In this document: one piece after another, positions 1-64,000 of the stretch | Numbering within the stretch: position 1 is the first letter of the stretch | Layout of the letters: every line of letters starts with the position of its first letter | Virus record (IMG/VR): IMGVR_UViG_3300020204_000005 | Length of the DNA stretch: 64,000 nt | Direction: 5' to 3' (one strand) | From: a virus | Program-made: the position numbers and the translations under genes | Notes under the pieces: generated by a model | What the model was told of the DNA's origin: nothing | What the model saw: only the letters and a program-made list of their open reading frames with translations | Database searches by the model: none

Positions 1-331
1 AATGACCAACAACATTATAAAAGTATTGTTGTGACCAATGAACTTGACCTGAAGGAAGTGGGATTGGTGAAAATGAAATAACACTATAATCTAAATGCCA
101 TTTAGTGAAACCAACATAGATACTATCGACAGGAAATTTATCGTGAGGATTTATATATAAATCACCAGGGTAATATGTTGTATCATTTGGTGATGTTGTA
201 TTCTCATCTTCGGTATATGTTATCTTATCAATTACATATTCACCACTTAAACTTAATGAAGTTGGTTCCGCATATTTAATACAAGAAGTTAGAAATAAAA
301 CTAATGTGGATAGGTAAAAAAGTGTTTTCAT
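1..331 (-). CDS. Lipoprotein, partial (runs off the window start)
   Basis: Manual translation: MKTLFYLSTLVLFLTSC-IKYAEPTSLSLSGEYVIDKI..., open to position 1. Lipobox LTSC; TAnnTTTG motif on the minus strand at 354-361. Confidence 0.75.
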   Translation of the reverse strand, partial: MKTLFYLSTLVLFLTSCIKYAEPTSLSLSGEYVIDKITYTEDENTTSPNDTTYYPGDLYINPHDKFPVDSIYVGFTKWHLDYSVISFSPIPLPSGQVHWSQQYFYNVVGH

Positions 332-396
332 TGTAATTATCTTTATTTGACTACAAATATAAGTATATTTTTTTAATTACAAAAATATTTATCGAT

Positions 397-642
397 ATGA
401 AAAACGATATTGACTATTTAATCTCATTAATGACGGAATATACATTCGACCCAACCAATAAAAATGAGATTGGGGAACAAGAAGCGGCGGCTTCAGGAGG
501 TGGAGGTGGTTCTAAGCCAGCGTACCCTACAGTCACAAAATGGGAGTCAGGTGTTACAAGAGGTCCAGCGAATCAAATTGGTATCACTAAATGGCATGAA
601 ATAGTTAAATTAAATAGAGGAAAGGCTAACACTTTATTATAA
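397..642 (+). CDS. Hypothetical late protein, 81 aa
   Basis: ORF track; ATATTTAT motif at 385-392; IGEQE site followed by a Gly linker. Confidence 0.75.
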   Translation: MKNDIDYLISLMTEYTFDPTNKNEIGEQEAAASGGGGGSKPAYPTVTKWESGVTRGPANQIGITKWHEIVKLNRGKANTLL

Positions 643-661
643 AGATTAATATTTATTAAAT

Positions 662-2227
662 ATGAAAAATCAAAACCATACCCAAGTTATTGCAATGTCC
701 GCAAATCTCGGATATCTTTTTACAAACAAAGGAGTTTCTAAAGTATCCTATGAATCAAATGATTTAAACGGTAGAAATTTTGTCCCTTACACCTACGAAC
801 ATTTAAATGTCGCTAGCAAAATATTACAGGAAAACATAAACTTCAAATATAAAATAGGTTCACTCTCGTTAACCGAATACACATCTGAACCAAGAAGGTT
901 TTTAAATCTATTAATGGAAACTTTTGAAGTTAATAATGGTATCGCCATAATTAAAGAATGGGAAGAAAAATTTGGTAATAAATTATTATTAATTAATGAA
1001 TCTACGGATAATTTACTAATTGAGCAAAGAGTAAACAATTCTTGGGAAGGGATTTATCAAATCATATCAGAAGGTATTTTAGGTAATATTTGGAGCGGTG
1101 TTAAAAAGGTGGGAAGTGCCGTAGCCACAGGAGTTTCAAATGCCGCTGGATGGGTTAAAGATAAGGCAGTTGCTGCTAAAGATTGGGTAGTCGACCAAGG
1201 TAAACAAATTAAGGATAAAGGATTTCTTGGATGGGCGGCCGATAAAGCAAAGAATGTTTGGAATTATGTTAAAGATAAAATAGCCGCGGCTTGGAATTGT
1301 GTAAAGGCTGGTTTAGAATGTATAATGGAAGGTATCCGAAGTCTTGTTACAAGTGCTGCAGGTACCGCGGTTTTAACAGGATTATCTTTTGTTCCTGTTG
1401 TAGGTCAAGTTACAAATGCGGTTATATTCGGAGCATTATTATTATATGATTTATATCAGATGTCTCAGGGTAAAGGTGATTGGATTAATATTATTGTAGA
1501 CTCGGTGGCATTAATATTACCAATGGCAAGTAAATTACTAAAAAGTGCGTTGGTTGGTGTAAAATCGTTCAGTCAACTCGGTGCGGCGGCAGCTTCTAAA
1601 GGGGGTATTTTAGCAAAAGTAGTAAACGCGTTTAGGTCAGGAATAAGTACATTGGGTGGTTATGTCACAAAGGCGGCAACTTGGTTAGGTGAAAAGTTAG
1701 GTATGACAACATTGGCTAATTGGGGGAAAAACGCAACTTCAAAATTGGCGAGTTTGAGTGATGAATTAGCCGCGGGGGCGAAAGGTGTAAAAGGAACCGC
1801 TAAAACTGCTGCAACTACAGGAGCTAAGAAAACGGTGACCGCGGGGGCTAAGAAAACCGTAACCGCAAACGCAAAGAACGTAGCGGCATCAAAAATTGGG
1901 GCTAAAGCATCTCAAGAATCAATTAAAAAAGCAACACCATTACAACAATTAAAAACAATATGGGCAAAGAACCCTAAAACACCAATTCCTCCAACAGGTA
2001 CAATTGTTAAGGCTTCAGGTAAGGCGTTTTTACTTACCACTGGTATTTGTGCAGCGTTAGGGTTAGATGGTTTTACATGTTCTTCTAAAGTGGAGAATGG
2101 TCAAGTAACTCCTGAACAATTAAAAGTTGCGGAAGAAAAAGCACAAATGGAATTAGCTCAACAATTAACTACAAACCCTGAAGGTACAAGTTTAGGTATT
2201 AGTGATGCTGATATCGCAGCACTATAA
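662..2227 (+). CDS. Putative virion/ejection protein with Trp-spaced amphipathic repeats and hydrophobic segments
   Basis: 521 aa; IISE|G site; W every ~11 residues (GWVKDKAVAAKDWVVDQ...); hydrophobic LSFVPVVGQVTNAVIFGALLLY. Confidence 0.6.
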   Translation: MKNQNHTQVIAMSANLGYLFTNKGVSKVSYESNDLNGRNFVPYTYEHLNVASKILQENINFKYKIGSLSLTEYTSEPRRFLNLLMETFEVNNGIAIIKEWEEKFGNKLLLINESTDNLLIEQRVNNSWEGIYQIISEGILGNIWSGVKKVGSAVATGVSNAAGWVKDKAVAAKDWVVDQGKQIKDKGFLGWAADKAKNVWNYVKDKIAAAWNCVKAGLECIMEGIRSLVTSAAGTAVLTGLSFVPVVGQVTNAVIFGALLLYDLYQMSQGKGDWINIIVDSVALILPMASKLLKSALVGVKSFSQLGAAAASKGGILAKVVNAFRSGISTLGGYVTKAATWLGEKLGMTTLANWGKNATSKLASLSDELAAGAKGVKGTAKTAATTGAKKTVTAGAKKTVTANAKNVAASKIGAKASQESIKKATPLQQLKTIWAKNPKTPIPPTGTIVKASGKAFLLTTGICAALGLDGFTCSSKVENGQVTPEQLKVAEEKAQMELAQQLTTNPEGTSLGISDADIAAL

Positions 2228-2257
2228 TTTTTATTTAAAGTTAATATATTTATAGAT

Positions 2258-3763
2258 ATGAAAAATAACAATTTAATATTCGAGGAAATAAAAAGAGCCC
2301 AATTACTGATGGGGTATTCTTCTAAAAGTACTTTAACAGAAAACGAAATTAGAATCCAAAATAAACATAAAAAGTCTTTAGTAGAGAACTATAATAGATT
2401 AGTTTTGTCTGAAGGGGCTGGAGATAAAATTTTAAAATCTTTACTGGGTGGTGCTGATGACGCGGCAAGAGTGGCATTAAACAGTGCTGATGACGCGGCT
2501 AAAGTGGCGATAAAAACACAATTAGATGATGTTGTTAGAAGTGCTGGAGGTAAGATTGGTAAATTCTCGAGTGCTGATGACATATTAAAACATTTAAAAA
2601 AAGGTGGTGTTCTTGACGATGTTGCAAGACAAGAACTTAAGATGGGTTTAATGAAAAGTCCGAATACCGCTAAAAATGTTAAAAACGCATTAGCGGCTGA
2701 CATGTTAAAAAACGCCGATAATATAAAAAACTTTAATAAAATTATTGCGGCAGGAAAAGGTGAAGCAGGGATTTCTAAATTATTACAGAAAAAAGGTATT
2801 CCTGCCGACATTGCGGATGATATTGCAAGAAAACATGTATCCAAATCGGCAAATAAAGTTGCTGCAGGTTCAGCCGCAGGTAGTGGAGTTCAAAGTACTG
2901 TTAGTAAAGTGGGTAGTAAAACAAGTAAAAACGTTGGAAAAACAACTAAAACCGCTGGAAAAGGAGGTGTTGGTAGAGGTAAAAATGTAAAAAAACCAAC
3001 AAAACCAAGAGTAAAAAAACGAAGCTACACACCAAAAGGAGAAACAAATTGGCAAAAGTTTAAAAAGGCCATGGTAGGTTTTAGTAGAACTAAAATATTT
3101 AAATACCTTTTAATTGCGGGTGGTCTTTATTTAGTATATAAATGGTGGACGGATGAAGGTTCAGCACCTTTCCCTGATTGTATTGGTAAAAATATTCCTC
3201 AAGAAGATTTTGAGCAAATGGTTAATAGTGGGGACGGGTCAGTTATTATCTCTGACACAGGAGTTGATGCTATTGATAGAGCAGGTGGTGGTAAATTTTA
3301 TGACGATAAGAAATTTGTGACAGGTAATGGTAGATATTCAGGAACTTGGTCTGAAGTTCCAGGTGTAGGTGTTGTTATCTCAATTGAAGGTCAAGAATAC
3401 ACTATGTCATGTGAAGGAGTTGTGGATGAAGAAGATGGTGGAGGAACAGGTGGTGGTGACGGAACAGGTGGCGGAACAGGTGGTGGAGGTGGATATACAC
3501 CTTGTTCAGGATTCCCTCTTAAACAAGGTTGTAAATCAAGTGATGTTAGAAAAGTACAAGAATGTTTAGGTATTGGAGCCGATGGTCAATTAGGTCCTAA
3601 AACCGCAAGTGCTATTAAAGCGAAAGGTTATAGTATGCCATTAAGTCAATCTGATTATGATAAAATTGTTGCTAATTGTGGAGGTAGTTCATCCTCATCA
3701 ACTACAACAACAACTACTGTATACACAGGAGGAGAGTCGGGCTCAATTGAGAATTTTGTTTAA
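2258..3763 (+). CDS. Putative virion protein with one TM helix and a C-terminal peptidoglycan-binding-like domain
   Basis: TM segment IFKYLLIAGGLYLVYKWW; LKQGCKSSDVRKVQECLGIGADGQLGPKT resembles PG_binding_1; ATATTTAT at 2246-2253. Confidence 0.65.
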   Translation: MKNNNLIFEEIKRAQLLMGYSSKSTLTENEIRIQNKHKKSLVENYNRLVLSEGAGDKILKSLLGGADDAARVALNSADDAAKVAIKTQLDDVVRSAGGKIGKFSSADDILKHLKKGGVLDDVARQELKMGLMKSPNTAKNVKNALAADMLKNADNIKNFNKIIAAGKGEAGISKLLQKKGIPADIADDIARKHVSKSANKVAAGSAAGSGVQSTVSKVGSKTSKNVGKTTKTAGKGGVGRGKNVKKPTKPRVKKRSYTPKGETNWQKFKKAMVGFSRTKIFKYLLIAGGLYLVYKWWTDEGSAPFPDCIGKNIPQEDFEQMVNSGDGSVIISDTGVDAIDRAGGGKFYDDKKFVTGNGRYSGTWSEVPGVGVVISIEGQEYTMSCEGVVDEEDGGGTGGGDGTGGGTGGGGGYTPCSGFPLKQGCKSSDVRKVQECLGIGADGQLGPKTASAIKAKGYSMPLSQSDYDKIVANCGGSSSSSTTTTTTVYTGGESGSIENFV

Positions 3764-3781
3764 AAAATAAAAAATATATAT

Positions 3782-5662
3782 ATGAAAAATATAAGATTTG
3801 AGAATAGATTAAGAAAAATGTTATCTGAATCTTCAGGTAGGGAACATGTTAAACGAATGTTAAATGAGGCATTAGTTAACAAAGAATCTGAATGTAGAGA
3901 CGCTTATGGTGAAACTAATTGGACATTGGCATGTTCTTATGGTTGTATCCCGTCAACAGGAAAATTATTAACAAACATAATGATTCCTGGACAACAAAAA
4001 CAAACAGTGGTAATGTTTGACGCTAAACAACCTGTCGGTTATTATAAAAAAGTACTTGTTACCCAACCTAATGCCGAAACAGGTAAAATGACTGTTTATA
4101 TGTCAAACGACAATGCTAGTGAATTGTTAAAAAACAACAAACAAGGTTCAGAAACTTTATGGTACGCGGTAAAATCATGTTCAGATTTATTACCAAGTGT
4201 AAATCCCCAATTAAGTAAAGAAGCGACCGCATTAATCCAACAATTGATAACTTTAGAAACACCTCCAGGAGGTCAACCAAAACTTAAATTTTGGGCTGAT
4301 GGTATGAATGACCCTAGCTCAGTTAAAACTGGTTGGATTCCTATTAAATTAAAAGATTTTATTGATAGTTACGTTAAAGCCGATAAAACAGGTAGATTTA
4401 ACGCTATTGCTACCATGATTGAAGCTCAGAGAGAAAGTCCTGTAATGATGTGGTATCAAGCGGGTGGAGTATCTCAAGCTCAAGCAGAAAGGAGTATTGG
4501 TGGTTTAGATGCTTGGTTAAAATCATCGAATGGTTTATGGAAAGAAGGTCCATGTCCTCCAGGTAAAGAAAGAACATGTACTCAAAAAAATCTAAAAACT
4601 GACCCTGCAACGTCCGCAAATTTTAAAAATTCACCAACCGATGTGTTTGTTCATATGATGGAGGAAGATTTGTCAGGTGAAAATATTGTTAAAGCTATAT
4701 ATGACGCATATAGTGGAGTTACCCAATCTCCTGATGAGAAAACAAAAAAAGAAAAATGTAAACCATTATTACAGGCATATGCAAAGGCATACGAATTAGG
4801 TACTCAAATCGACCCTCAAAATATTGAGGCATATAAAGGAGCGGTTAATCAATGTACTAAATATAATTATTTATTTGGTGTTGATGAAAAACTATTTAGA
4901 AACCAATTACAAGTGAATGCGGTTAAAGGTAAAACTGATTATAGTTTGGGTAGTGGTGCAACCAGAACAACTTTTAGAGAAAGTCATCGAGATAGGGAAC
5001 TTAGAAACTTAATCCGAGAAAGTTTGCTTGATATCAAGCGAACCAAAAAAAAAATCGGCTTGGGTGAGAGTAAGATAATTAACAGTAGAATTAAGTTAAT
5101 TTCTGAACATAGAACTCTAAAAACAAAATCTCAGAAAGAAAAGTTTTTCAATGAGTTAATGATGGAAATGGCTTACCTTAACTCACAAGGATACGATTCA
5201 AAATTAATAAATGAGAATTTCCTTGATATATTAAAAGGTTTGTTTGGTACGGCTGCCGACTCAACGTTACAATATTTTAAAGAGTCAATCGCCAAATGGT
5301 TAATTGAAAAATTAACACCAATGGACCCTAATGGTTGGATGGCTAACATTATTATTGTTGCGGTTGGTAACGTTCCAATTGGTGAAATTACAAGATTAAC
5401 GGAATGTAACTATTTAAGTGATGTTTTAACTAAGTCAATAGTGGAAGGTGCAGTTAACAAATATAAAAACGAACAAGGTCTAACGGGACCGTTCTATGAT
5501 ATTTTAAGAAATGGTATTGTAGAAATGTTGGAAGATACCAAATTCGGTCAAGTCATTGAAACCGCAATCGGTGATTTAGTTTGTCCGTTACTTGGAGGAA
5601 TTAAAGATAAGATGGGTTCAGCAGCGGATACAATGAAAAAAGGAGCTCTGAGTCTAACTTAA
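3782..5662 (+). CDS. Hypothetical late/virion protein, 626 aa
   Basis: Long ORF co-oriented with the late genes; MLNE|A and LIRES motifs. Confidence 0.65.
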   Translation: MKNIRFENRLRKMLSESSGREHVKRMLNEALVNKESECRDAYGETNWTLACSYGCIPSTGKLLTNIMIPGQQKQTVVMFDAKQPVGYYKKVLVTQPNAETGKMTVYMSNDNASELLKNNKQGSETLWYAVKSCSDLLPSVNPQLSKEATALIQQLITLETPPGGQPKLKFWADGMNDPSSVKTGWIPIKLKDFIDSYVKADKTGRFNAIATMIEAQRESPVMMWYQAGGVSQAQAERSIGGLDAWLKSSNGLWKEGPCPPGKERTCTQKNLKTDPATSANFKNSPTDVFVHMMEEDLSGENIVKAIYDAYSGVTQSPDEKTKKEKCKPLLQAYAKAYELGTQIDPQNIEAYKGAVNQCTKYNYLFGVDEKLFRNQLQVNAVKGKTDYSLGSGATRTTFRESHRDRELRNLIRESLLDIKRTKKKIGLGESKIINSRIKLISEHRTLKTKSQKEKFFNELMMEMAYLNSQGYDSKLINENFLDILKGLFGTAADSTLQYFKESIAKWLIEKLTPMDPNGWMANIIIVAVGNVPIGEITRLTECNYLSDVLTKSIVEGAVNKYKNEQGLTGPFYDILRNGIVEMLEDTKFGQVIETAIGDLVCPLLGGIKDKMGSAADTMKKGALSLT

Positions 5663-5728
5663 GAAACCTACGAGGTAGTTCTCGTATGGGATAAACCAAT
5701 AAAAGAAAGGGGGTATTCCAAATCTAAC

Positions 5729-5754
5729 AAAAAGGTGTCGAAAGACACCTTTTT
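5729..5754. terminator. Bidirectional intrinsic terminator
   Basis: AAAAAGGTGTC-GAAA-GACACCTTTTT between convergent genes. Confidence 0.8.
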
Positions 5755-5758
5755 GTTT

Positions 5759-6250
5759 TTAACTAAATGACTTCTTAAAGTCTTCCCAAATATGTTCTAC
5801 ATTTGAATTTATAATTTCAGAAAATATTGATGGTTCATAAGGTTTAAACCTTAACTTCATATTGGCTTCTCCAGGAGTTCTATCACCTTTTTGTCGATTA
5901 CAAGTACCGCAACAAGTGACAAGATTTTGCCAAGTATTTGAACCACCTTTAGATTTAGGTTGTGTATGGTCAACAGTTAAGTTTTTTTTACTACCACAAT
6001 AAACACACTCATGATTATCTCGTTTAAATAATCTATGACGGTTAATTTTTAATTTGTGAATTCTATGTCTAACATAGTTTAGTAGTCTAATTATTAGAGG
6101 TCTAACAAACTTATTTGCACCTGCAATAATTGGGTTTTCAGAAGATTTTAAAATTTCTGCTTTACCTTTTGTCACTAAATTAAAACCTCTGTATACTGTA
6201 GTTATATTTATAGGAGTATAGTCCGAATTTAAAACTAATACTTTTTCCAT
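5759..6250 (-). CDS. HNH endonuclease (McrA-like)
   Basis: VLVLNSDYTPINIT N-terminus; CVYCG...LTVDHTQPKSKGGSNTWQNLVTCCGTCN. Start moved to 6250, behind TATCTTTG at 6287-6294. Confidence 0.9.
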   Translation of the reverse strand: MEKVLVLNSDYTPINITTVYRGFNLVTKGKAEILKSSENPIIAGANKFVRPLIIRLLNYVRHRIHKLKINRHRLFKRDNHECVYCGSKKNLTVDHTQPKSKGGSNTWQNLVTCCGTCNRQKGDRTPGEANMKLRFKPYEPSIFSEIINSNVEHIWEDFKKSFS

Positions 6251-6311
6251 AATATCTTTCAAAATAATTTTTCTTTTAAATATAAACAAAGATAATTATC
6301 TTAACAAGAGA

Positions 6312-6995
6312 TTAAAAAGTGAGTTTTACATTATGTTTGGTTTTTGGTTCTAAAAATGGGTTTTTGTAAGTGGATTCACCGTATTTTATGGGAAAAACAA
6401 CCAATGAAGTTTTCCAACTTGCATACATATTAGACAATTGGTCTCTACCACTACCATTATTAATCTCATTCCACCATATATTATTAAATTCATTAACCTT
6501 ATCAACATTCCTTCTAACCATAAACCCTGTTTCAAATAAACCAAAATTTTTAGGAAAACCCTCTTCTCTATATTTTAACATTTGATTCTCGACTACTAGC
6601 TTAGAATCAAGTTTTTGTTCTAACACTTTTTTTGACTCCTCATATATACATTTTCTCCAACTATGAGGAAATATCATAATATTTTTATCTTTAGTAAACT
6701 CCATCTTTTTAAAAAGTTCATTTACGTTAGTAAATTTTGGTATAAAACAATGGTCAATCCATATGTTTATATCGTGTTTAGGAAGAACAATATGAGGATT
6801 GACTTTAATGTATCTAGCCAATTTTCGACTATCTAATGTCTCATTTATCAAATCAGTATGGCAAATTTCCCACACATCTGATTTAATATATTTATTATCA
6901 GTAAATAATATATATCTTACATTTTTATCATAAATCACGGGGTTATTAAAATTATCGTAATCCCCAATATTTGCACTATAAATTATTGTCTTCAT
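6312..6995 (-). CDS. DUF616-like glycosyltransferase
   Basis: IIYSANIGDYD, YILFTD, NIWIDH, H..RKCIYEE, GRDQLS motifs. Confidence 0.75.
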   Translation of the reverse strand: MKTIIYSANIGDYDNFNNPVIYDKNVRYILFTDNKYIKSDVWEICHTDLINETLDSRKLARYIKVNPHIVLPKHDINIWIDHCFIPKFTNVNELFKKMEFTKDKNIMIFPHSWRKCIYEESKKVLEQKLDSKLVVENQMLKYREEGFPKNFGLFETGFMVRRNVDKVNEFNNIWWNEINNGSGRDQLSNMYASWKTSLVVFPIKYGESTYKNPFLEPKTKHNVKLTF

Positions 6996-6997
6996 TA

Positions 6998-7792
6998 TTA
7001 TAAAACAGGTTTTATGTAAGAGGTTTTACCTTTACCAGGACCCCTAGTTATCTTCCCGACAAAAAAATCAAAAACACTACCTAAATCTAAAGAAACCCCA
7101 TTTAATTCTGAAAATACAAACCCTAAATGTTTACCAAATGCGCCCGCTCCAAAAATTAAAAGTTGTCCCGACCTATCTACAGAGTTTAATTTTTTTGTTA
7201 TTTTGTTAATTTCCTCAAATATGTCAAGATTATTGTTTAATACTTCTTCGTATACTTGTTCTCCAGGTATTAAATATTGCTCAACATGATTAATATTTGG
7301 GAATCTTTTTTTAATTTTATCTTTAACATCTCTACAACTAACAATTACAATGCTATCTATAGACTCAAAAATTTCAAATAAATCACCATTATCGACTAAC
7401 TCAAAATGAGAATTAATCGTACAATAATTTTTATCAATCCAATTAGTAGGGTTATCATCCTTAATTTTTTCATAATAGGTGATTAAATCGGACCATAAAC
7501 TATTTTTTATAATGTGTTTTTCAGTTGGTAATCCAAGTATATTACATTTCAGTACTGAATTAATTAAATTAATTTGTGTGTTATTAATTTCATCATTTGT
7601 CAACCTTCTACCAATCTGTTTTTTTGAGAATTTAGTTATCCTTTTATCATCATTTTTACTTGTATTATTTTTATCGTAATTGGCTAAAATCATTTCTCCA
7701 TCACCCATCCTTAACATGAATAATGGTTTTCTATTTAACAAGGATTTTAAAACTTCGTCTTTAATTTGTTTTGATGAAAAATTTATTTCCAC
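6998..7792 (-). CDS. GT-D fold-like glycosyltransferase
   Basis: LRMGDGE motif; C-terminal GAGAFGK...SLDLGSVFD. Confidence 0.65.
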   Translation of the reverse strand: MEINFSSKQIKDEVLKSLLNRKPLFMLRMGDGEMILANYDKNNTSKNDDKRITKFSKKQIGRRLTNDEINNTQINLINSVLKCNILGLPTEKHIIKNSLWSDLITYYEKIKDDNPTNWIDKNYCTINSHFELVDNGDLFEIFESIDSIVIVSCRDVKDKIKKRFPNINHVEQYLIPGEQVYEEVLNNNLDIFEEINKITKKLNSVDRSGQLLIFGAGAFGKHLGFVFSELNGVSLDLGSVFDFFVGKITRGPGKGKTSYIKPVL

Positions 7793-7797
7793 AATTA

Positions 7798-8499
7798 TTA
7801 TAAATCTTTTATTATCGACTCTATTTGAGAGGTATTTATATTACTTTGGTAAGTAAATTTAGGATTTTCCATAGTTGATAGGGTTGGTGTAAGATTAATA
7901 GACATAAAATGGTCTTTATATTTTGTATCATCACCAATTATAATGTCTGAAAACTTGACCCATGCGGATGGTATACCATATGCGTGTGAACAAATTAAAC
8001 CATGTAAAGAACTTGATATAGTTTGTCTACATTCCGTAATTTGTTTAACAACTTCTAAAGGGTTTGGGTTATTTAAGTTAATTACGTTATGATTTGGGTA
8101 TTTTTCTTTAATTTTATGATACTCTTTCATATGCGGTATTATACCTAAATCGTATTTTTTTTTACTTTCATCACAAAAATTAGGAAGTAATAATGCTGCG
8201 TCACCATAAATTTCAGGGCATTCCCCCCCATTTTTTAACACTAAATTTCTTGTAATAGGTCCCCTAACAAATTTCCATATTGCTTTTGGGTTTAATTTAC
8301 CATTTTCCCACGCGGAACCTGAACCAATAACTAAACAATTTTCAGTTGCTTTATTCGCAATTGAACCAATAGAAATTAAATTATAATTTTCTTTAGTGTA
8401 TTCGTATTTTATTGAGTAATGGTCGAATAATTTTGGTGTTAATACATCACCAAAATTATGAATTTTTTCACCTACCATCCACCAAACTTTATAAGTCAT
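7798..8499 (-). CDS. Polysaccharide pyruvyl transferase family (ExoV-like)
   Basis: NFGDVLTP, SIGSI, VRGPIT, GDAALLLP, ISSSLHGLICSHAYGIP. Confidence 0.85.
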   Translation of the reverse strand: MTYKVWWMVGEKIHNFGDVLTPKLFDHYSIKYEYTKENYNLISIGSIANKATENCLVIGSGSAWENGKLNPKAIWKFVRGPITRNLVLKNGGECPEIYGDAALLLPNFCDESKKKYDLGIIPHMKEYHKIKEKYPNHNVINLNNPNPLEVVKQITECRQTISSSLHGLICSHAYGIPSAWVKFSDIIIGDDTKYKDHFMSINLTPTLSTMENPKFTYQSNINTSQIESIIKDL

Positions 8500-9094
8500 C
8501 TTTTTTAAAAATTATTAGATTATTATACACGTATTTTGGAGCTTTTAAAGTTTTCCACTTTTCAGAAACCTCCTTAGTCACTTGGGAATCCACGCCAAAA
8601 CCATAGGTATTAAAAAGTTCAATCCAAAATTCTTTGGTTTGGCAATTTATATGACCTGTCCCATTTTGTTCTGGTTGTGCGGCGGAAAAAATAATTAATG
8701 AATTTTCATCTGCAGAATTAATTAAGTTCATGACAAACACCTCACTTTTTAATGGATTAATGTGCTCCGCAGTTTCTATTGAAATTATACATTCGTACTT
8801 ATCAGTATTTATTTTTTCCGTACAATCGGTATAAGTTATAAACTTACCTATTAACGGGTTTGTATATTTTTTTAAAATCTCACCATTTATATCAAACCCT
8901 TGAAGTCTTTCAACCCCTTTGTTAAAACCTGACTCTAAATAAGCCCCAATACCACAACCGTAATCAATTATTGATTTTGGTTTATATGTATCAATAAACC
9001 AATCCATAGTGGTTTTAATATAATCTTTAGTGTTTTTTACAAACCAATTATAATATTTATCATCATATTTTGATGAGTCAAAATTATTTTCCAT
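8489..9094 (-). CDS. Class I SAM-dependent methyltransferase
   Basis: IIDYGCGIG motif I; SIETAEHI; FSAAQPEQNGTGHIN. Confidence 0.85.
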   Translation of the reverse strand: MENNFDSSKYDDKYYNWFVKNTKDYIKTTMDWFIDTYKPKSIIDYGCGIGAYLESGFNKGVERLQGFDINGEILKKYTNPLIGKFITYTDCTEKINTDKYECIISIETAEHINPLKSEVFVMNLINSADENSLIIFSAAQPEQNGTGHINCQTKEFWIELFNTYGFGVDSQVTKEVSEKWKTLKAPKYVYNNLIIFKKDDL

Positions 9095-9587
9095 TTATGT
9101 ATGTTTTTTTGGAGTCAATATCTGATAAACCTAATGTAAAATATCCAAAAGGTATTTTATTGACGTTTATTTTATTATAAATCTTCATAAAAGCAGAGTG
9201 GGAACCTGATTTAGTTTCATTAATCTCCTTAATCCATTCTAATAAAAATTGTTTATTTTCTTTCGTATTTTTTATTATATGTACATAATCATGAGGGGAG
9301 CCATTTTTTTTAAAATCCACTAACCAATCAGAATCAATTGGGAAGTCTATATTTTTATTGATTCTACAATCAATATCCAACCATAATAAATCTTGATTAA
9401 ATTTCTCCATCATCTCAACTATAAAAGTTGGCTTCGCCCTAACATTATCTATCCATGAAGTACCAAAATTATATTCATCAATGTAGTAATCAATACCAAA
9501 TTCAATACAATCCTGAATTAAATTTTTTGATGAGTTTTTATAAAAATCACCTCCATCTACATCACAGTAAAAACTAATTAATTTCAT
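9084..9587 (-). CDS. Putative nucleotide-diphospho-sugar transferase
   Basis: KPTFI...LLWLDID (DxD motif); lies within the glycan cluster. Confidence 0.6.
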   Translation of the reverse strand: MKLISFYCDVDGGDFYKNSSKNLIQDCIEFGIDYYIDEYNFGTSWIDNVRAKPTFIVEMMEKFNQDLLWLDIDCRINKNIDFPIDSDWLVDFKKNGSPHDYVHIIKNTKENKQFLLEWIKEINETKSGSHSAFMKIYNKINVNKIPFGYFTLGLSDIDSKKTYINGK

Positions 9588-10153
9588 AATAAATGTTTTT
9601 TATCGTTCATATTCCCACCTCTATACCAATGTTGGACATAAATACCTCTCATTAAACCGACTTTGAGTCCTGCATTTTTAAATCTTAAGTGTATATCATT
9701 ATCAACACCCAACATACCTATTTCTTTAAAACCACCTACCCGCTCCCACGAAGATTTTTTAATTAGAATTATAACTCCACTTAGTAGAGTTTTATCAGTA
9801 ATATCTAATACATTGGTTTTATTCGTGTTCCATAATTTTTCCCCAAATTCTCTATGATATTTTTGGTCATTTGAGGATTTATTGACATTCGGAGCTAACT
9901 GATAAAAACAACCTATCCTGTTGGTATAACAAGTAAGGAGTGAATACTCGGGATTAGATTGGATTACCTCCTCGATATATTTACCAAAAAATGGAGTGGT
10001 ATGTACTGCGTCCCCATCTAAAAAGCAACACCAATCGTTGTCATCAATTAGATTCATTATTTCATTGTATGACTTGCCAATCTTTTTTTCTGAATTCCAC
10101 GGAATAACATGAAAAACTCTTGGTTTTGGTACTGTAAATGTTTTTTTTTCCAT
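9584..10153 (-). CDS. GT-A fold glycosyltransferase (GT2/GT7-like)
   Basis: CFLDGD, LSGVIILIKKSSWERVGGF, GVDND, YVQHWY. Confidence 0.8.
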   Translation of the reverse strand: MEKKTFTVPKPRVFHVIPWNSEKKIGKSYNEIMNLIDDNDWCCFLDGDAVHTTPFFGKYIEEVIQSNPEYSLLTCYTNRIGCFYQLAPNVNKSSNDQKYHREFGEKLWNTNKTNVLDITDKTLLSGVIILIKKSSWERVGGFKEIGMLGVDNDIHLRFKNAGLKVGLMRGIYVQHWYRGGNMNDKKHLL

Positions 10154-10194
10154 ATTTTAATATATGATTAAGATAAATAATAGTTATCTTACCC

Positions 10195-10206
10195 TATTTA
10201 TAAATA
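10195..10206. promoter_or_regulatory. Palindromic putative late promoter serving divergent glycosyltransferase genes
   Basis: TATTTATAAATA is a perfect palindrome containing the TATTTAT motif on both strands. Confidence 0.5.
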
Positions 10207-10221
10207 TAGAGTTTAAAATTT

Positions 10222-11301
10222 ATGAAAATAGTTACAATATCAACTTTTTGGAATTGTGAAAAATATGTGAAAGAGTGCATACAATCATTAAAAAACCAAT
10301 ATTATACCAATTTTGTCTCATATTTTATTGATGATATGTCAACCGACAATTCTTATGAAGTAGCAAAAAACGCTATCGGGGATGACAAACGATTTATCTT
10401 AATCAAAAATGAAAATAAAAAATACAAGACAAAAAATTTTATAGATGTTATTAAGGATAACCCCAAAATAAATTGGAACGATGTTATAATTGAGATTGAT
10501 GGGGATGATAGGTTATCTGATAATTATGTTTTAGGGTTAATTAATAAGGTATTTTCAAATAATGATATTTGGATTTGTGGTACAAGATGGTCCGATAATA
10601 AAGGTAGACTTGGTAATTACGGTAAACCTAATCCAGAAAAAGCAAGAAAAACTTCTTGGAATTTTTCACATATGAGGTCATATAGAGCATTTTTATTTAG
10701 GTCAATAAATGATAAACATTTAAAATTTGATGGTGAATATTTTAAAGCCGCTTGTGATTTAGGGATAGGTATACCTATGTTAGAGATGTCAGGGGAAGAA
10801 CATTTCCACTACATTAATGAACCATTATACATATATAATTGGCATGACAAACAATCATATAGTGATAATAATTCCTTTGGTGATAAAACCCTACAAGGAC
10901 GTACCGCAAAATATATTTATTCATTACCTTCTTATGAAAAATTAAAAATAATTAATGAAATTCCAGTACCTAAAGAGCGGGTTGAGACTAAAACTAATAA
11001 ACAAATACTTGATGAAATTTTTGATGAGAATAATCATAAAAAATTAACACCAACCATTGAAAAAACAATACCGATTAATTATGATAAAATTAATGTTGTG
11101 AATAATAAAGGAATCTTCAACCCAAAAGATTCTATTAAACAACAAATAATTCCAAAACCAAAAGAACAACCAATAATATTAAAAGAAGATACAATCGCAA
11201 AGTTAAAAAGGGAAATGTTTAAAACTAAACCAAAAAGAAAAGGTAACAGTCCTAATATATTTGGTAATAGTCAAAGAAGAAAGGGTGGTTTTAGTATTTG
11301 A
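10222..11301 (+). CDS. GT2 glycosyltransferase with a basic C-terminal extension
   Basis: FIDDMSTDNS, IEIDGDD, AACDLG motifs. Confidence 0.85.
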   Translation: MKIVTISTFWNCEKYVKECIQSLKNQYYTNFVSYFIDDMSTDNSYEVAKNAIGDDKRFILIKNENKKYKTKNFIDVIKDNPKINWNDVIIEIDGDDRLSDNYVLGLINKVFSNNDIWICGTRWSDNKGRLGNYGKPNPEKARKTSWNFSHMRSYRAFLFRSINDKHLKFDGEYFKAACDLGIGIPMLEMSGEEHFHYINEPLYIYNWHDKQSYSDNNSFGDKTLQGRTAKYIYSLPSYEKLKIINEIPVPKERVETKTNKQILDEIFDENNHKKLTPTIEKTIPINYDKINVVNNKGIFNPKDSIKQQIIPKPKEQPIILKEDTIAKLKREMFKTKPKRKGNSPNIFGNSQRRKGGFSI

Positions 11302-11338
11302 CCTATAATATTTTTTATCTTATTATTATTAAAAAAAT

Positions 11339-11518
11339 ATGTACGTTATAATCAAACATGTTAAAATGGGTGACGATAAAAAAAGGATACCCGTTATATT
11401 ATTAAATACAGATACTGAAATTTGGGAATTCGATTCTATAGAAGAAGCGACAAAAATGAAAGATATTTTTGAAACTAATTCTGATTCAGGTCATAAGTAC
11501 GAGGTCAAAAAAATTTAA
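11339..11518 (+). CDS. Small hypothetical protein, 59 aa (not in ORF track)
   Basis: Manual translation MYVIIKHVKMGDDKKRIPVILLNTDTEIWEFDSIEEATKMKDIFETNSDSGHKYEVKKI; A-rich leader. Confidence 0.65.
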   Translation: MYVIIKHVKMGDDKKRIPVILLNTDTEIWEFDSIEEATKMKDIFETNSDSGHKYEVKKI

Positions 11519-11524
11519 TTAAAT

Positions 11525-11598
11525 GGTCCTGTAGCATAATTGAATAATGCAACTCACTTCTAATGAGTAGACTCCAGGTTTGAATCCTGGCAGGACTA
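11525..11598 (+). tRNA. tRNA-Arg(UCU)
   Basis: Acceptor GGTCCTG/CAGGACT; anticodon arm ACTCA-ctTCTaa-TGAGT; T arm CCAGG-tttgaat-CCTGG. Confidence 0.85.
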
Positions 11599-11610
11599 CA
11601 ACTTTAAAAT

Positions 11611-11712
11611 ATGGAAGATATACACCAACAAATTCACGAAGATTTCATTAATTCAGAAGAATACGAATCTTATCTGAAAGAAATGTCTATTTGGGAAGAA
11701 AAATATTCCTGA
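11611..11712 (+). CDS. Small acidic ORF, 33 aa
   Basis: MEDIHQQIHEDFINSEEYESYLKEMSIWEEKYS. Confidence 0.45.
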   Translation: MEDIHQQIHEDFINSEEYESYLKEMSIWEEKYS

Positions 11713-11752
11713 ACAATACCACGCAATTAAAAAATTATTGTATCTTTGTGAT

Positions 11753-12358
11753 ATGAAAACTTACTCATTCTTAAAAGACGTTGTATATGTGGCATTGGTA
11801 ATGATTGTTATTGGTGGCCTTTATGAATACTTAGAAAAACATAATTGGGATTATTCATCCATAATCACGGGTGACTTGCTTAAACAAAGACCTATTGAGA
11901 CTACAAGTATGAATACCTATGATGATTTGGGTAACATTGTTTATATAAAAGGTTTAGGTAATTTTAGTCACTCTGATTTGTTAAGAGCTGAAAGTGTAAT
12001 CGAAGGATATTACAACACGCACTGTACTATCGAGAGTCCTGTTATGTTAGACGACAAATATTACAGTTCAAACGTGATTAAAGGCCACGAAGCTCTTGAC
12101 CATTTAAGAGTTTCAGGTAAAAAAGTTATTTATGTGACTAATGATGAAATGATGTCGACTGAAACCGATAAAAGTATAAAAGGATGTGCAAGAATTAATG
12201 GTAACACTATAATTGTTAGAACTAAAACATTAAAAAGAACTTTAGTTCACGAATACGCACATACTTTAGGTTTGGACCACTGTGATAATAATGGTTGTGC
12301 GTTAGCGAAGGGCCATGGAGAAGAACTTTGTTTTGAGTGTAAAAGTAAAATTAAATAA
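11753..12358 (+). CDS. Membrane-anchored archaemetzincin-like (M54) zinc metalloprotease
   Basis: HEYAHTLGLDHC..C...C..C; N-terminal TM; promoter TATCTTTG at 11741-11748. Confidence 0.8.
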   Translation: MKTYSFLKDVVYVALVMIVIGGLYEYLEKHNWDYSSIITGDLLKQRPIETTSMNTYDDLGNIVYIKGLGNFSHSDLLRAESVIEGYYNTHCTIESPVMLDDKYYSSNVIKGHEALDHLRVSGKKVIYVTNDEMMSTETDKSIKGCARINGNTIIVRTKTLKRTLVHEYAHTLGLDHCDNNGCALAKGHGEELCFECKSKIK

Positions 12359-12366
12359 TAAAAGTT

Positions 12367-12774
12367 ATGACTCAGGTGGGATTTTTTATTGTGGGAAAAC
12401 CTGTAGATGGTGAAATGGAAGATACTATCTTCAGTGAAATGAGAGATATTCTAACAAGTGAAGACTTTAACAAGATTGCATTTTGTGAAAATGAAGAAAG
12501 TCATGACATTTTGTATACTTTTTTAAATGAAATCAAAAATAAAAAATTGTTTATTCTGTTTGAAAAATATGAAGTGTTAGTTCATTTTTCGGATATTACA
12601 CAAAGTGTGCTGAGACAAATTAATATGAACAAGACTTTGACCGAAGGGGAATTTAAACCTTTGTTTGATGAATTTGTAAGTGAAAACTTAACTATTGATT
12701 TTATTCTTGACAAAATTAATGAAACTGGTATTGAATCTTTAACTAAAATTGATTATAAAGTGTTAAAATCATAA
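12367..12774 (+). CDS. Hypothetical protein
   Basis: ORF track, co-oriented operon. Confidence 0.7.
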   Translation: MTQVGFFIVGKPVDGEMEDTIFSEMRDILTSEDFNKIAFCENEESHDILYTFLNEIKNKKLFILFEKYEVLVHFSDITQSVLRQINMNKTLTEGEFKPLFDEFVSENLTIDFILDKINETGIESLTKIDYKVLKS

Positions 12775-12785
12775 AATATAAAAAA

Positions 12786-13124
12786 ATGAAAGACTACAAT
12801 AAATTTATGAATGAACTTAATGTATATAAAGGTTATTCAGTTACAAGAATTAAATTTGCAATCTTTATACATAAGTTTTTTAGAACATTCACCACTAAAG
12901 GATTTGAATTCATTGCTACTTTAACTTTAATGTTGGTTTTAGTTAGACTGATTATGGGTGAGTTAACTATTGGATATATAATGTCAACCGCAGTTGTACA
13001 TTTTTTATATTGGATTTTGGTTTATCCGATACTATCGAAAGTTTTTGAAAATGATTTATACAAATTATTCTCACTTCGTATTAGAATTCTTGAGGATATC
13101 TTGGAAACAAAAAAGAGGACCTAA
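12786..13124 (+). CDS. Hypothetical membrane protein (2 TM)
   Basis: Two hydrophobic stretches. Confidence 0.7.
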   Translation: MKDYNKFMNELNVYKGYSVTRIKFAIFIHKFFRTFTTKGFEFIATLTLMLVLVRLIMGELTIGYIMSTAVVHFLYWILVYPILSKVFENDLYKLFSLRIRILEDILETKKRT

Positions 13125-13136
13125 ATCCTCTTTTTT
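13109..13136. terminator. Bidirectional intrinsic terminator
   Basis: AAAAAAGAGGA-cctaaa-TCCTCTTTTTT between convergent genes. Confidence 0.7.
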
Positions 13137-13156
13137 AATATTAATAGTTTTTATAA

Positions 13157-13840
13157 TTATCTACTACTTTTTTTACCTGCGTTCCAGTTGGCTACAACAA
13201 ATATAATTGAGAATATTGAAATCATAAAAGTGAGAACCGATAAAGGACCTCCATAGTTACCAACGGCACCGTCAATTAAAAAGTGCATTCTAGTTAAAAA
13301 TTCACTACTTGCCCAACCAGTATTATACCCCATTGCCCCAAAACCAATAATACTAGCCGCAACACCTGAAGGAATTCCGATAAGACCCATAAATCTGGCT
13401 AACCATCTTTTACCTGTATCAGCCCAAAAACCTTCAGCCATTTCACCACTTGGTTCTTGGTTAGCCATTTGACCTAATTTTTCAGCCTCTCTGTCGGAGA
13501 TTTCTTCTGTACCTAACTCGATAGTTGACGCAATTTTACCAAAATTAGAAACACCTGCTTTATCTTTTAAAATGTCTAAACCTTCTTGAGCTTCTTCATC
13601 ATCAAACTCATCTCTAAGTTTTGAAGTTACTCTTGCCGCGATACTTTTAGCTTTATCAATTGCGGACATGATTTTTTCTTTGAAACCAAACATTTCATTT
13701 AATTCTGATTCATTTAATCTACTATATTGTCTTCTTGAAGACCTATTACCATATCTCATTTGTTCTCTTTGATTTTCAGAAATAACTCGTTTAACAATTC
13801 TCATTAAATCTGATTCTGTTAATCTTATAACTTTTTTCAT
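13157..13840 (-). CDS. RLTESDL-leader family protein with two C-terminal TM helices
   Basis: MKKVIRLTESDLMRIVKRVISE; ATATTTAT on the minus strand at 13873-13880. Confidence 0.75.
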   Translation of the reverse strand: MKKVIRLTESDLMRIVKRVISENQREQMRYGNRSSRRQYSRLNESELNEMFGFKEKIMSAIDKAKSIAARVTSKLRDEFDDEEAQEGLDILKDKAGVSNFGKIASTIELGTEEISDREAEKLGQMANQEPSGEMAEGFWADTGKRWLARFMGLIGIPSGVAASIIGFGAMGYNTGWASSEFLTRMHFLIDGAVGNYGGPLSVLTFMISIFSIIFVVANWNAGKKSSR

Positions 13841-13881
13841 TACGTTTTTGATTTTTCTTTTTTTATTTTATTATAAATATT

Positions 13882-14244
13882 TTAAATTTCGTAAAATATT
13901 TTATATTTACCCGATTTAGTCATTTTTTTGGTTATTTTACCTGTATAGTCAGTATCAGATGCTTTATCCATAATTCGTTGCCTAATCACATCCCAATTGT
14001 TATAGTCAACAAATTCTTCAGGATTTTCTTCCATCTCATCTTCTATTTTTAATATATTATCGATAAAATATTCTCGTGGTGGAGTGTCTTTACCTGTGGT
14101 AATTTTTTTAATACCCCTACCAGCATCTCTAAGTTTGTCACCTAACCATCCTTCCTCTACTTCAGGTTCGGATTGAGATTCATTAACAAGTTTACGGATT
14201 AACTCCGTTAACTCACTTTCAGTAAGTCTTACTTTCTTTTTCAT
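13882..14244 (-). CDS. RLTESDL-leader family protein
   Basis: MKKKVRLTESELTELIRKLVNE (start moved to 14244); motif at 14251-14258. Confidence 0.75.
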   Translation of the reverse strand: MKKKVRLTESELTELIRKLVNESQSEPEVEEGWLGDKLRDAGRGIKKITTGKDTPPREYFIDNILKIEDEMEENPEEFVDYNNWDVIRQRIMDKASDTDYTGKITKKMTKSGKYKIFYEI

Positions 14245-14370
14245 ATATGTATAAATATTCAAAAATTACATAATGGGTATTGTAATAATAAAATATTTTT
14301 CATTGTTAATGTTGTGGGAATGGAAAAAAAGTTGTATCTTTGTCAAACAAACAATTTAAAACTATACACC

Positions 14371-14817
14371 ATGACATCTACAATCATCAACGTAACAACA
14401 GGAACAATGGCAGGAGACGTATTCTACGGAAACTTCAATACCGTTGTAAAAGGTAAAAAAATTTCTGTAATGGTTTCTAACCATTTGAAGGATTCCAATA
14501 AAGAATATGAGTTCCGTATTGCTGGTAAATGTAGAGCTGGTTTTATTAATATCCATGACACTAAAGGAACTGCGGAAGGTGTTATCCGTGGATACAAAAA
14601 AAACACATTAGTTAACATCCAAGTGAAAAACGAATACGGGAATTGGGTGAACGTTTACACTCTCAAAGGTGGTAAATGGAACTCAATCGACAAAGGGTTT
14701 TTGGATGTGTTGACTGTTGGAACTATGAGAGAATCTTTCCCTGACATGTGTGACATGGAACTTTGGGGTAGAATGGGAGCAAAAACTTGGGCGGACAAGG
14801 CGTTTGCACAAAATTAA
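14371..14817 (+). CDS. Hypothetical early protein
   Basis: Start moved to 14371, behind TATCTTTG at 14335-14342. Confidence 0.7.
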   Translation: MTSTIINVTTGTMAGDVFYGNFNTVVKGKKISVMVSNHLKDSNKEYEFRIAGKCRAGFINIHDTKGTAEGVIRGYKKNTLVNIQVKNEYGNWVNVYTLKGGKWNSIDKGFLDVLTVGTMRESFPDMCDMELWGRMGAKTWADKAFAQN

Positions 14818-14822
14818 AAATA

Positions 14823-14957
14823 TAGGTTGATTGGGGAAGGGTGATGCTAATGACACGAGAGTGTATATCGGTCAGTATCATCGGAGTTGGAAGATATACA
14901 CCAAAGTAATGCCAATCGTAAAATCAGATGTCCACTCAACCATCTTCTGATTTCCTA
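14823..14957 (+). ncRNA. Candidate structured (possibly pseudoknotted) RNA upstream of the tRNA cluster
   Basis: Pairings GTGTATATC/GATATACAC, GATTGG/CCAATC, AAATCAGA/TCTGATTT, GGTTGA/TCAACC; no ORF. Confidence 0.45.
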
Positions 14958-14961
14958 ACTT

Positions 14962-15041
14962 GGGAGTGTTGAGCAACGGTTGCTTAGCTGACTGTAAATC
15001 AGTGGTCTACGACATTGGGGGTTCGAATCCCGCCCCGAGTA
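14962..15041 (+). pseudogene. Chimeric pseudo-tRNA-Tyr(GUA)
   Basis: Anticodon arm GCTGA-ctGTAaa-TCAGT and long variable arm are intact, but 5' GGGAGTG cannot pair with 3' CCCGAGT. Confidence 0.7.
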
Positions 15042-15081
15042 CTATCAATCGTAAATCCAAGTAACCCCTTGGTAGATGTAT

Positions 15082-15154
15082 TGGTACGTAGCTCAATGGT
15101 GAGAGCACGACGCTTATATCGTCACGGTTATGGGTTCGAATCCCATCGTACCAA
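15082..15154 (+). tRNA. tRNA-Ile(UAU)
   Basis: Acceptor TGGTACG/CGTACCA; anticodon loop ctTATat; T arm ATGGG-ttcgaat-CCCAT. Confidence 0.85.
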
Positions 15155-15162
15155 CAATATTT

Positions 15163-15245
15163 GCCCGAGTGGAGGAATTGGTAGTCTCACTTGTCTTAGG
15201 AACAAGTGCTCTCAGAGCGTGTGGGTTAGAATCCCACCTTGGGTA
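15163..15245 (+). tRNA. tRNA-Leu(UAG)
   Basis: Acceptor GCCCGAG/CTTGGGT; CTTGT-ctTAGga-ACAAG; long variable arm; atypical T loop TTAGAAT. Confidence 0.8.
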
Positions 15246-15249
15246 CAAT

Positions 15250-15343
15250 AAACACATAAACTTTGGTTCCCATACAGCGGTGAGGTGGGCTAAGTTATAT
15301 ACAATTTCTCGGAGCTGGAAGTAGAAAGCCAAAGAGTGTGTTT
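15250..15343 (+). ncRNA. Candidate ~95-nt rod-shaped RNA between tRNAs
   Basis: Ends pair AAACACA/TGTGTTT and CTTTGG/CCAAAG; internal CAGC/GCTG. Confidence 0.35.
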
Positions 15344-15353
15344 AAAATAATAT

Positions 15354-15428
15354 GGTGTCGGTAGCTCAGTAGGTAGAGCAGAGGTTTGAAACACCTTGTG
15401 CCGAGCGGTTCGATTCCCTCCCACACCA
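15354..15428 (+). tRNA. tRNA-Phe(GAA), possibly degenerate
   Basis: GAGGT-ttGAAac-ACCTT; C.C mismatch in the acceptor stem and an extra base in the T stem. Confidence 0.65.
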
Positions 15429-15434
15429 CAAAAC

Positions 15435-15510
15435 GCCTTCGTAACTCAATAGGTAGAGTACTTGATTTGTAATCAAGATGTTGCAGGTTCGATTCCTGTC
15501 AGTGGCTCCA
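15435..15510 (+). tRNA. tRNA-Thr(UGU) with encoded CCA and mismatched acceptor stem
   Basis: CTTGA-ttTGTaa-TCAAG; GCAGG-ttcgatt-CCTGT; acceptor GCCTTCG/CAGTGGC has T.T and C.A mismatches. Confidence 0.7.
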
Positions 15511-15530
15511 ACAAACCAATATGTTTGATT

Positions 15531-15557
15531 CCCCATCTTTATAGGTGGGGTTTTTTA
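15531..15557 (+). terminator. Intrinsic terminator closing the tRNA cluster
   Basis: CCCCATC-tttata-GGTGGGG-TTTTTT. Confidence 0.75.
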
Positions 15558-15592
15558 TTTGAATAAATTTTATTATATTTGTATTTGAAATT

Positions 15593-15901
15593 ATGAAATC
15601 AATAAATCAAATATTCAGAGGTAACGAACATCTAATGGATTTGGGTCCTGTTGAAGAGTTAATTGAATACGCTCAAGAGCTTGAGGATAAAGTTGTTGAA
15701 AATACTCAGGTAATTGACCAAACTGTAATATTAAAACAGTTAATTTCCGAAATTAAACAGAGTTGTTCATCTATGATGGAAGAAGATGAAAAACATAAAA
15801 GATGGCCGAATGATTTCGAAGAAATGGATTTTAAAGATGCAATTAAAAATTTAAAAAATTATATTACCAAATATTGTTTTGATAATAAAATTAGACTATA
15901 A
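15593..15901 (+). CDS. Hypothetical protein
   Basis: ORF track; TATATTTG at 15574-15581. Confidence 0.7.
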   Translation: MKSINQIFRGNEHLMDLGPVEELIEYAQELEDKVVENTQVIDQTVILKQLISEIKQSCSSMMEEDEKHKRWPNDFEEMDFKDAIKNLKNYITKYCFDNKIRL

Positions 15902-15908
15902 TCAGAAT

Positions 15909-16322
15909 ATGAAAAAGAAAAGAATATACTTGGATGACGTAAGAACACCCGTAGACAAAGAAAATTGGGTTGTTGTCCGCTCATATGATGAGTTTGTTCA
16001 GAAAATAAATTCAATCGGATTAGAAAACATTGAACTAATTTCCTTGGACCATGATTTAGGGGACAGTGCTATGAATGAATGGTTGTACGGAGTAACTAAA
16101 AATTACACAATTAATTATGACAACATTACTGAAAAGACAGGGATGGATTGTACTAAATGGTTGGTTAATCAATGGATGGACGGTAAACCATTAGTTGATG
16201 TTGTTGTTCATTCGGCAAATGCTATCGGTAGTGCGAATATGATGGGTTATATAAATAACTACCGTCATCTTAATCGTTTACCACAAAATTGTGTTAGAGT
16301 GCAAATTGAGCACACGGTTTAA
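15909..16322 (+). CDS. Cyclic-phosphate processing receiver-like (cREC) domain protein
   Basis: RIYLDDVRTP, ISLDHDLG, TGMDCTKWL, VVVHSANAIG. Confidence 0.8.
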   Translation: MKKKRIYLDDVRTPVDKENWVVVRSYDEFVQKINSIGLENIELISLDHDLGDSAMNEWLYGVTKNYTINYDNITEKTGMDCTKWLVNQWMDGKPLVDVVVHSANAIGSANMMGYINNYRHLNRLPQNCVRVQIEHTV

Positions 16323-16344
16323 AAAAAAATTGTATATTTGTGGT

Positions 16345-16839
16345 ATGAATATTTTCTTTTTGGATTTTGATGTTAAAAAGTGTGCGGAGTATCATTGTGA
16401 CAAACATGTTGTCAAGATGATATTGGAAACCGCACAACTTTTATGTTCGGCTCATCATGTTACAGGTGGGACTGCACCATATAAGTTATCACATAAAAAC
16501 CACCCATGCTCAATATGGGTGAGGTCGTCATTATCCAACTACCTTTATTTATGTGAATTAGGTTTGGCTTTAGGTGAAGAATATACATACCGTTATGGTA
16601 AAAAACATAAATCAATTGAGGTGATTGAATGGTGTTTACAGAACAGACCGAATATTCACGATATTGATTTTACATCCCCACCATTAGCAATGGGTGATGA
16701 ATTTAAACTTGGTAATGACGTTATTGGGTCATACCGAAATTATTACAAAGGTGCCAAGTCAGAAATTGTTTCTTGGAAAAATAGAGAGGTCCCTGATTGG
16801 TTTTTACAAAAAAAAGAGTTAGATTTGCGATATGATTAA
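16345..16839 (+). CDS. Pyrimidine-dimer DNA glycosylase/endonuclease V-like protein
   Basis: MNIFFLD...CDKHVVKMILETAQLL, HKNHPCSIW, YRNYY; start 16345 behind TATATTTG at 16333-16340. Confidence 0.8.
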   Translation: MNIFFLDFDVKKCAEYHCDKHVVKMILETAQLLCSAHHVTGGTAPYKLSHKNHPCSIWVRSSLSNYLYLCELGLALGEEYTYRYGKKHKSIEVIEWCLQNRPNIHDIDFTSPPLAMGDEFKLGNDVIGSYRNYYKGAKSEIVSWKNREVPDWFLQKKELDLRYD

Positions 16840-17506
16840 AATACCTTCAAATAATAAAGGACGTTTTCCTGACGTGTGGATTTTTTCGGACCCACACTAC
16901 AACCACAAAAATATTTGTCGTGGTGTAACTAATTGGAGGACTCAAAATGGGGGAATTCCTATTGAACAAACAAGAGATTTTCTTGATTTGGATAAAATGA
17001 ACGCAACTATCGTTAATAACATTAACGAGGTTGTAATGCAAGATGATATATTGATTTGTCTTGGTGATTGGTCTTTTGGTGGATTTGAATCTATTAAAGA
17101 ATTTTGGGACCGAATTGTTTGTAAAAACATTCACCTTGTTCTTGGTAACCATGACCATCACATTGAAAAAAACCGTGAAGGAATTCAAGGACTGTTCAAA
17201 TCAGTAGAACATTATAATACTCTTGTGGTTGGGGGGTATACTTTCCGTTTAATGCACTACCCAATCAGTTCTTGGGATGGTCTTAACAAAGGAATAATGC
17301 ACCTACACGGTCACTGTCACCTACCTACAAATAAAAGATTTGGGGTTGGTCAACGTATGGACGTGGGAATGGATGGTCACCCTGATTTCCGACCATATCA
17401 CGTAATTCGTGAGTGTGTTCCACTTCTAAAAAGTAGACCTGTTAAATCAGAAATACGAGAAGACCACCATGTGGATGAGATTGTAAATATAGATGCAGGT
17501 CAATGA
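16832..17506 (+). CDS. Calcineurin-like metallophosphoesterase
   Basis: FSDPHYNH, LGD, LGNHD, MHYP, HLHGHCH. Confidence 0.9.
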   Translation: MIKIPSNNKGRFPDVWIFSDPHYNHKNICRGVTNWRTQNGGIPIEQTRDFLDLDKMNATIVNNINEVVMQDDILICLGDWSFGGFESIKEFWDRIVCKNIHLVLGNHDHHIEKNREGIQGLFKSVEHYNTLVVGGYTFRLMHYPISSWDGLNKGIMHLHGHCHLPTNKRFGVGQRMDVGMDGHPDFRPYHVIRECVPLLKSRPVKSEIREDHHVDEIVNIDAGQ

Positions 17507-17706
17507 AAAAGAAGTTTAAGACTATAACAATTAATATTGAGTTGTCTAGCACTGATAATTTAGAAGAAATAACTTCTAAAATGATACAAAATTTATCAGA
17601 TTGTGCGGTGAAAACTGTAAAATCAGAAAAAAAATGGTTTAGTAAAAAAGAACCAATAAAAATTAATTCAATCAGTGTTAGACAGTTCCCTTTAAATATT
17701 AATTAG
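17503..17706 (+). CDS. Small hypothetical protein
   Basis: ORF track; start overlaps the upstream stop (ATGA). Confidence 0.6.
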   Translation: MKKKFKTITINIELSSTDNLEEITSKMIQNLSDCAVKTVKSEKKWFSKKEPIKINSISVRQFPLNIN

Positions 17707-18298
17707 TTTTTGGTGGTAAAGGAGGGTCAAGTAAAAATTTCTCATTTAACCAATTCCTAAGTTCATTCTCAACAAAGTAATCAGGAACTACCTCATCATC
17801 AGGTGTTTGACTTGCAATTTCTGATATGTATTTAGCAAATTTAACTTTGTATTTTTCATTCATTAGAGTCATTAATCCATCAGAAATAAAAAATATTTTA
17901 GATAGAGGGTCCTCAACACCAAGTTCTCCTTCAACAACATCGAAAGATTTCATTATTGCTTTACCCCACCAAGTCTTGTAGGTTTCGGTATCCTCTAATG
18001 CAGGTCTAATTATTTTGTTAATTGCTCTTGTTATAGAAGCCGCGGCTCCTACAAGTAACAATTGTGGAATGAACCAAGGTAATAATCTTAAAGTTGCTTT
18101 ATAACCACCTTCACCTAGATGAGTGAAAATTCGTTTTCTTGTTGCCGAATCAACAATAGCTTTTAATTGACCAAAAGTTATTCTACCTTGAGCTTTACAA
18201 AATTTTTCAGAATCACATATGTTCTTAATTGCTTCACCTGAAGGATTTATATCCTCAAACAAAGTAATAAATTGAGATTCTGTAATTAAAACTTTCAT
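17699..18298 (-). CDS. Leader-family late protein (MKVLITESQF)
   Basis: Leader variant; ATATTTAT on the minus strand at 18303-18310. Confidence 0.7.
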   Translation of the reverse strand: MKVLITESQFITLFEDINPSGEAIKNICDSEKFCKAQGRITFGQLKAIVDSATRKRIFTHLGEGGYKATLRLLPWFIPQLLLVGAAASITRAINKIIRPALEDTETYKTWWGKAIMKSFDVVEGELGVEDPLSKIFFISDGLMTLMNEKYKVKFAKYISEIASQTPDDEVVPDYFVENELRNWLNEKFLLDPPLPPKTN

Positions 18299-18347
18299 GA
18301 CAATAAATATTTGTCAAAATCATTTTAATTTAGTACTTTTGTACTGT

Positions 18348-18530
18348 ATGAAAAAACCTTGTAAAGAATGTCCCCATCTTATTCGTAATCGTCATAATGA
18401 TATGATTGTGGAGTTCGGAAAAAGAACTGGAAAAAAACACAACTGTCATATGACGGAAGGAAAAAAAGATTTGTGGAATGTAACGGATAAAAAACATGAA
18501 TGTTATGGAAGTAGAAATGACAACAGATAA
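18348..18530 (+). CDS. Small Cys/His-rich protein
   Basis: MKKPCKECPH...HNCH...HECYG; TACTTTTG at 18334-18341. Confidence 0.65.
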   Translation: MKKPCKECPHLIRNRHNDMIVEFGKRTGKKHNCHMTEGKKDLWNVTDKKHECYGSRNDNR

Positions 18531-18714
18531 AAACGGAAGAGACATCAAAGTAGGTGACTATGTTAAGGTGGTTAATAGAATTACTGGCTCTGTAGAAGAT
18601 TCTGGTGTGATTACCAAAATTGAAGGTAATTATCTTCATCTTGGTAATGGTAAGAATATTGACGGAATGGTAATTAGTGATGTTTATTTTAGAGACGAAG
18701 TAATTAAATGGTGA
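18517..18714 (+). CDS. Small KOW/SH3-like protein
   Basis: DKNGRDIKVGDYVKV...GVITKIEG. Confidence 0.55.
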   Translation: MTTDKNGRDIKVGDYVKVVNRITGSVEDSGVITKIEGNYLHLGNGKNIDGMVISDVYFRDEVIKW

Positions 18715-19019
18715 TGGGAGAAGTAAAAACTAAATTTGGAATATATACAATGGAAACAAAAAGTAACACACAAATAAGTACAGATAAACTCGGAGTGTTT
18801 ATTGAACGACTTAAAAAAATAGGAATAGATGTAAAACTATCAGGAAACTTTCCTTGGGTTTATCTTGATGAAATCTGTGGTATAAGAGTTAAAGAAAATT
18901 TTCAAGCAAACCACGGATTTACTGTGATGTTTCTTCCAGGAAGAAATGACTCACCACCATCCGACTTTACAGACATTAAGGAAATTTTTAATTTAATAAA
19001 AAAATATACAAAAAAATAA
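18708..19019 (+). CDS. Hypothetical protein
   Basis: ORF track; operon context. Confidence 0.65.
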   Translation: MVMGEVKTKFGIYTMETKSNTQISTDKLGVFIERLKKIGIDVKLSGNFPWVYLDEICGIRVKENFQANHGFTVMFLPGRNDSPPSDFTDIKEIFNLIKKYTKK

Positions 19020-19022
19020 ATT

Positions 19023-19280
19023 ATGAAAACATATCGTCAAAATCTCAATATATGGTTAGAACAAAAAAAGAATAATACATCAAATGATGAAATCAAAGAT
19101 GTATTATCTGAAATCCAAAAACATATTAAAAATATGGAAAAAGATGAAGAAGATATGGTAAACTTAGCATATGATTCTGGATACCACGATAAAGAACTCA
19201 AAAGAACCAAAAAGGGTAACTACTACCAAAATTATTATAAATTACACGATAAACTCAAACAATTTGTAAAATTTAATTGA
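19023..19280 (+). CDS. Hypothetical protein
   Basis: ORF track; operon context. Confidence 0.65.
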   Translation: MKTYRQNLNIWLEQKKNNTSNDEIKDVLSEIQKHIKNMEKDEEDMVNLAYDSGYHDKELKRTKKGNYYQNYYKLHDKLKQFVKFN

Positions 19281-19316
19281 AATAAAAATTAAAACAAATC
19301 AATAATTAAATATAAT

Positions 19317-19844
19317 ATGGACTTATCAAAACTAACAATGAAGGAACTTATTTCTTTAAGAAATAAAATTGAAGGACTTATTCATTCATATGAAGATGGG
19401 TATATCTACATTTGCTCTGTTCGTCAGTTTGGTAGTGTTTGGGAAGAAAGACCTAAAAGTTTACATTCATTAAGGGAGCTTTGTAGCGAATATAATGGAG
19501 ATAATGGTATTGTTGATGTATATACTAACAACCCAAATTTGAGGTTTCCTGAAATGGAATTTTATAACTATGGGGATGTTATGTATATTCGTTCAGAAGG
19601 TGATTACAGACAATGGATTGAGTATACTAAAAGAAAAAACCTAATTGAGGATGTAACGAAACGACTTGATGAATGGGATGAGAGTAAAAATTTACCATTT
19701 AAATACCGTCCATCTTTTGCCCCAATATGGACAAGAGAAGATGTTAGTGAATGGGTTACAGAATTTGAGAATGCAAATTGGGATTTTACCCCACCAAACT
19801 CAATGAAGTCGGATGATTTTAATGAAGATAATATAGAATCATAA
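19317..19844 (+). CDS. Hypothetical protein
   Basis: ORF track; operon context. Confidence 0.7.
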   Translation: MDLSKLTMKELISLRNKIEGLIHSYEDGYIYICSVRQFGSVWEERPKSLHSLRELCSEYNGDNGIVDVYTNNPNLRFPEMEFYNYGDVMYIRSEGDYRQWIEYTKRKNLIEDVTKRLDEWDESKNLPFKYRPSFAPIWTREDVSEWVTEFENANWDFTPPNSMKSDDFNEDNIES

Positions 19845-19845
19845 T

Positions 19846-20931
19846 ATGGAAAGAAAATTAGCAAGTGTTAGAGTTATCGGGGATATCCAAAGAATCCCTG
19901 ATGCTGATATGATTGAATTGGCCATCGTTGATGGTTGGAAAGTTGTTGTTGCTAAGAATGTTGGTCATAAGGTAGGTGATAAAGTTGTTTACTGTGAAAT
20001 TGATTCATTCTTACCAATCAGAGACGAGTTTGAATTCTTAAGAAAGAGTTCACACAAAAAGATGGGTGACCAAGAAGGTTTCCGTTTAAAAACTATTAAA
20101 CTTCGTGGTCAAGTATCACAAGGTTTAATTTTACCTTTATCTGTTTTAAAAACTACTGATATTCCTATGATGACAACATCAAAACAAGAATGGGGTATTC
20201 AGTATGAAATGTTTGCAGAAGATGGTTTTCCTATGGTTGGAATTGGTGATGATGTTACTGAAATATTAGGTATTGTTAAATACGAACCACCAATCCCTGC
20301 AGAACTTACAGGAAAAGTAAAAGGATTGTTTCCATCTTTCTTACGTAAAACCGATGAAGAGAGAGTCCAAAACTTGGCTAAAGAATACCAAGGATACAGA
20401 TTCACCTCCGCTCATAAATTCTACGTAACTGAAAAGTTGGACGGTTCTTCAGCAACATTTTACTTTAAAGATGGTGTATTTGGAGTGTGTTCTCGTAATT
20501 TAGAATTAACTGAAAGTGAAGGAAATACTTTTTGGAAAGTTGCTCGCGAATTAAAGTTAGAGGAATTATTAGGTGAATTAGATAACAATATCTGTTTGCA
20601 AGGTGAGTTAATTGGGGAAGGTATTCAAGGAAATCCGTACAAAATTAAAGGTCAAACAGTTCGATTCTTTAATGGTTTTAATATAGACACTCAAGAGAAT
20701 ATTCCATTTTTAGAGTTTGTTGAGTTAGTTCAAAAAATGAAATTAAAAACGGTTCCAATATTAGACTTTGAATTTAATTTACCTGACACGATTGATGATA
20801 TGTTAGAATATGCCAACCAAAAGTCCGAATTAAATTCTAACTTTGATAGAGAAGGTGTGGTTGTTCGTTCTTACGATAGAAGAATTAGCTTTAAAGCAAT
20901 TAGTAATAAATTTTTATTAAACGAAAAATAA
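19846..20931 (+). CDS. ATP-dependent RNA ligase, DRB0094/Rnl2-like family, with N-terminal OB-like domain
   Basis: VTEKLDGSS (motif I), LQGELIGEGIQGN, REGVV, FKAISNKFLL. Confidence 0.9.
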   Translation: MERKLASVRVIGDIQRIPDADMIELAIVDGWKVVVAKNVGHKVGDKVVYCEIDSFLPIRDEFEFLRKSSHKKMGDQEGFRLKTIKLRGQVSQGLILPLSVLKTTDIPMMTTSKQEWGIQYEMFAEDGFPMVGIGDDVTEILGIVKYEPPIPAELTGKVKGLFPSFLRKTDEERVQNLAKEYQGYRFTSAHKFYVTEKLDGSSATFYFKDGVFGVCSRNLELTESEGNTFWKVARELKLEELLGELDNNICLQGELIGEGIQGNPYKIKGQTVRFFNGFNIDTQENIPFLEFVELVQKMKLKTVPILDFEFNLPDTIDDMLEYANQKSELNSNFDREGVVVRSYDRRISFKAISNKFLLNEK

Positions 20932-20946
20932 TACTATATTTGCAAC

Positions 20947-21999
20947 ATGTTAGAATTGTTGAACAAATATTACGAGGATGGGTTGGTGACAAAACAAGTT
21001 CATCCAACTCTTCCTTTGTCTATATGGAACTACACCCCAAAAGTACAATATGGTCTTTTATATAATCAATACGCTTTATGGGATGAGGTAACTACTCAAG
21101 CAAGAGGTTTAGTTGTTGATGAAAATAGTAACGTTGTTGCAAGACCATTTAAAAAATTTTTTAATATAGAAGAAAAAAGATTCACACCAACTAAAGAATT
21201 TGATGTGTATGAAAAAATGGATGGTTCTTTAGGTATATTATTTAACTATGAAGGTGAATGGATATTTGCATCTAAAGGTTCTTTTACTTCAGACCAATCA
21301 GCCGAATTCAAAAAAATATTTGATGAAAAATATTCGACTAATTTATTAGACTTTTCTTGTACTTATTTGTTTGAAATATTATATCCTGAAAATAGAATAG
21401 TGGTTAACTATGGTGATTTAAGAGATGTGGTATTATTAGGTAAAATAGTAACTGAGTCTGGTGAAGAACTTGACGTGGAATCATATCGGAATAACTTTAA
21501 TGTTGTTAAAAAATATGATGGAATAACTGATTACACTTTTTTGAAAAAAATGGTTGCCGATAACCATGAAGGTTTTATAGTAAAATTTTTTAATGGAAAT
21601 AGAATAAAAGTGAAAGGAGAAGAATATCTTCGATTACATAAAATAATGACTAACATATCAACTACTTCTGTTTGGGAAGTTTTAAGTAATCAAGGAGATA
21701 TAGGTGAATTATTAAATGATGTTCCTGATGAATTTTATGATAAGATAAAATCTTATGAAAAGGATTTAAAATACCATTTTCATCAAATAAATGAGTATTG
21801 TGGTAAACTACATGATGGTTTTAGATATGGTAAGTATGGTGATGTTGACCCTGAACCAACTAAAAAAGAATTTGCAGAATTTGTTATGAGAAATGTAACA
21901 AAAACTGGTTTACGTCCTGTACTATTTGCTATGTGGGATAAAAAACCATATGACTACATAATATGGAGATTATTAAAACCTGAGTTTAGAAAACTATAA
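20947..21999 (+). CDS. T4 Rnl1-like RNA ligase
   Basis: ARGLV...ARPFKKFFN, YEKMDGSLG, FEILYPENRIVV, EGFIV, RIKVKGEEY. Confidence 0.9.
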   Translation: MLELLNKYYEDGLVTKQVHPTLPLSIWNYTPKVQYGLLYNQYALWDEVTTQARGLVVDENSNVVARPFKKFFNIEEKRFTPTKEFDVYEKMDGSLGILFNYEGEWIFASKGSFTSDQSAEFKKIFDEKYSTNLLDFSCTYLFEILYPENRIVVNYGDLRDVVLLGKIVTESGEELDVESYRNNFNVVKKYDGITDYTFLKKMVADNHEGFIVKFFNGNRIKVKGEEYLRLHKIMTNISTTSVWEVLSNQGDIGELLNDVPDEFYDKIKSYEKDLKYHFHQINEYCGKLHDGFRYGKYGDVDPEPTKKEFAEFVMRNVTKTGLRPVLFAMWDKKPYDYIIWRLLKPEFRKL

Positions 22000-22030
22000 A
22001 AGTATGACGAAAAGTCATACTTTTTTTTTT
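21998..22030 (+). terminator. Intrinsic terminator
   Basis: AAAAGTATGAC-gaaaa-GTCATACTTTTTT. Confidence 0.8.
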
Positions 22031-22061
22031 TATAAAGTATTTATTAAGTAAAATTACTTAA

Positions 22062-22670
22062 ATGGTTAGTATAGAAATTATTGTTGCCTTTATTACAGGT
22101 ATATTTGGACCTTTAACGGTTATATTTATAAGACATTTATTAGAAAAAAATAAGAAAAAACCTGACATGGTTCATGATACACTTAGAGTCAGTGAATTAA
22201 TAAATCAAAAAATAGAACACATTAGAGAAGAGTTTAATGCCGATAGAGTATGGGTTACACAATTTCATAATGGAGGTAATTTCTACCCGACAGGAAAATC
22301 TATGGCTAAGTTTTCAGTTATGTATGAATCTGTAGGTTCAGGAGCGTCATCCGTACAGTCAAATTTTCATAACATACCCGTTAATCTATTTTCAAAATCA
22401 ATAAATCAGTTATTACATAACGATGTTATAGAAATTCCTGATTATAAAGACGAATCAATTGCAACATATGGTTTAAAATATATTGCGGAAGATACGGGAT
22501 GTAAATCAGGTTATCTATTAGCAATAAAAACAATTGATGACAAATTTATTGGTACATTAGGTTTAGACTTTATCAAGAAAAAAACTAAGCTTGATATAGA
22601 ATCTATAAATCATTTAGAAGTTCACGCATCTCAAATAGGAGGCGTTTTAATGACCCATTTAGAACAATAA
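22062..22670 (+). CDS. Single-TM protein with GAF-like domain (putative T4 gpT-like holin)
   Basis: N-terminal TM IIVAFITGIFGPLTVIFI; ADRVWVTQFHNGG...FIGTLGLDF GAF-like pattern; next to a wall peptidase. Confidence 0.55.
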   Translation: MVSIEIIVAFITGIFGPLTVIFIRHLLEKNKKKPDMVHDTLRVSELINQKIEHIREEFNADRVWVTQFHNGGNFYPTGKSMAKFSVMYESVGSGASSVQSNFHNIPVNLFSKSINQLLHNDVIEIPDYKDESIATYGLKYIAEDTGCKSGYLLAIKTIDDKFIGTLGLDFIKKKTKLDIESINHLEVHASQIGGVLMTHLEQ

Positions 22671-22694
22671 AATAAATCTCTATATTTATTAGAG

Positions 22695-23903
22695 ATGATA
22701 ATTTATATTTTAGAAGGACCACAATTAGTAGATACTTCAAAGTACACAGGTATTAATTTTAAAGATAGAGTAGTTGGTAGTAGTACACCATCTAAAGACA
22801 AAATTAATCCATCTTTATTAGCTGATGTTGACAAAGCTGCAATAATCGCGGGCACCAAAGCAAGTGTTACAACTGCGGTTACAGGGCACAGACCTGGGTC
22901 AAGACACAATCCTGGAGGTTTGGCGGTTGATTTGGCGATGTTTGATGGTAAGGGTTATGGTAGTAAAGAGGATGCTAAAAAGAAAGGTATATATGATAAA
23001 ATAGAAAAATTTGTCAAAGCCTTAGAAAGTATGGGTTATAAGGTAAATTCAGAAAGGGGGAATGACAAGGCTGTTTTATGGTTTGGTTTTCCTAATCACC
23101 ATCATCATGTTCATGTCTCAAGACTATCGGATGATGGAACCTCAACTTCATCTTCATCCTCATCAGAAGATTCTGATAACAATTCCGATGATAGTAGTGA
23201 AACTACAAAAACAACAACCTCACCACCTCCAACAGACAGTAAACCAAAGGGTTTGGATTTCAACACCCTTGGGTTGATTAGTGCTTTAGGTAGATTATCC
23301 GAAAACAAAAAAAATAAAAACATGGGTAGATTATTAAATGAAATAGAAAAAATTAATAGGATTAATAAAGTAGTTATTTCCGAAGGTGCTTTACAAGTTT
23401 CTTATCCTAAGATTGTTTTTACACCGTCTGAATCAAATTTCCAAAATACAAATAAAAATCTTTTAACTGATTTAAATTCAATTGGGTCTGAAAAAAATAT
23501 TACGGTAAATATAACTGGCAGTACTCCCGATTCTGTATATGTAATTTTAAATGATGTTATAAAAAGTAAATTAACTGAAAAAGGATACGGAGGCGGTAAA
23601 ACTCAAAACCCTAATAAATATTATATGGATTATAATGGGTCAATTTACGTGTTTAATAACACAGTTACTTCACAAACTACGGATTCGGCAACAACCACAA
23701 CAACAACTAAATCATCAACGAGCTCAACAACTAATACAACAACTTTAAAAATAGATACTAGTAGTGCTCAAACGGCTGCCGATTCATTAATTGATTCTGT
23801 ATTAAGTGGTTTTGTGGCACCATTCGCAACTTCTGAAAGTGTTGGTAATAAAAAAGAAAAACTTCTAAATGAGATTAATCGTATTAAAAAAAATATGATA
23901 TAA
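22695..23903 (+). CDS. M15-like (LAS-fold) peptidoglycan peptidase domain protein with S/T-rich linkers
   Basis: GSRHNPGGLAVD ... HHHVHVS zinc-ligand pattern; LLNEIEKI and LLNEINRI motifs. Confidence 0.6.
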   Translation: MIIYILEGPQLVDTSKYTGINFKDRVVGSSTPSKDKINPSLLADVDKAAIIAGTKASVTTAVTGHRPGSRHNPGGLAVDLAMFDGKGYGSKEDAKKKGIYDKIEKFVKALESMGYKVNSERGNDKAVLWFGFPNHHHHVHVSRLSDDGTSTSSSSSSEDSDNNSDDSSETTKTTTSPPPTDSKPKGLDFNTLGLISALGRLSENKKNKNMGRLLNEIEKINRINKVVISEGALQVSYPKIVFTPSESNFQNTNKNLLTDLNSIGSEKNITVNITGSTPDSVYVILNDVIKSKLTEKGYGGGKTQNPNKYYMDYNGSIYVFNNTVTSQTTDSATTTTTTKSSTSSTTNTTTLKIDTSSAQTAADSLIDSVLSGFVAPFATSESVGNKKEKLLNEINRIKKNMI

Positions 23904-23934
23904 AAAACCCCACCTTTCGATGGGGATAACCAAA

Positions 23935-24093
23935 TTACTTAGTTTTTACCGTGTCTACTTTGTTTGTAGCAGTTGAGTCAACAACTTCACTTGTTGTACT
24001 TACACTGTCAGTTGCAGGAACTTCGTTTGAAGTTGCTCCACCTCCGCATGATGCTAACAAAACAATAAGACCACCAAAAATTAACTTTTTCAT
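23935..24093 (-). CDS. Micro-lipoprotein, 52 aa (not in ORF track)
   Basis: MKKLIFGGLIVLLASC-GGGATSNEVPATDSVSTTSEVVDSTATNKVDTVKTK; lipobox LASC. Confidence 0.8.
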   Translation of the reverse strand: MKKLIFGGLIVLLASCGGGATSNEVPATDSVSTTSEVVDSTATNKVDTVKTK

Positions 24094-24239
24094 ATTATTT
24101 ATTGTTTTAGATACAATAAATATAGGTTTAATGTTTATAAATCAATAACCAATTAATTAATTTTTATTAAATTAATATAGAAACCAATATTTCCGAAATG
24201 ACTGTTTCGGAACTTTTTTATTTTTTTTTTCTTAAAGTA

Positions 24240-24700
24240 CTTGTCAGAAAGAAAAAAATGTTTAACTTTGTAAAACAAATCAGAAATAACTGATAACGTT
24301 CTTTTAAATAATTTAGTATTAACTTTTAAAAACTCGAAAAATGAGTGAAGGGACACAAGTTCTTGATAACTTGATTTTTTCCTACATTGGAAAAAACGGT
24401 GTTAGGTACCACACCCCAAATCCAAATTTAGCACAGGCACGTGCTAATTTTTACGAGACATACACTGTCTACGTAACTAAAGTGGAAGAGGTAGAGGGAA
24501 AATGAAAAAAGTTAACAAAGTACTTGACAATTAAAAAAAATTGTTTAACTTTGTAAAACCTTTCAGATAAAGGTTGGAATTACCGTAAAACAAAGGTCTC
24601 CTAAATCTGAAAAAAAAAGTAGAGAAAAATTTGGAAGTTTAAAAAATTGTTCTTAACTTTGTAAAACAAATCGGAAACGTCCGATAACGTTCTTTGAAAT
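24240..24700 (+). promoter_or_regulatory. Three tandem Bacteroidota sigma-A promoters; two followed by boxB-hairpin + boxA-like elements
   Basis: TAACTTTG at 24263, 24546 and 24654, each with an upstream TTG. ATCAG-aaataa-CTGAT-AACGTTCTTTTAAAT and ATCGG-aaacgt-CCGAT-AACGTTCTTTGAAAT. Confidence 0.75.
24341..24505 (+). CDS. Small hypothetical protein, 54 aa (not in ORF track)
   Basis: MSEGTQVLDNLIFSYIGKNGVRYHTPNPNLAQARANFYETYTVYVTKVEEVEGK; follows the first promoter. Confidence 0.6.
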   Translation: MSEGTQVLDNLIFSYIGKNGVRYHTPNPNLAQARANFYETYTVYVTKVEEVEGK

Positions 24701-24709
24701 TTTAGATAT

Positions 24710-25575
24710 CCATTCAGGAGTAGATTAAAATCTTAGGATTTGAAACTGAAACTGATAAAGATATTGGGCCGTATATAGTCCATAAAATAAACCTCGAAAG
24801 GGGGATAAAGTGGAACCATCAGTGTTAGTGGTTCTGCGGTTTGGGAAACCGAACTCGAGTATACAAGTGGGATATCAGTGAGCCTGTAGTACCGAGGATA
24901 ACTTCGTAGGGAAATGGAAAACTGAATAGGCAATGTGGATTGTCTGTTTGAGGTGGGAACACCAATAAGAATAACCCATAGGAATCAAGTGAGAAATGTA
25001 TTTCCAAATACATGATTGCGGGTTCCAATATGAGAGGTGACTTAAAACCGAAGGGGTAATACCTGAAGGTAAGATAGAGAACGAGTGGTGTCGCTACTAT
25101 CCTTACCACAGACCCACCAAGGTCTTGGTACGAAGTAATCTTAAAATATGGAGGTAGGGATATCTCACGGAGTAGTATAGTATTCTGTTTCTCAAAAGGA
25201 AATGGAGCTTAAGGTGGACCACTACTTCGATTCATCCACGACACAAAAACTTTACTATTATTGAAGTAACATTTAAGAACATAAAGGAAAAGTGTCCATC
25301 AGGTTTTGGTGAAAGGTGACTACATAGTAATGAGCCGTTCATTGCACACAAGGACCCCAAGTCTGAGTGTAGTTTTACCAAAGACCTCTAGTCCCGCAAG
25401 GATTTATTGGGGAGGCATCCTCGAAGAGAGTTGAGTAATAAGAGAGTAACCAAAATCTCAAGGAGTGGTAAACCTAAAAGACCGTCACTGAGGAATACTT
25501 CTTAAAAGGAAGTGGATAAGAGTAGAAACAATAATGACTCTAAAGGTTCTCAATTAACAGGTGTAATCTCAGCCT
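24710..25575 (+). ncRNA. Giant structured ncRNA, GOLLD-like (class not confirmed)
   Basis: About 870 nt, GC/purine-enriched, no credible ORF. Many short hairpins with GNRA-like loops (CCTC-gaaa-GGGG, TCC-cgcaa-GGA, ACTTC-ttaaaag-GAAGT). Ends ...GTGTAATCTCAGCC before a T-run; adjacent to a tRNA. Confidence 0.65.
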
Positions 25576-25643
25576 TTTTTTAGCTATACATTGTTAAACG
25601 TAAAAAGGTAGTTCGTTAGTTTAAAAATGATATATTTATATAT

Positions 25644-26180
25644 ATGAAATATACAATTTACAAAATTACAAATACGTTAAATAACAAAATTTACATAGGT
25701 AAGCACCAAACAGAAAATATTAATGATAGTTATTTTGGTTCTGGTGTTTTATTAGAGAAAGCAATAAAGAAATACGGTAAAAAATTTTTCACTAAAGAAA
25801 TTTTGTTCATATTCAATACCGAGAATGAAATGGATTTAAAAGAACGAGAGATAGTTACCGAAGAATTCATTAAAAGGAAAGATACATATAATAAATCCTT
25901 GGGGGGTGAAGGAGGTTCTAATTTCAAAGGAAAAAAACATACTAATGAAACTAAACAAAAATTATCAGATATTAGTAAAGGTAGAATTTTTTCTGAAGAA
26001 ACAAGAAATAAAATTTCTGAAGGAAATAGAAAAAGAGTTCTTAGTGAAAGTACAAAACTAAAACTTTCCGAAAAGGCGAAATTAAGATTTCAAAATGAAG
26101 AAACGAGAAAAAAACATTCTGAAATAATGAAACAGTATTATACAAAAAATATCGTGGTGGTTTCCAGCTCGGTCTCATAA
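25644..26180 (+). CDS. GIY-YIG homing endonuclease with NUMOD3-like repeats
   Basis: TIYKITNTLNNKIYIGKH, YFGSG, YN; KGKKHTNETKQKLS repeats; ATATTTAT at 25632-25639. Confidence 0.9.
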   Translation: MKYTIYKITNTLNNKIYIGKHQTENINDSYFGSGVLLEKAIKKYGKKFFTKEILFIFNTENEMDLKEREIVTEEFIKRKDTYNKSLGGEGGSNFKGKKHTNETKQKLSDISKGRIFSEETRNKISEGNRKRVLSESTKLKLSEKAKLRFQNEETRKKHSEIMKQYYTKNIVVVSSSVS

Positions 26181-26214
26181 GCCGAATACGGGGGTTCGAG
26201 TCCCTCACCCGCTA
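26152..26214 (+). pseudogene. 5'-truncated tRNA-Met(CAU)
   Basis: TCGGT-ctCATaa-GCCGA, GGGGG-ttcgagt-CCCTC, 3' acceptor ACCCGCT-A. The 5' acceptor strand (AGCGGGT) is absent and replaced by GIY-YIG coding sequence. Confidence 0.75.
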
Positions 26215-26590
26215 CTAAGTGACTCCAAACAAATGATAGGTCGGTAATTAACGATATCCCGTGAAGTTATGAGTATAAACTAACCTTCAAAATTCTCGTA
26301 AAGGTTTTTGGTGATTGTTCTGTAGTTGATAACGACCAATTTTAATCCTTAAAAATTAATAAAAAATGAATTCTACCTTGAGGTGTCAATCCAAAGACTG
26401 AAGAAGTTTGAGAAAAAAATTGGTAAGGGACCTCTTTTTAGATGTGGGTACTATGATAACCACAGTGTTTAGGTCTTAAAACGGAAAACACATAAAACAA
26501 ATAGTCGTGAATACTAGTCACCACCCAACGTCACAGGGTTCTGTAGTTGTCTCACTAACAACTCGGTAGGTTTAGATTCCTAGGACAAAC

Positions 26591-26636
26591 AAGAGGGAAG
26601 AACTAACGTAATGTTAAATTCTTCCCTCTTTTTTTT
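26591..26636. terminator. Strong intrinsic terminator
   Basis: AAGAGGGAAGAA...TTCTTCCCTCTT followed by a T-run. Confidence 0.8.
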
Positions 26637-26721
26637 ATTTTATATTAATTCATAAGGTAGACTTGCTCATTCAAAACATTATTGTGACAACTTTTAAATC
26701 TTAGTTTTTGTATTTATTATT

Positions 26722-28935
26722 ATGAGAAATATTTTAGCACTTTTAACCTACCTAATTAGTTTTGTCGGTTTCGGACAATACTGTCCATATTTAGGTCCTG
26801 ACCAATTATTACCTTGCGGGTCCAACTCAACAACACTTACCGCGGACTTAACCCAATGTGGAGTTGGGGGTATTAATCCAAATCAAACAACAAATTATAA
26901 TGTAACAAATATACCTTACGTTGCTCAAGTAAATAACGGTACTAATTTAACAATGACCGATGATTCCCAACAGGGTCCGTTTAATATAGGTTTTAATTTT
27001 TGTTTTTTTGGTACGACGTATACTCAATTTTGGATAGGGTCTAACGGATGGATATCTTTTTCGCCAAACCAACCAACAACATTTACTTCTCAATCAATAC
27101 CAACAACTAATGGCTTAGTACCAAAAAATTGTATAATGGGTCCTTGGCAAGATTGGCACCCTGGAATTGGTGGTCAAATAAAATACCAAGTTCAAGGAGT
27201 TGCACCTTGTCGTAAATTAATTGTTAGTTGGGTTAATATGCCAATGTATTCATGTACTTCTAATCTTGGTACGTTTCACATTATAATTTATGAAACAACT
27301 AATATCATAGAAAATCACATTCAAAGTAAACCTGCATGTCTACAATGGCAAAATGGAACTTCTGTTGAGGGTATCCATAATTTAGCAGGTACAATTGGGA
27401 TAACAGTACCAGGAAGAAACTCAACCGCTTGGGTTGCACAAAATGATTCTTGGAGATGGACACCTTCAGGACCTGTAGTGACTCCGACATTAACTTGGTA
27501 TCAGGTTGGTAATCCTATACCAATAGGGACGGGTCCATCAATAACGGTTAACCCACCTGCCGCGGGAGCGAGTTACACCTGTCATTTTGTATATCCGACA
27601 TGTAATGCAGGATGGGTAACATGTAATGGTTCACTTGGTTTAGGTCCTGATACTGTATTAGTTGTTCCTGGTCCACCTAATTTACCTTTACCAACCATAA
27701 TATCTAATGAACCAACTTGTAACGGGTATTGTGATGGTAGTCTTATAATAACTCCGAATGGAGGTAATGGAGCTCAAACAATTTCATGGAATGGACCCCA
27801 ATCTGGATTCAATCCAAACAACCTATGTTCAGGGAATTATGTTTTTACTTTAACAGATGCTTTAGGGTGTACAATAACAAGTAACGTTACATTAATGGAC
27901 CCTCCACCACTAATTATAAACCCTATTGTTGGTGAGGATACTATATGTATTAATTCTATTAGTGATTTTTATAACACAACAAATTTAATTACGGGTTTAA
28001 ATTATGTTTGGTCAACAACCAACGGAATTATTAATAACGGACAAGGAACAAATCAGATTACTGTTGACGTTAATGGTACCCAATCAGGTTTTTACAATAA
28101 CATGATAACTGTATACGGTATTGACGGAAACGGATGTCAGTCTCAAACAGAACTAATCGATATAACTATTTTTAATCTTACACCTTTTATAAATCCTGTC
28201 GGTCCATTCTGTTCTTATGACGAATTTGTTACTTTAGAATCATCACCTATTGGTGGTTATTATACAGGAAATGGTGTTATAAATAATGATTTTTTTCCCA
28301 TAAATGCGGTTGGTAATAATCTTATAACGTATACTTACACACAAAGTGGATGTTTGTTTACAACAACCGAGACAATTATTGTTTACCCACAACCGATAAT
28401 TGAAACCTTAACACCGTCAAACCCATTTTTTGAAGTTTGTATGGGAGATTCGGTTAACATCAATTTTGAATTGACATCAAATCCTCAAGGAATTAATCAA
28501 TGGTCATTTATTGATAGTATTTATAATACCCAAGCATACAATCAAACTTTTAGTAGTGAAGGAACTTATATAATTTCAGTTACCACAACAACAAACGGAT
28601 GTATTTCTAACCCAGAACAAACTACAGTTATTATTGACGAATGCCCTGAAGAGTTGATATATATACCAAACTCATTCACACCTGATGGAGATGAACATAA
28701 CAATATATGGAAACCTGTATTTACATCAGGACTTGACCCATATGATTTTAGAATGGAAATCTATAATAGATGGGGAGAATTAATATGGGTTAGTGAAAAC
28801 CCTTTAGTTGGGTGGGACGGTACTTTTAATGGTAACTACTGTCAAGACGGTGTCTACTTATGGAAGTTAGAATTTGGTATACCCGAAAATGACGGAAGAA
28901 AAAAAATGTTTGGACATTTAACAACTTTTAGATAA
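26722..28935 (+). CDS. Secreted adhesin-like protein with type-B T9SS (gliding-motility-associated) C-terminal domain
   Basis: Signal peptide ending FGQ; SprB/PKD-like repeats; CTD IYIPNSFTPDGDEHNNIWKP...IYNRWGELIW...WDGTFNG...DGVYLWKL. Confidence 0.85.
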   Translation: MRNILALLTYLISFVGFGQYCPYLGPDQLLPCGSNSTTLTADLTQCGVGGINPNQTTNYNVTNIPYVAQVNNGTNLTMTDDSQQGPFNIGFNFCFFGTTYTQFWIGSNGWISFSPNQPTTFTSQSIPTTNGLVPKNCIMGPWQDWHPGIGGQIKYQVQGVAPCRKLIVSWVNMPMYSCTSNLGTFHIIIYETTNIIENHIQSKPACLQWQNGTSVEGIHNLAGTIGITVPGRNSTAWVAQNDSWRWTPSGPVVTPTLTWYQVGNPIPIGTGPSITVNPPAAGASYTCHFVYPTCNAGWVTCNGSLGLGPDTVLVVPGPPNLPLPTIISNEPTCNGYCDGSLIITPNGGNGAQTISWNGPQSGFNPNNLCSGNYVFTLTDALGCTITSNVTLMDPPPLIINPIVGEDTICINSISDFYNTTNLITGLNYVWSTTNGIINNGQGTNQITVDVNGTQSGFYNNMITVYGIDGNGCQSQTELIDITIFNLTPFINPVGPFCSYDEFVTLESSPIGGYYTGNGVINNDFFPINAVGNNLITYTYTQSGCLFTTTETIIVYPQPIIETLTPSNPFFEVCMGDSVNINFELTSNPQGINQWSFIDSIYNTQAYNQTFSSEGTYIISVTTTTNGCISNPEQTTVIIDECPEELIYIPNSFTPDGDEHNNIWKPVFTSGLDPYDFRMEIYNRWGELIWVSENPLVGWDGTFNGNYCQDGVYLWKLEFGIPENDGRKKMFGHLTTFR

Positions 28936-28941
28936 AACAAT

Positions 28942-28971
28942 AAACCCCATCCTGAAAAGGTGGGGTTTTTT
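28942..28971. terminator. Bidirectional terminator between the T9SS cargo gene and tmRNA
   Basis: AAACCCCATCC-tgaaa-AGGTGGGGTTTTTT. Confidence 0.75.
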
Positions 28972-28974
28972 AAT

Positions 28975-29372
28975 TGGTGGAGGTATGCGGAGTCGAACCG
29001 CGTCCTGCTCACATTACCTACTAAGGACTACACGCTTAGGTCAACATTTGAGCTAATGTTCCGAAATTTCACAATTCCCTTATTTTTAAAGTGGTTCGGT
29101 TTACTGAGAACTAATCCTCCACTTGTTCCTTTTCGGGTAGAAACCACACCTTTGTAAAGACTTCTGTTCCTGGGTTATATGTCCACCGACCCGAAGGTTT
29201 CGCTTAATCTGATTAAGCTACCGCCACTTCCTCAGTACGAACAAGTCCTACTGCAGAAAGTTTGTTGATAACGTTGCCGTTTATCGATTTTGAACCATTT
29301 TAACAAGGTTAGATTCATCCTTGACGTGCCCCGAGTAACTAACTATGACAGTCAATTTCCAAGGTTACCCCC
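28975..29372 (-). ncRNA. ssrA: tmRNA
   Basis: 5' GGGGGTA pairs with 3' TACCTCC-ACCA; T arm GCGG-TTCGACT-CCGC; tag ORF 29278-29213 GNVINKLSAVGLVRTEEVAVA*; TATATTTG promoter on the minus strand at 29397-29404. Confidence 0.9.
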
Positions 29373-29452
29373 ATATGTTAAAGAACTTTTGTTTTACAAA
29401 TATACAAAAAAAATCCTTATTATCAAATTTTTCAATATTTATTTGTATAAAT

Positions 29453-30838
29453 ATGTCAGAACAGGAAGAACTAAAAAATGATGCCTATAAAGGTAGTAAA
29501 ATCTTATATGAAGATGATAATATTATCTTCCTGAAATGTCTTTCCTATGAATCCGCAAAATATTTTGGACCTCCATTCTTATGGAAAAAATGGAACACTC
29601 ATAAATACGGTGACACTTTTATAGTTGTTGATAAAAAAGGTAACGATTGGTCCCCGACAAAATCTTATGTTATTAGTGTTAGTGATTATGGTACACATTA
29701 TTTAGATGATGAAGACCAAGAAATTAAAACATCAACTTTTTTTCATTGGTTCCCACAAATAGAAAACCTTGTTTATAAAACAATTCCAGCACAAAATATT
29801 TACCAAATTTTAAAAAAAATAAAAAATGGTGAAGAATACTCAAGTCACACATTAAATAGGTATGATGATTTAATTAGTGGTTTTCGTTTTAATAAAAATT
29901 CACCTGGTAAAAGTATGGTACAATTAACATTTGACTATAATGAAGATTATTTTAAATTATTTGACTTGGGTGAAGGTGATATTTGGTTTTTAAGAAATTT
30001 GTTTTCTTATTATGATAGTGATATGGGATTTTACCAATCTGATTATGCCTACGAAGATTGGGGGAATGGTTATTTATTGTATGAATTTAACGAAGAAAAT
30101 AGACGTAAAGTTTTGGAGATAATGTCATTTTTTAACCCAAATTTAAATAAAATGGAGGACTCAACAAACCCTCAAATTGCCAAATTACTAATTGGTACAT
30201 TCCAAAGACAAACTGAAAATATTGTTGATGATTACCAATCAGAAAAAGAATCGTGTATGTCAAGAACCGCTCAAAAAGAAATAACTGATGACTTAAAAGA
30301 TAAGTTTACTAATTATGGTATTTTTGAAAAAAATATGTTTAATAAATATGTGACAACGGTCAATGTTTTATTATCTCTTTATAAGAAATATGGAGACCAC
30401 GATTTAACAATACAGGAATTAATGAGTAAATTAGCTCATGAGTTTAGTGTTGGTCCTTATGAAGAATATATGTACGAGTATGGTTGTGATGATTTTGATA
30501 GTGAATCATTTAATAATTACGTATCAGGTCAACTAGATAAAATATTAGAAGAAATTGAGGAGAGCGACAGATTTAGTAATTTAGAAGAATTTAAAAAGGT
30601 TAGTAGCGAAGTCCGTAAAAATTACGACTTTGATAAATGGTACTCAACCCCAAAAGATAAATCCTTAAAATTCAATATTAGGTTTATAGACCCATTCACA
30701 AATAAAATTACAATAGTCACTCAAAGACAATTCGAATCCACTCAAAACAGGAATCTAACTCTTGATGAGTTTAATTCTTTTTTATATAATTTGGAATTAT
30801 TTGAAAGAAAATTTTTGAAATCCCGAAAAAAGTTGTAA
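29453..30838 (+). CDS. Hypothetical acidic/aromatic-rich protein
   Basis: Start moved to 29453 because the longer ORF overlaps the tmRNA and its promoter. Confidence 0.7.
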   Translation: MSEQEELKNDAYKGSKILYEDDNIIFLKCLSYESAKYFGPPFLWKKWNTHKYGDTFIVVDKKGNDWSPTKSYVISVSDYGTHYLDDEDQEIKTSTFFHWFPQIENLVYKTIPAQNIYQILKKIKNGEEYSSHTLNRYDDLISGFRFNKNSPGKSMVQLTFDYNEDYFKLFDLGEGDIWFLRNLFSYYDSDMGFYQSDYAYEDWGNGYLLYEFNEENRRKVLEIMSFFNPNLNKMEDSTNPQIAKLLIGTFQRQTENIVDDYQSEKESCMSRTAQKEITDDLKDKFTNYGIFEKNMFNKYVTTVNVLLSLYKKYGDHDLTIQELMSKLAHEFSVGPYEEYMYEYGCDDFDSESFNNYVSGQLDKILEEIEESDRFSNLEEFKKVSSEVRKNYDFDKWYSTPKDKSLKFNIRFIDPFTNKITIVTQRQFESTQNRNLTLDEFNSFLYNLELFERKFLKSRKKL

Positions 30839-30847
30839 CTTTGTAAT

Positions 30848-31675
30848 ATGCAAAGAGATTACGAATTATTAAAGAGTGTTTTGTCCGTTCCATCTAAAAC
30901 GTATCAAGAAGAACGTATGATTAAATTCCTAACCGAATGGTTAACGGAAAACAACTTCCCATTTTTTGTTGATAAAATGAACAACATCTATGTTACAAAA
31001 CAAACAGATGAAAATATTGAGTATTTTCCTTGTGTAGTTGCACATACGGATACCGTTCATAATATTGACACGATTAATATACGTGAAGGTAATTTACCAA
31101 ACGCTCAGAATGTTTTAAAACCCGCATTAAAGGCTTATAACAATGAAGGATTACCAACAGGTATTGGTGGTGATGACAAATGTGGTATATACGCTTGTTT
31201 AGAATTGTTAAAAGAAATACCGAATCTAAAAGCGGCTTTCTTTGTGTCTGAAGAAACAGGTTGCCATGGCTCAAGAAATGCCGATAAAGAATTCTTTGGT
31301 AATGTTGGTTACGTTATTGAATTTGATGCTCCTGGTAATTGGATGGTTAGCGAATATTGTATGGGAGTCCAATTATTTGAACGTGGTACCGAATTTTTTA
31401 AATCTTGTAATGAGGCTTTAACTGAGGGGTTCGAAAATCGACAAAAATACCAAGCACACCCGTATACTGATGTTTACGCTTTAAAACAGTTATTTGATTT
31501 TGCTTGTATCAATTTCTCTATTGGTTATTACAATTATCACACCCCTAATGAATATGTTGTTATTGAGGATGTTTACAGTGGTATCGAAACGGGTAAAAAA
31601 ATGATTGAGAGGTTAGGTAACACTAAACACACTTTCATTCCGAAACGAAAACAACAACAAACATTGTTTGGATAA
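30848..31675 (+). CDS. M20/M28-family zinc peptidase
   Basis: AHTDTVH, GIGGDDKCG, VSEETGCHGS, IEFD, YNYHT; TAACTTTG at 30836-30843. Confidence 0.85.
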   Translation: MQRDYELLKSVLSVPSKTYQEERMIKFLTEWLTENNFPFFVDKMNNIYVTKQTDENIEYFPCVVAHTDTVHNIDTINIREGNLPNAQNVLKPALKAYNNEGLPTGIGGDDKCGIYACLELLKEIPNLKAAFFVSEETGCHGSRNADKEFFGNVGYVIEFDAPGNWMVSEYCMGVQLFERGTEFFKSCNEALTEGFENRQKYQAHPYTDVYALKQLFDFACINFSIGYYNYHTPNEYVVIEDVYSGIETGKKMIERLGNTKHTFIPKRKQQQTLFG

Positions 31676-31687
31676 AAAAAAGGGGGA

Positions 31688-33730
31688 TTATTCATCCCCT
31701 TTTTTCTTTCTACCCTTTTTAACAGGTACTGTCTTTATTTTGATTTCTTTTTCTTCTACGTATAGAATATATTTTGTTTGTTCATTTATATTACCTTTTA
31801 ATACTTCTTCGGAAATAAAGTCCTCAATCTTATCTTGTATTGCTCTTTTAATAGGTCTTGCCCCGTAAGTTTCATCAAACCCAACTTCAGAGATTAAATC
31901 TAAAATAGTATCATCATAAGTAATCTGATATTTCAGATTAACCAACCTTTCAAATAATTTATCAAGTTCCAATTTAACTATCGATTTAACTTCATCCTTT
32001 TTAAGAGAATTAAAGATAACTATTTCATCAATCCTGTTTAAGAATTCAGGTGCAAAAAACTTCTGTAATTCCTTCTTCAACAAGTCTCGTTTATATTCCT
32101 CCTCAATATATGTATTGTTATTACTTTTAAATCCGACACCAGAACCAAAATCCTGTAATTTTTTAACTCCCAAATTAGATGTCATAATGATGACACAATT
32201 TTTAAAATTAATCTTTCTACCAAGACCATCAGTAATATGACCATCATCTAAAACTTGTAATAGTGATGAAAAAATATCTTTATTCGCCTTTTCAATCTCA
32301 TCAAATAAAATAACAGAGTACGGTTTATTTTTAACTTGTTCAGTTAGTTGTCCACCTTCATCATAACCTACATATCCTGGAGGTGCCCCGATTAATCTTG
32401 AAATCGTATGTTTCTCTTGAAACTCCGACATGTCAACTCGAATTAAATTTTCTTCACTACCAAATATTTCTTTTGCTAATTGTTTTGCCAAATATGTTTT
32501 ACCAACACCTGTGGACCCTAAGAAAATAAAAGAACCTATCGGTTTATTAGGGTCTTTAATACCTAATCTATTTCTTCTGATTGATTTTGCAATTTTAGAA
32601 ACCGCTTCAGATTGACCAATAACTTTATTACCTAAACTCTCTTCTAATTTAGTCAATGATTGAGTCTCATCAGAATTTAATTTTGAAATCGGAATTTTAG
32701 TCATGTTTGAAACTACTTCATAAACTAATTCGAGACTAACTTCTCGTTTTTGGTTTTGTAATTCAGATTCAAATTTTTTCTTTTCGGAGTCTAATTTATC
32801 TAAAATTCGTCTTTCTTTATCTCTTAAATTTGCAGCCTCTTCGTAGTTTTGTTTTTTTACAACTTCAATTTTTTCTAATTTAATATCCTGAGCTTGTAAT
32901 TTTAATTTTTCAATAATTTCAGGCATTTTTATATCAACTTGACTTCTTGCGCCAACCTCATCTATAATATCAAACGCTTTATCTGGAAATTCCCTATCTG
33001 TGATATACCGTTCAGCCAAATCAACACATAAGTTAAGTATTTCATCAGTATATGAGACTTTATGGTATGTCTCGTACTTGTCTTTTGCATGTTTTAAAAT
33101 CTCTAAAGTTTCTTGTTTTGTTGCAGAATCAACAATTACTTTTTGAAATCTCCTTTCTAATGCTCCGTCCTTCTCGAAATTTTTTCGATATTCATCAAGT
33201 GTTGTGGCACCAATACATTGTATTTCACCTCTCGCTAATGCGGGTTTAAATATATTTGACGCATCCAAGGAACCTGAAGAATTACCAGCACCAACTATTG
33301 TATGAATTTCATCTATGAATACAATAATATTTGAATTGTTTTGAAGTTCATCAATTATTACTTTCATTCTTTCCTCAAACTGACCTCGGTATTTTGTACC
33401 TGCAACAATTGAGGTCATATCTAATGATACAATTCTTTTATCAGTTAAGTTTCTTGGACATTCCCCATTGAATATCTTAATAGCTAATCCTTCGGCAATT
33501 GCAGTTTTACCACAACCTGGTTCGCCAATAATGATTGGGTTATTCTTTTTTCTTCTTGAAAGAATTTGTGCAATTCTTGTTATCTCACGTTCTCTACCAA
33601 TTACAGGGTCTAATTTACCTTCTTCCGCTAACTTTATTAAATCTCTACTAAAATTGTCCAAAACAGGTGTCGGGGAATTCTCGTTACCTTTACCTTTGTT
33701 TTGGTTACTACCATCCTTAGATTCTATCAT
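31688..33730 (-). CDS. clpC: ClpC-type Hsp100 ATPase lacking the N-terminal domain
   Basis: LDPVIGRE, GEPGCGKT, FIDEIH, UVR coiled coil, GSTGVGKT, VGF loop, GARPIKR. Confidence 0.9.
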   Translation of the reverse strand: MIESKDGSNQNKGKGNENSPTPVLDNFSRDLIKLAEEGKLDPVIGREREITRIAQILSRRKKNNPIIIGEPGCGKTAIAEGLAIKIFNGECPRNLTDKRIVSLDMTSIVAGTKYRGQFEERMKVIIDELQNNSNIIVFIDEIHTIVGAGNSSGSLDASNIFKPALARGEIQCIGATTLDEYRKNFEKDGALERRFQKVIVDSATKQETLEILKHAKDKYETYHKVSYTDEILNLCVDLAERYITDREFPDKAFDIIDEVGARSQVDIKMPEIIEKLKLQAQDIKLEKIEVVKKQNYEEAANLRDKERRILDKLDSEKKKFESELQNQKREVSLELVYEVVSNMTKIPISKLNSDETQSLTKLEESLGNKVIGQSEAVSKIAKSIRRNRLGIKDPNKPIGSFIFLGSTGVGKTYLAKQLAKEIFGSEENLIRVDMSEFQEKHTISRLIGAPPGYVGYDEGGQLTEQVKNKPYSVILFDEIEKANKDIFSSLLQVLDDGHITDGLGRKINFKNCVIIMTSNLGVKKLQDFGSGVGFKSNNNTYIEEEYKRDLLKKELQKFFAPEFLNRIDEIVIFNSLKKDEVKSIVKLELDKLFERLVNLKYQITYDDTILDLISEVGFDETYGARPIKRAIQDKIEDFISEEVLKGNINEQTKYILYVEEKEIKIKTVPVKKGRKKKGDE

Positions 33731-33800
33731 ACTAATACGTTTTCAAAAAATATAATATTTAATTTACTATTTTCAACTCAATTAAAATATATTTATGAAT

Positions 33801-34139
33801 ATGAGTATAAGGAAACATTATAGTAAATACGTTGAAACTTTAAAAGCCGATAATGACTTATTGGAGACTTATAGAGATTTAAGAAGAGCGTTTCAAAGAG
33901 AAGGGTGGACAGAGAAAGATTTACAAAATCCTCCTTATTATCCAAACGATATCATGAGAAATTTTCAAAATTTTAGTATCCTAAGAGATAAATTATTTTC
34001 TGAGTTAAGAAGTTTCTTTGATATTGACCATAATGAATTTGTAGATTATCTTCAAGATAAACTTAAAATAATAAATTTAGAAATACCATTAGAAGATGGC
34101 AATATTGAAAGAGGAAATCAAGGGGACGAAGATTATTAA
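33801..34139 (+). CDS. Hypothetical late protein
   Basis: ATATTTAT at 33789-33796. Confidence 0.65.
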   Translation: MSIRKHYSKYVETLKADNDLLETYRDLRRAFQREGWTEKDLQNPPYYPNDIMRNFQNFSILRDKLFSELRSFFDIDHNEFVDYLQDKLKIINLEIPLEDGNIERGNQGDEDY

Positions 34140-34338
34140 TGAAGTCCAATCATCAAATTTAGTTAAGACTGAATATGATACCGAAACAAAAAAATTGGTT
34201 GTTGAATTTAAAAACGGCTCTAAATACGAGTATGATGAAGTACCTCATCAAATTTATACTCAATTTAGATTATCCGAGTCACAAGGTAAATTTTTTACAA
34301 GCAAAATTTCAAAAACCTTTAAATACAAAAAATTATGA
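34096..34338 (+). CDS. KTSC domain protein
   Basis: VQSSNLVKTEYD...LVVEFKNGSKYEYDEVP...SESQGKFF. Confidence 0.9.
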   Translation: MAILKEEIKGTKIINEVQSSNLVKTEYDTETKKLVVEFKNGSKYEYDEVPHQIYTQFRLSESQGKFFTSKISKTFKYKKL

Positions 34339-34350
34339 TATTTATGGGTA

Positions 34351-36690
34351 ATGAGCAATTTACAATCTATCTTAAAAAGTTTTAATTTAAAAGACAATCT
34401 TAACCCAAAGATATGGGTTAATCCAAAATCTTCAAATACAAAAATGGTCCCTAAAGTTAGAGAGACCCTGTTAGAGATTGCTAATGATTTTATAGAATTT
34501 TTAGATGTTGATATTATAGTGTCTGATGTTGTAATGACAGGTTCATTGGCCAATTATAATTGGTCTAACTATTCTGATGTCGACATCCACATAATTGTTG
34601 ATTTTAGTCAATTTCCTGAAAATGTAAAAACTTTATACGAAGAGTTGTTCTACTTAAAAAAAGCAATTTACGGTAATAAACAAAATATTAAAATTTTTGG
34701 GTATGACGTTGAGCTTTATGTTGAGGATGAGAATATTGAAAAGGATGTAAAGAACATTGCAATCTACTCAATATTATATGATGAATGGAAAAGTTCACCT
34801 AAAAAAGATTTAGTTAATATTAATAAAACCAATGTAACTGAAAAAGCTAAACAATGGATGAGAATAATCGATGGTGTTGCGGAAAACATACAAGACGAGG
34901 ATATTGACACCGCAAAATCATTAATCAAAAAATACGTTAATAAAATCAGAAAATATAGAGAATGTGGTTTAGAGTCTGGTGGGGAATATTCTGATGAAAA
35001 TCTTGTATTTAAAATATTGAGAAGAAATGGTTACCTTGAGAAAATTAAAAGTATGAAAAATAAATTGGTCGATAAAAGATTATCCTTAAAAGAAGCGACG
35101 ACAACCATCGGTGGTAAATTTAAAGTAGACATTGAAAATGGTCCATCTAACCATGGTAAACGAGCCTTTGGTAATTGGCAATCGGATAATGCTTGGGATA
35201 TATTCGCCCCTGCAGGTACTGTGGTTAATTCATATACTGAAGGTACCGTAATAAAAATAAGGGACACAGGTAAAAATTCAGGTAAAGTATTTGGTACACA
35301 AGTCTCAATAACAGGGACTAATGGATATCCTGATATTTTTTATACTCACCTGAAGAATGTAAAATTACAAAAGGGCGATAAAGTTAAAGTGGGTGATGTT
35401 ATTGGGCTTATATCTGAATGGGTCGGTCATGATAATATGACTCACGTTCATATTGGATTACCAAGAGGAAAACATTTAAGAGATTTATTAAAGAATTCAG
35501 ATAAAATATTTGTTGGTTCTGCAGGTGGAAGTGGAAAAACTGTTCCACCACCATCAGACGATTCTTTACCATTAAAAAGAGATAGTGAGATAGATAAAAA
35601 AATAGTAGATTCTGCAAATGAATTGATTAAAGATAATTCTGAGTTTGCTAATACTAAAAAAGAAAATGTTATCACAACTTTAGAAAATGCCGAAGAAGGA
35701 AAAAATAAAATTTTAAGTGAGTTTTATAAATTAGTACAATCTAAAAAAGAACTCAAAAATCTTAAAGGTGTTGAATCAACAATCCCTGTTGACAGAGGAG
35801 TTGAATTACTTCAAATAGCACTACAGTTTTTAGGGTTCCTATTACCTAAATGGGGTGTTGATGGTAAATTTGGAAATGAAACTGAAATAGCGGTTAAAGA
35901 CTTCCAAAAGAAATACAAATTGGATGGGGATGGAACTATGTCAAGTGAAGACTTAACAAAATTATTTTCCATTTTAGTTTTAAAAGATTTTAACGATTCT
36001 AATATGTCATCAATTGAAAAAGATGAAGACCCAAATTTAACAAATGATTCTAAAGTGATGGGGAATGTTAAAATAGTTGGTAGTTATAATAGTTCACAAA
36101 AAAATATTATTTCATCATTAATTGATGAAATGAAAAGAGTGGGTATTACTGATTCTTACGCTCAAATAGGTATTTTATCGGTTATTGACAAAGAGAGTAA
36201 TTTTAAAAGTTTTAAAGAAGTTGGTTATTGTGGGACTTCAGATAGTAGAATTGTTAGTATCTTTGGTAACAAAAGAGGTAACATGTGTAAATCTCTTAAA
36301 TGTAATGACGCGAAATTTTTTGATTGTCTTTACGGATATAAATCAGGTTTAAGTTTAGGAAACGACCAACCTGGTGATGGATGGAAATATGTTGGTAGAG
36401 GTCTTAATGGTCTTACAGGTAAAGCAAATTATCGTAAATACGGTGGAATGGTTGGAGTGGATTTAGTATCTAATCCTGAGTTAATGGAAGACCCTAAAAT
36501 TGCTGCTAAAGTTGCAATTACATATTTTACTAAAGGTAAATCAGCAAGTTCTCTCCCTAAATTTAAATCAAAAGAAGATTCAGTTAACTACTTTGCGGAT
36601 TTAAATGCTGGTAGGAGGAACTCTTCATTTGGTAGAGGTGCTGCAATTGTGTCATCTAAAAAATTTGACGTAGATAATAATATCACCTAA
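34351..36690 (+). CDS. Multidomain protein: Pol-beta-type nucleotidyltransferase + M23 peptidase + PG-binding + GH19-like glycosidase
   Basis: TGSLANYNWSNYSDVDIH / DVELYVE; WDIFAPAGT...YTHL...HVHIG; LQIALQFLGF...GVDGKFGNETEIAVKDFQ; KES...YVGRGLNGLTGKANY. Confidence 0.8.
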   Translation: MSNLQSILKSFNLKDNLNPKIWVNPKSSNTKMVPKVRETLLEIANDFIEFLDVDIIVSDVVMTGSLANYNWSNYSDVDIHIIVDFSQFPENVKTLYEELFYLKKAIYGNKQNIKIFGYDVELYVEDENIEKDVKNIAIYSILYDEWKSSPKKDLVNINKTNVTEKAKQWMRIIDGVAENIQDEDIDTAKSLIKKYVNKIRKYRECGLESGGEYSDENLVFKILRRNGYLEKIKSMKNKLVDKRLSLKEATTTIGGKFKVDIENGPSNHGKRAFGNWQSDNAWDIFAPAGTVVNSYTEGTVIKIRDTGKNSGKVFGTQVSITGTNGYPDIFYTHLKNVKLQKGDKVKVGDVIGLISEWVGHDNMTHVHIGLPRGKHLRDLLKNSDKIFVGSAGGSGKTVPPPSDDSLPLKRDSEIDKKIVDSANELIKDNSEFANTKKENVITTLENAEEGKNKILSEFYKLVQSKKELKNLKGVESTIPVDRGVELLQIALQFLGFLLPKWGVDGKFGNETEIAVKDFQKKYKLDGDGTMSSEDLTKLFSILVLKDFNDSNMSSIEKDEDPNLTNDSKVMGNVKIVGSYNSSQKNIISSLIDEMKRVGITDSYAQIGILSVIDKESNFKSFKEVGYCGTSDSRIVSIFGNKRGNMCKSLKCNDAKFFDCLYGYKSGLSLGNDQPGDGWKYVGRGLNGLTGKANYRKYGGMVGVDLVSNPELMEDPKIAAKVAITYFTKGKSASSLPKFKSKEDSVNYFADLNAGRRNSSFGRGAAIVSSKKFDVDNNIT

Positions 36691-36757
36691 ATAAATCGAT
36701 AATTAAGTTAAACGATATATTTATAAATAAAATAATTTAAACAAAAACAAAAATAAA

Positions 36758-38113
36758 ATGGGAAATTTGAGACCAATTGGTAGTGAAAAACTACAAGGAA
36801 TGGACAAAATAAATCGTATTTTACAAATAGCGAAATATAATGAGCATATCCCAACTCCAATCAATGAGAATAAATCTTTGGAGTATCAAAAAACATTATC
36901 AGATGGTAATACATATGTTATTGTAAAGGAGAATAATGGTTACATAATTAAAAAGGGGTTGAATGAATCGGTTGCTGATTATATGGAATCAATGAAAGAT
37001 AGAAAATACTACCCATCATATTCTCAAGCTCTTAAGAGATTAAACATTATGGCCAAGGAAATTAATTCTTCTGAAGGTTATATTAAAAATATTTCTTTAT
37101 TTGAAAGTGAGGATGATGTGGAAGAAAAATATTTTCTTAAGTTAGATGGTGGTGAAACTAATGAACAGGATGTTCCCGCTCCTGCTCCTGCACCCGCACC
37201 CGCTCCTGCACCCGCTCCTGCACCCGCTCCTGAAGCACCTGTAGATGCTGATATGGGAGGTGCTGATATGCCAGATGAAGAACCTGAAGATGACATGGAT
37301 ATGCCAGATGAAGAACCTGAAGATGATGAAGATGTTACGTTTAAAATGATTCAAAAACTAACAGGTAAATTGGCTCAAAAAATTAGAACTTTTATGGAAG
37401 ACGAAGAAAATGAAATGTCTTCTAAAGATATTAAATATGTAATTAACTCCGTAGTTTCCGCAATTGATTTAGATTCATTAGAAGATGACGATTTAGATGA
37501 AATTATTTCTAAATTAGAAGGTGAAGAAGAAGGTGAAGAAGAAGGTGAAGAAGAAGGTGAAGAAGGTGGTGAACCAATGCCGTCACCTGAAATGCCGTCA
37601 CCTGAAGTGGCTCCCGCACCTCCAGCGGCACCTGCGACGGGTGAAGTTGCCGAGTATGATGACTTAGACGATGGTAAAGAATTTGTTGATGATATTTTTA
37701 GTGAAGAGGAAGATTATGAAAATTACGGTAAAAATCGTGGTTATAGAGGTAAGAAACACAGGTTTACAGAACTTGGAGAAGATGAGTCAGGTGCGGTAGA
37801 AGGAATGATTGAAGGTTTATTTAGTGAGTCTAAAGTCGACAACATTTTGAAAAAATATTTTAGAGTTGATGAAAAGGAGAGAGTTATCTTAGAAGAAAAG
37901 AAAAAACAAAAAAGTGTTTTAGCTGAAAAAACAAATAAAAATATTGTTAGGATTAAAAATTTATCTGAGACAGTTGCTCAAGAGATATCATCAAGTAAGT
38001 TAATTAAAAAATACCCAAATTTAAAGTTTGTTGGAAAGTCACAACAAAATAATTTAATATTTGAGAATAATAGTAGAAGAATTAAAGTAACTCCTAAAGG
38101 AAGTATTTTATGA
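36758..38113 (+). CDS. Acidic, Pro/Ala-rich low-complexity late protein
   Basis: (PA)n, MPDEEPEDD x2, EGEE x4; TATTTATAAATA at 36718-36729. Confidence 0.7.
   Translation: MGNLRPIGSEKLQGMDKINRILQIAKYNEHIPTPINENKSLEYQKTLSDGNTYVIVKENNGYIIKKGLNESVADYMESMKDRKYYPSYSQALKRLNIMAKEINSSEGYIKNISLFESEDDVEEKYFLKLDGGETNEQDVPAPAPAPAPAPAPAPAPAPEAPVDADMGGADMPDEEPEDDMDMPDEEPEDDEDVTFKMIQKLTGKLAQKIRTFMEDEENEMSSKDIKYVINSVVSAIDLDSLEDDDLDEIISKLEGEEEGEEEGEEEGEEGGEPMPSPEMPSPEVAPAPPAAPATGEVAEYDDLDDGKEFVDDIFSEEEDYENYGKNRGYRGKKHRFTELGEDESGAVEGMIEGLFSESKVDNILKKYFRVDEKERVILEEKKKQKSVLAEKTNKNIVRIKNLSETVAQEISSSKLIKKYPNLKFVGKSQQNNLIFENNSRRIKVTPKGSIL
37176..37230 (+). repeat. 6-nt coding tandem repeat (Pro-Ala)n
   Basis: CCTGCT/CCCGCA-type units encoding PAPAPA. 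Confidence 0.85.
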
Positions 38114-38520
38114 GTTATTTAATTTATGTAAATGAATTAGGTGCAAATTATAAAGGGGAAACAACTTATGAATTCATTTTCTCCGATAATTTGGAAAATG
38201 TATGGGGAGATTCTTGGGAATCAAAACCATCGAATGGTTACCCATCTCCACCCGATTTAGATTACATAGAAAAAGTTGGAGTTTTGAAGACAGATAAGAC
38301 AACATTATCAGTTATTCAAAACTCTGATTACTTTTCAATGGTTGACGCAATTGATAGAGTTATAGCGTTGGCGTGGGAAGATGAAAACGAAACAACCAAT
38401 TTTGACTTAGTTAAAAGATTGGTATTTAGTTTTGGTCAAACTGAAGACTCCGTAAAAGATAAATTATATGAACGAGATTTCGTTCTTGAATTTGAGAAGA
38501 AAGTGGTTTATGAAAAATAA
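38110..38520 (+). CDS. Hypothetical protein
   Basis: ORF track; overlapping operon organisation. Confidence 0.7.
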   Translation: MSYLIYVNELGANYKGETTYEFIFSDNLENVWGDSWESKPSNGYPSPPDLDYIEKVGVLKTDKTTLSVIQNSDYFSMVDAIDRVIALAWEDENETTNFDLVKRLVFSFGQTEDSVKDKLYERDFVLEFEKKVVYEK

Positions 38521-39496
38521 TAAAAAAATACTATCTTTGTTAAACCATGGGTTTAAAGGTTCGTTACTTAATACGCTAAACGAAGCTCAAATCAATTCAA
38601 TGTATAGTAGATTAGTTGAAAATAAAAAAGAAACTAAAGAACAACAAATTGTAAACACTCAAACAATGGTTTTTGATTCTTCTAAAGAAGACCAAAAGGC
38701 TAAATTAAATCAAATGTTAAAAGACCCTTCTAAATTACAAGGTCAAAACATAGAAGTTAAAGAAGATGAAGAATCAGATATTAATTGGGGATTAACAGGT
38801 CATGACCAAGAACCAATTCAAAAAGGACCTACAGGTGACGGGGACCCAAATTCAATCCAAGAGAAAGAATTAATGGAAAAATTCGTATCTAAAAAACAAC
38901 AAAAATATTTTTTTGCGAAATGTGGTGATGGAAAAACAAAAGAAGAAAAAAAATGGTGTAAAATGGCTGAAGAATTTGCGGAAAAAACAAATTTTAAAAA
39001 ACTACCTAAAACTAAAAAGAAAGAAACCAAAGAAGAATTCACCATGAAAAATTATTTGGATAAAGTGGGTAGTGCTTATGCAAATAACATGAAAGGACAA
39101 TTAAGTAAAATGGCAAAAGAAAGTATCAATAAAAAAGAGTTAGAAAAAGGTATTATGTCTTTGGTTGAAAAACATATTACACCTAAAATGAGTAAAAGGG
39201 ATTTACTAAATTTGGTTTTTGAACAAGGAACTAAAGAAAAGGAGAGAACTAAGGAAAAAGAAAAAACTAAAAGCCCTGAACGTGATAATCCGTATGCTCC
39301 TAAACCTGGACCAAAGAAAAGTCCAAAAGCGGGAGATACCAAGATTGCACCTCCAATACCTAAAACACCTACAAAACCTGGTAAACCTGATACAAATACC
39401 CCATATAACCCTAAAGTTAAACCCGCACCAAAAGCTGACAAGGGAAAACTACCTAATTGGTTGACATTTGATGCTATTGGAATTAATCTAAAATAA
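38510..39496 (+). CDS. Hypothetical late protein with Lys/Pro-rich C-terminus
   Basis: Start moved to 38510; LMEKFVSKKQQKYFFAKC motif. Confidence 0.7.
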   Translation: MKNNKKILSLLNHGFKGSLLNTLNEAQINSMYSRLVENKKETKEQQIVNTQTMVFDSSKEDQKAKLNQMLKDPSKLQGQNIEVKEDEESDINWGLTGHDQEPIQKGPTGDGDPNSIQEKELMEKFVSKKQQKYFFAKCGDGKTKEEKKWCKMAEEFAEKTNFKKLPKTKKKETKEEFTMKNYLDKVGSAYANNMKGQLSKMAKESINKKELEKGIMSLVEKHITPKMSKRDLLNLVFEQGTKEKERTKEKEKTKSPERDNPYAPKPGPKKSPKAGDTKIAPPIPKTPTKPGKPDTNTPYNPKVKPAPKADKGKLPNWLTFDAIGINLK

Positions 39497-39497
39497 G

Positions 39498-40841
39498 ATG
39501 AGTGTTAATTATAAAATGGAAAAAATATTAAGAGCAAAAACTAATTTAGAAAAAAAATTAGTTAGAGAAGGTTTAACTTATAATGAGAAATCATTATTAA
39601 ATGAAATCAAAAAAAGTTTAACTGAGGCACCCATAGATTATGAAGGTCCTGAAAGAATGGGTCAGGATGTTGAGAGAAAAATAACACAGAGAGAGACTCC
39701 ATTTCATGGTCACCCCGCAATACCTCAAGAACAAAGAGATTTTATCGAGGTGATTGCATCAAAAAGATTTAAAGACTCAGTTGATAAAGTAAGAAGATTT
39801 TTAGGTAATACCCAACCTCTACAAGGACCAAACTCTTTTATGAACTTGATGATGATGGGTATGCAATCATTACAACAAATTTCATCTATTGAATCAAGAA
39901 ATAAACAAAGACTTGAAGAATTAGCGGTTGAGTTGGTTAAAAAAGAAATGGGGATTCCTGAAGGAGCTTTACAATTCGACGCCGAATTAGTTAGTGGACC
40001 TATGAGTGCCGCTCAAGGGATGCAAACCCAATCACAAAATCCTTCTGAAGATGAGATTAAAGATGCTTTTAAAGAAGGTGAAGAACATACCGAAGATTTA
40101 TTAAACTTTGTAGATGAGTTCGAAAAATTCAATTTAGAGAAAGCAAAAAGACGATTTATAAATTCTTTAATACAAGGTGCGGCGTTCAAGGGTGGACACA
40201 TGTATGTCTTGGCGGCTGATGAAATAAACAATATTGACCCAAGATTATTACAGATGTATGGTGTTAACCAATCATTAATGGAACATCTATATTGGGTTTT
40301 CCCTGATATGGAAAATATGGCGGGTTCGGGAGGTGGACAATTAGGTCAAAGTGAAATTGATGATGAGACCGACCCACCAACAGTAAAGGCTAGGGCAGGT
40401 ACTTTTCCGTTATTAATTCATGAATTGGTAAAAGGTGTTTATGAAGTATTTGGTACTCACGGATTACCTGATGACCCAAGACAACAAGAAATGGTTATGG
40501 GTTCTGAAGATACATTACCTGCTGAGATTTGGGATTCAAGATTAGGACCTATTTTTTGGGAAAAATTTGTTGCGACATACCCGATAGAATTATTCGAGGA
40601 TGATATGAAACACATCCAACATTATCTATTTATGAGATTTTCTAAATTAGATGCGAATGAATTCTTTAGAGTTGCCAAACTTATATTACAAGGAGACCCT
40701 AAAGGACAACAATTCATTCAAAGGATGGTTGATGAAATAGTTTCAGAATTAAAAAAACAAGAATATGAAAGAAGTATGAATCAATATGACGATGACGATG
40801 ATGATTATGACGATATCGACCTTTCACAATTAGGATTATAA
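39498..40841 (+). CDS. Hypothetical protein upstream of terminase
   Basis: 447-aa ORF; SLTE|A site. Confidence 0.7.
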   Translation: MSVNYKMEKILRAKTNLEKKLVREGLTYNEKSLLNEIKKSLTEAPIDYEGPERMGQDVERKITQRETPFHGHPAIPQEQRDFIEVIASKRFKDSVDKVRRFLGNTQPLQGPNSFMNLMMMGMQSLQQISSIESRNKQRLEELAVELVKKEMGIPEGALQFDAELVSGPMSAAQGMQTQSQNPSEDEIKDAFKEGEEHTEDLLNFVDEFEKFNLEKAKRRFINSLIQGAAFKGGHMYVLAADEINNIDPRLLQMYGVNQSLMEHLYWVFPDMENMAGSGGGQLGQSEIDDETDPPTVKARAGTFPLLIHELVKGVYEVFGTHGLPDDPRQQEMVMGSEDTLPAEIWDSRLGPIFWEKFVATYPIELFEDDMKHIQHYLFMRFSKLDANEFFRVAKLILQGDPKGQQFIQRMVDEIVSELKKQEYERSMNQYDDDDDDYDDIDLSQLGL

Positions 40842-40916
40842 AATACAAAACAACAAAAATAAACCCTCATTTATTAAATTAAGTGAGGGTTTTAATATTT
40901 ATAGTAAAATAGTTTT

Positions 40917-42692
40917 ATGAGTTTAACAAAAGAACAACTTCTTTTAGAGTATGTTAAGTGTATGAGAGATACTCCATACGCATTAAGAACCTATTTGCAA
41001 ACATATGACAATACAGTATCAAAATATGTACCGTTAGAATTATTTCCAGACCAAGTAACATTACTTGAAGACTATGAGCAGTATAACGAAAATATCGCAT
41101 TAAAGTACAGACAGGCAGGTGTATCAACAGTTACAGGTGCTTGGATTTCTAAAAAATTAGTTTTTGCTAAAAAAGAAAAACCTGAAAAGATTCTTATTAT
41201 CGCTAACAAATTGGACACTTCTATTGAAATGGCAAATAAAATTAGAATGTTCGTTAGCCAATGGCCGTCTTGGACGGGTGTTGACATTGACCCTAATAAA
41301 AAATCAACTAAACATTACAAATTAACCAATGGGTGTGAGGTTAAGGCGGTTGCAACATCTAAAGACGCCTTACGAGGATTTACACCTACTGTACTTGTAT
41401 TTGATGAGGCGGCTTTTATCGAAGCGGACAGTGATTTTTGGGCGGCTTGTATGGCCTCATTATCTACGGGAGGTAAAGTAATCGTAGTTTCCACACCTAA
41501 CGGATACGACCCAATCTATTATGAAATTTATGACCAATCATTACGTAACATGAACGATTTTAAGATTACTGAAATGTATTGGTTTAGAGACCCAAGATAT
41601 ACCAAAGATTTATTCTTTATTAAAACTGAAAGTATAATACACTACTTATTAAATAAAGAAGAATATAATGAATCTGATTTTATAAAGTGGGAAGAAAAAC
41701 CTTTTGAGAATAGGGATTATAAAGAAGTAAAAGAGTTAATGAATCAAGGTTATAAACCATGTTCTACTTGGTTTGAGAACATGGTCAAAAAACTTAAGTA
41801 TGATAAGAGAAAAGTATCTCAAGAGTTAGAATGTAACTTTTTAGGTTCGGGTGATAACGTATTCGATTCTTTAATGTTACAAAAAATTAAAGAGAATTCT
41901 ATTAAACCCCCGACAAACAAAATGATGGGTAATGCTTTATGGATATGGAAAGAACCCATTGTAGGTCACAAATATGTTATGGGAGTTGATGTATCAAGAG
42001 GAGATAGTGAAGATTTTAGTTGTTTCCAAATCATTGATTTTGATAATAGAGAACAAGTTGCAGAATACGTTGGTAAATTACCTCCTGACACAATGGCTGA
42101 GATATGTTATAAATGGGCCAACATGTATTCTTGTTTTGTGGTGATTGATATTACAGGTGGTATGGGTGTTTCTACCGCAAGGAAAATGCAAGAAATGGGT
42201 TATAAAAATTTATACGTTGATGGTATTGATGTTTCTAATAAATGGAAGTATGACCCTAAAGCATTAGAAAAAATCCCTGGAATAAATTTTAATAATAAAC
42301 GTGTACAGATAATTGCTTCATTTGAGGAGGTAATGAGACATGAGTTTAAAATATACAGTTCCCGTTTATTTAACGAGATGAATACATTTGTATATATTAA
42401 CGGAAGACCTGACCACCAAAAAGGTCATCACGATGACCTTATTATGGGTATTGCCATGGCAACCTATGTTGCTGAATCGTCATTTAGTAATTTAACAAAA
42501 GTAACTGAACATACTAAAGCAATGATTGATTCATGGTCGGTTAGTAATAATGAAAATGTATCACAACAAATAGCGTTTAATCCCGTGATACCGCATTACA
42601 ATGAAAGAATATCACAATTTAATTCAGGTCATATACCAAGAGAAGAATATATGAAACACGCTTGGTTATTTGGTGGTAGACAATATTTATAA
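40917..42692 (+). CDS. terL: Terminase large subunit (T4 gp17-like)
   Basis: KYRQAGVST (Walker A), LVFDEAAF (Walker B), VSTPNG, GVDVSRG, HDDLIM nuclease motifs. Confidence 0.95.
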   Translation: MSLTKEQLLLEYVKCMRDTPYALRTYLQTYDNTVSKYVPLELFPDQVTLLEDYEQYNENIALKYRQAGVSTVTGAWISKKLVFAKKEKPEKILIIANKLDTSIEMANKIRMFVSQWPSWTGVDIDPNKKSTKHYKLTNGCEVKAVATSKDALRGFTPTVLVFDEAAFIEADSDFWAACMASLSTGGKVIVVSTPNGYDPIYYEIYDQSLRNMNDFKITEMYWFRDPRYTKDLFFIKTESIIHYLLNKEEYNESDFIKWEEKPFENRDYKEVKELMNQGYKPCSTWFENMVKKLKYDKRKVSQELECNFLGSGDNVFDSLMLQKIKENSIKPPTNKMMGNALWIWKEPIVGHKYVMGVDVSRGDSEDFSCFQIIDFDNREQVAEYVGKLPPDTMAEICYKWANMYSCFVVIDITGGMGVSTARKMQEMGYKNLYVDGIDVSNKWKYDPKALEKIPGINFNNKRVQIIASFEEVMRHEFKIYSSRLFNEMNTFVYINGRPDHQKGHHDDLIMGIAMATYVAESSFSNLTKVTEHTKAMIDSWSVSNNENVSQQIAFNPVIPHYNERISQFNSGHIPREEYMKHAWLFGGRQYL

Positions 42693-42704
42693 TAAAATAA
42701 AACT

Positions 42705-42854
42705 ATGGGTCTAACAAGTAGAAAAAGGTCGGGTAAAAAATTTAATGGAAGTAAGCTAAATGTTCCTGGTCAAGGAATTAGTTCTGTTAAACCTGGCGGT
42801 GATAATAAAATAAATCAACAAAAAGGTAGTGATAGTAAAGGTAATAATCAATAA
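42705..42854 (+). CDS. Small basic protein, 49 aa (not in ORF track)
   Basis: MGLTSRKRSGKKFNGSKLNVPGQGISSVKPGGDNKINQQKGSDSKGNNQ; TATTTAT upstream. Confidence 0.55.
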   Translation: MGLTSRKRSGKKFNGSKLNVPGQGISSVKPGGDNKINQQKGSDSKGNNQ

Positions 42855-42892
42855 CTATTTATATTACTTCTGTTTGTGATTAAATTAATTAT

Positions 42893-44701
42893 ATGGAAAA
42901 TAATAACAATAATCTAACGGTTTGGCAAAGGTTGTCCCATGCACTCGGACCCAATGCCTTATTGAATCAAGATTACCCAACGTACAAATTTGATAAAAAA
43001 GATTTATTAAAAACTACTTCAAAACAAGAATACGATAGAGAGTTATTACAAGCTCAACAAACTATGTATTTGTCGGGTCAATGGACCAAGATTGAAAGTA
43101 ACTTATATACTCAGGCGGTCTATTACGAACCAACAAGGTTAGCATCATTTTATGATTATGAATCTATGGAATACACTCCTGAGATTTCAGCCGCGTTAGA
43201 TATATACGGTGAAGAATCAACAACTGTTGACCAAAATGGTTATATGTTACAAATTTATTCGGAATCTAAACGTATTAAAGGAATATTAGCCGATTTATTT
43301 AACAATGTGTTAGATATTAATACTAATTTACCAATGTGGACAAGAAACACATGTAAATATGGTGATAATTTTGTTTACTTAAAATTAGATTCAGAAAAAG
43401 GTGTGGTTGGTTGTATGCAATTACCAAATATCGAAATTGAAAGACTAGAGAGAGGTATGCCTGCACAAGCAACAAGACAGAATATTGAGGAGCCTGCAGA
43501 GAATAAAGGTCTTAGATTTAAATGGAAAATTAAAGACATGGAATTTAATGCTTGGGAGATAGCACATTTTAGATTGTTAGGTGACGATAGAAAACTTCCA
43601 TACGGAACATCTATGTTAGAAAAGGCAAGACGTATTTGGAAACAATTATTATTATCTGAAGACGCTATGTTAATTTATAGAACATCAAGAGCGCCTGAAA
43701 GAAGAGTATTTAAAGTTTTTGTCGGTAATATGGATGACAAAGACGTTGAGGCATACGTACAAAGAGTTGCCAATAAATTTAAAAGAAATCAAATAGTAGA
43801 TGACAAAACAGGTAATGTTGATTTAAGATTTAATCAGATGGCCGTAGACCAAGATTATTTTATTCCTGTTCGTGACCCTGCACAAGCATCACCTATTGAC
43901 ACTTTACCTGGGGCTCAAAATTTAGCTGAAATTGCTGATATTGAATATATTCAGAAAAAATTATTAACCGCATTACGAGTACCTAAAGCGTTTTTAGGAT
44001 TTGAAGAACCTGTTGGTGAAGGTAAAAATTTATCGTTACAAGATATTCGTTTTGCAAGAACTATTAATAGAATACAAAAATGTATGATTGCAGAATTAAA
44101 TAAAATTGCGATTATACATTTATTTCTGTTAGGTTTTGAAGATGAGTTAGGTAATTTTACATTAGGATTAACTAACCCATCAACACAAGCTGATTTATTA
44201 AAAGTTGACGTTTGGAAAGAAAAAATATTATTATATAAAGACGCAGTAACCGCAATAGAAGGTATTGCTCCTGTATCAGTTTCATGGGCCAAAAAACATA
44301 TTTTAGGTTTCTCAGATGAAGAAATAAAACTTGATTTACAACAACAAAGAATTGAAAAGGCCGTTGGTGCTGAATTAACTAATACTGCAACAATTATAAG
44401 TCACACAGGTTTATTTGATAATGTTGATAAACTTTATGGTTCCAAGTCAGGTGATACTGCGGGAGGAGGGGCCGCCCCACCACCTCCAGGCGGGGGGGAT
44501 ATGGGAGCACCTACACCACCTCCTGGACCTGAACCTGGCGGTGATGCGGGAGTAACCCCTGAATCATTAAATAGAGATAATTTAAAAATATTACTAGAAT
44601 CTGATTCTTTAACTGACGATGGTTCCTACATAGATTTATCCAAAGCGAAAAATTCTTTGGGTGAAATTGAGGATAGATTGAATAAACTTTTAGGTGATTG
44701 A
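42893..44701 (+). CDS. Portal protein (T4 gp20-like)
   Basis: YGTSMLEKARRIWKQL...EDAMLIYRTSRAPERRVF, DYFIPVR, LRVPKAFL. Confidence 0.95.
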   Translation: MENNNNNLTVWQRLSHALGPNALLNQDYPTYKFDKKDLLKTTSKQEYDRELLQAQQTMYLSGQWTKIESNLYTQAVYYEPTRLASFYDYESMEYTPEISAALDIYGEESTTVDQNGYMLQIYSESKRIKGILADLFNNVLDINTNLPMWTRNTCKYGDNFVYLKLDSEKGVVGCMQLPNIEIERLERGMPAQATRQNIEEPAENKGLRFKWKIKDMEFNAWEIAHFRLLGDDRKLPYGTSMLEKARRIWKQLLLSEDAMLIYRTSRAPERRVFKVFVGNMDDKDVEAYVQRVANKFKRNQIVDDKTGNVDLRFNQMAVDQDYFIPVRDPAQASPIDTLPGAQNLAEIADIEYIQKKLLTALRVPKAFLGFEEPVGEGKNLSLQDIRFARTINRIQKCMIAELNKIAIIHLFLLGFEDELGNFTLGLTNPSTQADLLKVDVWKEKILLYKDAVTAIEGIAPVSVSWAKKHILGFSDEEIKLDLQQQRIEKAVGAELTNTATIISHTGLFDNVDKLYGSKSGDTAGGGAAPPPPGGGDMGAPTPPPGPEPGGDAGVTPESLNRDNLKILLESDSLTDDGSYIDLSKAKNSLGEIEDRLNKLLGD

Positions 44702-44723
44702 TATTTATAATAAAAAATACAAG

Positions 44724-45440
44724 ATGGTTAAGTTTGGATTATTAAAATCAAAGATAGAAAAAGTATTAGTTGAGTCGTACTCAAATGATACTTTTAAAGA
44801 AGAATTGAAAAGATTTAAAGTATATGTTTTAGAGAATAAAAACATTAGTAAATTATTTTATCTTTATGACGAATTAAATTATAAAAGAGGGTTAAATGAT
44901 ATCCTTGCAAATGATTATATAAATGAATGTATAACCATTTACGAAAACACAATTAATAAAGTTAAAGAAAAAGATATTTTAAGATTAAAAAATTGGGTAA
45001 GTAACGTCAATTCAAACAACGACTATCCTGAAATTGATAGTTTATTTTCCACTGATGTTTTAACAATTGAATCTAAAATAAAAAGTAAAAAAATAATTAA
45101 AGAATCGTTAACAAAACCAAAACCTATACAAAAAGAATATGTTCATCTACCATTAAGTACTATGGTTGGAATAGCAAATAAAACAATTTCTAGTTACGTT
45201 GAAAGTTTAAATGAATCTGAAAAGAAAGAATTAATTGATTTTTTAAACACTGACGATTCATCTCTAAATAATGATTTTAATGAGGTTAAAAATCAGGTAA
45301 TTAATAAATTATCAAATCTTAAAAAAGGTTCCGATTCGGAAACATTATCCCGAATAAACGAAACTATCGAGAGAGTATCATCAGAAAAATGTAACAAGTT
45401 TACACTATTCAAACTGAAAAAACTAAAAGAAAATCTTTAA
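44724..45440 (+). CDS. Hypothetical head-module protein
   Basis: ATATTTAT at 44701-44708; start moved to 44724. Confidence 0.7.
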   Translation: MVKFGLLKSKIEKVLVESYSNDTFKEELKRFKVYVLENKNISKLFYLYDELNYKRGLNDILANDYINECITIYENTINKVKEKDILRLKNWVSNVNSNNDYPEIDSLFSTDVLTIESKIKSKKIIKESLTKPKPIQKEYVHLPLSTMVGIANKTISSYVESLNESEKKELIDFLNTDDSSLNNDFNEVKNQVINKLSNLKKGSDSETLSRINETIERVSSEKCNKFTLFKLKKLKENL

Positions 45441-45631
45441 TCTAAATTAGATTTAAATTTTTGTTGTACGTATTTAGCTTTTTGAAGTTCCTGTCTTTTT
45501 ATAACTGATTTCTTTATAAAAGTTTTTCTATTATTTAATTCAGACATTTGTCTTATCTTAATAATTTTACTTTTGTATTGTTTTAGAGCTTTCTCTATTG
45601 AGTTTTTATTATCCACTTTAACTATTATCAT
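45437..45631 (-). CDS. rpsU: Ribosomal protein bS21
   Basis: MIIVKV...SIEKALKQYKSK...ELNNRKTFIKKSVIKR; 64 aa, basic. Confidence 0.85.
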   Translation of the reverse strand: MIIVKVDNKNSIEKALKQYKSKIIKIRQMSELNNRKTFIKKSVIKRQELQKAKYVQQKFKSNLD

Positions 45632-45723
45632 ATACTACATATATCTTAAAAATTTTCTTTTTTTGACTATTGATACAAATATACTTATTTTTTTGAAAAA
45701 TAAACTTAAAAATATGGAATTTA

Positions 45724-46170
45724 ATGAAAAAGGGGAAAACCTCAAAAATCGCAGGGTTCAGAACTGCCAAAGTTATTTATGGTACAGTGGACTCATTTAA
45801 TCTAAGGTCACTGTATTTAAACATTCAAACATGGGTAGAACCAATTATAGACTCGGAAAATTGGAGTCGAGTCGTACAAAATCTAAGTAGAACAATAAAA
45901 CATGTTGTGTTAGATTCATTAGATAAATCAATCTTTGATGATAAATTTATTGTTGATTTAGATTTAAGGTCGAGTGGGTTAACATTAGGAAAAAAATCAT
46001 TTCTTAACCTTGAAATAAATTTATACTTAAAGGAAGAAGGTATTGATTTTAAATCAAATAGTTTAAGAGGTTCACTAAAAAAATTATCCCGAGACGTTTT
46101 CCAAAAAGGATTTTTAGAGAGTAGGTATTTCACCTATTATTTAAGCAAAAAAGATAAAGTAAAAGTATAA
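45724..46170 (+). CDS. Hypothetical protein
   Basis: ORF track. Confidence 0.7.
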   Translation: MKKGKTSKIAGFRTAKVIYGTVDSFNLRSLYLNIQTWVEPIIDSENWSRVVQNLSRTIKHVVLDSLDKSIFDDKFIVDLDLRSSGLTLGKKSFLNLEINLYLKEEGIDFKSNSLRGSLKKLSRDVFQKGFLESRYFTYYLSKKDKVKV

Positions 46171-46206
46171 ACTCAAATACTTCAATATTTATAATTAAAA
46201 TTGACA

Positions 46207-46932
46207 ATGAGTTTACAAATAATACAACCAGGCCAAGTAGGTAAAGGAATTCTTATCGAATATGACGCAGGATTTATTAATCCTAAAGATAAGTATAATT
46301 CTGAACTAATCAGAGAATCCAAAAATTTCATGGACCATACAAAACCTTTTGAATTTTATGCAGTATTACAAAAATATAATACACCAAATAGGAACGGTAG
46401 AATTTACCCTGAAAGGATTTTAAAAAGAGAAGCTGATAATTACAAAAAAATGATTGAAAAGGGGACATCATTATCTGAATTGAATCACCCTGAATCTTCT
46501 CTTATAGACTTAGATAGAGTATCTCATATTATAACTGATGTATGGTGGGATGGACCAATATTAATGGGTAAATTAAAATTACTTACAAGCCCAGGATTTC
46601 ATGAAAGAGGTGTGTGTTCCACAAAAGGTGATTTAGCGGCAAACTATTTAAGACAAGGGGTAACTCTTGGTATTTCTTCTCGTGGGGTAGGTTCATTAAA
46701 AAAGGTTGGGGAACAAAATGAAGTGCAGGATGATTTTGAATTGATTTGTTTTGATTTAGTTTCGTCACCATCAACACCTGGGGCTTATTTATTTTTAAAT
46801 CCTGAAGACAAAAATAATTTCGAGGAAAATCTTGATGAGGAGAAAAAAATGTCAATTGAAAGAAATGTTGGACAGTCAGGAAATAAATCACTTGACTTAA
46901 TGAGAAAGTTATCCGATTATTTAGGATACTAA
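46207..46932 (+). CDS. Prohead core protease (T4 gp21-like)
   Basis: NRNGRIYP, ELNHP, GISSRGVGS, FDLVSSPSTPGAY. Confidence 0.95.
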   Translation: MSLQIIQPGQVGKGILIEYDAGFINPKDKYNSELIRESKNFMDHTKPFEFYAVLQKYNTPNRNGRIYPERILKREADNYKKMIEKGTSLSELNHPESSLIDLDRVSHIITDVWWDGPILMGKLKLLTSPGFHERGVCSTKGDLAANYLRQGVTLGISSRGVGSLKKVGEQNEVQDDFELICFDLVSSPSTPGAYLFLNPEDKNNFEENLDEEKKMSIERNVGQSGNKSLDLMRKLSDYLGY

Positions 46933-46944
46933 AAAAATTTATTT

Positions 46945-47154
46945 ATGGACGAAAAATATTTCATTGCCCGAGTTACCATTGATATGGTAGATTCAGAATC
47001 AGGTAAAGTAAAAAAACAAAAAGAAGAAAAGTTAGTTAAGGGTTATAACCCAACTGATGTTGAAGCTAAAATTACTAAGGTGTTTGAGCATTATACACAA
47101 GATTGGCGAATAACCGCTATTGTTGAAAGTAAAATAGATGAGGTGATAGAATAA
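46945..47154 (+). CDS. Small hypothetical protein
   Basis: ORF track; followed by a terminator at ~47183-47209. Confidence 0.7.
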   Translation: MDEKYFIARVTIDMVDSESGKVKKQKEEKLVKGYNPTDVEAKITKVFEHYTQDWRITAIVESKIDEVIE

Positions 47155-47324
47155 TTAGATTTCAATAGTTTAATTAACATAGAAAAGGGGGTCAATAGAC
47201 CTCCTTTTTGTTTTTTGTCAAAAATAGAAATATTTATGGAATATAAAAACTAATTGTTGAAACAGTTAAAAATAAAACTTTTTTAACAATTGGTAATATT
47301 TATTATAAAAATAAAAAACGCAAA

Positions 47325-49058
47325 ATGGCAAAAGAAAAATCATTAGTAGAAGAAGCAATCATCCAAATGAAGAATTTGGAAGAGGCGGTTGCCGAAAATG
47401 CAAAAGGAATACTTGCATCAACGATGAAGCAAGAAATCAAAGATTTAGTAAAAGAATCTCTATCTGAACAAGATGAAGATGAGGTTGAAACAGATGTTGA
47501 CATTGAAGATGACGCAGACATTGATATGGATGCCGAAGATGATATGGATACAGATAACGACTTAGGTGATGAAGACATTGACGTTGATGTAGATGCGGAT
47601 TCTGAAGATGTAATTGACTTAACAGGTCAACCTAGTTCTGAAGTTCTTAAAGTGTTTCAATTACTTGGACCTGAAGACCAAATAGTGGTTACTAAAGACC
47701 CTAATGGGAACATAAACTTAAAAGATAACGAAACAAACAAAGAATATATGATAGTAGGTGAAAACATTGAAGAAGAAGATTATCTGAACGAATACTCTGA
47801 ATTAGGTGATATGAATGAAGAAGATTGGTCGACAGATGGAATGAATAATGAAGATATCGATGCTCTTGTTGAAAGAGTTTTTGGTGTTGAAGATGAATAT
47901 TCTGAAGATTCTGACTATGATGACACTTCTGACTTTGTTGGACTTGGTGGTATGGACGAAGGTGTTTACGCTGCCGTTCGCGAAGATTATGACGATGAAG
48001 CAAATATGGGTGCCTTAGATGAAGATGATTTCGATAGTATTGATATGAACAAAATGTACGGAGACGAAGGTGCTGACCAATTAGGTGAGGATAACGATGA
48101 TATCGTTTACGAAATTGAATTTGATGGAGAAGAACCTGAACTTTCTGAACGGGGCCACTCTAGATATCGTGATTTAAAATACCATTTTGGTAGACGTGGT
48201 GAAGATGAAGATGAATATGACACTACGGATGACTATAAAGATGGAGATTATGATGAACTTGAAGAATGGTCTTGGGGTGGTGCTTTAGCAGGAGGAATAT
48301 CAGGAGGATTAGGTATTGATGAAGATATGGAAGAACCTGTAATGGAAAGTAAAAAAATGTCACGTAAAATACCTGGAGTCGGAATGGGTAAACCTAAATT
48401 TTCTTATGATGGCAAACCTAACCAAAACTTACGTGTGAAAAAACAAGGTTACGGTGGTAAAGGAATTGGATTTGGAAACGCTAAAAAAGCATCTAAGTTT
48501 GACGCTGACAAAGATAATGGTCAAATGGATGGAGAATTTAGAGTTAAACCTAAAAAGTTTGAAGCAAAAGAAGCGGCACGTACATATGGTAATGGTTCTA
48601 AATCAGGAAGAGGGCTTAGAAAAGGAATCACTCCTAATAGAAACCTTACGTTTGAAAACGTTGACGCGAGAGAAATACAAATCCTTAGAGAAAAAAATGA
48701 AGAATACAGAAAAGCATTAAATATCTTCAGAAATAAATTGAATGAGGTTGCGGTGTTTAACTCAAACTTGGCTTACGCTACACGTTTGTTTACAGAACAC
48801 TCAACGTCTAAACAAGAAAAAATAAATATATTAAGAAGATTTGATTCTGTAGAAACTATTAAAGAGTCTAAGAATTTATATCACCAAGTTAAGGATGAAT
48901 TATCTGTGTCATCAAACCAATCACCAATCAACGAATCATTTGAAAGAGTAATTGAAAAAACTCCTTCTACAGGTTCAGCGGTTAACTTGATTGAGTCTAA
49001 GACATATGAAAATCCACAATTCTTAAGAATGAAAGACTTAATGTCAAAATTAAGATAA
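47325..49058 (+). CDS. Putative prohead scaffold/core protein (gp22-like)
   Basis: Very acidic, with a coiled-coil C-terminus; sits between protease and MCP; many L/I-x-E sites. Confidence 0.7.
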   Translation: MAKEKSLVEEAIIQMKNLEEAVAENAKGILASTMKQEIKDLVKESLSEQDEDEVETDVDIEDDADIDMDAEDDMDTDNDLGDEDIDVDVDADSEDVIDLTGQPSSEVLKVFQLLGPEDQIVVTKDPNGNINLKDNETNKEYMIVGENIEEEDYLNEYSELGDMNEEDWSTDGMNNEDIDALVERVFGVEDEYSEDSDYDDTSDFVGLGGMDEGVYAAVREDYDDEANMGALDEDDFDSIDMNKMYGDEGADQLGEDNDDIVYEIEFDGEEPELSERGHSRYRDLKYHFGRRGEDEDEYDTTDDYKDGDYDELEEWSWGGALAGGISGGLGIDEDMEEPVMESKKMSRKIPGVGMGKPKFSYDGKPNQNLRVKKQGYGGKGIGFGNAKKASKFDADKDNGQMDGEFRVKPKKFEAKEAARTYGNGSKSGRGLRKGITPNRNLTFENVDAREIQILREKNEEYRKALNIFRNKLNEVAVFNSNLAYATRLFTEHSTSKQEKINILRRFDSVETIKESKNLYHQVKDELSVSSNQSPINESFERVIEKTPSTGSAVNLIESKTYENPQFLRMKDLMSKLR

Positions 49059-49101
49059 TAAAAAATAAATAAACAAAAAAGCAAATAAAAAACCAAAAAA
49101 A

Positions 49102-50982
49102 ATGGGAGCATTATTAGAATCAGGTCTTGTTGGTAACATCGGTCTTAAGCACCTTAAAGTTATCAAAGAAGATACAATTAACAAATGGGATAGATTAGGA
49201 TTCCTAGAAGGTCTAAGAGGACATTTAAAAGAGAACGTAGCTCAGTTATATGAGAACCAAGCGTCTCACCTAATTAATGAGGCAACTTCTGACGGTTCTT
49301 CAGGTTCATTTGAAACTGTTGTTTTCCCAATCGTTAGACGTGTATTCTCTAAATTATTAGCTAACGACATCGTGTCTGTACAAGCTATGAACTTACCTAT
49401 CGGTAAATTATTCTACTTCGTACCTAAAATCCAAGGGTATAAAGATGGTAGTTATGATGCGGCGACTTATTCAGGTGGTTCAGGAGAACATTACGGTCCT
49501 GTTGGAGCAGTAAACGGTTTAACTGCTGACCAAGCTAAAGCTGGTCAAGGTTATACTACAGGTACTGCGTCTAATTACAATCCTACTTACAAGAAAAATC
49601 TTTACGATTTATTCTATGAAGGTAATGAAGGTCAATTAGACCCTCCAGGATTATTTGATTACTCTAAAGGTCAGTGGTCGGCGATTACTGCAACTACAGA
49701 CGTACAAGTTTGGAATGGTTCTAACTTAGTTGACGCTGATGGTCAATACAATGGCGAAAACGTAAGAAAAGTAATCGTTAAAATGTGTGGTTTTGCTAAC
49801 ACAGGTAATGGTAAATTAATCGGACCTGATGGAAATGAGTATGATACTGAATCATTCTTAGCAGACTTAAGAGTATTCGCTAACGAAAATTTCACAGATG
49901 ATGATTCACCATGTAATGTTGTTTTTGCTGACGACGCTAAAACTATACCAAATTCTTTATTGTTCCGTGTAGTTACACAACAATATGGACAAGGAATTGT
50001 TTCTAATTTATCAACAAGAGCACAAGCATCTTGGCCTACAGAAGGAAATGGTGGATACTTTAATGATATTTGTACTCCTGATGGATGTATCTTTTTAGAA
50101 GTTGACCTTTCTTGTCCTGTATGTGCTAACTGTAACGCAACATCTTTAGATGGTTACACAGGTACTACAATCGATACATTAGGTCTTAATGACTTCACTG
50201 CAGTATTTAGACGTTACAAAGAACTTGAATTCGAAGACAAAATCGGTGAGGTTTCTTTCGACCTTGAGTCTGTAACAGTTTCTGTAACTGAAAGAAAATT
50301 AAGAGCACAATGGTCACCTGAATTGGCTCAAGACGTAGCGGCATTCCACAACATCGATGCTGAAGCTGAATTAACGGCTTTATTATCTGAACAAGTTGCG
50401 GCAGAAATCGACCGTGAAATCTTAAGAGACCTTAGAAAAGGTGCGGCTTGGAACTTACGTTGGGATTACAACGGATGGAGAAGAATCAACGCTACTACTG
50501 CGTATACACAAAAAGACTGGAACCAAACATTGATTACTGCAATCAACCAATTGTCAGCACAAATCCACAAATCTACTTTAAGAGGTGGAGCTAACTGGAT
50601 TGTTGTATCTTCTGAGGTTTCTGCGATTTTTGATGATTTAGAATACTTCCACGTATCTAACGCGTCTCCTGAGCAAGACCAATACAACATGGGTATTGAA
50701 AGAGTTGGTACATTATCAGGTCGTTACCAAGTTTACCGTGACCCTTACTTCCCACCAAACCAAATCTTAATTGGTCACAAGGGAACGTCATTGTTAGACA
50801 CAGGTTACATCTACGCACCGTATGTACCTCTACAATTAACACCTACAATGTATAACCCATTCAACTTTACACCTATCAAAGGTATTATGACAAGATACGC
50901 TAAGAAAATGGTTAACAACCGTTTCTATGGTAGAGTAACTGTTGATGGTATCCGTACATTCGACTTAAGAGAATTGAGATAA
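49102..50982 (+). CDS. Major capsid protein (T4 gp23-like) with large insertion
   Basis: IVSVQAMNLPIGKLFY, RKLRAQWSPELAQD, EIDREI, YAPYVPL, GIMTRY; LINE|A maturation-like site at aa 60. Confidence 0.95.
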   Translation: MGALLESGLVGNIGLKHLKVIKEDTINKWDRLGFLEGLRGHLKENVAQLYENQASHLINEATSDGSSGSFETVVFPIVRRVFSKLLANDIVSVQAMNLPIGKLFYFVPKIQGYKDGSYDAATYSGGSGEHYGPVGAVNGLTADQAKAGQGYTTGTASNYNPTYKKNLYDLFYEGNEGQLDPPGLFDYSKGQWSAITATTDVQVWNGSNLVDADGQYNGENVRKVIVKMCGFANTGNGKLIGPDGNEYDTESFLADLRVFANENFTDDDSPCNVVFADDAKTIPNSLLFRVVTQQYGQGIVSNLSTRAQASWPTEGNGGYFNDICTPDGCIFLEVDLSCPVCANCNATSLDGYTGTTIDTLGLNDFTAVFRRYKELEFEDKIGEVSFDLESVTVSVTERKLRAQWSPELAQDVAAFHNIDAEAELTALLSEQVAAEIDREILRDLRKGAAWNLRWDYNGWRRINATTAYTQKDWNQTLITAINQLSAQIHKSTLRGGANWIVVSSEVSAIFDDLEYFHVSNASPEQDQYNMGIERVGTLSGRYQVYRDPYFPPNQILIGHKGTSLLDTGYIYAPYVPLQLTPTMYNPFNFTPIKGIMTRYAKKMVNNRFYGRVTVDGIRTFDLRELR

Positions 50983-51001
50983 TCAAAATCTTAAAAATAA
51001 G

Positions 51002-51032
51002 AAAAAGGTCAGATAAATCTGACCTTTTTTTT
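51002..51032 (+). terminator. Terminator after MCP
   Basis: AAAAAGGTCAGA-taaa-TCTGACCTTTTTTTT. Confidence 0.85.
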
Positions 51033-51160
51033 TGTTTGATAATTTAAATTGATACTTTGCTCATTTAACTAAAAATTAATAAAACTTATTAAGTGTTTAT
51101 ACTTATTATTAATTTAATTTAGAATATTTATAAATTACAATAATCTTAAAAAAAATAACT

Positions 51161-51443
51161 ATGAAGTTTATATTAATGATATTAGTTTTTTTAATGTCAT
51201 TTGTAACTGTAGGACAAGTATCAGGTAGGTATTCTTTCTCATCATCAAGTGGAACATATACACCAATAACAGGTGGTGTTAATTATGATAATTTTACCAA
51301 TTGGAATAATACCGCGTATTCAGGAACATTACCTAATAGTACCGCAGGTTTTTTAGATGATAATGTATCATCCGCTTTATTACCTATAGGGTTTAATTTT
51401 TGAGGTGTATGAAGACGGGACAATGAAAAAAATAATTAGGTAA
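51161..51443 (+). pseudogene. Internally deleted remnant of a secreted (T9SS-type) protein gene
   Basis: Signal peptide plus domain start ends at a TGA (51401-51403). The overlapping frame 51396-51443 reads IFEVYEDGTMKKIIR*, followed by a terminator. Confidence 0.6.
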
Positions 51444-51531
51444 AGTGGGGAAACCCACTTTTCTTTTTAGATAATGAATTCTAAATGTTTTTTTTTAACT
51501 AATAAGATATTTATTTATAAACAATGTAATT

Positions 51532-52551
51532 ATGAAAAAATTGTATTTTCTAAATGAAGAAGAAAAAGAAAGAATTTTAAAACTTCATAAGAGTGCCACA
51601 AGAAAACAATACATAACCGAAGACATGGATAATAGAATGTGTGAGGGATGTGGTAAATCAGATATGTATGAATATTCTGAATTAGATGAAGCTGATGCGG
51701 GAGCGGTAGCGACAGGACTTGCTTTAGGTGGTGTTGTGGGAGCCGCTTTGGCTTATGTTAATTCATCTGCAGGGTCTTATAATGGTGTTAAAAAAATATT
51801 TGACGCTTGTAATGCTTCAGGTATGGGTAAATCAACAATGAACGGAGGAACTCTCGATAGTATCTCAAAACAAGTGAGAACCGCAATTGATGGATGGGGT
51901 ACCGATGAAGATGCTATTAAATCGGCATTAGGACAAATCGCAACAATTCCTGATTTATGTGCGGTTAATAAAAGATATGCTGAAAATTACCCTGGTAGTA
52001 CATTATTAGGTGATTTAGATGGTGATATCGATAGTGATAGTGAATGGAATAAATATGTATACCAACCATTATTAGCAGCTAAAAGAAAATCAGAAGAACT
52101 TGGAGCAGGAAAATCTTCAGGAGGAGGTATGTTCGGAGCAATTTCAAGAAGTGCTAAAGCCGCGATGATTGCGTCTATGGTTAAATGGCAACCTTCGTGG
52201 GCTAAATATAAATGTATCCTTAACAATAAGGACGCTAAACCAGGTAAAATGTCTAATGGTAGTTATGCAATCACAATCGGTGGTTCTGTTTATTATGACA
52301 ACGGAAGATATAAAGCTCCTGATGGTACTATGAAATCGTATACATGTCCTGGCTCAACAGTAACCCCAACAACCTCAAGTAAAACTTCTACATCAAGTAA
52401 AACCTCAACAACAGGTAAAACCGCAACTAAAACACCAAGTCCTGTGGCTCAATCCAATGTAAAACAAGTCCAAAAACTTGTTGGAGTTGCGGAAACAGGT
52501 GTGTTTGATGATGTGACTGCTAAGGCAGTTAGAACTAAATTAGGAATTTAA
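51532..52551 (+). CDS. Leader-family virion protein with annexin-like repeat and C-terminal PG-binding-like helix pair
   Basis: MKKLYFLNEEEKERILKLH; RTAIDGWGTDEDAIKSAL...LLGDLDGD; VKQVQKLVGVAETGVFDDVT. Confidence 0.7.
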   Translation: MKKLYFLNEEEKERILKLHKSATRKQYITEDMDNRMCEGCGKSDMYEYSELDEADAGAVATGLALGGVVGAALAYVNSSAGSYNGVKKIFDACNASGMGKSTMNGGTLDSISKQVRTAIDGWGTDEDAIKSALGQIATIPDLCAVNKRYAENYPGSTLLGDLDGDIDSDSEWNKYVYQPLLAAKRKSEELGAGKSSGGGMFGAISRSAKAAMIASMVKWQPSWAKYKCILNNKDAKPGKMSNGSYAITIGGSVYYDNGRYKAPDGTMKSYTCPGSTVTPTTSSKTSTSSKTSTTGKTATKTPSPVAQSNVKQVQKLVGVAETGVFDDVTAKAVRTKLGI

Positions 52552-52572
52552 TAAATTAAGAAAAATATAATC

Positions 52573-53028
52573 ATGAAAAGATTAATTATAACTGAAGAAG
52601 AAAAAAGAAGTATTCTTTTAAAACACGGTAGTAAATCATTTTTAAATGAGGCTGCTAAAGACGATATTATGGCAATACAAAAATCTTTAGGTTTAACTGC
52701 GGATGGTGTGGCAGGACCTAAAACAATCTCATCTATTATCGCAAAATTAGGTGGAGGTTCATCAGCGGCGGCGACCAATAAAACCGCAACACCTACGACA
52801 CCTGCAACACCAACAACCCCTACTACACCTACTACACCAACAACCCCTACTACACCTACTACACCAACAACCCCTACTACACCTACTACACCTGCCGCGG
52901 CTACCACTACAACATTCTCAGCGGCACCTGTTGCGGGGGCAACAACTTTAGAACAAGCTTGTGGTACAAGAAAAACTAATAAAGACTATAGACTTTGTAA
53001 AAAAGTATTTAACAAAACTACCAAATAA
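52573..53028 (+). CDS. Leader-family protein with PG-binding-like domain and (TTP)n linker
   Basis: MKRLIITEEEKRSIL; IQKSLGLTADGVAGPKT. Confidence 0.75.
   Translation: MKRLIITEEEKRSILLKHGSKSFLNEAAKDDIMAIQKSLGLTADGVAGPKTISSIIAKLGGGSSAAATNKTATPTTPATPTTPTTPTTPTTPTTPTTPTTPTTPTTPAAATTTTFSAAPVAGATTLEQACGTRKTNKDYRLCKKVFNKTTK
52807..52887 (+). repeat. 27-nt coding tandem repeat x3 (Thr/Pro-rich)
   Basis: ACACCAACAACCCCTACTACACCTACT repeated three times. Confidence 0.9.
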
Positions 53029-53030
53029 TT

Positions 53031-53534
53031 ATGAAAAATACTAATATACTTAAAGAAATAAATGAAATGAAATATCTCTTTGACTATAGGAGAGGTAAAG
53101 TTATTTCTGAACAAGAAAGTTCTGATGTGACAGATTTTGTGGTTGGTGGTAAACAAGAAGTTAGTGTTGGACCTAAAACTGTTGCTCCGACCGTATCAAG
53201 CACTCCTTCAACAACTACTAAAACAACTAGAAAAGCCACAGGTTTAGAAGTTCAAAAATTACTCAATACAAAATTTAGTGCTGGTTTAAAAGAGGATGGT
53301 AGAGTTGGTCCTTTAACTCTTGGTGCAATTATGAACGCTCTCGAGGGTTCATCAGGTTCATCTGCAGGAACCTCAACAGGAGTATCCACAACACCTACTA
53401 CTACAGTAGCGGGTGGTTCAGTAACTTCAACAACTACGGTTGCTGGCTCAACAACACAAACTTCAACCGACGCAGCATCAGGAGGTGGTGGTATAGACCC
53501 TAATGTGGTGGGACAAGAATTTAATTTTGGTTAA
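53031..53534 (+). CDS. Leader-family protein with PG-binding-like domain and S/T-rich linkers
   Basis: ILKEINEMKYLFDY...VISE; VQKLLNTKFSAGLKEDGRVGPLT. Confidence 0.75.
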   Translation: MKNTNILKEINEMKYLFDYRRGKVISEQESSDVTDFVVGGKQEVSVGPKTVAPTVSSTPSTTTKTTRKATGLEVQKLLNTKFSAGLKEDGRVGPLTLGAIMNALEGSSGSSAGTSTGVSTTPTTTVAGGSVTSTTTVAGSTTQTSTDAASGGGGIDPNVVGQEFNFG

Positions 53535-53585
53535 AAAATAAAATATAGTATAATAAAAAGACCGACTACAAATCGGTCTTTTTTA

Positions 53586-53822
53586 TTATATGTCATCTTC
53601 AGTTCCCTTCCCAACTTGTTCCCTACTTAATACTCTAATACATTTAGAAATAACTTCAGACTCACCAAGAGTAAAGGCACTCATATTATGACAATATTTA
53701 ATCGCTTCAACCAAAAGATAAATTGCTCTGTCCTTATCCATAGTATCGAGTAATACCTCTAAATGATTTTCATCTTGTAGTTGTATATTATTAAATAATT
53801 TTCCGTATAATTTTTCTTCCAT
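53586..53822 (-). CDS. Hypothetical protein
   Basis: ORF track. Confidence 0.7.
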   Translation of the reverse strand: MEEKLYGKLFNNIQLQDENHLEVLLDTMDKDRAIYLLVEAIKYCHNMSAFTLGESEVISKCIRVLSREQVGKGTEDDI

Positions 53823-53826
53823 AATT

Positions 53827-54240
53827 TTAATTTAATGAACCGTTAACCTTTTCCAAAATTGTATGTAAGGAATAGTTTATTTGAGACTTAATTTGATTTT
53901 CTAAATCAATTCTTATTTTTTCTGTTTTATTATCATACATATTTGTTAATCTATCCCAATCCCTCTGTACTAATCTAACATCATAATGATATACATGATT
54001 AGTCATACTTACTCGTCTATCATCTAAAATAACAAATAAATCAAGAGTTGTATTTCTGATATAACGTTTACCTGATAGAGGAGCGATTAAAAACTTAGAA
54101 TCGTCATGTCTAATTAAACCTCTACAAATACTAACACAAGTCCTTTCATTTTCCGACAATTCATCATCCTCAGACTTCATGAATTTATATTTTAATAATA
54201 ATGACCACTTAACGTACAACCTTTTAAAAATTCTCCTCAT
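53827..54240 (-). CDS. Hypothetical protein
   Basis: ORF track; start adjusted. Confidence 0.65.
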   Translation of the reverse strand: MRRIFKRLYVKWSLLLKYKFMKSEDDELSENERTCVSICRGLIRHDDSKFLIAPLSGKRYIRNTTLDLFVILDDRRVSMTNHVYHYDVRLVQRDWDRLTNMYDNKTEKIRIDLENQIKSQINYSLHTILEKVNGSLN

Positions 54241-54334
54241 AATTTTATTTTTTATATTCAATTAAGTATAGGATAAAATATTGATAAAAACAGGTCTTGT
54301 TAAAAGTTTTTACATTATTAAAATATTTATAGAT

Positions 54335-54958
54335 ATGGATGAATGGATTGACGTTAATAAATTACCAATAAATGAAGCAACGATGACTTCATTAACTGCA
54401 GGTGTTTATAACGGTCCACAAGAATTAGGTATAAAAAAATGGAAAAAATCCGAAATGGGTCCATTTTACGTAAGTTTAAAAAATGAACTTAATAAACTTA
54501 GTAAACAAAAAACTCTAAAGAATAATAAAGCTCGTGTAGTAGGAATGTGGGAAAAAGGTACTGATGGTACTTACGATGTTCCGACACATGATGTACACAC
54601 TATTAATGAAGATTTAGCGGTTTGGTTTGGTACTAAAAAGAAACCAAAAGGTTCTTCACAACCAAAAGGTCCTTGGGTTAACATATGTCGTAAAGATAAG
54701 GACGGTAAACATCCTCCATGTGGAAGGCCTAATACTGATAAAGGTGCGTACCCTAAGTGTAGAGCGGCGGGTGTTGCGGGTAAAATGTCTGATTCACAAA
54801 AGAAAGCGGCGTGTCAACAAAAAAGAGCGGCTGAGAAAAAAGATACACAAAGTGGTAAAGGTCAAAAACCTGTGATGACATCATACAAACCAAAAAAGAA
54901 AAAGACTCTTGAGGAGTCTTTATCTAAAATTATTAATAGAGTTTTAAATAGTCTTTAA
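54335..54958 (+). CDS. Basic late protein with Cys-containing domain
   Basis: INEDLAVWF...WVNIC...HPPCGR...YPKC; ATATTTAT at 54323-54330. Confidence 0.7.
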   Translation: MDEWIDVNKLPINEATMTSLTAGVYNGPQELGIKKWKKSEMGPFYVSLKNELNKLSKQKTLKNNKARVVGMWEKGTDGTYDVPTHDVHTINEDLAVWFGTKKKPKGSSQPKGPWVNICRKDKDGKHPPCGRPNTDKGAYPKCRAAGVAGKMSDSQKKAACQQKRAAEKKDTQSGKGQKPVMTSYKPKKKKTLEESLSKIINRVLNSL

Positions 54959-55426
54959 CAAGTTAATAAAATTAGTCCACGTATTTAAATCGTTCTCATT
55001 TCTACCTATATTGGCGGAATAACAACATAATACAACATTTTCTTTAGTGTAACCTTTATTTCTATCTAACCTATCTAAAGAAGGTTGTTGGGGATGTTTC
55101 TTATAGTTTGATGGTATTAAAGGGACTTTAAACCAATAACACAAACCGTTTTGTTTTTCAAACATCTCATTAATATCACTAACCGTTAAAGTATTTTCTA
55201 AGTTACGATGTTTTGAATCATTTATTAAGGTATTTTGCCAAAGTCTTACTCTTCTTTCTTTTTGTTTAATACTCTCCTTGATTCTATGTTTAGGTTCTAA
55301 TCTTTTTTTTCGTTTATATTCTCTTGTATCAATTAAAATACATTCTTTACATTTACTACCTCTTTGTGTTTTATAAAAATCATTTTCTGACTTTATTTTA
55401 CCACATTTACTACATTGTTTATCCAT
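54944..55426 (-). CDS. HNH/His-Me-like endonuclease with N-terminal zinc ribbon (putative homing endonuclease)
   Basis: CSKC...CKEC; GLCYW...PSLDRLDRNKGYTKENVVLCCYSAN. Confidence 0.75.
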   Translation of the reverse strand: MDKQCSKCGKIKSENDFYKTQRGSKCKECILIDTREYKRKKRLEPKHRIKESIKQKERRVRLWQNTLINDSKHRNLENTLTVSDINEMFEKQNGLCYWFKVPLIPSNYKKHPQQPSLDRLDRNKGYTKENVVLCCYSANIGRNENDLNTWTNFINLLKTI

Positions 55427-55491
55427 ACTAATAAATGTATGGGTAAACATTAAAATACAAAAAAAAAGAGACGTTTAGTCTCTTTTATTTT

Positions 55492-55956
55492 TTAACAATA
55501 AGGTGGTGAACATCTCTTTTTACCATCGAGACCTTTTATCTTTCCTTTACAAACTTGTACTCCATGTCCATTACTATATGCACTGGGAAATACGTCGTAC
55601 CTCGCCTTGGCGGCCGCTTTACCACGAGCACATAATTTAGTACCCGTTTTCTTTCTACCTTCCATCATAACCATATCTTTATCATCTATATTCATAGATA
55701 ATTCCATACCATCTTTTTTTGACTGATTCATTATAAAATCAAAAACTTGGTCTAAAGTATTTTTAGATTCTGCAATATGGTCTTGTGCCCAATCGTGACC
55801 ATTCTCTAAAATAGATTCTACCATGTTACGGTCTAAATCTAATAGTAAATCACATTGTCTTCTCATTTGTTCTAAATTAGAAAAGAACATATATCTACTA
55901 CTTTCGTACGCCTCTTCCCTTAAAACTTTTTTTATAAGTGTATTTAAATTTTTCAT
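55492..55956 (-). CDS. Leader-family protein with basic Cys-containing C-terminal domain
   Basis: MKNLNTLIKKVLREE; KLCARGKAAAKARYDVFPSAYSNGHGVQVCKG. Confidence 0.7.
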   Translation of the reverse strand: MKNLNTLIKKVLREEAYESSRYMFFSNLEQMRRQCDLLLDLDRNMVESILENGHDWAQDHIAESKNTLDQVFDFIMNQSKKDGMELSMNIDDKDMVMMEGRKKTGTKLCARGKAAAKARYDVFPSAYSNGHGVQVCKGKIKGLDGKKRCSPPYC

Positions 55957-56264
55957 ATATTAAGATATTTCACATATGCTTTATCTGCATATTTTATGAA
56001 CTTTTCACCATATATTTTGGCTAATCTATCCATAATTAATTGGGGATTTTTTCTCATGTATCTTAAAATGTCAGCAGGGATTTGCTCATCATATTTACCA
56101 AATAAAGATTCAATCTCCTTTTCTCTTGGTTGCATTCTAACATTAGGTTCGACACTAAATTTAGAATTACCAATCTCGTCATCAAATTCTTCGTCAGATT
56201 CATTAATAACTCTTTTAATGATTCGATTTAAATCTGATTCCGTTAATCTTACTGTCTTTTTCAT
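55953..56264 (-). CDS. RLTESDL-leader family protein
   Basis: MKKTVRLTESDLNRIIKRVINE. Confidence 0.75.
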   Translation of the reverse strand: MKKTVRLTESDLNRIIKRVINESDEEFDDEIGNSKFSVEPNVRMQPREKEIESLFGKYDEQIPADILRYMRKNPQLIMDRLAKIYGEKFIKYADKAYVKYLNI

Positions 56265-56270
56265 TGTTTA

Positions 56271-56504
56271 TTAATTTGAACCTGAATGGTGTCTACGACC
56301 TTCCATCTTTTCATAATAACCCTCTTTAGAACCTTTCCAATCCCAAGGTAAGTCATTTTTAATATTATAATCTAATTGTTTGTCATCAACACCTTTAAGT
56401 TTTCTCATCAATTTTTTTATTAATGTTTCTTTTTCTTCTTCTTTGATGATTCTCTTAACAATATTATGTAAATCGTTTTCAGTTAATCTTATTATCTTTT
56501 TCAT
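56271..56504 (-). CDS. RLTESDL-leader family protein
   Basis: MKKIIRLTENDLHNIVKRIIKEE. Confidence 0.75.
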   Translation of the reverse strand: MKKIIRLTENDLHNIVKRIIKEEEKETLIKKLMRKLKGVDDKQLDYNIKNDLPWDWKGSKEGYYEKMEGRRHHSGSN

Positions 56505-56505
56505 A

Positions 56506-56694
56506 TTAATTATAATATCCGTTTATCCCCCCTAATTGTACGGCATCTAATTGCATTACAGTTCTTGTGTTACCAGACGCATCTATACCATCAGTCCATA
56601 TTGGGTGTGGAGGAAAGACAGTTAAAGTATTCCCACTACAATCAAGTATACATAGAGGTTGTTCAGTGTTAGCGCTAAAAATTTCTTCGGCCAT
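56506..56694 (-). CDS. Small hypothetical protein
   Basis: ORF track; tight operon packing. Confidence 0.6.
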   Translation of the reverse strand: MAEEIFSANTEQPLCILDCSGNTLTVFPPHPIWTDGIDASGNTRTVMQLDAVQLGGINGYYN

Positions 56695-56695
56695 T

Positions 56696-58159
56696 TTATT
56701 TTTCGTTTACTATTTGAAACTTTATTTGTCTTTTATAGGTGTTCACCTCACCCGAACTCTCAACTTTTAAATCGATGAAATATTCGTTTGGTATTTTATC
56801 TCGAGTATCAAAAATAAAAAAGTACTCATTAGGTGTTCTGTTAACCATAGTCCATTGTTGTACCTCTACTTCAGTTTGACCTTCTCGAACATATACTCTA
56901 TAATAAATATCAACTTTTTGTAATAATTTTTGAGTTGTAAAGGATTGTTTTACAATAACCCCAACTTTTCTGACATCACTATTTAAAATTTTCTCATCTT
57001 GTTTGATACCATAATAGTCAAACCCGTATAATTTAGGCTCTACCGAACTTGTTCCAATTTGTATTGAGTTTTTAAATGGATATAGAGTGAAGTCATTTAG
57101 TATTGGTGAAATAAAAAAACCGTTTAATTCTAAGTTGTACCATTTATCTGAAAAAGTACAAGGTGTTTTATAACCAACTAATGGAGGTACCACAACTTCA
57201 TAGACACCATTGGTTCTTCTACATGTCGGTAGTCCCGTTAAAATTGGTGTTCCCGAATTATCTAATATATCTACTAATGGATTTGAGTCTAAGTTAATCG
57301 GATTACCATTTTCATAGAGGTATAGATATAATTTATTTACTTTACCTAAAGTGAAAAGATTCCTATCGTCATCAATTGAGTCATCATAATTAGTTTCTAA
57401 ATGAGGTTCGTAAAACGTTTGAGTGTGTCTTGTAAAAAATTGTACTTCATAAGCATCTGATAAACCTGTTAAATTTTCTAATTCAGGTTTAAATGCGATT
57501 CCCCATCCCGCAACATTAATTAATGAACCATCGATTATAGAATTGATTTCGTTAGTCATATCAAAGGCAATATTTTCATTACCAAATTCAAAATGTTGGA
57601 CATCAATAATGGTTAATGCACTAAAAGGTACATTCCCTAAATTTTTATTATTATAAATTCCTGGTTCTGACCAATCATCTATTGTTGTTCTTTGGTAAAA
57701 ATTTGATGGTCTATTAGAATAATTTCTATCATAATCAATCTCGTATTGTAAGTCGGCAAAATCATACCCAACCCCTTCGTCCCATAATTGAGGTGTCGAT
57801 GGGTCGTCATTAATATATGGTATTCTAAATAAAATTAAGTCAAATGAGGTAGCTCTTTGTCTTGATTGTGATGTTGTGGTATTTAATAACTCAGGGTTAA
57901 AAGTTGAGGTGTTTACCATTCGTAATGTATGTTTAACACCGTCACCTACACAATTTGTGTTTATTGTACCTTCATTTATTTTTTCTAAAAGAAGAGATAA
58001 ATCCAAATCAAATATAAAACGACTATATCCATTTGGAAATGTTGAGCTTGCTAGTTCACCAAAGAATATTTCAGTAACAGGGTTTCTACCTGTATTGGTG
58101 TAACTATTGGAAATTATAGTATTGTTCCTGCTAAAATATGAATTATTTATTGACATCAA
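56696..58159 (-). CDS. Putative virion structural (tail/baseplate region) protein
   Basis: Beta-rich 487 aa; late motif at 58172-58179; adjacent to the spike gene. Confidence 0.55.
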   Translation of the reverse strand: MMSINNSYFSRNNTIISNSYTNTGRNPVTEIFFGELASSTFPNGYSRFIFDLDLSLLLEKINEGTINTNCVGDGVKHTLRMVNTSTFNPELLNTTTSQSRQRATSFDLILFRIPYINDDPSTPQLWDEGVGYDFADLQYEIDYDRNYSNRPSNFYQRTTIDDWSEPGIYNNKNLGNVPFSALTIIDVQHFEFGNENIAFDMTNEINSIIDGSLINVAGWGIAFKPELENLTGLSDAYEVQFFTRHTQTFYEPHLETNYDDSIDDDRNLFTLGKVNKLYLYLYENGNPINLDSNPLVDILDNSGTPILTGLPTCRRTNGVYEVVVPPLVGYKTPCTFSDKWYNLELNGFFISPILNDFTLYPFKNSIQIGTSSVEPKLYGFDYYGIKQDEKILNSDVRKVGVIVKQSFTTQKLLQKVDIYYRVYVREGQTEVEVQQWTMVNRTPNEYFFIFDTRDKIPNEYFIDLKVESSGEVNTYKRQIKFQIVNEK

Positions 58160-58178
58160 TTACTTTATTAAATAAATA

Positions 58179-59756
58179 TCAATTAATTCTGATATTTTGA
58201 TTTAATATAGTATTTTCAGCATCTGCTAATAATTGGTCAATCTCAGTTGTACTCTGTAGATTACCCGCAGCTACGGGTACAGGTGGCATTGTTGCAATAG
58301 GATGTACGTGACCTTTTATAAATAACATTATTTTTCTTAACAATGTTATTAATTCATCTCCTCTAACTGTTGGGTAAGTTTGGTTTAATATAGTTTTGGT
58401 ACCTTGACCGATAAAACTATCTTGCTCTACCCCGTATAACGAATTTAATAATTTGGTACTTTCATTACCTCTTGGTCCTTCAGAGTCTTGAGATATTAAA
58501 TATAATCTTTGTGCCCCTAAAACCCCATAAGTAATAGCCGAACCCTCAAAATCAAATGGAGTAACTGTTGATGTAACAACTTCACTTTGTGGACCTAATA
58601 AGGCGTTACCATTTTTATTTTCTGAAACTAAAAAGAAACCGCTCGATACTTTACCAGGACTTAATTTTATTTTAGTGTAAAATTTAATATAGTTATTTAA
58701 TTCTGCAATATCATTATTGGTTTCCGTCGGTGAAAATTTATTTCCTTTTTGAAAAGTTGCGATTGATGGGGTTGTAATAAATGGAAATTGGTCTGTAACA
58801 ACATACGTTGGGTATGGGGATACATTGACGTTAGAGGTAAAAACACCATCAATATATTTGTTTATAATAAAGACTACCTCATCAAAACTTTTATTTGTAA
58901 AACGAATTTCATTTAACAATGTATAATCGGACCCTGGACTTAATTGAGTTATTGTTTTCGCTTTGAAGTTTTTAGTGTTAACCATATCAGAATTAGGTGT
59001 CACATTGTATACACCGACACTACCGTTAAAAACATTTTGAGTATTCTCAAGATTTTCAATATCCCAGATAACCATTTTTTTAACCACTTTAACAACCTCT
59101 TTTAAATTAACTCTAACTTCAGGTTCTAAATTTTTCTTAGTTCGACCAAAAATAGATAATTGTAAAAATGCTCTATTAGAATTACCTACAGGTGGAAAAG
59201 TACTTTTACTTAAAGGTTCAATTACCTTACCCGCCCTAATTAGTACTGTATCTTTTTTTACAATAACATCTGCACTACCTCTACCTAATAAACCGTTGTC
59301 TAAAGGTTCAGGAAAAATTCCATATGTTTTTGGTTTATCTCTATATGTACCATCAGGATTTCTTAAACTACGACCCTCTTTAATTTGGTCACCAGCCGCT
59401 AAATATTTCTTCGCACCCTCATTATACTCAAACGGGCTAGTTAGTGGTGATGAAAATGGTCCTTGTATGTAGAATTGATTTTCATATAAGAATTTTTTGT
59501 TCTGATAAATAATGTGAACATATTCTTTATTTTCAGGGACTTGGCTAATATAAAAAGGTAATAAAGGTAAGAACACAAAAGGGTCTTTTGATGTCCATTC
59601 ATCACCTTCTTTAAATTCTACTGCTTTTTTAGCTGATTCGTAATCAACATATGGTGCAGGTATAACTCTAAGTCTACCCAGCATCATAGGGTCCTTGTTA
59701 TCATAAACAGTCCCCTCAAAAATTATTTGATACTTATTTTGTTCGGTTATTTTCAT
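58179..59756 (-). CDS. Baseplate hub/central spike protein (gp5-like)
   Basis: N-terminal FEGTVYDNKDPMMLGRLRV (gp5 OB-like); C-terminal GHVHP apex motif. Confidence 0.7.
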   Translation of the reverse strand: MKITEQNKYQIIFEGTVYDNKDPMMLGRLRVIPAPYVDYESAKKAVEFKEGDEWTSKDPFVFLPLLPFYISQVPENKEYVHIIYQNKKFLYENQFYIQGPFSSPLTSPFEYNEGAKKYLAAGDQIKEGRSLRNPDGTYRDKPKTYGIFPEPLDNGLLGRGSADVIVKKDTVLIRAGKVIEPLSKSTFPPVGNSNRAFLQLSIFGRTKKNLEPEVRVNLKEVVKVVKKMVIWDIENLENTQNVFNGSVGVYNVTPNSDMVNTKNFKAKTITQLSPGSDYTLLNEIRFTNKSFDEVVFIINKYIDGVFTSNVNVSPYPTYVVTDQFPFITTPSIATFQKGNKFSPTETNNDIAELNNYIKFYTKIKLSPGKVSSGFFLVSENKNGNALLGPQSEVVTSTVTPFDFEGSAITYGVLGAQRLYLISQDSEGPRGNESTKLLNSLYGVEQDSFIGQGTKTILNQTYPTVRGDELITLLRKIMLFIKGHVHPIATMPPVPVAAGNLQSTTEIDQLLADAENTILNQNIRIN

Positions 59757-59965
59757 TTTTTAATTCTTGAGTCGTATTCTTTTTTAACCGTATTATATGT
59801 TAATTCTAACTTATCTAAATGTTGTGTTAATTTAATAACCGTTTCTTTAGTAAGATTAAAATCTTCATTAATAAAGTCCATAACAAATTGTAAATCTTTA
59901 TTTGAATGTGATTTAAAATCTTTAATTATCTTTAATACCTTTTCAGCGTCTTGTTTTTTACTCAT
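59753..59965 (-). CDS. Small coiled-coil protein
   Basis: ORF track; start adjusted. Confidence 0.6.
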   Translation of the reverse strand: MSKKQDAEKVLKIIKDFKSHSNKDLQFVMDFINEDFNLTKETVIKLTQHLDKLELTYNTVKKEYDSRIKK

Positions 59966-59966
59966 A

Positions 59967-61874
59967 TTACATTTTTTTACCAAATGAGGATGCAGGTACT
60001 GTGAGACCTGCAGGTGTTATTGCTAAGGCTCCAATCGCAACTTGTACTTTACCATTTTCAGATTCTTCTTTCGCCATGGCCTTCATTTGTGAAAATTTAG
60101 ACAAAATATCTAAGTTAGGACTTCCATCAGGCATTGCACCTGTAGGAACACCTATTTTTTGTAGTTCTTCTATAGCCCCAATAAAGGCTCTAGATTCGGA
60201 ATAACCATCTAATATTTGAGATGCAAATAGTAAAGGTAATGGTATTTGAATTCCCCATCCTGTACCCGCAATTTTTAACAACCATAAGATTTCATCGATG
60301 ACACTCTTACACCTTCTCCAATCACTAATAAATTGAGCAACAGTTAACAATAACTGTATTAATTTTAAAATCATTGTAATTCTTTTATCACTTTGTTCTC
60401 TGGCAATATCAGTAATTACTTGTTGAATTAAATTTCTAATGTCCCGTTTAATTAATTCAAATAACTCTTTTACGAAAATGGCACCTACTTTAGAAACTAA
60501 ATTGATGACGAATTCCTTGAATAGTTTTGCAAACTCTATGTAGCTTTTTACAAGGTCCACAATTTGATTACCAATCGATTTTAACATTATAAAAATCGGT
60601 AATAAAATTTTAGGTGATAAAAGTGAATACACAATCCCTTGAGCCATTAATTTTACAAAATTAAGGTCTAACGCCGCATCTATATTACCTTCGATGGCTA
60701 ATCCTTGCCATTGAGGGTTATTACTAATTGATTGGGTAATTGCGTCTGCGGCATTAACTAAATCACTATCAGGAACAAATTGTAAATTTTCTAACGAATC
60801 AATAATGGCGTCAGCATCTATAGGAAGTTTTACATTACCACAATCCTGATACTCAACAACCCCATTTTTTAAATTATCAACTCTAAGGTCAATATTTCTT
60901 AAATCTATTTCAGTAAACTCGAAGAAGGAGTCATCAACTCCATCTAATTCAGCAATTTTAGCAATTCCACTAACATCAATTTCTTTTGTATTGTCAAAAC
61001 AAAGACCTAAGATTCTTTGTAATATTAAAGCAAATTTACTAGCGTCGCCCGCTTGGTTAATTCCGATATTCGCTTTAATAGATATCGCCCCCGTTAAAGA
61101 TTCTATGATGTAGGCAATCATAGTTGTGAAATCAACTATTTTTATTGTTTTATAATAATCGGCCAGAAACTCCCCAACTTTGTTAACATTATTAATTCTG
61201 TTATATAATGTTACCTTGAACCAAGGTCCTGTTTGTCCTAAATTATCCTGTTCTACATATTGTATATCAAATAAATCTTGACCTGATTTACCAACATAAT
61301 TTTGTCCGTTATCAATTGAATATGGTTGTCCACTTTGTATTCTTAGATACAATTCTTTGTTCATTGAAAATGGGTAAGTTTGTATTTGAACAGGATTTTT
61401 TTCATACATAACTTTACCAGGAGATTCAACAGGGTCTTTAATTAATAACCCTCCAATATCTACTGAAGGTACTTTAATATATAAAACTTGAGCATCAAAC
61501 GTTTGTTGTTGGTCACACCCAACCGCGGTTAAACACTCCTCTAATAAAATTTCTTGTATCTTGGGTTCGATGTTCTTTAACGTTTTTAGTAATAAGTTTT
61601 TAATATATTTAATAGAATTACTACCTTTACCCCCTGTTAAATTGTTAATATCTAAAAGTTGCTCAAGCTGATTCTTAACTTGTTTTTCAAAACTTTTGGT
61701 TTTTTTCTTTACATCATTTAATGATGAAGTAATATCAGATTTGGTTTTTTCAAACGACTCACCTGCCTTTTTTTTCGCCTTTTTATAATCAGACTTAAGT
61801 TCTGTATACGCCTTAGTCGCAGTGATTTTGTCCTGTGCTTTCTTATAATCAGCATTTAAATCTAATGACGCCAT
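59967..61874 (-). CDS. Hypothetical helical protein, 635 aa (possibly structural)
   Basis: Long ORF in the baseplate operon. Confidence 0.65.
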   Translation of the reverse strand: MASLDLNADYKKAQDKITATKAYTELKSDYKKAKKKAGESFEKTKSDITSSLNDVKKKTKSFEKQVKNQLEQLLDINNLTGGKGSNSIKYIKNLLLKTLKNIEPKIQEILLEECLTAVGCDQQQTFDAQVLYIKVPSVDIGGLLIKDPVESPGKVMYEKNPVQIQTYPFSMNKELYLRIQSGQPYSIDNGQNYVGKSGQDLFDIQYVEQDNLGQTGPWFKVTLYNRINNVNKVGEFLADYYKTIKIVDFTTMIAYIIESLTGAISIKANIGINQAGDASKFALILQRILGLCFDNTKEIDVSGIAKIAELDGVDDSFFEFTEIDLRNIDLRVDNLKNGVVEYQDCGNVKLPIDADAIIDSLENLQFVPDSDLVNAADAITQSISNNPQWQGLAIEGNIDAALDLNFVKLMAQGIVYSLLSPKILLPIFIMLKSIGNQIVDLVKSYIEFAKLFKEFVINLVSKVGAIFVKELFELIKRDIRNLIQQVITDIAREQSDKRITMILKLIQLLLTVAQFISDWRRCKSVIDEILWLLKIAGTGWGIQIPLPLLFASQILDGYSESRAFIGAIEELQKIGVPTGAMPDGSPNLDILSKFSQMKAMAKEESENGKVQVAIGALAITPAGLTVPASSFGKKM

Positions 61875-61875
61875 T

Positions 61876-62250
61876 TTATTTATTCATTTTATATGTGTCG
61901 TTTGGTTTAGAAATATCTTTCTCTAACAAGTTTTGTATTATATCACCATCGACATCTAAATCGGATATTGAGAACGATTCTTTATTAGAATTACTTTTTT
62001 CCCATATACTTGCTTGTAACTTAGAGAGTGAAAGTTTTTTCTCAACACAATCGTTTATTATTTTTTGTTGTTTTTCAATCACAGGACCAATAAGAGTCAT
62101 GTCTTCAGGTTCCTTCATCATTGACAACATTTTATTCTGAATTCTAATAGCAGTGTTTCTTTGCTCAACTAATTCATTGTATATTTCTTGCATCAATGAA
62201 AGTATAGATTCTTTACTTAAATTAATTTCTTTTTTTTGAGGTCTTCCCAT
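61876..62250 (-). CDS. Hypothetical protein
   Basis: Late motif on the minus strand at 62256-62263. Confidence 0.7.
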   Translation of the reverse strand: MGRPQKKEINLSKESILSLMQEIYNELVEQRNTAIRIQNKMLSMMKEPEDMTLIGPVIEKQQKIINDCVEKKLSLSKLQASIWEKSNSNKESFSISDLDVDGDIIQNLLEKDISKPNDTYKMNK

Positions 62251-62278
62251 GTTTAATAAATATTTTTATTTACATTTT

Positions 62279-63028
62279 TTATTTAACCATTTTCTCAACT
62301 AAATCAAGATAAATTATTTTGTATTTTTTCATTGAACTTCTAATCTCTTTTGTTGTTAGATTAGTCATTTCTCTCAGTGAGAGTAAGATTATATTTTTAT
62401 TGAATTTGTTGTTAGACGCACCTACAAAAATGTTTTCGTAATTATCGAAAATTTCGTAAAGTGCGTGACCTAGTTTAATCTCATTTTCATTTAAATTTTC
62501 TTCTTTTAAAAAAGTATCTAACTCGACTAAGAAATTTTGGATTACTTGGGCTGAATCGGGAGTGTCGTTTTCTATACTATACGAAAAATCTTCATTGTTT
62601 TCTAAATCAAAAGAAATGTCTTCATATGAAATTTTACGATTTATCTCTTTTTGGTCTTTTATTATCTGACCCATCAAATAATTCTTACAAATCGTCCCAA
62701 AATATGAGTAAGCCTTCTTTTCTTTAGAAGGTTTAAACTTATCAATTTTAGTCATTAAGAAAGAATGAGTGTCAATATGAATTTCATAAAAATCCATATC
62801 TTTACGGTATAATTTATATCTCCTAATAATAGAAGATATCATCTTATCCAAAGGTTTCCTTAAAAAGTCATTGTATATTTTATTTTTTTCTTCAAATGTC
62901 TCGGCTTGTAAAAATTCAATTACCGCCAACTCTTCACGTACATCAAAATAATTAGACTGTTTAGGTTTTCTACCTTTTCTTTTTAATTCTACATCAGTAT
63001 TTCCCGATATATTTAAAGATTCAGTCAT
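62279..63028 (-). CDS. Putative late-transcription sigma factor (T4 gp55-like)
   Basis: IDKFKPSKEKKAYSYFGTICKNYL resembles sigma region 2 as in gp55. Confidence 0.55.
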   Translation of the reverse strand: MTESLNISGNTDVELKRKGRKPKQSNYFDVREELAVIEFLQAETFEEKNKIYNDFLRKPLDKMISSIIRRYKLYRKDMDFYEIHIDTHSFLMTKIDKFKPSKEKKAYSYFGTICKNYLMGQIIKDQKEINRKISYEDISFDLENNEDFSYSIENDTPDSAQVIQNFLVELDTFLKEENLNENEIKLGHALYEIFDNYENIFVGASNNKFNKNIILLSLREMTNLTTKEIRSSMKKYKIIYLDLVEKMVK

Positions 63029-63832
63029 TTAAACTTCTTGAGCATCATATTTTATGGCTCTGTCATTGATAAAGAAATATTCTTTTTTGGCCGAATCAAT
63101 CCAAAATCTAACTTCTTCTTCACTAAGTACGTTATCACCATTCTTATAATTCCAGAAAATAGACCCTTCTCTTAAATTTGTGTGTTTATAACCTATCTTA
63201 GGAATTGACATAATTCTTATAGAATTGTGAGTCATCCTTAAAAAGAATTCATACCCAAAAGTTAATTTGAATGATGGTTTTAATAACCCAAAATTTAAAA
63301 AAGAATCCTTTTTAATAACCATTCCTGAAATTTGAAAATTTTGATAAGTTTGTAATGTGTCATTAGTTAACACACCCATTTCAGAACTAATATTTAAAGC
63401 GAATGTTGCCTCATTAGTGAACCCTGCAAATTGACCTTTTTCATCTGTATCAACCACTATTGGTAGAAAAGACTCAACATCAGGGTACGATTCTGAATAT
63501 TTTTTAACATTATTAAACCATATTTTTGAATACTCATCGTCAAATTCAAAAATTGAAATCCATTTTGAGTTAGCATTTCTAACCCCATAATTTACCTGTT
63601 CTGAAAAATTAGGTTCTTTTGTCCATAAAACTTTATTCACTTTTAAATCTGAAAAATCAAAAGAGTCCAAATATTCAACTAATTGAGTTTCATTAGTATG
63701 TACTATAACTAATTCATTTATTTTGGTTTTTTGTATTTTTAATGATTCGATTGCTTTTGTAAAGTATTCGTCAAAACCTCTAGCACCTGAAGATTTGATA
63801 GGTAATATTACTGATACGTCAAATTTTTCCAT
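63029..63832 (-). CDS. GT2 glycosyltransferase
   Basis: VSVILPI, QVNYGV, FEFDDEY (DxD-like), GYKH. Confidence 0.8.
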   Translation of the reverse strand: MEKFDVSVILPIKSSGARGFDEYFTKAIESLKIQKTKINELVIVHTNETQLVEYLDSFDFSDLKVNKVLWTKEPNFSEQVNYGVRNANSKWISIFEFDDEYSKIWFNNVKKYSESYPDVESFLPIVVDTDEKGQFAGFTNEATFALNISSEMGVLTNDTLQTYQNFQISGMVIKKDSFLNFGLLKPSFKLTFGYEFFLRMTHNSIRIMSIPKIGYKHTNLREGSIFWNYKNGDNVLSEEEVRFWIDSAKKEYFFINDRAIKYDAQEV

Positions 63833-63853
63833 ATTGTTTTTAATTTTAATTTT

Positions 63854-64000
63854 TTATTCTGCTGGTTGTAATTTAGATAATTGCTCTTCAAACGATATTT
63901 GACGAGATTTAAGATAGTAGTCAAATAATTTTACAGTATTCTTATTGAAATTTTCTTTAATCTGTAATTCCCCGACAGTTTTTTTCATACCATCAAATAG
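63854..64000 (-). CDS. C-terminal fragment of a gene entering from beyond the window
   Basis: Manual translation ...LFDGMKKTVGELQIKENFNKNTVKLFDYYLKSRQISFEEQLSKLQPAE*. Confidence 0.6.
   Translation of the reverse strand, partial: LFDGMKKTVGELQIKENFNKNTVKLFDYYLKSRQISFEEQLSKLQPAE

What the first reader, a model, noticed from the sequence alone, without database searches (positions are those of the whole stretch)
13157..56504. Genome-wide family of proteins sharing a putative capsid-targeting leader and prohead-protease sites, fused to diverse cargo
Seen: near-identical N-termini in unrelated ORFs: MKKVIRLTESDLMRIVKRVISE (13157), MKKKVRLTESELTELIRKLVNE (13882), MKKTVRLTESDLNRIIKRVINE (55953), MKKIIRLTENDLHNIVKRIIKEE (56271). 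Variants occur: MKVLITESQF (17699), MKRLIITEEEKRSIL (52573), MKKLYFLNEEEKERIL (51532), ILKEINEMKYL (53031), LIFEEIKRAQLL (2258), LLNEINRIK (22695 C-terminus). Each leader is followed by an I/L-x-E|(A/G/S) site like the MCP site LINE|A (aa 60), then an unrelated cargo domain. Established: T4 internal proteins carry an N-terminal capsid-targeting sequence removed by gp21 after Glu. Inference: a modular leader + protease site + cargo system that loads many effectors into the head for co-injection.
Basis: partly seen in the sequence, partly recalled or inferred. Interest (0 to 1): 0.85.

Follow-up and report, generated by a model that had tools for sequence, protein, structure and literature searches.

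The report
Shared N-terminal address tags on phage proteins
An uncultured giant T4-like phage puts a few near-identical short tags, each ending in the motif its head-maturation protease should cut, on the front of many unrelated late proteins. This is most likely a greatly expanded version of phage T4's capsid-targeting signal, but packaging and cutting have not been observed.

Summary
The core observation is real. Four minus-strand ORFs (227, 120, 103 and 77 aa) start with a 22-residue motif, MKKxIRLTESDLxRIVKRVIxE (profile E 1e-8 to 1e-16; next genome hit E 0.13 to 1; 0 hits in shuffles). One matches a third family (F, ..IKKVLREE) weakly; a clear F member (55492-55956) was not listed. Three are unsupported or marginal.

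An exhaustive profile search finds leader A in 7,374 protein clusters, nearly always at residues 1-25. Cargos are unrelated: 204 fall into 140 BLAST clusters, essentially without Pfam domains. Leader A is absent from 50,697 GenBank phage records and near-absent from bacteria, but common in uncultured roughly 300-kb phages with a T4-type head module. One complete relative has 45 leader genes among 395 ORFs.

Conservation stops exactly at Glu22. Five leader families all end in hydrophobic-[I/L/V]-x-Glu, the grammar of the MCP's predicted maturation site (LINE|A) and of the T4 CTS (MKTYQEFIAE). Leader genes lie behind a late-promoter-like motif, ATATTTAT.

Best reading (about 0.55): propeptide tags that load cargo into proheads and are removed by the S77 protease. 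No virion or cleavage data exist. Other first-stage notes of this scan report similar tags on this and another genome.

The parts
13157..13840 (-). Leader-A protein, 227 aa. The leader is codons 1-22 (13775-13840, ending VISE). A degenerate second copy, RLNESEL, lies at aa 42-48. The cargo has two hydrophobic, Gly-rich TM-like segments.
13882..14244 (-). Leader-A protein, 120 aa. The leader is 14179-14244 (ending LVNE) and the cargo is acidic.
55953..56264 (-). Leader-A protein, 103 aa. The leader is 56199-56264 (ending VINE), followed by a variable acidic linker and a conserved helical cargo.
56271..56504 (-). Leader-A protein, 77 aa. The leader is 56439-56504 (ending IIKE).
55492..55956 (-). 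Leader-F protein, 154 aa, starting MKNLNTLIKKVLREE.
   Evidence: (E 4.4e-6)
51532..52551 (+). Leader-B protein, 339 aa, starting MKKLYFLNEEEKERILKLH, then YITE|D at aa 27-31. It is the second ORF after the MCP gene (an 80-aa ORF, 51161-51403, lies between) and has ATATTTAT at 51507-51514.
52573..53028 (+). Leader-B protein, 151 aa, starting MKRLIITEEEKRSILLKH, then FLNE|A at aa 23-27. It has a sub-threshold PG_binding_1 match and a Thr/Pro tract.
53031..53534 (+). Weak leader-F-like protein, 167 aa (..ILKEINEMKYL.., then VISE|Q at aa 24-28).
   Evidence: (E 0.024)
17699..18298 (-). Marginal variant (MKVLITESQF). It joins the A/B cluster only in the blastp-short clustering. ATATTTAT lies at 18303-18310.
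2258..3763 (+). No leader profile finds it. It is a late-motif gene.
22695..23903 (+). No profile supports it.
46207..46932 (+). Prohead protease of the gp21 / Peptidase_S77 family; the proposed processing enzyme.
47325..49058 (+). Very acidic 577-aa protein in the gp22 (scaffold) position; a candidate docking partner for the leaders. It has no family match.
49102..50982 (+). gp23-like major capsid protein. The predicted maturation site LINE60|A61 lies at 49270-49284, 4 residues before the stretch that aligns with mature T4 gp23*.
42893..44701 (+). gp20-like portal protein, marking the start of the T4-order head module.
13873..13880 (-). Late-promoter-like motif ATATTTAT, 40 nt upstream of the 13840 start. 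A second copy at 14251-14258 serves the 14244 start.
58172..58179 (-). ATATTTAT ahead of 56696-58156, the gene that heads the co-oriented run containing the three leader genes 56504 to 55492. A further copy lies at 56903-56910.

Best explanation
The shared N-termini are propeptide address tags of the T4 capsid-targeting-sequence type. Each leader is a short strand plus an amphipathic helix. It is proposed to dock the newly made protein onto the scaffolding core while the prohead assembles. The gp21-like S77 protease would then cut after the Glu that ends the leader (..V-I-x-E22 | Q/N/S in family A) and perhaps also after LTE9. The small leader peptide would leave the head and the cargo would stay with the DNA, to be delivered at the next infection.

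Shown here: the tags, their N-terminal position, their modularity, the terminal motif, the protease gene and the late-type promoter motif. Inferred: docking, cleavage, retention in the head and injection.
For: 1. The window has a T4-order head module: portal, S77 protease, acidic scaffold-like protein and gp23-like MCP.
2. Leader A is on 7,374 clusters at 50% identity, almost always at residues 1-25, on proteins of 29-449 aa. In 1.22 Mb of related viral loci, 254 of 270 copies start with Met at model position 1.
3. Information content is 1.2-5.1 bits at positions 1-22 (mostly 2-5), with Glu22 at 96% and Ile20 at 78%. It falls below 0.8 bits from position 24. The iterated profile is 22 positions long and ends at that Glu.
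4. Five leader families (A, B, F, E, G) all end in hydrophobic-[I/L/V]-x-E, often followed by Gln: A 190/208, F 33/37, E 19/21, G 10/10, B 24/37, against 17% of other ORFs.
5. The same four-residue grammar, L-I-N-E|A, stands just before the part of the MCP that aligns with mature T4 gp23*.
6. The T4 CTS is MKTYQEFIAE (PMC8442874), and S77 proteases cut after Glu in a short x-X-E motif (PMC5694885).
7. Cargos are unrelated: 204 fall into 140 clusters, and 94 representatives give only six single weak Pfam hits. Within one cargo family the cargo is more conserved than the tag, and the linker is acidic and of variable length.
8. AlphaFold2 gives a helix at 9-25, a disordered stretch at 23-41, then a helical cargo.
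9. ATATTTAT is strongly placed upstream of genes in sense orientation (31 of 55 copies). It precedes the terminase, protease and scaffold genes and both leader genes at 13.8-14.2 kb. In the complete relative G002, the nearest upstream promoter-like motif is this one for 32/45 leader genes against 118/350 other genes (Fisher p 2e-6).
10. All 10 long contigs of the clade that were tested, and 4 of 5 complete rumen contigs with a sister tag, encode an S77 protease.
Against: - There is no virion proteome, N-terminal mapping or experiment, and no cultured phage has the tags.
- The S77 co-occurrence is lineage-bound: MCP N-termini are 79-88% identical across the 10 contigs.
- [I/L]-x-E is common in this AT-rich proteome (about 2.8 strict sites per 1000 aa), and the Glu could simply end an amphipathic helix.
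- Five Bacteroidales MAGs carry single chromosomal genes with the first 17-18 leader residues, next to housekeeping genes, and have no S77 protease.
- The motif also occurs internally in some proteins.
- 45 tagged proteins per genome would be an unusually large head cargo.
- 10 of 45 leader genes in G002 follow a host-type promoter motif instead.
Confidence: 0.55

Rival explanations
1. The leaders are docking peptides for a conserved phage-encoded partner other than the prohead. Candidates are the ClpB-like AAA+ protein at 31688-33730, a chaperone, or a tail or baseplate assembly factor. The terminal Glu would then just be part of the binding helix.
For: Nearly every position of the 22-mer is constrained on all helix faces, which suggests a specific protein groove. 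The tags are phage-restricted. A phage AAA+ 'ATP-dependent protease' homologue is present. Two leader-A genes and one leader-F gene follow a minus-strand run of large, unannotated genes headed by the late-type motif.
Against: This does not explain why five different leader families all end in the S77-type h-[I/L/V]-x-E motif, with conservation stopping there. It also does not explain why the MCP's predicted maturation site uses the same grammar.
Confidence: 0.17
2. The leaders are amphipathic helices that send the proteins to the host membrane or to a host factor during infection (host takeover, superinfection exclusion), with no link to the capsid.
For: The helix has a hydrophobic stripe (L12, I15, V16, V19, I20) flanked by Arg/Lys. 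About 10% of cargos have TM-like segments, including the 227-aa protein. Single copies exist in Bacteroidales chromosomes without an S77 protease. 10 of 45 leader genes in G002 lie behind a host-type promoter motif.
Against: The sequence is far more conserved than membrane-binding helices require (T8 90%, E9 97%, D11 82%, E22 96%). The TM fraction equals the background (21/204 against 196/1658). Only 11 weak hits occur in 185,579 species genomes, so it is not a general host signal. Most leader genes are behind the late-type motif.
Confidence: 0.1
3. There is no targeting function. This is one fast-evolving paralogous family, or several, in which the N-terminal helix is the functional core (for example an oligomerisation or nucleic-acid-binding element resembling half a ribbon-helix-helix) and the rest diverges freely or is shuffled by recombination.
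For: Tandem arrays of up to 11 copies in 15 kb suggest duplication. The strand-plus-helix pattern resembles the first half of RHH proteins (by eye only). Some proteins carry two copies.
Against: Within one orthologous cargo family all the invariant residues lie in the cargo, and the tag is degenerate or partly deleted in some members, so the tag is not the functional core. Cargos include unrelated folds and lengths of 29-610 aa. No Pfam RHH or other domain matches. Conservation ends at residue 22, too short for an RHH fold.
Confidence: 0.1

Closest known systems
T4 capsid targeting sequence (CTS) of internal proteins IPI, IPII, IPIII and Alt, removed by the gp21 prohead protease (Mullaney and Black 1996, as cited in PMC8442874, PMC3012670 and PMC5694885)
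   Same: A short N-terminal peptide starting with Met-Lys and ending in hydrophobic-Ile-x-Glu, shared by otherwise unrelated, fast-evolving proteins. The phage has a gp20/gp21/gp22/gp23-type head module. The tag is separable from the cargo. Family F (MKELIRHIIKE|E, 11 aa) matches the T4 CTS (MKTYQEFIAE|A, 10 aa) in length and grammar.
   Different: There is no detectable sequence homology to the T4 CTS. Leader A is twice as long (22 aa). There are at least five leader families rather than one. There are dozens of tagged genes per genome (45 of 395 in one complete relative) against about five in T4. P1' is mostly Gln/Asn/Ser rather than Ala. Some proteins carry internal copies. No function has been demonstrated.
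Propeptides of head and ejection proteins of giant phages phiKZ, 201phi2-1 and SPN3US, cut by S77-type proteases at (S/A/G)-x-E or A-x-E (PMC5694885, PMC7411985, PMC10052503)
   Same: Jumbo phages with many (about 50) head proteins. Several have N-terminal propeptides cut after Glu. The paralogues gp53 and gp54 share an identical 15-residue N-terminus. The ejection protein gp47 has a TM helix after its propeptide, as the 227-aa protein does here.
   Different: Those propeptides are mostly over 100 residues and are not a common tag spread over unrelated proteins. P3 is a small residue (A/S/G) there and Ile/Leu/Val here. The phages here are closer to T4 in head-gene order and have a gp22-position acidic protein.
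Cargo-loading peptides of encapsulins, and scaffold-fusion packaging in P22-type capsids
   Same: A short conserved peptide directs diverse cargo into an HK97-fold shell.
   Different: The encapsulin peptides are usually C-terminal, are not cleaved and are not tied to a maturation protease or to DNA packaging. The resemblance is by analogy only.

Membership tests
T4-type capsid-targeting propeptide (CTS) system | A short conserved peptide at the extreme N-terminus of otherwise unrelated proteins | tested here: met
   254 of 270 copies start at Met1. 202 of 208 unique copies are N-terminal. Cargos form 140 clusters from 204 sequences.
T4-type capsid-targeting propeptide (CTS) system | The peptide ends in the prohead protease's recognition motif (x-X-Glu, with P3 Leu/Ile in T4) | tested here: met
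   Glu22 96%, Ile/Val/Leu20 95%, with conservation ending at 22. Families B, F, E and G end likewise. This shows motif presence only.
T4-type capsid-targeting propeptide (CTS) system | The phage encodes a gp21 / Peptidase_S77 prohead protease and a scaffolding core next to a gp23-type MCP | tested here: met
   PF03420 E 1e-22, PF07068 E 8e-75, PF07230 E 1e-76. An acidic 577-aa protein sits in the gp22 position but has no family match.
T4-type capsid-targeting propeptide (CTS) system | Expression together with the head genes (late) | tested here: inconclusive
   The ATATTTAT motif is shared with the terminase, protease and scaffold genes and is enriched before leader genes. The motif's timing is inferred, not measured.
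T4-type capsid-targeting propeptide (CTS) system | The leader is actually cleaved after Glu and the mature cargo is present in virions | not testable with these tools
   No cultured phage carries the tags, and no proteome is available.
T4-type capsid-targeting propeptide (CTS) system | The leader is sufficient to carry a foreign protein into proheads | not testable with these tools
   This needs an experiment.
T4-type capsid-targeting propeptide (CTS) system | Sequence homology to the T4 CTS MKTYQEFIAE | not tested
   Compared by eye only. They share the Met-Lys start and the h-I-x-E end and nothing else. A 10-residue peptide is too short for a statistical test.
Ribbon-helix-helix DNA-binding domain | A strand, helix 1 and a conserved helix 2 forming a domain of about 45 residues | tested here: not met
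   Conservation stops at residue 22, there are no Pfam hits, and residues 23-41 are predicted disordered.
Sec / Tat / T9SS sorting signals | A hydrophobic core of at least 10 residues, a twin-Arg motif, or a C-terminal sorting domain | tested here: not met
   The leader is charged and amphipathic with no hydrophobic core. True signal peptides in the same loci form separate clusters.

The most novel reading that the evidence does not exclude
A large clade of uncultured roughly 300-kb T4-like phages, with a rumen sister group, uses a multi-family 'postal code' of at least five interchangeable N-terminal leaders, each closed by the head protease's cut site. It would load about a tenth of the phage's genes (dozens of different proteins per virion, thousands of cargo families across the clade, some as polyproteins) into the capsid for delivery with the DNA. 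This would be by far the largest injected-protein repertoire known for any virus of bacteria, and the tag would read out that repertoire directly from metagenomes.
Probability: 0.3. Interest if true: 0.85.

Novelty: new variant of a known kind. Interest (0 to 1): 0.66.

Why it matters
If the tags are capsid-targeting propeptides, a 22-residue profile would identify the packaged and injected proteome of a widespread group of uncultivated giant phages from sequence alone. That set is thousands of unannotated protein families and a natural place to look for anti-defence and host-takeover functions. It would also show that the T4 CTS principle, known from a handful of proteins in T-even phages, can be scaled to about 10% of a genome and diversified into several parallel leader types. 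It would supply ready-made packaging tags for engineering such phages. If the tags instead serve another partner, they still mark an undescribed and very abundant addressing system of phage proteins, with 7,374 clusters at 50% identity.

Tried and rejected
Context came instead from IMG/VR and GTDB loci.
- A full-text literature search for the motif (RLTESDL and similar) found nothing relevant.
- tblastn of leaders A, F and B against 50,697 GenBank phage records gave no true match. No cultured relative carries the tags, so no virion proteome could be consulted.
- Cargo function stayed unknown. Pfam on 94 leader proteins gave only six single weak hits, one on a chimeric contig. Foldseek of the AF2 model against the PDB gave nothing at E <= 0.001. 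The ESM Atlas returned only unnamed viral clusters.
- Conservation at the nucleic-acid level (promoter, recombination box, RNA element) was rejected, because the four leaders differ by synonymous codons and their upstream DNA is unrelated.
- RHH domain, Sec/Tat signals and RiPP-type leaders were considered and rejected on length, composition and cargo size.
- S77 co-occurrence was rejected as independent evidence, because the 10 long contigs are one clade.
- A strict regex for the 'EEIxRIxxLMG' subtype was too narrow to evaluate 2258 and the 22695 C-terminus.
- Sub-threshold PG-binding matches in 52573, 53031 and 2258 (E 0.001-0.09, below the cut-offs) are kept only as a lead.
- The sequencing-run tools were not used, because expression data would not address encapsidation.

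Full report
**What the window is.** The window is bases 21616-85615 of a 102,672-bp, 31% G+C viral contig. It carries a T4-type head module in T4 gene order:
- large terminase, 40917-42692
- gp20-like portal, 42893-44701 (PF07230, E 1e-76)
- two small ORFs in the gp67/gp68 position
- a gp21-like Peptidase_S77 prohead protease, 46207-46932 (PF03420, E 1e-22)
- a very acidic 577-aa protein in the gp22 position, 47325-49058
- a gp23-like MCP, 49102-50982 (PF07068, E 8e-75)

The closest cultured MCPs are only about 40% identical: Microcystis phage Mel-JY01 and Flavobacterium phage immuto. Related complete IMG/VR contigs are 282-322 kb, so this contig is about a third of a jumbo genome.

**The observation.**
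- Four minus-strand ORFs start with MKKxIRLTESDLxRIVKRVIxE: 13157-13840, 13882-14244, 55953-56264 and 56271-56504.
- A profile of the four finds exactly these four in the six-frame translation of the genome (E 3e-13 to 7e-16), and the next hit has E 0.13.
- After iteration on related loci the result is unchanged. Shuffled sequences give 0 hits against 279 real ones.
- The four leader DNAs differ by synonymous codons and their upstream regions are unrelated, so the peptide is what is conserved.

- 52573 and 51532 belong to a second N-terminal family, B (consensus KKFIITEEEKNRILGLHK; E 1e-6 and 6e-5).
- 53031 hits a third family, F, weakly (E 0.024).
- 17699 is marginal.
- 2258 and the C-terminus of 22695 are not supported.
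It completes a three-gene tandem array with the two leader-A genes at 55953-56504.

**How widespread leader A is.**
- An exhaustive profile search of 1.84 billion cluster representatives finds 7,374 proteins at E <= 1e-3. The motif is almost always at residues 1-25, on proteins of 29-449 aa, and some carry a second, internal copy.
- IMG/VR holds at least 419 confirmed matches. The 79 fetched loci (1.22 Mb) contain 270 copies, of which 254 begin with Met at model position 1, with a median of 4 open codons upstream. Up to 11 copies lie in 15 kb.
- Leader A is absent from 50,697 GenBank phage records. It is nearly absent from 185,579 species genomes, with 11 weak hits.
- Ten of ten long contigs carrying it encode an S77 protease. 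Their MCP N-termini are 79-88% identical to the window's, so this is one clade and the co-occurrence is not independent evidence.
- Complete genomes carry 7-17 leader-A genes.
- A sister tag, MKKxIRLTESDLHRIIKESVKxVLxE, has at least 211 matches in viral contigs (many IMG sample ids recur; I take several of them for rumen or gut samples from memory, untested). Four of five complete 317-413-kb contigs have an S77 protease. The fifth has only a fragmentary gp23-like match in a 93-aa open frame, and recoded stop codons are a possible but untested reason.

**Anatomy of the tag.**
- In 202 unique copies the information content is 1.2-5.1 bits at positions 1-22, mostly 2-5 (L7 97%, T8 90%, E9 97%, L12 95%, E22 96%, I/V/L20 95%).
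- Position 23 is weakly biased (Q/N/S/E/G), positions 24-27 are acidic, and there is no signal beyond that.
- The iterated HMM is 22 positions long and ends at that Glu.
- Within the orthologues of the 103-aa protein all invariant residues lie in the cargo. The leader varies and is partly deleted in some members, and the acidic linker varies in length, including a 28-residue insertion.
- AlphaFold2 with that alignment gives a helix at 9-25, a disordered stretch at 23-41 (pLDDT below 50) and a helical cargo at 46-101 (pLDDT up to 91).
- Cargos are unrelated. The 204 unique cargos form 140 BLAST clusters, and the window's four fall in four different clusters. Pfam finds essentially nothing in 94 representatives. 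About 10% have TM-like segments, the same as the background; this includes the 227-aa protein.

**More than one tag, one ending.**
- I clustered 1,658 ORFs by similarity restricted to the N-terminus. Besides the A/B supercluster this gave family F (MKELIRHIIKEE and MNLQExIRRILREE types; 47 ORFs), family E (..RFxNLMESTIGDVKPLIxEQ; 10) and family G (MNKSYSKIRHIQE..LExRLLxEQ; 10).
- All end in hydrophobic-[I/L/V]-x-Glu, commonly followed by Gln: A 190/208, F 33/37, E 19/21, G 10/10, B 24/37, against 17% of other ORFs in the same region of the protein.
- In family B the site lies at a variable distance, starting 0-6 residues after the motif. It is present in 23/41 against 10% of controls (p 8e-13).
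- The motif is about ten times denser in the first 20 residues of leader ORFs than elsewhere. P1' is Gln in 32% against 4% background. These counts are dominated by family A, so the real weight lies in the number of separate leader families, at most five (B may be kin of A), not in these figures.
- The MCP has L-I-N-E60|A61, conserved across the clade. It lies 4 residues before the stretch that aligns with residue 21 of mature T4 gp23*.
- From the literature: the T4 CTS is MKTYQEFIAE (PMC8442874). S77-family proteases of T4, phiKZ, 201phi2-1 and SPN3US all cut after Glu in a short motif whose P3 residue is lineage-specific. T4 CTS propeptides are 10-20 residues. SPN3US gp53 and gp54 share an identical N-terminus, and the ejection protein gp47 has a TM helix behind its propeptide (PMC5694885).

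**Expression context.**
- The octamer ATATTTAT occurs 55 times in the genome. 31 copies lie 8-75 nt upstream, in sense orientation, of a start codon (4.4% expected by position; only 12 for the reverse complement).
- It precedes the terminase, protease and scaffold-like genes, the ORFs on either side of the portal gene, a wall-lytic fusion protein and 56696-58156. It also precedes both leader-A genes at 13.8-14.2 kb, 51532, 17699, 2258 and 22695.
- The three leader genes at 56504 to 55492 have no motif of their own. They lie in the same orientation directly behind 56696-58156, which has one.
- A different motif, TAnnTTTG, precedes non-structural genes. From general knowledge it resembles the Bacteroidota housekeeping -7 element.
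- In the complete relative G002, 45 of 395 ORFs carry a leader (A 18, F 17, B 9, G 1). The nearest upstream promoter-like motif is ATATTTAT for 32/45 of them against 118/350 other genes (p 2e-6), and the host-type motif for 10/45.
- That ATATTTAT is a late promoter is inferred from the genes it precedes. It has not been measured.

**Interpretation.** The simplest account of all these facts is a CTS-like propeptide system. The leader docks cargo to the assembling core, the S77 protease cuts at the terminal Glu, the leader leaves and the cargo stays. I put this at about 0.55.

The main weaknesses are:
- There are no protein-level data at all.
- The S77 association is confounded by phylogeny.
- The [I/L]-x-E triplet is frequent in an AT-rich proteome.
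- Some proteins have internal copies of the motif.
- Five Bacteroidales MAGs carry single chromosomal genes with the first 17-18 leader residues. They sit next to Mur ligase, an M14 peptidase, a GT2 or an IS1595 transposase, and these genomes have no S77 protease. These may be captured phage genes, but they show that the peptide can persist without a prohead.

The rivals are docking to another phage partner, membrane or host-factor targeting, and a plain paralogous family. Each explains part of the data. None explains the common Glu-terminated ending of several leader families or its match to the MCP site.

**Comparison and novelty.** Functionally this looks like the T4 CTS, and less closely like the propeptides of phiKZ-type head proteins. 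It is not homologous in sequence to the T4 CTS. It differs in length, in the number of leader types and, above all, in scale (about 11% of ORFs in a complete relative). I class it as a new variant of a known kind.

Other first-stage notes of this scan describe similar tags on this genome (e1-5799946) and on another genome (e1-5802245). Two follow-ups on other T4-like phages report polyproteins joined by protease-type linkers (e1-5697623, e1-5697648). These agree with my reading but are not independent evidence.

Noticed in passing
window-wide; e.g. 40895-40902, 46185-46192, 47296-47303, 51507-51514 (+); 13873-13880, 58172-58179 (-): The octamer ATATTTAT is a strongly oriented, promoter-like motif. 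31 of 55 copies lie 8-75 nt upstream of starts, before the terminase, protease, scaffold-like and lysin genes. It is probably the late promoter of this clade; it reads as the reverse complement of T4's TATAAATA but acts in sense orientation.
   Followed up: partly
e.g. upstream of 11753, 16345, 20947 and 30848 (+) and 45631 (-): A second upstream motif, TAnnTTTG, precedes non-structural genes. It resembles the Bacteroidota housekeeping -7 promoter element, which hints at a Bacteroidota host. Another first-stage note had flagged TAACTTTG copies at 24263-24654.
   Followed up: partly
L084:5001-5330, L088:5001-5561, L090:5001-5384, L085:1032-1538, L089:5001-5378: Single chromosomal genes in five Bacteroidales MAGs begin with MKKxIRLTESDLHRIIKES. 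They lie among housekeeping or mobile genes (Mur ligase, M14 peptidase with a T9SS tail, GT2, WYL regulator, IS1595 transposase), and these genomes have no S77 protease. They may be captured phage genes.
   Followed up: partly
L117-L193 (IMG/VR contigs; habitat not checked); G021-G025: A sister leader type, MKKxIRLTESDLHRIIKESVKxVLxE, is abundant in 317-413-kb contigs with about 40% G+C. One 95%-complete contig (G025) shows only a 93-aa open gp23-like fragment, possibly because of stop-codon recoding.
   Followed up: partly
P0061, P0063, P0065, P0071 and P0082 (proteins): Some metagenomic proteins carry leader A twice, once at the N-terminus and once internally, sometimes without the Met-Lys-Lys. 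This suggests leader-cargo-leader-cargo polyproteins. The window's 227-aa protein has a degenerate second copy (RLNESEL, aa 42-48).
   Followed up: partly
51532-53534 (+) and 2258-3763 (+): The three leader-type genes that follow the MCP gene (an 80-aa ORF, 51161-51403, lies between), and the gene at 2258, contain Thr/Pro/Ser-rich tracts. Three of the four (52573, 53031, 2258) have sub-threshold PG-binding matches (E 0.001-0.09). 51532 also has a sub-threshold annexin-repeat match (E 0.002).
   Followed up: partly
11525-11599 and 15082-15510 (+): There are five tRNA genes: Arg-TCT, Ile-TAT, Leu-TAG, Phe-GAA and Thr-TGT. Four form a cluster right next to the leader-A pair at 13.1-14.3 kb.
   Followed up: no
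31688-33730 (-): A 680-aa ClpB/ClpA-like double AAA+ protein (phrog_4871, 'ATP-dependent protease', E 3e-240) is encoded by the phage.
   Followed up: no
44724-45440 (+): The 238-aa ORF in the gp67/gp68 position between portal and protease starts ..LLKSKIEKVLVE|S, which is reminiscent of family F leaders. No profile confirms it.
   Followed up: no
L006 (minus strand, about 4-14 kb): A related jumbo contig has an array of 70-86-aa ORFs that share an N-terminus (MKEVISPRIRLGKSV) followed by SV-rich repeats. This is a different N-terminal family of unknown meaning, and it may be an artefact of reading the antisense frame.
   Followed up: no

Follow-up and report, generated by a model that had tools for sequence, protein, structure and literature searches.

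Leaders of rRNA (rrn) operons contain tandem promoters followed by boxB, boxA, and boxC elements, and the complex acting there consists of NusA, NusB, NusE/S10, NusG, SuhB, and S4 (PMC10250234, PMC4807359). In the nut sites of phage lambda, boxA and a hairpin in the nascent RNA recruit Nus factors and yield a termination-resistant polymerase; boxA precedes boxB in these sites, and the loop of boxB is specific for the N protein. In phage T7, a boxA antitermination element is located behind the early A1–A3 promoters for host RNA polymerase (Savalia et al., 2010, cited in PMC3709561). Among cellular genes, suhB is regulated by boxA, for which the consensus GYTCTTTAANA has been given (Baniulyte et al., 2017, PMC5725501).

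The stretch described here, positions 24240–24700, is likely to be the control region of a phage GOLLD RNA gene, built like the rRNA-operon leader of Bacteroidota. The window—that is, the whole stretch of DNA analyzed, 64,000 nucleotides in length—corresponds to bases 21616–85615 of a 102,672-bp IMG/VR virus record, which, with an estimated completeness of about 35%, represents part of a very large phage. The G+C content of the phage DNA is 31%. The promoter type and a T9SS cargo gene point to Bacteroidota as the host, and a search for cultured relatives with a known host returned nothing beyond huge phages from metagenomes and distant phages of Acinetobacter. GOLLD (Rfam RF02032), reportedly described by Weinberg et al. 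in 2009, is among the largest non-coding RNAs of bacteria and phages. The RNA forms a 14-mer cage, with the nanocage visualized by cryo-EM (PMC12286853).

In the window, the GOLLD RNA occupies 24706–25575 on the plus strand (RF02032, 314.4 bits, E = 3.8e-89), with its 5′ boundary inferred from the block conserved in relatives directly after boxA. It comprises a variable 5′ domain (about 24706–25167) and a conserved 3′ domain (25168–25575); the latter is the part matched by Rfam, over the full model (positions 1–416) and at 314.4 bits against a gathering threshold of 150. Like known GOLLDs, this bona fide match (314 bits) resides in a phage and adjoins tRNA-related sequence; unlike in the Rfam family, it has a leader that lies outside the model and is lineage- or host-specific. 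From the sequence, a T-run adjoining the GOLLD 3′ hairpin (25576–25582, plus strand) is a possible transcript end. The window also contains a tmRNA on the minus strand (mature RNA at 29372–28975) and, elsewhere, five tRNAs, all identified with Rfam. Upstream, a terminator scan revealed a bidirectional terminator-like hairpin with a T-run on both strands (24191–24212), which closes the preceding units, so that P1, the first promoter of the stretch, begins a new transcription unit.

The sigma-A promoter of Bacteroidota has the consensus TTTG, a spacer of about 19–21 nt, and TAnnTTTG. The initial annotation had placed three promoters at 24263, 24546, and 24654, and the −7 element TAACTTTG is indeed present at all three, on the plus strand. 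P1 (24240–24270) combines a −33-like TTG (24241–24243), a 19-nt spacer, and the −7 element at 24263–24270; P2 (24524–24553) has TTGACA (24524–24529) and a −7 element at 24546–24553; and P3, the GOLLD-proximal promoter (24630–24661), has TTTG (24630–24633), a 20-nt spacer, and a −7 element at 24654–24661. Each of these predicted promoters thus shows TAnnTTTG with TTG 19–20 nt upstream, and we take all three to be of the Bacteroidota TTTG/TAnnTTTG type. The 8-mer TAACTTTG alone is not enriched (8 matches versus 6.2 expected); extended by TAAAAC to a 14-mer, it has exactly three copies in the 102,672-bp record, all at this locus, P2 included. There is no convincing terminator between the promoters, and P1, P2, and P3 therefore probably all feed GOLLD. 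A terminator-like hairpin with a T-run is present on the sense strand at 24428–24447, inside a small open reading frame (ORF), and is not conserved in the related locus L187.

P2, located 108 nt before P3, is followed by a different element without a boxA-like word, in agreement with the earlier wording, which had assigned the shared cassette only to the other two promoters. This "mini-unit" (24561–24621, plus strand) is predicted to fold into a long stem, with 24561–24568 pairing with 24605–24612, followed by an A-run; the stem structure spans about 50 nt and stands directly upstream of the GOLLD promoter. An equivalent unit of promoter, stem, and A-run was found at the same place in L184, L187, L219, L252, and L281, with different stem letters. 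A short RNA and an UP-element-like spacer are candidate roles for it.

The cassette said to recur after the first and third promoters was recovered behind both P1 and P3. In each case, the hairpin is followed by three bases and then by the boxA-like word GTTCTTT(T/G)AAA, whose first base lies 35 nt downstream of the first base of the −7 element. The P3 word GTTCTTTGAAA (24689–24699, plus strand), located 27 nt past the −7 element, with the GOLLD body following 7 nt later, exactly matches the rrn boxA of several Bacteroidota. In the P1 word GTTCTTTTAAA (24298–24308, plus strand), position 8 is occupied by T. Perfect copies of the 15-mer AACGTTCTTTKAAAT occur at 24295 and 24686 and nowhere else in the window, and the two cassettes share about 80% identity over 52 nt within the same genome. 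In both strands of the whole record (205 kb), only five consensus-type words were found, three of them 18–35 nt after a −7 element. P3 falls into the best-scoring class of the cassette model R1 (74.6 bits). Its word is predicted to be unpaired in both the minimum-free-energy and centroid folds of the 42-nt and 99-nt leaders. A permissive-threshold Rfam search of the leader returned no match.

The two boxB-like hairpins, both on the plus strand, are predicted to have a 5-bp stem with a 6-nt loop at P1 (24279–24294) and a 6-bp stem with a 4-nt loop at P3 (24670–24685). Their stem energies are −3.9 and −6.8 kcal/mol, and single-sequence folding gave no significant signal for either (z = −2.3 and −1.1). 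Each hairpin alone is thermodynamically unremarkable, and the case for the hairpin is thus comparative. The arms ATCAG/CTGAT at P1 and ATCGG/CCGAT at P3 differ in one pair, and the compensatory change claimed for them is real. Among 29 distinct related cassettes, in a model-guided alignment that was itself fitted to the model, double-sided changes were observed in three of the five stem pairs, and 82% of the stem cells were paired as against 72.6% in shuffles; none of 500 shuffles reached 82%, and slid controls were far lower. The position of the P1 hairpin is also paired in related cassettes. Across the relatives, the letters of the hairpin vary, as does its length, from 4 to more than 10 bp. 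In L173, L227, and L249, the hairpin is missing while the word is kept, which is consistent with a dispensable boxB.

An exact scan for the 15-mer across 185,579 genomes returned 120 places, only two of which lay before a 16S gene; the others were mostly chance matches or copies of an element repeated close to the ends of Bacteroidales contigs. The rrn leaders were therefore collected directly via the 16S 5′ end, giving 38 unique leaders from a sample of Bacteroidota genomes. The motif proved to be like the rrn boxA of this phylum, the point on which the initial annotation depended: a word of this class was found 80–235 nt before 16S in 31 of the 38, and a word at most one mismatch away from the phage P3 word GTTCTTTGAAA in 17 of the 38. 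The background in the rest of the same loci was 0.02 (word class) and 0.006 (at most one mismatch) per 260 nt. Among the rrn words are the exact P3 word, a version with A as its second base, and words ending in GACA, GAAT, GAAG, and GATT, and every ending seen in phage cassettes (GAAA, GAAT, GAAG, and GATT) has an exact rrn counterpart. In one Bacteroidota genome, the identical 15-mer stands 124 nt before 16S. The match holds at the level of the phylum, and the leaders of Flavobacteriaceae carry a GTTCAT-type word.

The arrangement around the word is also comparable. In rrn leaders with a −7-like element within reach, boxA lies 27–73 nt after it, mostly 37–50 nt, often with a hairpin between the two, and in several rrn operons of Flavobacteriaceae, every one of the tandem promoters is accompanied by a boxA of its own. 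The cassette model R1 hit rrn leaders in the right places (about −80 to −180 from 16S) with E values of 0.1–6, which are supportive though not significant alone. In four leaders of the Flavobacteriaceae type (L155, L156, L159, and L160), the boxA-like word of each tandem promoter is followed by a conserved ATTGAATTGACAGC-like block, which may be a local boxC or one strand of a leader helix. The repeated element of Bacteroidales (L004, L028, L029, L093, L104, and L114) has a conserved block about 25 nt upstream of the 15-mer and a ACGATTTGAAT-like block downstream, and is possibly the end of an insertion sequence, unrelated to rrn.

Conservation before GOLLD was assessed by scanning viral contigs with a 15-mer at the GOLLD 3′ end, which gave 115 loci. 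At −1000 to −750 from this end, the word (one mismatch allowed) had 36 matches in 91 loci, compared with 0–2 in other bins (0–1 in those away from upstream cassettes) and none on the opposite strand of that zone. Additional matches at −1000 to −1500 mark further upstream cassettes; in relatives, cassettes located between about −1120 and −1190 have a TTGG...ACAG block behind them that resembles the one after rrn boxA. When loci were ranked solely by similarity of the GOLLD 3′ domain, with a cut-off of more than 195 bits and at least 1 kb of upstream sequence, the word was kept in all 38 related loci, about 790–910 nt ahead of the GOLLD 3′ end and in every case in the sense orientation; the enrichment over background is about 36-fold. 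Because these loci have a common origin, the count partly reflects inheritance. What stays fixed among 31 distinct cassettes is the −7 element, a brief A-rich start, and bases 1–7 of the word; these cassettes were gathered by searching for the word, which makes its invariance there partly circular, unlike the count of 38 loci. The flanks of the word carry only 0–1 bit per position across 25 distinct GOLLD-proximal contexts.

Two further sets of GOLLDs carry the element in other surroundings. In an independent lineage (L175/L237 and L255; Rfam GOLLD scores of 212–225 bits), a sigma-70-type promoter and an unrelated hairpin are followed by GTTCTTTAAAA. In the 635-kb metagenomic phage LR745206, a hairpin and the word stand before GOLLD directly after a tRNA and without a promoter, which favors an element acting at the RNA level; another cassette in this phage stands before a different tRNA. 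Co-occurrence with GOLLD, which had been put forward as a check, was found within this lineage (38 of 38 loci), and the signal is not universal to GOLLD. Eight GOLLDs that belong to other lineages and are confirmed by Rfam have no boxA-like word, nor do Acinetobacter phage AM24 and the 642-kb phage LR756502, and the proposition that all GOLLDs have boxA was rejected. The proteobacterial boxA (GCTCTTTAACA) is not enriched before GOLLD loci. The word missing in other lineages is indicative of a lineage- or host-specific expression signal rather than of a part of the GOLLD fold. Indeed, the leader element was also rejected as part of the conserved GOLLD structure, being outside the Rfam model and absent in other lineages, with no consistent pairing partner for boxA found inside GOLLD.

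Two features of other GOLLDs were observed in the course of these comparisons. In L182, which belongs to a GOLLD lineage without boxA, a Pistol self-cleaving ribozyme (L182:837–912, minus strand; 69 bits) precedes the GOLLD 3′ domain (L182:94–475, minus strand) by about 360 nt and may cut the GOLLD 5′ end. In L175, a tRNA (L175:9032–9103) is embedded in the GOLLD 3′ domain (GOLLD at L175:8707–9166, minus strand), and the same is seen in L237. A tRNA inside the 3′ domain has been reported for some GOLLDs.

The cargo of the cassettes extends beyond GOLLD. The initial annotation had assigned the rrn-type leader to a giant unit of non-coding RNA and tRNAs; this was upheld for GOLLD, and the tRNA part was dropped, as the tRNA cluster (15082–15510) has no such leader. 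The P1 cassette stands before the small ORF, which is conserved (24341–24505, plus strand; 54 amino acids), and the signal is therefore not specific to stable RNAs. The product has no Pfam family, and is 43% identical over 40 amino acids (E = 2e-8) to that of the ORF at the same place in L187. The T-at-position-8 variant of the word also heads the homologous small-ORF unit in L187, L184, and L276. In relatives, a structured RNA of about 150 nt without an Rfam match stands upstream of GOLLD behind its own cassette of promoter, hairpin, and boxA (L184:3403–3617, L187:2567–2781, and L252:5199–5413, all on the minus strand; also L194). Its ends can pair with each other, and it is absent from this window.

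The tmRNA has a leader of this kind as well (29376–29404, minus strand). A −7 element (29404–29397) is followed by ten A-rich bases and the word GTTCTTTAACA (29386–29376), 3 nt before the mature 5′ end and without a hairpin. The cassette model R1 matched this leader with an E value of 0.038, and three of five distinct related phage tmRNA leaders (L253, L246, and L249) show the same arrangement. Among 30 sampled tmRNA genes of Bacteroidota hosts, nine have a boxA-like word just a few bases upstream of the mature 5′ end, some almost letter-identical (L287, L289, L306, L303, L291, L295, L293, L296, and L298). We know of no description of a boxA-like word before Bacteroidota tmRNA genes.

Compared with the rrn leader, the phage region has stacked strong promoters, a hairpin before boxA, a word identical to that of Bacteroidota rrn boxA, a similar spacing from the −7 element, and a long, untranslated, highly structured RNA as cargo. 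It differs in that the cargo is GOLLD (and tmRNA) rather than rRNA, in that the initial transcribed region is A+T-rich—the rrn region being G+C-rich after the −7 elements—and in that neither a clear boxC-like element after the boxA nor a leader–trailer helix is evident at P3. As in the lambda nut sites, boxA and a hairpin would act in the nascent RNA, in our case by inference. The order is reversed, however, and the letters of the hairpin are free and the hairpin itself dispensable, whereas the lambda boxB loop is N-specific. A lambda-type nut site was rejected on these grounds, the hairpin preceding the word and the letters of loop and stem varying freely, and no N-like protein was identified. 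Like T7, the phage places a host boxA behind strong early promoters for the host polymerase, without a lambda N-type protein. In E. coli, the T7 boxA leads an early operon of protein-coding genes, whereas stable non-coding RNAs of a Bacteroidota phage are headed here and the GOLLD leader has an rrn-like hairpin and promoter stack. The suhB gene likewise exemplifies a boxA at work outside rrn, and the word in the phage tmRNA leader fits GYTCTTTAANA exactly; the Nus complex represses suhB (PMC5725501), in contrast to the positive effect, through read-through and yield, to be expected in the phage. BoxA being already established in lambda, T7, and suhB, what is new is a known signal on a new cargo, GOLLD, in a little-studied phylum. 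A full-text literature search returned no paper linking GOLLD with boxA, antitermination, promoters, leaders, or Nus factors.

GOLLD is thus probably made by the termination-resistant rRNA transcription machinery of the host. This reading rests on the word, its position, strand, and conservation, the covariation of the hairpin, and predicted single-strandedness, while Nus binding and antitermination would operate as in the rrn system of E. coli (PMC10250234, PMC4807359, PMC8632103). In the proposed mechanism, host sigma-A RNA polymerase would initiate a few bases after each −7 element, and the nascent boxA would be captured by host NusB–S10 (NusE), which, with NusA and NusG, would remodel the elongation complex. 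The polymerase would become resistant to Rho-dependent termination over the approximately 870 nt of untranslated RNA, and would possibly elongate faster and help co-transcriptional folding of the RNA. The leader hairpin may have a dispensable boxB-like or 5′-protecting role, and the word in the tmRNA leader may do the same job for tmRNA. No NusB or NusG is encoded by the phage in the 102.7-kb fragment, so that host factors would be used; a control search found NusB in Bacteroides. To our knowledge, the function of boxA has never been tested in Bacteroidota. A further-reaching idea, which we regard as rather improbable, is that the boxA leaders, beyond ensuring read-through, make GOLLD, together with the phage tmRNA and other cassette-led RNAs, engage host rRNA synthesis through transcription from the stacked strong promoters, either by titrating NusB/S10 off the host rrn operons and so stopping ribosome production, or by loading ribosome-biogenesis factors or ribosomal proteins co-transcriptionally onto the GOLLD cage. 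GOLLD would then, if this is true, mimic rRNA, and would depend for its function on being synthesized in this way.

Other readings of the hairpin and word have to be weighed against antitermination. The hairpin could be a 5′-end stabilizer and the word the site of another factor—a phage RNA-binding protein, an RNase, or the machinery of GOLLD and tmRNA 5′ maturation—with the likeness to boxA being convergent or incidental. Hairpins at the 5′ end often protect bacterial transcripts, and the word stands only 3–4 nt before the RNase P cleavage site in tmRNA leaders, while the conserved part of the GOLLD body begins about 7–10 nt after it. Yet, in all its variants, the word is identical to rrn boxA of the host phylum and stands in an rrn-like order and spacing, and the cargos behind it (GOLLD, tmRNA, tRNA, a small ORF, and a non-coding RNA of no known class) are unrelated, a diversity that does not fit a cargo-specific processing signal. 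We therefore consider this alternative unlikely. Still less likely is a DNA-level operator, in which the inverted repeat and/or the TTC-N3-GAA core would be bound by a phage or host repressor that gates the promoters during infection. The A+T-rich word does contain this palindrome, which could be read in duplex DNA; relative to the promoter, the element spans about +10 to +40, a position from which operators can block transcription, and the compensatory changes keep the DNA palindromic just as they keep the RNA stem paired. However, the half-sites of the repeat vary freely, from 4 to more than 10 bp, and are sometimes missing, unlike in a sequence-specific operator, and the P1 and tmRNA variants break the TTC/GAA palindrome while keeping the first seven bases. 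The strictly sense orientation and the promoterless element of LR745206 also argue against an operator.

That the hairpin and U-rich word form a leader attenuator—a weak intrinsic terminator limiting or regulating transcription into GOLLD—is highly improbable, even though a simple terminator scan flags 24670–24685 and the T-rich stretch after it. The stems are weak, a spacer of 3–4 nt separates the stem from a U-tract broken by G and C, and some relatives and all tmRNA leaders have the word without a hairpin. In a separate evaluation as intrinsic terminators, the P1 and P3 hairpins were rejected, having weak stems and no immediate, uninterrupted U-run. The cassettes could finally be passengers, P1 and P3 being duplicated promoter modules whose downstream likeness was inherited without a separate function, as their approximately 80% identity over 52 nt in one genome might suggest. 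The comparative data largely refute this, since the word stays fixed while its flanks drift across 25 distinct contexts and persists behind another promoter type and with unrelated hairpins, and we give this explanation hardly any credence.

An rrn-type leader in front of GOLLD suggests that this RNA is synthesized by the host polymerase, probably early and in bulk, and protected from Rho, and knowledge of such a leader may be of use in designing constructs for GOLLD expression in vivo. Furthermore, the host tmRNA genes of Bacteroidota often carry the same word as the phage leaders. Antitermination of the boxA type, studied almost only in Proteobacteria and their phages, would be extended by the GOLLD leader to Bacteroidota and their large phages.

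Follow-up and report, generated by a model that had tools for sequence, protein, structure and literature searches.

A complete GOLLD RNA behind a ribosomal-type boxA leader in a large phage of probable Bacteroidota hosts

A structured RNA of about 873 nt is encoded at positions 24703–25575 (plus strand) of a 64,000-nt stretch of phage DNA, which we call the window, and its best explanation overall is that it is a complete GOLLD RNA carried by a large Bacteroidota phage; we put the probability of this reading at about 0.88. GOLLDs are among the largest non-coding RNAs of bacteria and phages, and have been known since 2025 to form RNA-only cages. The IMG/VR virus record to which the window belongs has 102,672 bp and is estimated to be 35% complete; a record of this length at this completeness implies that the phage is large. 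An earlier reading of the letters alone had proposed that a long, hairpin-rich non-coding RNA of GOLLD-like appearance lies here, expressed as if it were an rRNA, and had allowed for a divergent or new class. Most of that reading holds; the suggestion of a new class does not.

The 3′ half of the RNA matches the Rfam GOLLD family (RF02032) at 25168–25575 (plus strand) with 314.4 bits and an E-value of 4e-89. The match covers model positions 1–416 of 416, with no truncation, and reaches twice the gathering score of 150 bits; it ends on the very nucleotide, 25575, that the sequence-only reading had given as the 3′ end. When 23500–27000 was scanned with Rfam at E ≤ 1, the two matches besides GOLLD were a sub-threshold tRNA at 26156–26214 and a chance similarity to a plant-virus element. 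Group I introns, rRNA fragments, ROOL and OLE had no match at the Rfam gathering threshold in the window, and none at E ≤ 1 within 23500–27000 either. A search with the Rfam models had been named as the check on the GOLLD guess, and an intron or rRNA match as what would overturn it; the first found GOLLD and the second did not appear, so a guess made from size, context and appearance has become a full-length family match. The elevated G+C content that had been read here is also real (38–43% over 24650–25550, compared with 31.8% for the window), and the setting is that of other GOLLDs: a virus record, with a tRNA-Met remnant and a group of five tRNA genes in the neighbourhood.

To examine how this RNA is conserved, we scanned IMG/VR with a 16-mer of the 3′ domain, which recovered over 115 phage contigs, with lengths reaching 304 kb. 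Forty-one non-identical contigs are homologous over the whole of 24603–25582 at 70–84% identity, and these were aligned with the window (42 loci; alignment A1). The RNAalifold consensus over 24698–25582 contains 225 pairs, with 96.5% of cells canonical across the 41 relatives and compensatory double changes in 117 of the pairs. In controls in which the 3′ partners were slid by 1–3 columns, 39–42% of cells were canonical and 26–47 pairs were compensatory. Helices of the 3′ domain (25168–25552) are 87–100% canonical in the 41 relatives, most of them with compensatory pairs, and those of the 5′ domain are 89–100% canonical with many compensatory changes. The window RNA folded singly has a minimum free energy of −241 kcal/mol (z = −4.67 against 20 shuffles). 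Both halves of the GOLLD are kept in shape by selection, and a long structured non-coding RNA does lie where one had been read. RNAalifold also paired 24857–24864 with 25561–25570 in the 3′-terminal loop; this pairing is inconsistent in several relatives and, because it shows no compensatory change, we do not claim it.

The 3′ domain (25168–25575, plus strand), defined by the Rfam match and by covariation, begins with a hairpin at 25168–25229, continues through a variable A/U-rich linker at about 25232–25290 that contains no tRNA, and also holds the conserved core. It closes with a terminal hairpin of 3 bp with the loop GUAAUCUCA, followed by seven T (25559–25582, plus strand; Rfam alignment), and homology to the relatives stops at this hairpin and T run. 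The Rfam model is limited to the conserved 3′ half of GOLLD, so the upstream half was analysed separately. Nucleotides 3–142 of env-38, a GOLLD of known structure, align to 24767–24902 at 68% identity (E 5e-11). The formal alignment was made with the first 145 nt of env-38 and the rest of the printed construct is colinear by eye, with a GGATAAAGTG block common to both RNAs. This alignment, the covariation and the relatives define a 5′ domain at 24766–25167 (plus strand), and they show it to be, by homology, of the same type as the env-38 ‘cap’ domain. No near-identical copy of env-38 itself was found among the 115 loci, or in IMG/VR by a 21-mer search. Within the 5′ domain, a 14-nt insertion at 25052–25065 that would form a small extra hairpin is absent from the 41 relatives; close to this point env-38 carries a longer hairpin.

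Upstream of the point at which env-38 nucleotide 3 aligns, the window RNA has a further ~60 nt that we call P0 (24703–24765, plus strand). In single-sequence folds P0 is a helix of UAUC/GAUA and UCAG/CUGA around a variable hairpin, and its four core pairs are 86–90% canonical with an AU-to-GC switch. The structured part of the RNA therefore begins at about 24703, immediately after the boxA word at 24689–24697 described below; the start at 24710 that had been read lies 7 nt inside the first helix, so that of the earlier span the end stands and the start moves. The resulting length of ~873 nt accords with that of GOLLDs, which measure ~700–850 nt or more and have a less conserved 5′ domain. Since the RF02032 match is full length and homology to known GOLLDs, the solved env-38 among them, extends over both halves, this RNA is a canonical GOLLD, an added member of a known family, and a new class is not supported.

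Env-38, from a marine metagenome, forms a 14-mer cage seen by cryo-EM (PDB 9MEE; Kretsch et al. 2025, PMC12286853), and kissing loops between its molecules were argued from loop dinucleotides that switch among self-complementary words. The same signature is present in the two corresponding small hairpins here. In the hairpin resembling L21a (25391–25403) the loop dinucleotide is GC in 30, CG in 10 and AU in 2 of the 42 A1 sequences, all of them self-complementary, and in the hairpin resembling L21b (25407–25424) it is GC in every one. The GOLLD of Streptococcus agalactiae, which forms a 12-mer, is without this second hairpin (P21b). The loop dinucleotides give indirect support for an assembly, probably one like that of env-38, in which the RNA would fold into two domains and several molecules of it would build a closed RNA-only cage. 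We consider it likely that some cage is formed. Oligomer number varies among GOLLDs, being 12 in S. agalactiae and 14 in env-38, and we give about even odds to a 14-mer.

Comparison with the solved RNAs places the window RNA closest to the marine one. Env-38 has the same two-domain layout and the same two small hairpins with self-complementary loop dinucleotides, at 833 nt against 873 nt here. It differs in that its tRNA-Met lies upstream, whereas in the window the tRNA lies downstream and is now broken, and the ~60-nt P0, the boxA leader and a defined host phylum belong to the window RNA. The S. agalactiae GOLLD (12-mer, PDB 9L0R; its 3′ domain alone is a 10-mer, 9LMF) belongs to the same family and shares the 3′ domain, but is without P9, P11a–c and P21b, whereas the window RNA keeps a hairpin at the P21b position and a 5′ domain of the env-38 type. 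ROOL (Rfam; 8-mer cage) is likewise a large RNA of phages or prophages that is found near tRNA genes and forms an RNA-only cage, but its sequence and fold are unrelated to those of GOLLD and it has no match in the window.

We then consider how this RNA would be expressed. Upstream of it is a candidate promoter of the Bacteroidota type, P3 (24630–24661, plus strand), read from sequence as TTTG at 24630–24633, a 20-nt spacer and TAACTTTG at 24654–24661. Two similar promoters lie further upstream, with TAACTTTG at 24263 and 24546, so that three direct-repeat copies of the type TTG(N19-20)TAnnTTTG precede the GOLLD; an exact 14-mer, TAACTTTGTAAAAC, occurs in three copies, at these promoters only. 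The TTG and TAnnTTTG pair is kept in most of the 41 relatives and is what we take to be the promoter consensus of Bacteroidota (Bacteroides). Host RNA polymerase would start at the TTTG/TAnnTTTG promoter, near 24667. A near-identical promoter box, TAnnTTTGTAAAAC, lies at 29391–29404 (minus strand) before the tmRNA gene of this phage, which suggests a strong promoter type shared by its stable RNAs.

Just after the predicted start site is a leader hairpin, AUCGGA-AACG-UCCGAU (24670–24685, plus strand), in the position of a boxB. It is predicted in most relatives when they are folded singly, and its columns are 52–74% canonical with CG-to-AU and AU-to-UA switches, which we regard as moderate support. 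The hairpin is followed by the boxA word GTTCTTTGA at 24689–24697 (plus strand), so that, as in a ribosomal (rrn) leader, boxA is preceded by a hairpin and the hairpin in turn directly by a promoter; the earlier placing of the RNA behind a boxA leader is borne out. The word is invariant in all 42 aligned loci, is better conserved than most of the GOLLD itself and occurs once in the 102.7-kb contig. Among 66 distinct GOLLD loci, 41 carry the word, and it accompanies 37 of 37 with this type of 5′ domain and 0 of 25 with another type; with 25 of the 66 loci lacking it, the word is not a general feature of GOLLD. We compared it with rrn leaders in 61 genomes sampled from the phylum to which a MAG titled Bacteroidota belongs; 23 of the genomes have at least 200 nt upstream of a 16S rRNA gene. 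The exact 9-mer lies 82–217 nt before 16S rRNA in 13 of these 23, against a chance expectation of ~0.002 per locus at such a position. The rrn leaders of Firmicutes have the same word as their boxA, and it therefore marks an rRNA leader rather than one phylum.

At rrn leaders boxA nucleates a Nus complex that blocks Rho termination and aids rRNA folding (PMC4807359, PMC10250234, PMC5725501). By analogy, the leader hairpin and boxA of the GOLLD would recruit the host NusB–S10 (Nus) factors, and the untranslated transcript would then be shielded from Rho and elongated quickly; we lean slightly towards this combination of Nus recruitment, Rho protection and fast elongation. The resemblance to the bacterial rrn leader (boxB-boxA-boxC, with NusA, NusB, NusE/S10, NusG, SuhB and S4) includes stacked promoters, the leader hairpin and the same boxA word, and the wider GOLLD unit has the order of an rrn operon: a long untranslated structured RNA, then a tRNA, further RNA and a terminator only at the end. 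It differs in that its product is not rRNA and that Nus binding is putative; no boxC was recognised in the GOLLD leader, and the sole long-range helix predicted (24857–24864 with 25561–25570) is without compensatory change and so provides no covariation-backed leader–trailer helix. The nut sites of phage lambda (boxA-boxB with the N protein) are likewise a phage use of host boxA for termination-resistant transcription, but lambda needs its own N protein and its sites serve mRNA, whereas here the hairpin precedes boxA, which is the rrn order, and an N-like gene was not identified. Among the papers listed by a literature search of incomplete coverage, none brings GOLLD together with boxA, antitermination or NusB.

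An alternative is that GTTCTTTGA is not an antitermination signal here, but a Nus-dependent repressor, processing or phage-factor site, with the GOLLD simply made from a strong promoter. A Nus complex at boxA is described as repressing suhB in Escherichia coli (PMC5725501); a near-copy of the leader (GTTCTTTTA, 24298) precedes a 54-codon ORF, not an RNA gene; and GOLLDs with other 5′ domains do without the word. Against this, exactly this word precedes 16S rRNA genes at the distance of an rrn leader, and here it has the usual position, 3′ of a hairpin and 5′ of a long untranslated structured RNA, a setting that needs antitermination (PMC4807359, PMC10250234). We regard the alternative as possible but the less probable. 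The earlier proposal, that this RNA would be expressed like an rRNA, is supported at the level of sequence signals, by a promoter of the host type, the hairpin in the leader and the boxA word of rrn operons. The near-copy is part of a first set of promoter, hairpin and one-base boxA variant within 24234–24505, before the ORF at 24341–24505, which is weakly conserved (51–54% over 35–37 aa in five relatives). In the 634-kb phage LR745206.1 (our locus L002) the boxA word occurs twice, at 1878 and 2437, with one copy between a promoter and an odd tRNA-like gene, the other between tRNA-Met and GOLLD.

To delimit the transcription unit, we looked downstream of the GOLLD in the relatives. A tRNA-Met(CAU) adjoins GOLLD in 11 of the 17 loci scanned for tRNAs: it follows directly in eight (L023, L015, L058, L012, L013, L045, L079 and L042) and precedes directly in three (L005, L080 and the 634-kb phage L002). 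In L115 and L020, the two closest relatives without the endonuclease gene described below, an intact tRNA-Met starts 12–18 nt past the GOLLD 3′ hairpin; this spacer leaves no room for a tRNA promoter, and co-transcription is thus the simplest reading. The GOLLD-adjacent tRNAs have an unpaired 1x72 (ARAGORN structures) and an A11:U24 pair (sequences), for example at L115:227–299, L020:5483–5555 and L023:8675–8747. We take these two features to be hallmarks of bacterial initiator tRNA. The tRNA-Met of L101, which is not adjacent to GOLLD, has the elongator pattern.

Behind the tRNA-Met is a second conserved RNA. In the window this trailing RNA (26215–26636, plus strand) is ORF-free, ~380–400 nt long, with its conserved stretch at 26215–26592, and ends in a strong intrinsic terminator (26592–26636, plus strand; stem 26592–26629, T run 26630–26636), the only strong one in the region and the probable end of the transcription unit. 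The trailing RNA is 86–91% identical in L020 and L115, and a profile built from six copies found full-length matches directly behind the tRNA-Met linked to GOLLD, in at least 10 further lineages. The consensus fold of 14 copies contains 32 pairs, 16 of them with compensatory change; the single-sequence minimum free energy is not exceptional (z = −0.83), and the scan of 23500–27000 gave no Rfam match for it. These observations suggest an ancestral unit in which transcription would run through the initiator-like tRNA-Met and the ~400-nt trailing RNA to the terminator at 26592–26636, and the GOLLD 3′ end would be released by RNase P cleavage at the tRNA. We consider such a single ancestral transcript, with release by RNase P, reasonably probable.

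In a competing account GOLLD would stand alone as a gene and stop at the T run 25576–25582, with tRNA-Met and trailing RNA as separate neighbours. The terminal hairpin leads into seven T here, as it does in many relatives, which means that some transcripts may stop at 25582; in L005, L080 and L002 the tRNA-Met comes before the GOLLD promoter, so that the linkage does not require co-transcription. However, the terminal hairpin has just 3 pairs, making hairpin and T run (25559–25582) a weak stop at best; L023, L058 and L045 have no T run after GOLLD, and some relatives run straight into the tRNA. The spacer to the tRNA in L115 and L020 is too short for a promoter, and the sole strong terminator comes after the trailing RNA. 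A stand-alone gene is therefore the less probable reading, and we prefer the single ancestral transcript.

In the window this arrangement has been broken by an insertion at 25595–26188 (plus strand) that carries an ORF for a GIY-YIG/NUMOD3 homing endonuclease (25644–26180; Pfam, PHROGs) and is absent in the closest relatives. L115 and L020 align to the window up to 25594 and again from 26189–26193, with 43–59 nt between, and the insertion sits exactly at the 5′ end of the tRNA-Met. What is left of the tRNA is a tRNA-Met(CAU) remnant at 26149–26214 (plus strand), recognised by alignment with the intact copies in relatives: its Rfam match (26156–26214) scores 27.9 bits against a cut-off of 29, ARAGORN makes no call, the D arm is ~11 nt short and the endonuclease ORF reaches its stop codon within the anticodon loop. 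The sequence-only reading had placed tRNA sequence after the RNA; a tRNA-like piece is present, but 580 nt downstream, behind the endonuclease gene. As we read the locus, the endonuclease gene has split GOLLD from its tRNA and broken the tRNA; GOLLD itself is intact. The remnant’s anticodon stem resembles that of L012 and not that of L115, which suggests that flanking donor DNA was co-converted with the endonuclease. There is no other tRNA-Met on the 102.7-kb contig; as the record is about one third of the genome, further GOLLD copies or another tRNA-Met may exist elsewhere. The linkage itself, which had been read from this one locus, recurs in the phage relatives in which tRNA-Met adjoins GOLLD.

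The gene order around GOLLD recurs in relatives, and related GOLLDs occur in two published huge phage genomes, LR745206.1 and LR756502.1 (634 and 642 kb). Downstream of the unit lie a gene for a protein with a type IX secretion (T9SS) CHU_C domain (26722–28935; Pfam, PHROGs), its neighbour tmRNA (28975–29372, minus strand) and, next in order, a peptidase and a ClpB/ClpC-like ATPase; upstream, the group of five tRNAs lies 9–13 kb from the GOLLD. The promoters, the CHU_C secretion domain and the best ClpC-like matches point to a host among the Bacteroidota. The ClpC-like protein was set aside as a host pointer, its best four matches being Bacteroidota MAG contigs at 57% and others, from Clostridia and further groups, reaching ~50%; its matches were used only to choose the phylum for the rrn sampling. 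Two RNA ligases lie side by side at 19846–21999 (Pfam, PHROGs), 3–5 kb upstream of the GOLLD, one with a PHA02142 OB-fold and an RNA_ligase domain and the other of the T4 Rnl1 type; the pair is syntenic in several relatives.

Around GOLLD, then, tRNAs, two RNA ligases and a tmRNA form an island, and from this we venture, as a tentative guess at most, that the target of the cage is the translation apparatus, with tRNA or parts of the ribosome being held or shielded by it. The cage could instead be a decoy or shield against host defences that target RNA, such as anticodon nucleases. The two upstream ligases are of the tRNA-repair type, tRNAs are embedded in or lie beside GOLLDs, and the idea of storage or shielding has already been published; but no defence or anti-defence gene was identified beside the GOLLD here among the neighbours annotated by Pfam and PHROGs, and we think a decoy quite improbable.

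The remaining alternatives concern what the RNA is. That it belongs to a new or strongly divergent class which merely resembles GOLLD could be argued from the ~60-nt extension upstream of the env-38 alignment and from the coverage of Rfam, restricted to the 3′ half, given that GOLLD 5′ halves are known to vary. A full-length RF02032 match at twice the gathering score, an upstream half that aligns to env-38 (E 5e-11) with the GGATAAAGTG block in both, and covariation that excludes the covariance-model match as an artefact make this very improbable indeed. That the stretch instead codes for protein on the minus strand, where a 94-aa GTG ORF does exist at 24825–25109, can be dismissed, because this ORF is open in 0 of 39 relatives, 21 relatives have length differences that are not multiples of three, and the substitutions are base-pair compensatory. 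The stretch is accordingly not free of ORFs, as had been read, in the literal sense, but the one it contains is refuted as a gene.

This locus adds nothing new on the fold of GOLLD; the comparison with its relatives provides three handles. One large clade always carries a host rRNA boxA before GOLLD, which predicts Nus-dependent, Rho-resistant synthesis; GOLLD is tied to an initiator-like tRNA-Met; and a second conserved RNA, with no Rfam match, lies behind it, seemingly in one transcription unit. We speculate that in this clade GOLLD may be the first gene of a ribosomal-operon look-alike: a boxA-guarded transcript with a cage RNA, an initiator-type tRNA-Met and an undescribed RNA of ~400 nt, which would have a joint role in translation initiation or ribosome handling, and in which the Nus machinery would both complete the transcript and help it to fold. 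With the boxA, the tRNA-Met and the trailing RNA as starting points, GOLLD may come to be assigned to a pathway.

Follow-up and report, generated by a model that had tools for sequence, protein, structure and literature searches.

A viral nucleotidyltransferase joined to wall-lytic domains across a candidate prohead-protease site in a presumed T4-like jumbo phage

We report an open reading frame that joins a nucleotidyltransferase (NTase) to three modules directed against the bacterial cell wall. It encodes 779 aa (34351..36690, + strand) and lies in a 64,000-nucleotide stretch of the IMG/VR record IMGVR_UViG_3300020204_000005, referred to below as the window. Its translation and domain searches give the order NTase, M23-like endopeptidase, PG_binding_1, GH19-like. 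The best explanation of the gene is that it encodes one late protein of a giant T4-like phage (a jumbo phage with a T4-type head) infecting Bacteroidota. Since the NTase is joined to the wall modules through a site of the type cut by the capsid protease, the protein is probably packaged and delivered at infection. On balance, we lean towards a packaged, protease-split and ejected “polyvalent” protein; its packaging, cleavage, ejection and enzymatic activity are what we infer.

The frame is uninterrupted from the ATG at 34351 to the stop codon at 36688-36690 in both the ORF list and the translation, and the four modules that the original prediction had placed in one ORF were all recovered in it. 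A homologue search returned full-length homologues with 46-96% identity, spread over many independent metagenome contigs; even at the lowest of these identities all four domains remain fused. The same continuous architecture with conserved flanks recurs in dozens of separate assemblies (ENA, JGI, NCBI, Logan). An artefact, in which two genes were merged by a frameshift or a chimeric assembly, had been named in advance as a possible refutation; its only ground is that the record is a metagenome-derived viral contig, and against this recurrence we give it practically no weight. The AF2 model of the full-length protein has a pTM of 0.34, which suggests that the four modules are independent domains on flexible linkers. 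A sequence scan found no signal peptide in the fusion protein.

The NTase module (aa 1-248; 34351..35094, + strand) consists of an NTase core and a four-helix bundle and is assigned to the Pol-beta superfamily by conservation, the AF2 model and fold matches. Pfam NTP_transf_2 matches aa 53-136 with 21.3 bits against a cut-off of 21, and PHROG 36119 (“unknown function”) covers aa 11-246 (E 6e-38). The motifs GS, DVD and the acidic residue in DVELYVE were predicted to be intact, and indeed G64 S65, D76 x D78 and E121 do not vary in the alignments, which cover 30 fused homologues and 50 others that are mostly stand-alone; H80, R203, N217, K221 and R224 are likewise invariant in fused and stand-alone forms. 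All catalytic residues are therefore kept. The module is modelled with a pLDDT of 93.1 in an NTase fold, and the minimal alpha/beta fold of the superfamily is present together with its motifs hG[GS], [DE]h[DE]h and the third carboxylate. The NTase looks catalytically competent.

The proposed Foldseek comparison was less specific. All matches were NTases, but they were weak and fell into no single subgroup (CdnE, AAD(9), ANT(4'), FAM46): the top match, CdnE 6wt9, is a weak one with TM 0.24 and rmsd 17.8, and AAD(9) 6sxj, among the top full-length matches, is similarly weak (probability 0.91, TM 0.27). The best PDB profile match is the DrrA AMPylation domain over the GS...SDxD stretch (E 0.024). 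Sequence and profile searches gave no match to ANT/aminoglycoside NTases in PDB, and a domain search of the neighbouring genes found no CBASS-type effector or Cap gene adjacent to the fusion gene. As modelled, the fold is compatible with protein AMPylation, RNA 3'-end tailing or modification of a small-molecule hydroxyl.

The NTase family is large, with 3,909 cluster representatives (50% identity clusters) at E<=1e-3, and its Atlas clusters are 99-100% viral. Judging by these sequences, the family has to date been found in viruses alone, and within the fusion it is the NTase that stays constant. Family members are encoded by T4-like cyanophages, Lak megaphages, Maribacter phages and a large clade of jumbo phages of Bacteroidota. 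Among 87 multidomain representatives, 33 are matched by NTP_transf_2 (best E 1e-9), and the partner domains are mostly directed to the wall: PG_binding_1 (21), M23 (13), Phage_lysozyme2 (4), VanY (2), Glucosaminidase (2), Amidase_2 (1) and SLT (1). The same set contains GNAT (3) and NUDIX (1) as partners outside this category, and in one Atlas cluster a zeta-toxin-type kinase domain is joined to the NTase. One cyanophage homologue carries the annotation of aminoglycoside NTase. The stand-alone homologue of S-CRM01 is placed among replication genes rather than structural genes, and this counts against a packaged effector.

It had been asked whether the NTase occurs alone in relatives. It does: roughly one sister phage in two carries the NTase by itself at the same locus, and the sequence compared after it, about 2 kb, contains no lysin. 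Hence the lysin part is an accessory add-on. It also follows that the locus cannot be the obligatory lysis locus of the clade, and the essential endolysin must be elsewhere.

The M23-like module (aa 253-388; 35107..35514, + strand) is matched by Pfam Peptidase_M23 at aa 280-371 (E 2.9e-11, 43.9 bits against a cut-off of 28.7). D283, H333, H365 and H367 are invariant in the alignment of homologues, H365-V-H367 being the HxH motif and H333 the catalytic His. The HxxxD motif is altered: the position of its histidine is occupied by D279 (D279-N-A-W-D283), which is nearly invariant in the family. The prediction of an M23 endopeptidase therefore stands as to the domain, with HxH and H333 kept, but since the first zinc-ligand histidine is an aspartate, the activity of the module is not assured. 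H268, 15 residues before D283, is also nearly invariant and might replace the missing ligand, by analogy with M23A enzymes. In two homologues, P0042 and P0046, a domain with the canonical H-x-x-x-D has been swapped in. The best solved relative of this part is the “internal protein” gp28 of cyanophage A4 (9K2V_E, E 1.3e-6), followed by LytM and lysostaphin.

PG_binding_1 (aa 483-533; 35797..35949, + strand) is recognised by Pfam with E 2e-10 and 41.1 bits against a cut-off of 23 (45.7 bits in the search of the genome record). The C-terminal module (aa 575-779; 36073..36687, + strand) is a GH19-like glycosidase or transglycosylase according to Pfam, PHROG and conserved residues. Pfam Glyco_hydro_19 matches aa 676-728 over profile positions 103-156 with 24.7 bits, just below the cut-off of 25.5, and several homologues pass PF00182 in precomputed annotation. 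E615, E623, Y680-x-G682-R-G684 and T689 are invariant in 11 GH19-type sequences, this ORF included; we take E615/E623 and the GRG...T block to be the catalytic Glu pair and the substrate-binding block of GH19. In other phages, this part has matches among endolysins as well as among virion proteins. The PG_binding_1 and GH19-like tail also resembles modular endolysins, which counts against a packaged effector.

The prediction that the fusion lies next to a KTSC gene was correct. A gene for an 80-aa KTSC-domain protein (34096..34338, + strand; Pfam KTSC E 2.9e-17) is directly upstream, and a KTSC ORF with 64-92% identity directly precedes the NTase gene in 76/80 related viral contigs; the gene order is repeated in contigs of 298 kb and 245 kb. 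The late motif anticipated ahead of the gene is ATATTTAT (34338..34345, + strand), 6 nt before the ATG. Motif counting gives 36 copies in the window against 14.5 expected, a number reached by 0/100 shuffles, and it also stands 5-25 nt upstream of the terminase, the prohead protease and other + strand genes. From these positions we presume that ATATTTAT is a late-type promoter. The fusion gene lies at the beginning of a conserved series of late genes on the + strand, in the order KTSC, fusion, four unknown genes, terminase, portal, S77 prohead protease and gp23-like capsid. Its neighbours are thus packaging and head genes, and homologues of gp20, gp21 and gp23 make up the T4-type head genes of the window. 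No TM-like or holin-like gene was found between 29.3 and 41 kb, i.e., about 5 kb around the fusion gene, so the locus does not have the holin/spanin neighbours of a canonical lysis cassette. Its immediate neighbours include no recognisable tail gene.

The border between the NTase and the M23-like module is L244-S-L-K-E248|A249 (35080..35097, + strand), a candidate prohead-protease site by motif, conservation and predicted disorder. The LSLKE|A site of the original prediction is present at aa 244-249, and E248 is invariant in the 30 fused homologues; aa 244-252 have pLDDT <50 in the AF2 model and are predicted to be disordered. The proposed processing enzyme is a gp21-like prohead protease (46201..46932, + strand; Peptidase_S77, Pfam E 9.7e-23), 37% identical to T4 gp21 (E 1e-21); its gene belongs to the same series of + strand genes, about 9.5 kb downstream. 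A probable maturation site of the gp23-like major capsid protein is H-L-I-N-E60|A-T-S (49267..49290, + strand), where LINE60|ATS aligns with F-L-T-E65|A-E-I of T4 gp23. T4 gp23 is cut at E65|A66. The junction of the fusion and this capsid site share P3 [IL], P1 E, P1' A and P2' T. T4 gp21 and its giant-phage relatives cleave after Glu (PMC5694885). With the motif [LI]-x-E| defined as in that paper for the T4-type protease, the fusion has it in an accessible segment, and the genome encodes a gp21 homologue. Cleavage at E248|A249 would be consistent with these features.

The junction Glu was found in 72/79 representatives with a tail of at least 60 aa and in 1/15 without a tail, against a background of 0.157. 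Likewise, [LIVM]xE stands at the N-side boundary in 16/22 proteins with an internal or C-terminal NTase domain (background 0.21). A tree of 169 NTase domains contains five well-supported independent contrasts; Glu follows the tail in three to four of them and opposes it in none. Once relatedness is taken into account in this way, the association of the Glu with a downstream domain is no more than a trend (p about 0.125). In stand-alone homologues the chain stops at ...LSLK. Since L-S-L-K is the natural C-terminus of the stand-alone domain, part of the junction motif reflects domain structure rather than a cleavage site. A T4-style N-terminal capsid-targeting leader was not found: [LI]xE does not occur before residue 42, which already belongs to the folded domain, and residues 2-9 form a helix of the NTase fold in the AF2 model.

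The mechanism that we propose is as follows. A precursor made late would be loaded into the prohead, where the gp21-like S77 protease would cut after E248 in the disordered L-S-L-K-E|A-T-T to leave a 28-kDa NTase and a 58-kDa lysin. Both pieces would be ejected ahead of or with the DNA at the next infection. The lysin piece may then digest peptidoglycan locally in the periplasm, and the NTase piece may pass on into the cytoplasm and, as an early effector, nucleotidylate some target of the host. The stand-alone homologue ORF156 of S-CREM2 was detected with 6 unique peptides in CsCl-purified virions (PMC10665884, Table 3), with the caution of its authors that non-structural virion matches may be co-purified abundant proteins.

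Could the protein simply be an endolysin or an auxiliary lysis enzyme that is not packaged, accumulates late in the cytoplasm and reaches the wall through a holin encoded elsewhere, with the NTase active in the cytoplasm meanwhile or serving as a regulatory or auto-inhibitory domain? We consider this unlikely. The phrog_181 “endolysin” profile spans aa 434-729 (E 1e-30), many proteins annotated as endolysins, in PB1-like and other phages, are similar to the GH19-like part, a late-type motif precedes the gene, and the 102-kb record contains no other recognisable lysin (Phage_lysozyme, Amidase_2, second M23). The paradox of two compartments would also vanish, because endolysins wait in the cytoplasm. 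However, the record covers only about 35% of the genome, and the missing second lysin therefore means little; the search for a nearby holin-like or TM gene was negative, and the NTase-only sister loci, again with no lysin within about 2 kb, do not agree with a lysis gene. Such an endolysin also leaves the conserved junction Glu and the virion detection of a homologue unexplained. Two catalytic wall domains with a binding domain (530 aa) are typical of virion-associated hydrolases of Gram-negative phages, and the tail of the fusion conforms to this type instead. A lysin of the tail or baseplate, never split and with the NTase-like domain as a structural adaptor devoid of enzymatic role, seems to us quite improbable. 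Lytic domains are common on tail, baseplate and tape-measure proteins, some jumbo-phage “tail fiber protein” entries are among the GH19-like matches, and phrog_3201 “tail fiber” matches aa 561-738. Yet GS, DxD, E121, R203, K221 and R224 are invariant across thousands of diverged members, stand-alone ones included; the preservation of this catalytic constellation even in members placed among replication genes argues for an enzyme, and the gene stands beside packaging and head genes with no tail genes recognised.

It is also tempting to propose a common substrate: the NTase might transfer a nucleotide to a sugar hydroxyl on a peptidoglycan precursor or muropeptide (by analogy, UDP-GlcNAc, UDP-MurNAc-peptide, lipid II or a recycled muropeptide). 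Synthesis or recycling of the wall would thereby be crippled, while the lysins cut the existing wall. Zeta toxin, which phosphorylates UDP-GlcNAc, and ANT enzymes, which act on aminoglycosides/aminosugars, would be its analogues. The partners of the NTase are overwhelmingly peptidoglycan-directed and belong to several unrelated folds, a zeta-toxin-type kinase is among them, the two-domain layout and size agree with ANT/AAD(9) (among the top full-length fold matches), and the aminoglycoside NTase annotation of the cyanophage homologue points the same way. We nevertheless believe that this proposal has little chance of being correct. With TM about 0.25 the fold matches are weak, and CD-NTases, TENT5 and DrrA fit equally well; the periplasm is devoid of NTPs, so the two activities would still be in different compartments; and the stand-alone, GNAT-linked and NUDIX-linked forms agree just as well with a polyvalent effector. 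If it were true, phages would hit the wall from both sides with one protein, and the repeated fusion of a viral-only NTase to unrelated peptidoglycan hydrolases and a zeta-type kinase would be explained.

Should the packaged and ejected protein, which we prefer, be confirmed, the family would represent a new widespread class of “first-minute” host-takeover effectors comparable to T4 Alt. The Glu-flanked module would then indicate by what means enzymes are loaded as cargo into T4-type heads and set free again, and the same principle could serve the packaging of foreign proteins in capsids. Prohead-protease sites at domain borders could also serve as a practical guide to further ejected effectors in metagenomes. 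The M23 and GH19-like cassette is a candidate two-activity lysin against Bacteroidota walls.

Several known systems invite comparison. Modular endolysins of the phiKZ gp144 (KZ144) type and the gp181-type virion lysin, known from jumbo phages that infect Gram-negative bacteria, carry PG_binding_1 followed by a GH19-like/lysozyme-like domain. The fusion shares the order PG_binding_1, GH19-like and the phrog_181 match, but the phiKZ-type lysins are without the NTase and the M23 module, and the genomic context does not support such an endolysin. As to the NTase, ANT(4')/AAD(9), CD-NTases (CdnE), TENT5/FAM46 and DrrA/SidM have the same core GS...DxD...E followed by a helical domain, about 250 aa in all. 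S-CREM2 ORF156 is 34% identical over the whole NTase module, keeps DxD and Glu and ends in ...LSLK; it differs from the fusion in GG instead of GS and in the absence of the lytic domains and of the KTSC neighbour. The virion proteome of S-CREM2 also holds the neighbouring ORFs 154, 155 and 160 (PMC10665884).

T4 Alt is an ejected enzyme trimmed by gp21 at ITE-6 and LTE-619, with a 63-residue C-terminal piece removed (PMC5694885). The likeness lies in the T4-type head machinery and in the sites, I-T-E and L-T-E in Alt against L-K-E at the junction. Alt, however, is a head-packaged injected ADP-ribosyltransferase (ART), while the fusion, described here from its sequence, is an NTase of another fold and chemistry. 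The fusion has no recognisable N-terminal capsid-targeting leader, unlike Alt and the T4 internal proteins, and the cut in Alt yields a discarded propeptide, whereas a functional 58-kDa lysin would follow the predicted cut here. Cyanopodophage A4 gp28 (PDB 9K2V) has lytic transglycosylase-like and M23 domains inside the capsid, where it is part of the pre-ejectosome (PMC12002296). It thus provides a glycosidase and an endopeptidase from the head, and by analogy the fusion may be delivered similarly. A4 and T7 (gp16) are podoviruses whose ejection proteins build a trans-envelope channel, whereas the head of our phage is T4-type, with its tail genes outside the window; moreover, the fusion is without helical-bundle channel domains and has the NTase at its N-terminus.

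Another parallel is the polyvalent proteins, which carry disparate domains in one polypeptide and for which entry with the DNA and cutting into units were proposed (Iyer, Burroughs, Anand, de Souza, Aravind 2017; PMC5512222). Judging by the passages of that paper considered here, they combine, as the fusion does, a modifying enzyme with peptidoglycan hydrolases in one chain encoded beside late/virion genes, and the palette of partners (lysozymes, DD-peptidase, zeta-like kinase, GNAT, Pol-beta NTase) is common to them and the NTase family. The fusion itself combines domains assigned to at least two disparate activities in one phage polypeptide in a late/virion gene context. In the same passages processing is ascribed to a zincin-like MPTase domain; Pfam and PHROG scans found none in the fusion ORF, and a separate S77 prohead protease is the candidate instead. 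In these passages Pol-beta NTases also belong to the conjugative-element type, and lysozymes to that of phages, while in the present case the constant core of a phage protein is an NTase; the PHROG 36119 family is not named in them. We therefore suggest, from the sequences compared, that the fusion is of the known polyvalent kind but differs in having an NTase family without assigned function as the constant phage core.

The reading frame at 34351-36690 (+) runs through 779 codons without interruption. Pfam places NTP_transf_2 at aa 53-136 (21.3 bits against a cut-off of 21), Peptidase_M23 at aa 280-371 (E 2.9e-11), PG_binding_1 at aa 483-533 (E 2e-10) and Glyco_hydro_19 at aa 676-728 (24.7 bits against a cut-off of 25.5); in PHROGs, aa 11-246 give a full-length match to phrog_36119 of unknown function (E 6e-38), and aa 434-729 match phrog_181, “endolysin”. 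The protein has no signal peptide or hydrophobic segment. Since the ORF, Pfam and PHROGs results match, the description of a nucleotidyltransferase (NTase) fused to wall-lytic domains in the original prediction is correct.

A search of 5.8 billion proteins found 414 relatives. Shorter ones consist of NTase and M23 only (about 430-450 aa) or join NTase-M23-PG_binding to different C-terminal modules (about 646-740 aa); those with all four domains (744-784 aa, 46-96% identity) come from ENA, JGI, NCBI and Logan assemblies. The frame is continuous in dozens of independent assemblies; therefore, the frameshift or chimera against which the prediction was to be checked is ruled out, the fusion is real, and we consider an assembly artefact next to inconceivable, the same architecture recurring across independent assemblies. 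Megablast of the fusion gene against 50,697 phage records gave no match, and tblastn of the protein returned 0 records covering at least 80% of it.

The NTase module belongs to a large, virus-only family that is promiscuous in its partners. When 1.84 billion cluster representatives were searched exhaustively by phmmer with aa 1-248, 3,909 proteins reached E<=1e-3 and 1,060 of them E<=1e-30; viral sequences make up 99-100% of the nearest ESM Atlas clusters. Across 30 aligned fused homologues, G64-S65, D76, D78, H80 and E121 are invariant, as are R203, N217, K221, R224 and R225 in the helical half; nearly the same core set is invariant in 50 mostly stand-alone relatives and likewise in 87 diverse multidomain relatives. 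The stand-alone form has about 240-270 aa and ends ...K-L-S-L-K; in larger proteins the module is found at the N-terminus, in the middle or at the C-terminus. Its partners in the 87 multidomain representatives include PG_binding_1 (21), M23 (13), Phage_lysozyme2 (4), GNAT (3), VanY (2) and Glucosaminidase (2), also Amidase_2, SLT and NUDIX, and in one Atlas cluster it is joined to a zeta-toxin-type kinase. Cultured phages with the stand-alone form include T4-like cyanophages, Lak megaphages, Maribacter phages and Caulobacter phage Cr30. A PDB sequence search with aa 1-248 gave 0 matches at E<=10; the sole PDB profile match, DrrA (E 0.024), is below significance and a lead only, and the ESM Atlas feature search returned nothing beyond the family itself. 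The only nucleotidyltransferases mentioned in the XacN1 and Atu_ph07 papers are tRNA nucleotidyltransferases, which are not of this family.

The M23-like part retains D283, H333 and H365-x-H367 in the alignment of fused homologues; the His of its HxxxD motif is replaced by Asp (D279), and H268 upstream is nearly invariant. Among proteins of solved structure, gp28 of cyanopodophage A4 (9K2V_E, E 1.3e-6) is closest to this part; it belongs to the pre-ejectosome inside the capsid and combines lytic-transglycosylase and M23 domains (PMC12002296). In 2 homologues a canonical M23 domain has been swapped in right behind L-K-E-A. Ahead of the M23 core, aa 257-279 (35119-35187; D-I-E-N-G-P-S-N-H-G-K-R-A-F-G-N-W-Q-S-D-N) are among the best-conserved parts of the family, yet have an AF2 pLDDT below 50; they may form an active-site lid or an interaction loop, with H268 as a substitute zinc ligand. 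In the GH19-like part, E615, E623 and the Y-x-G-R-G...T block are shared by all 11 GH19-type sequences of the alignment, counting the query. Its matches include both annotated endolysins and jumbo-phage virion (“tail fiber”) proteins, so that its role cannot be read from homology alone.

The IMG/VR record to which the window belongs is 102.7 kb long, with an estimated completeness of 35%, which implies a jumbo phage; a CHU_C/T9SS cargo gene points to a Bacteroidota host. The fusion gene is followed by four unknown genes (36758-40841), a T4-type terminase, a gp20-type portal (E 1e-76), a gp21-type S77 prohead protease (46201-46932 (+); E 1e-22, 37% identity to T4 gp21) and a gp23-type capsid protein (E 8e-75). 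The four genes had no usable match, all of them having been compared with PHROG and Pfam and three with PDB. The motif ATATTTAT is enriched (36 observed against 14.5 expected) and lies directly upstream of the fusion gene, the terminase, the protease and other plus-strand genes. Contigs of 298 kb and 245 kb keep the order ClpB-like (-), KTSC, NTase gene, four unknowns, terminase, portal ... S77 protease. Among 80 related viral contigs, the KTSC gene (34096-34338 (+) in the window) precedes the NTase gene in 76, the remaining 4 ending upstream, and an orthologue of the next gene behind the NTase gene is present in 79 of the 79 that can be read there. On whether the fusion is conserved or the NTase occurs alone, the answer proved to be both: four-domain relatives of 46-96% identity exist, and in about half of the 80 related phages the NTase gene stands alone (243-259 aa) at the same locus, with no lysin in the roughly 2 kb behind it. 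Thus, the NTase is the constant element and the lysin cassette an exchangeable 3' add-on.

Several observations concern the neighbours of this locus. The KTSC protein (80 aa, 64-92% identity) is better conserved than the NTase, and its gene lies before the NTase gene with or without an attached lysin (related contigs L015-L094). A ClpB/ClpC-like double AAA+ protein (31688-33730 (-); phrog_4871, E 3e-240) and an M20/M28-like peptidase (30848-31675 (+)) adjoin the KTSC-NTase pair in distant relatives too. Outside the clade, a conserved upstream partner was sought and rejected: none of the genes before the homologues of S-CREM2, S-CRM01 and Maribacter phage Molly encodes a KTSC protein, no KTSC link to the NTase was found in cyanophages or Maribacter phages, and the genes upstream of stand-alone homologues are mutually unrelated, apart from the two cyanophages. 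Complex prediction for the KTSC protein and the NTase module gave “no answer” (score 0.00), which speaks neither for nor against binding. In three related contigs (L080, L081, L085; about 2750-4370) the stand-alone NTase ends L-S-L-K-E-R-C-L-F-K-K, and between it and the conserved next gene lies a further gene (about 1.5 kb) with no relation to the lysin cassette, perhaps one more exchangeable cargo, by now separate.

Elsewhere in the window, an extremely acidic 577-aa protein (47325-49058) occupies a gp22-like scaffold position between the protease and capsid genes and has 16 [LI]xE motifs (2.8 per 100 aa); such motifs are likewise frequent in the gene directly behind the fusion (36758-38113) and in a 248-aa gene that follows the portal. 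The gp23-like capsid protein (49102-50982, 626 aa) has its Pfam Gp23 match split in two by an insertion of ~230 residues after the N-terminal arm, compared with T4 gp23. About 1.6 kb downstream of it are two small ORFs with Thr/Pro- or Ser/Thr-rich tracts: 52573-53028, with a partial PG_binding_1-like match (E 1e-3) and a long T-P-T-T-P repeat, and 53031-53534, with T/S-rich runs of a looser kind; possible functions of the two are O-glycosylated decoration or wall binding. A bS21 ribosomal protein gene, recognised by Pfam Ribosomal_S21 in the related 298-kb contig, lies antisense within the head operon of the clade (20734-20928 (-) in related contig L004, about 45437-45683 (-) in the window). 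Tandem RNA ligase homologues of the T4 RnlA/Rnl type (19846-20931, phrog_968; 20947-21999, phrog_562) and five tRNA genes (Arg, Ile, Leu, Phe, Thr; 11525-15510) suggest a putative tRNA repair and supply module.

The candidate cleavage site, L-S-L-K-E248|A-T-T, is found where the final NTase helix stops (L244); residues 244-252 of the AF2 full-length model have pLDDT below 50 (pTM 0.34, beads on a string). All 30 fused homologues have E248, and P1' is mostly S, A or G. The capsid protein sequence H-L-I-N-E60|A-T-S aligns with F-L-T-E65|A-E-I of T4 gp23, where E65|A66 is the known maturation cut. The junction and this inferred capsid site share P3 [IL], P1 E, P1' A and P2' T. Cutting after Glu is the habit of T4 gp21 and of giant-phage proteases, and trimming of Alt, an enzyme that T4 ejects, takes place at ITE-6 and LTE-619 (PMC5694885). 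Counted among 50%-identity representatives, a Glu no more than 2 residues after L-[ST]-[LIVM] is present in 72/79 with at least 60 residues downstream, in 19/24 with short tails and in 1/15 without a tail; the background is 0.157. Tail-less forms of sister phages end L-S-M-[KN]-Q. Where the NTase is internal or C-terminal, [LIVM]xE marks its N-side border in 16/22 (background 0.21). On a tree of 169 NTase modules, the tail appears or disappears at least 10 times, but just 5 contrasts have good support; in 3-4 of these the Glu goes with the tail and in none against it (p about 0.125), and therefore we make no claim of statistical proof. The association of the junction Glu with a downstream tail is a suggestive pattern, not a proven one; L-S-L-K is also the plain end of the NTase domain.

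One relative is listed in a virion proteome. ORF156 of Synechococcus phage S-CREM2 (126012-126725) is a stand-alone homologue that ends ...LSLK and shares 34% identity with the module throughout its length; it was detected in the proteome of CsCl-purified virions (6 unique peptides, 15.2% coverage) alongside ORFs 154, 155 and 160, with the authors' caution that co-purification is possible (PMC10665884). We lean towards reading the fusion protein as a packaged, protease-split and ejected polyvalent protein: the precursor would be packaged in the virion, split by the protease and ejected at infection, the lysin half would open peptidoglycan at entry, and the NTase half would act as an early effector in the host cytoplasm. 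An endolysin whose N-terminal part works in the cytoplasm as an enzyme or regulator, a reading to which the “endolysin” PHROG is congenial, seems to us rather unlikely, as there is no nearby holin and sister phages have the NTase alone at the locus. A search of the record for a second lysin (PG_binding_1, M23, Phage_lysozyme, Amidase_2) found none, which is uninformative because the record is only about 35% complete. A tail lysin would suit the virion proteins among the GH19-like matches, with the NTase-like domain as a purely structural adaptor; the invariant active site argues against this, and we find it quite improbable. That the NTase modifies a wall precursor, the two halves being linked by substrate, is to our mind even less probable.

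The working proposed here for the fusion protein, packaging with later ejection, resembles that of T4 Alt and of a lytic ejection protein of the A4 gp28 or T7 gp16 type combined. Conceptually, the protein belongs to the polyvalent protein theme (PMC5512222); however, it is without an MPTase domain, and the candidate processing enzyme is a T4-type prohead protease. That paper ties Pol-beta NTases to conjugative elements, not phages, whereas the NTase of the fusion is phage-encoded. In contrast to the known systems, the constant core of the fusion is an uncharacterised virus-only NTase.
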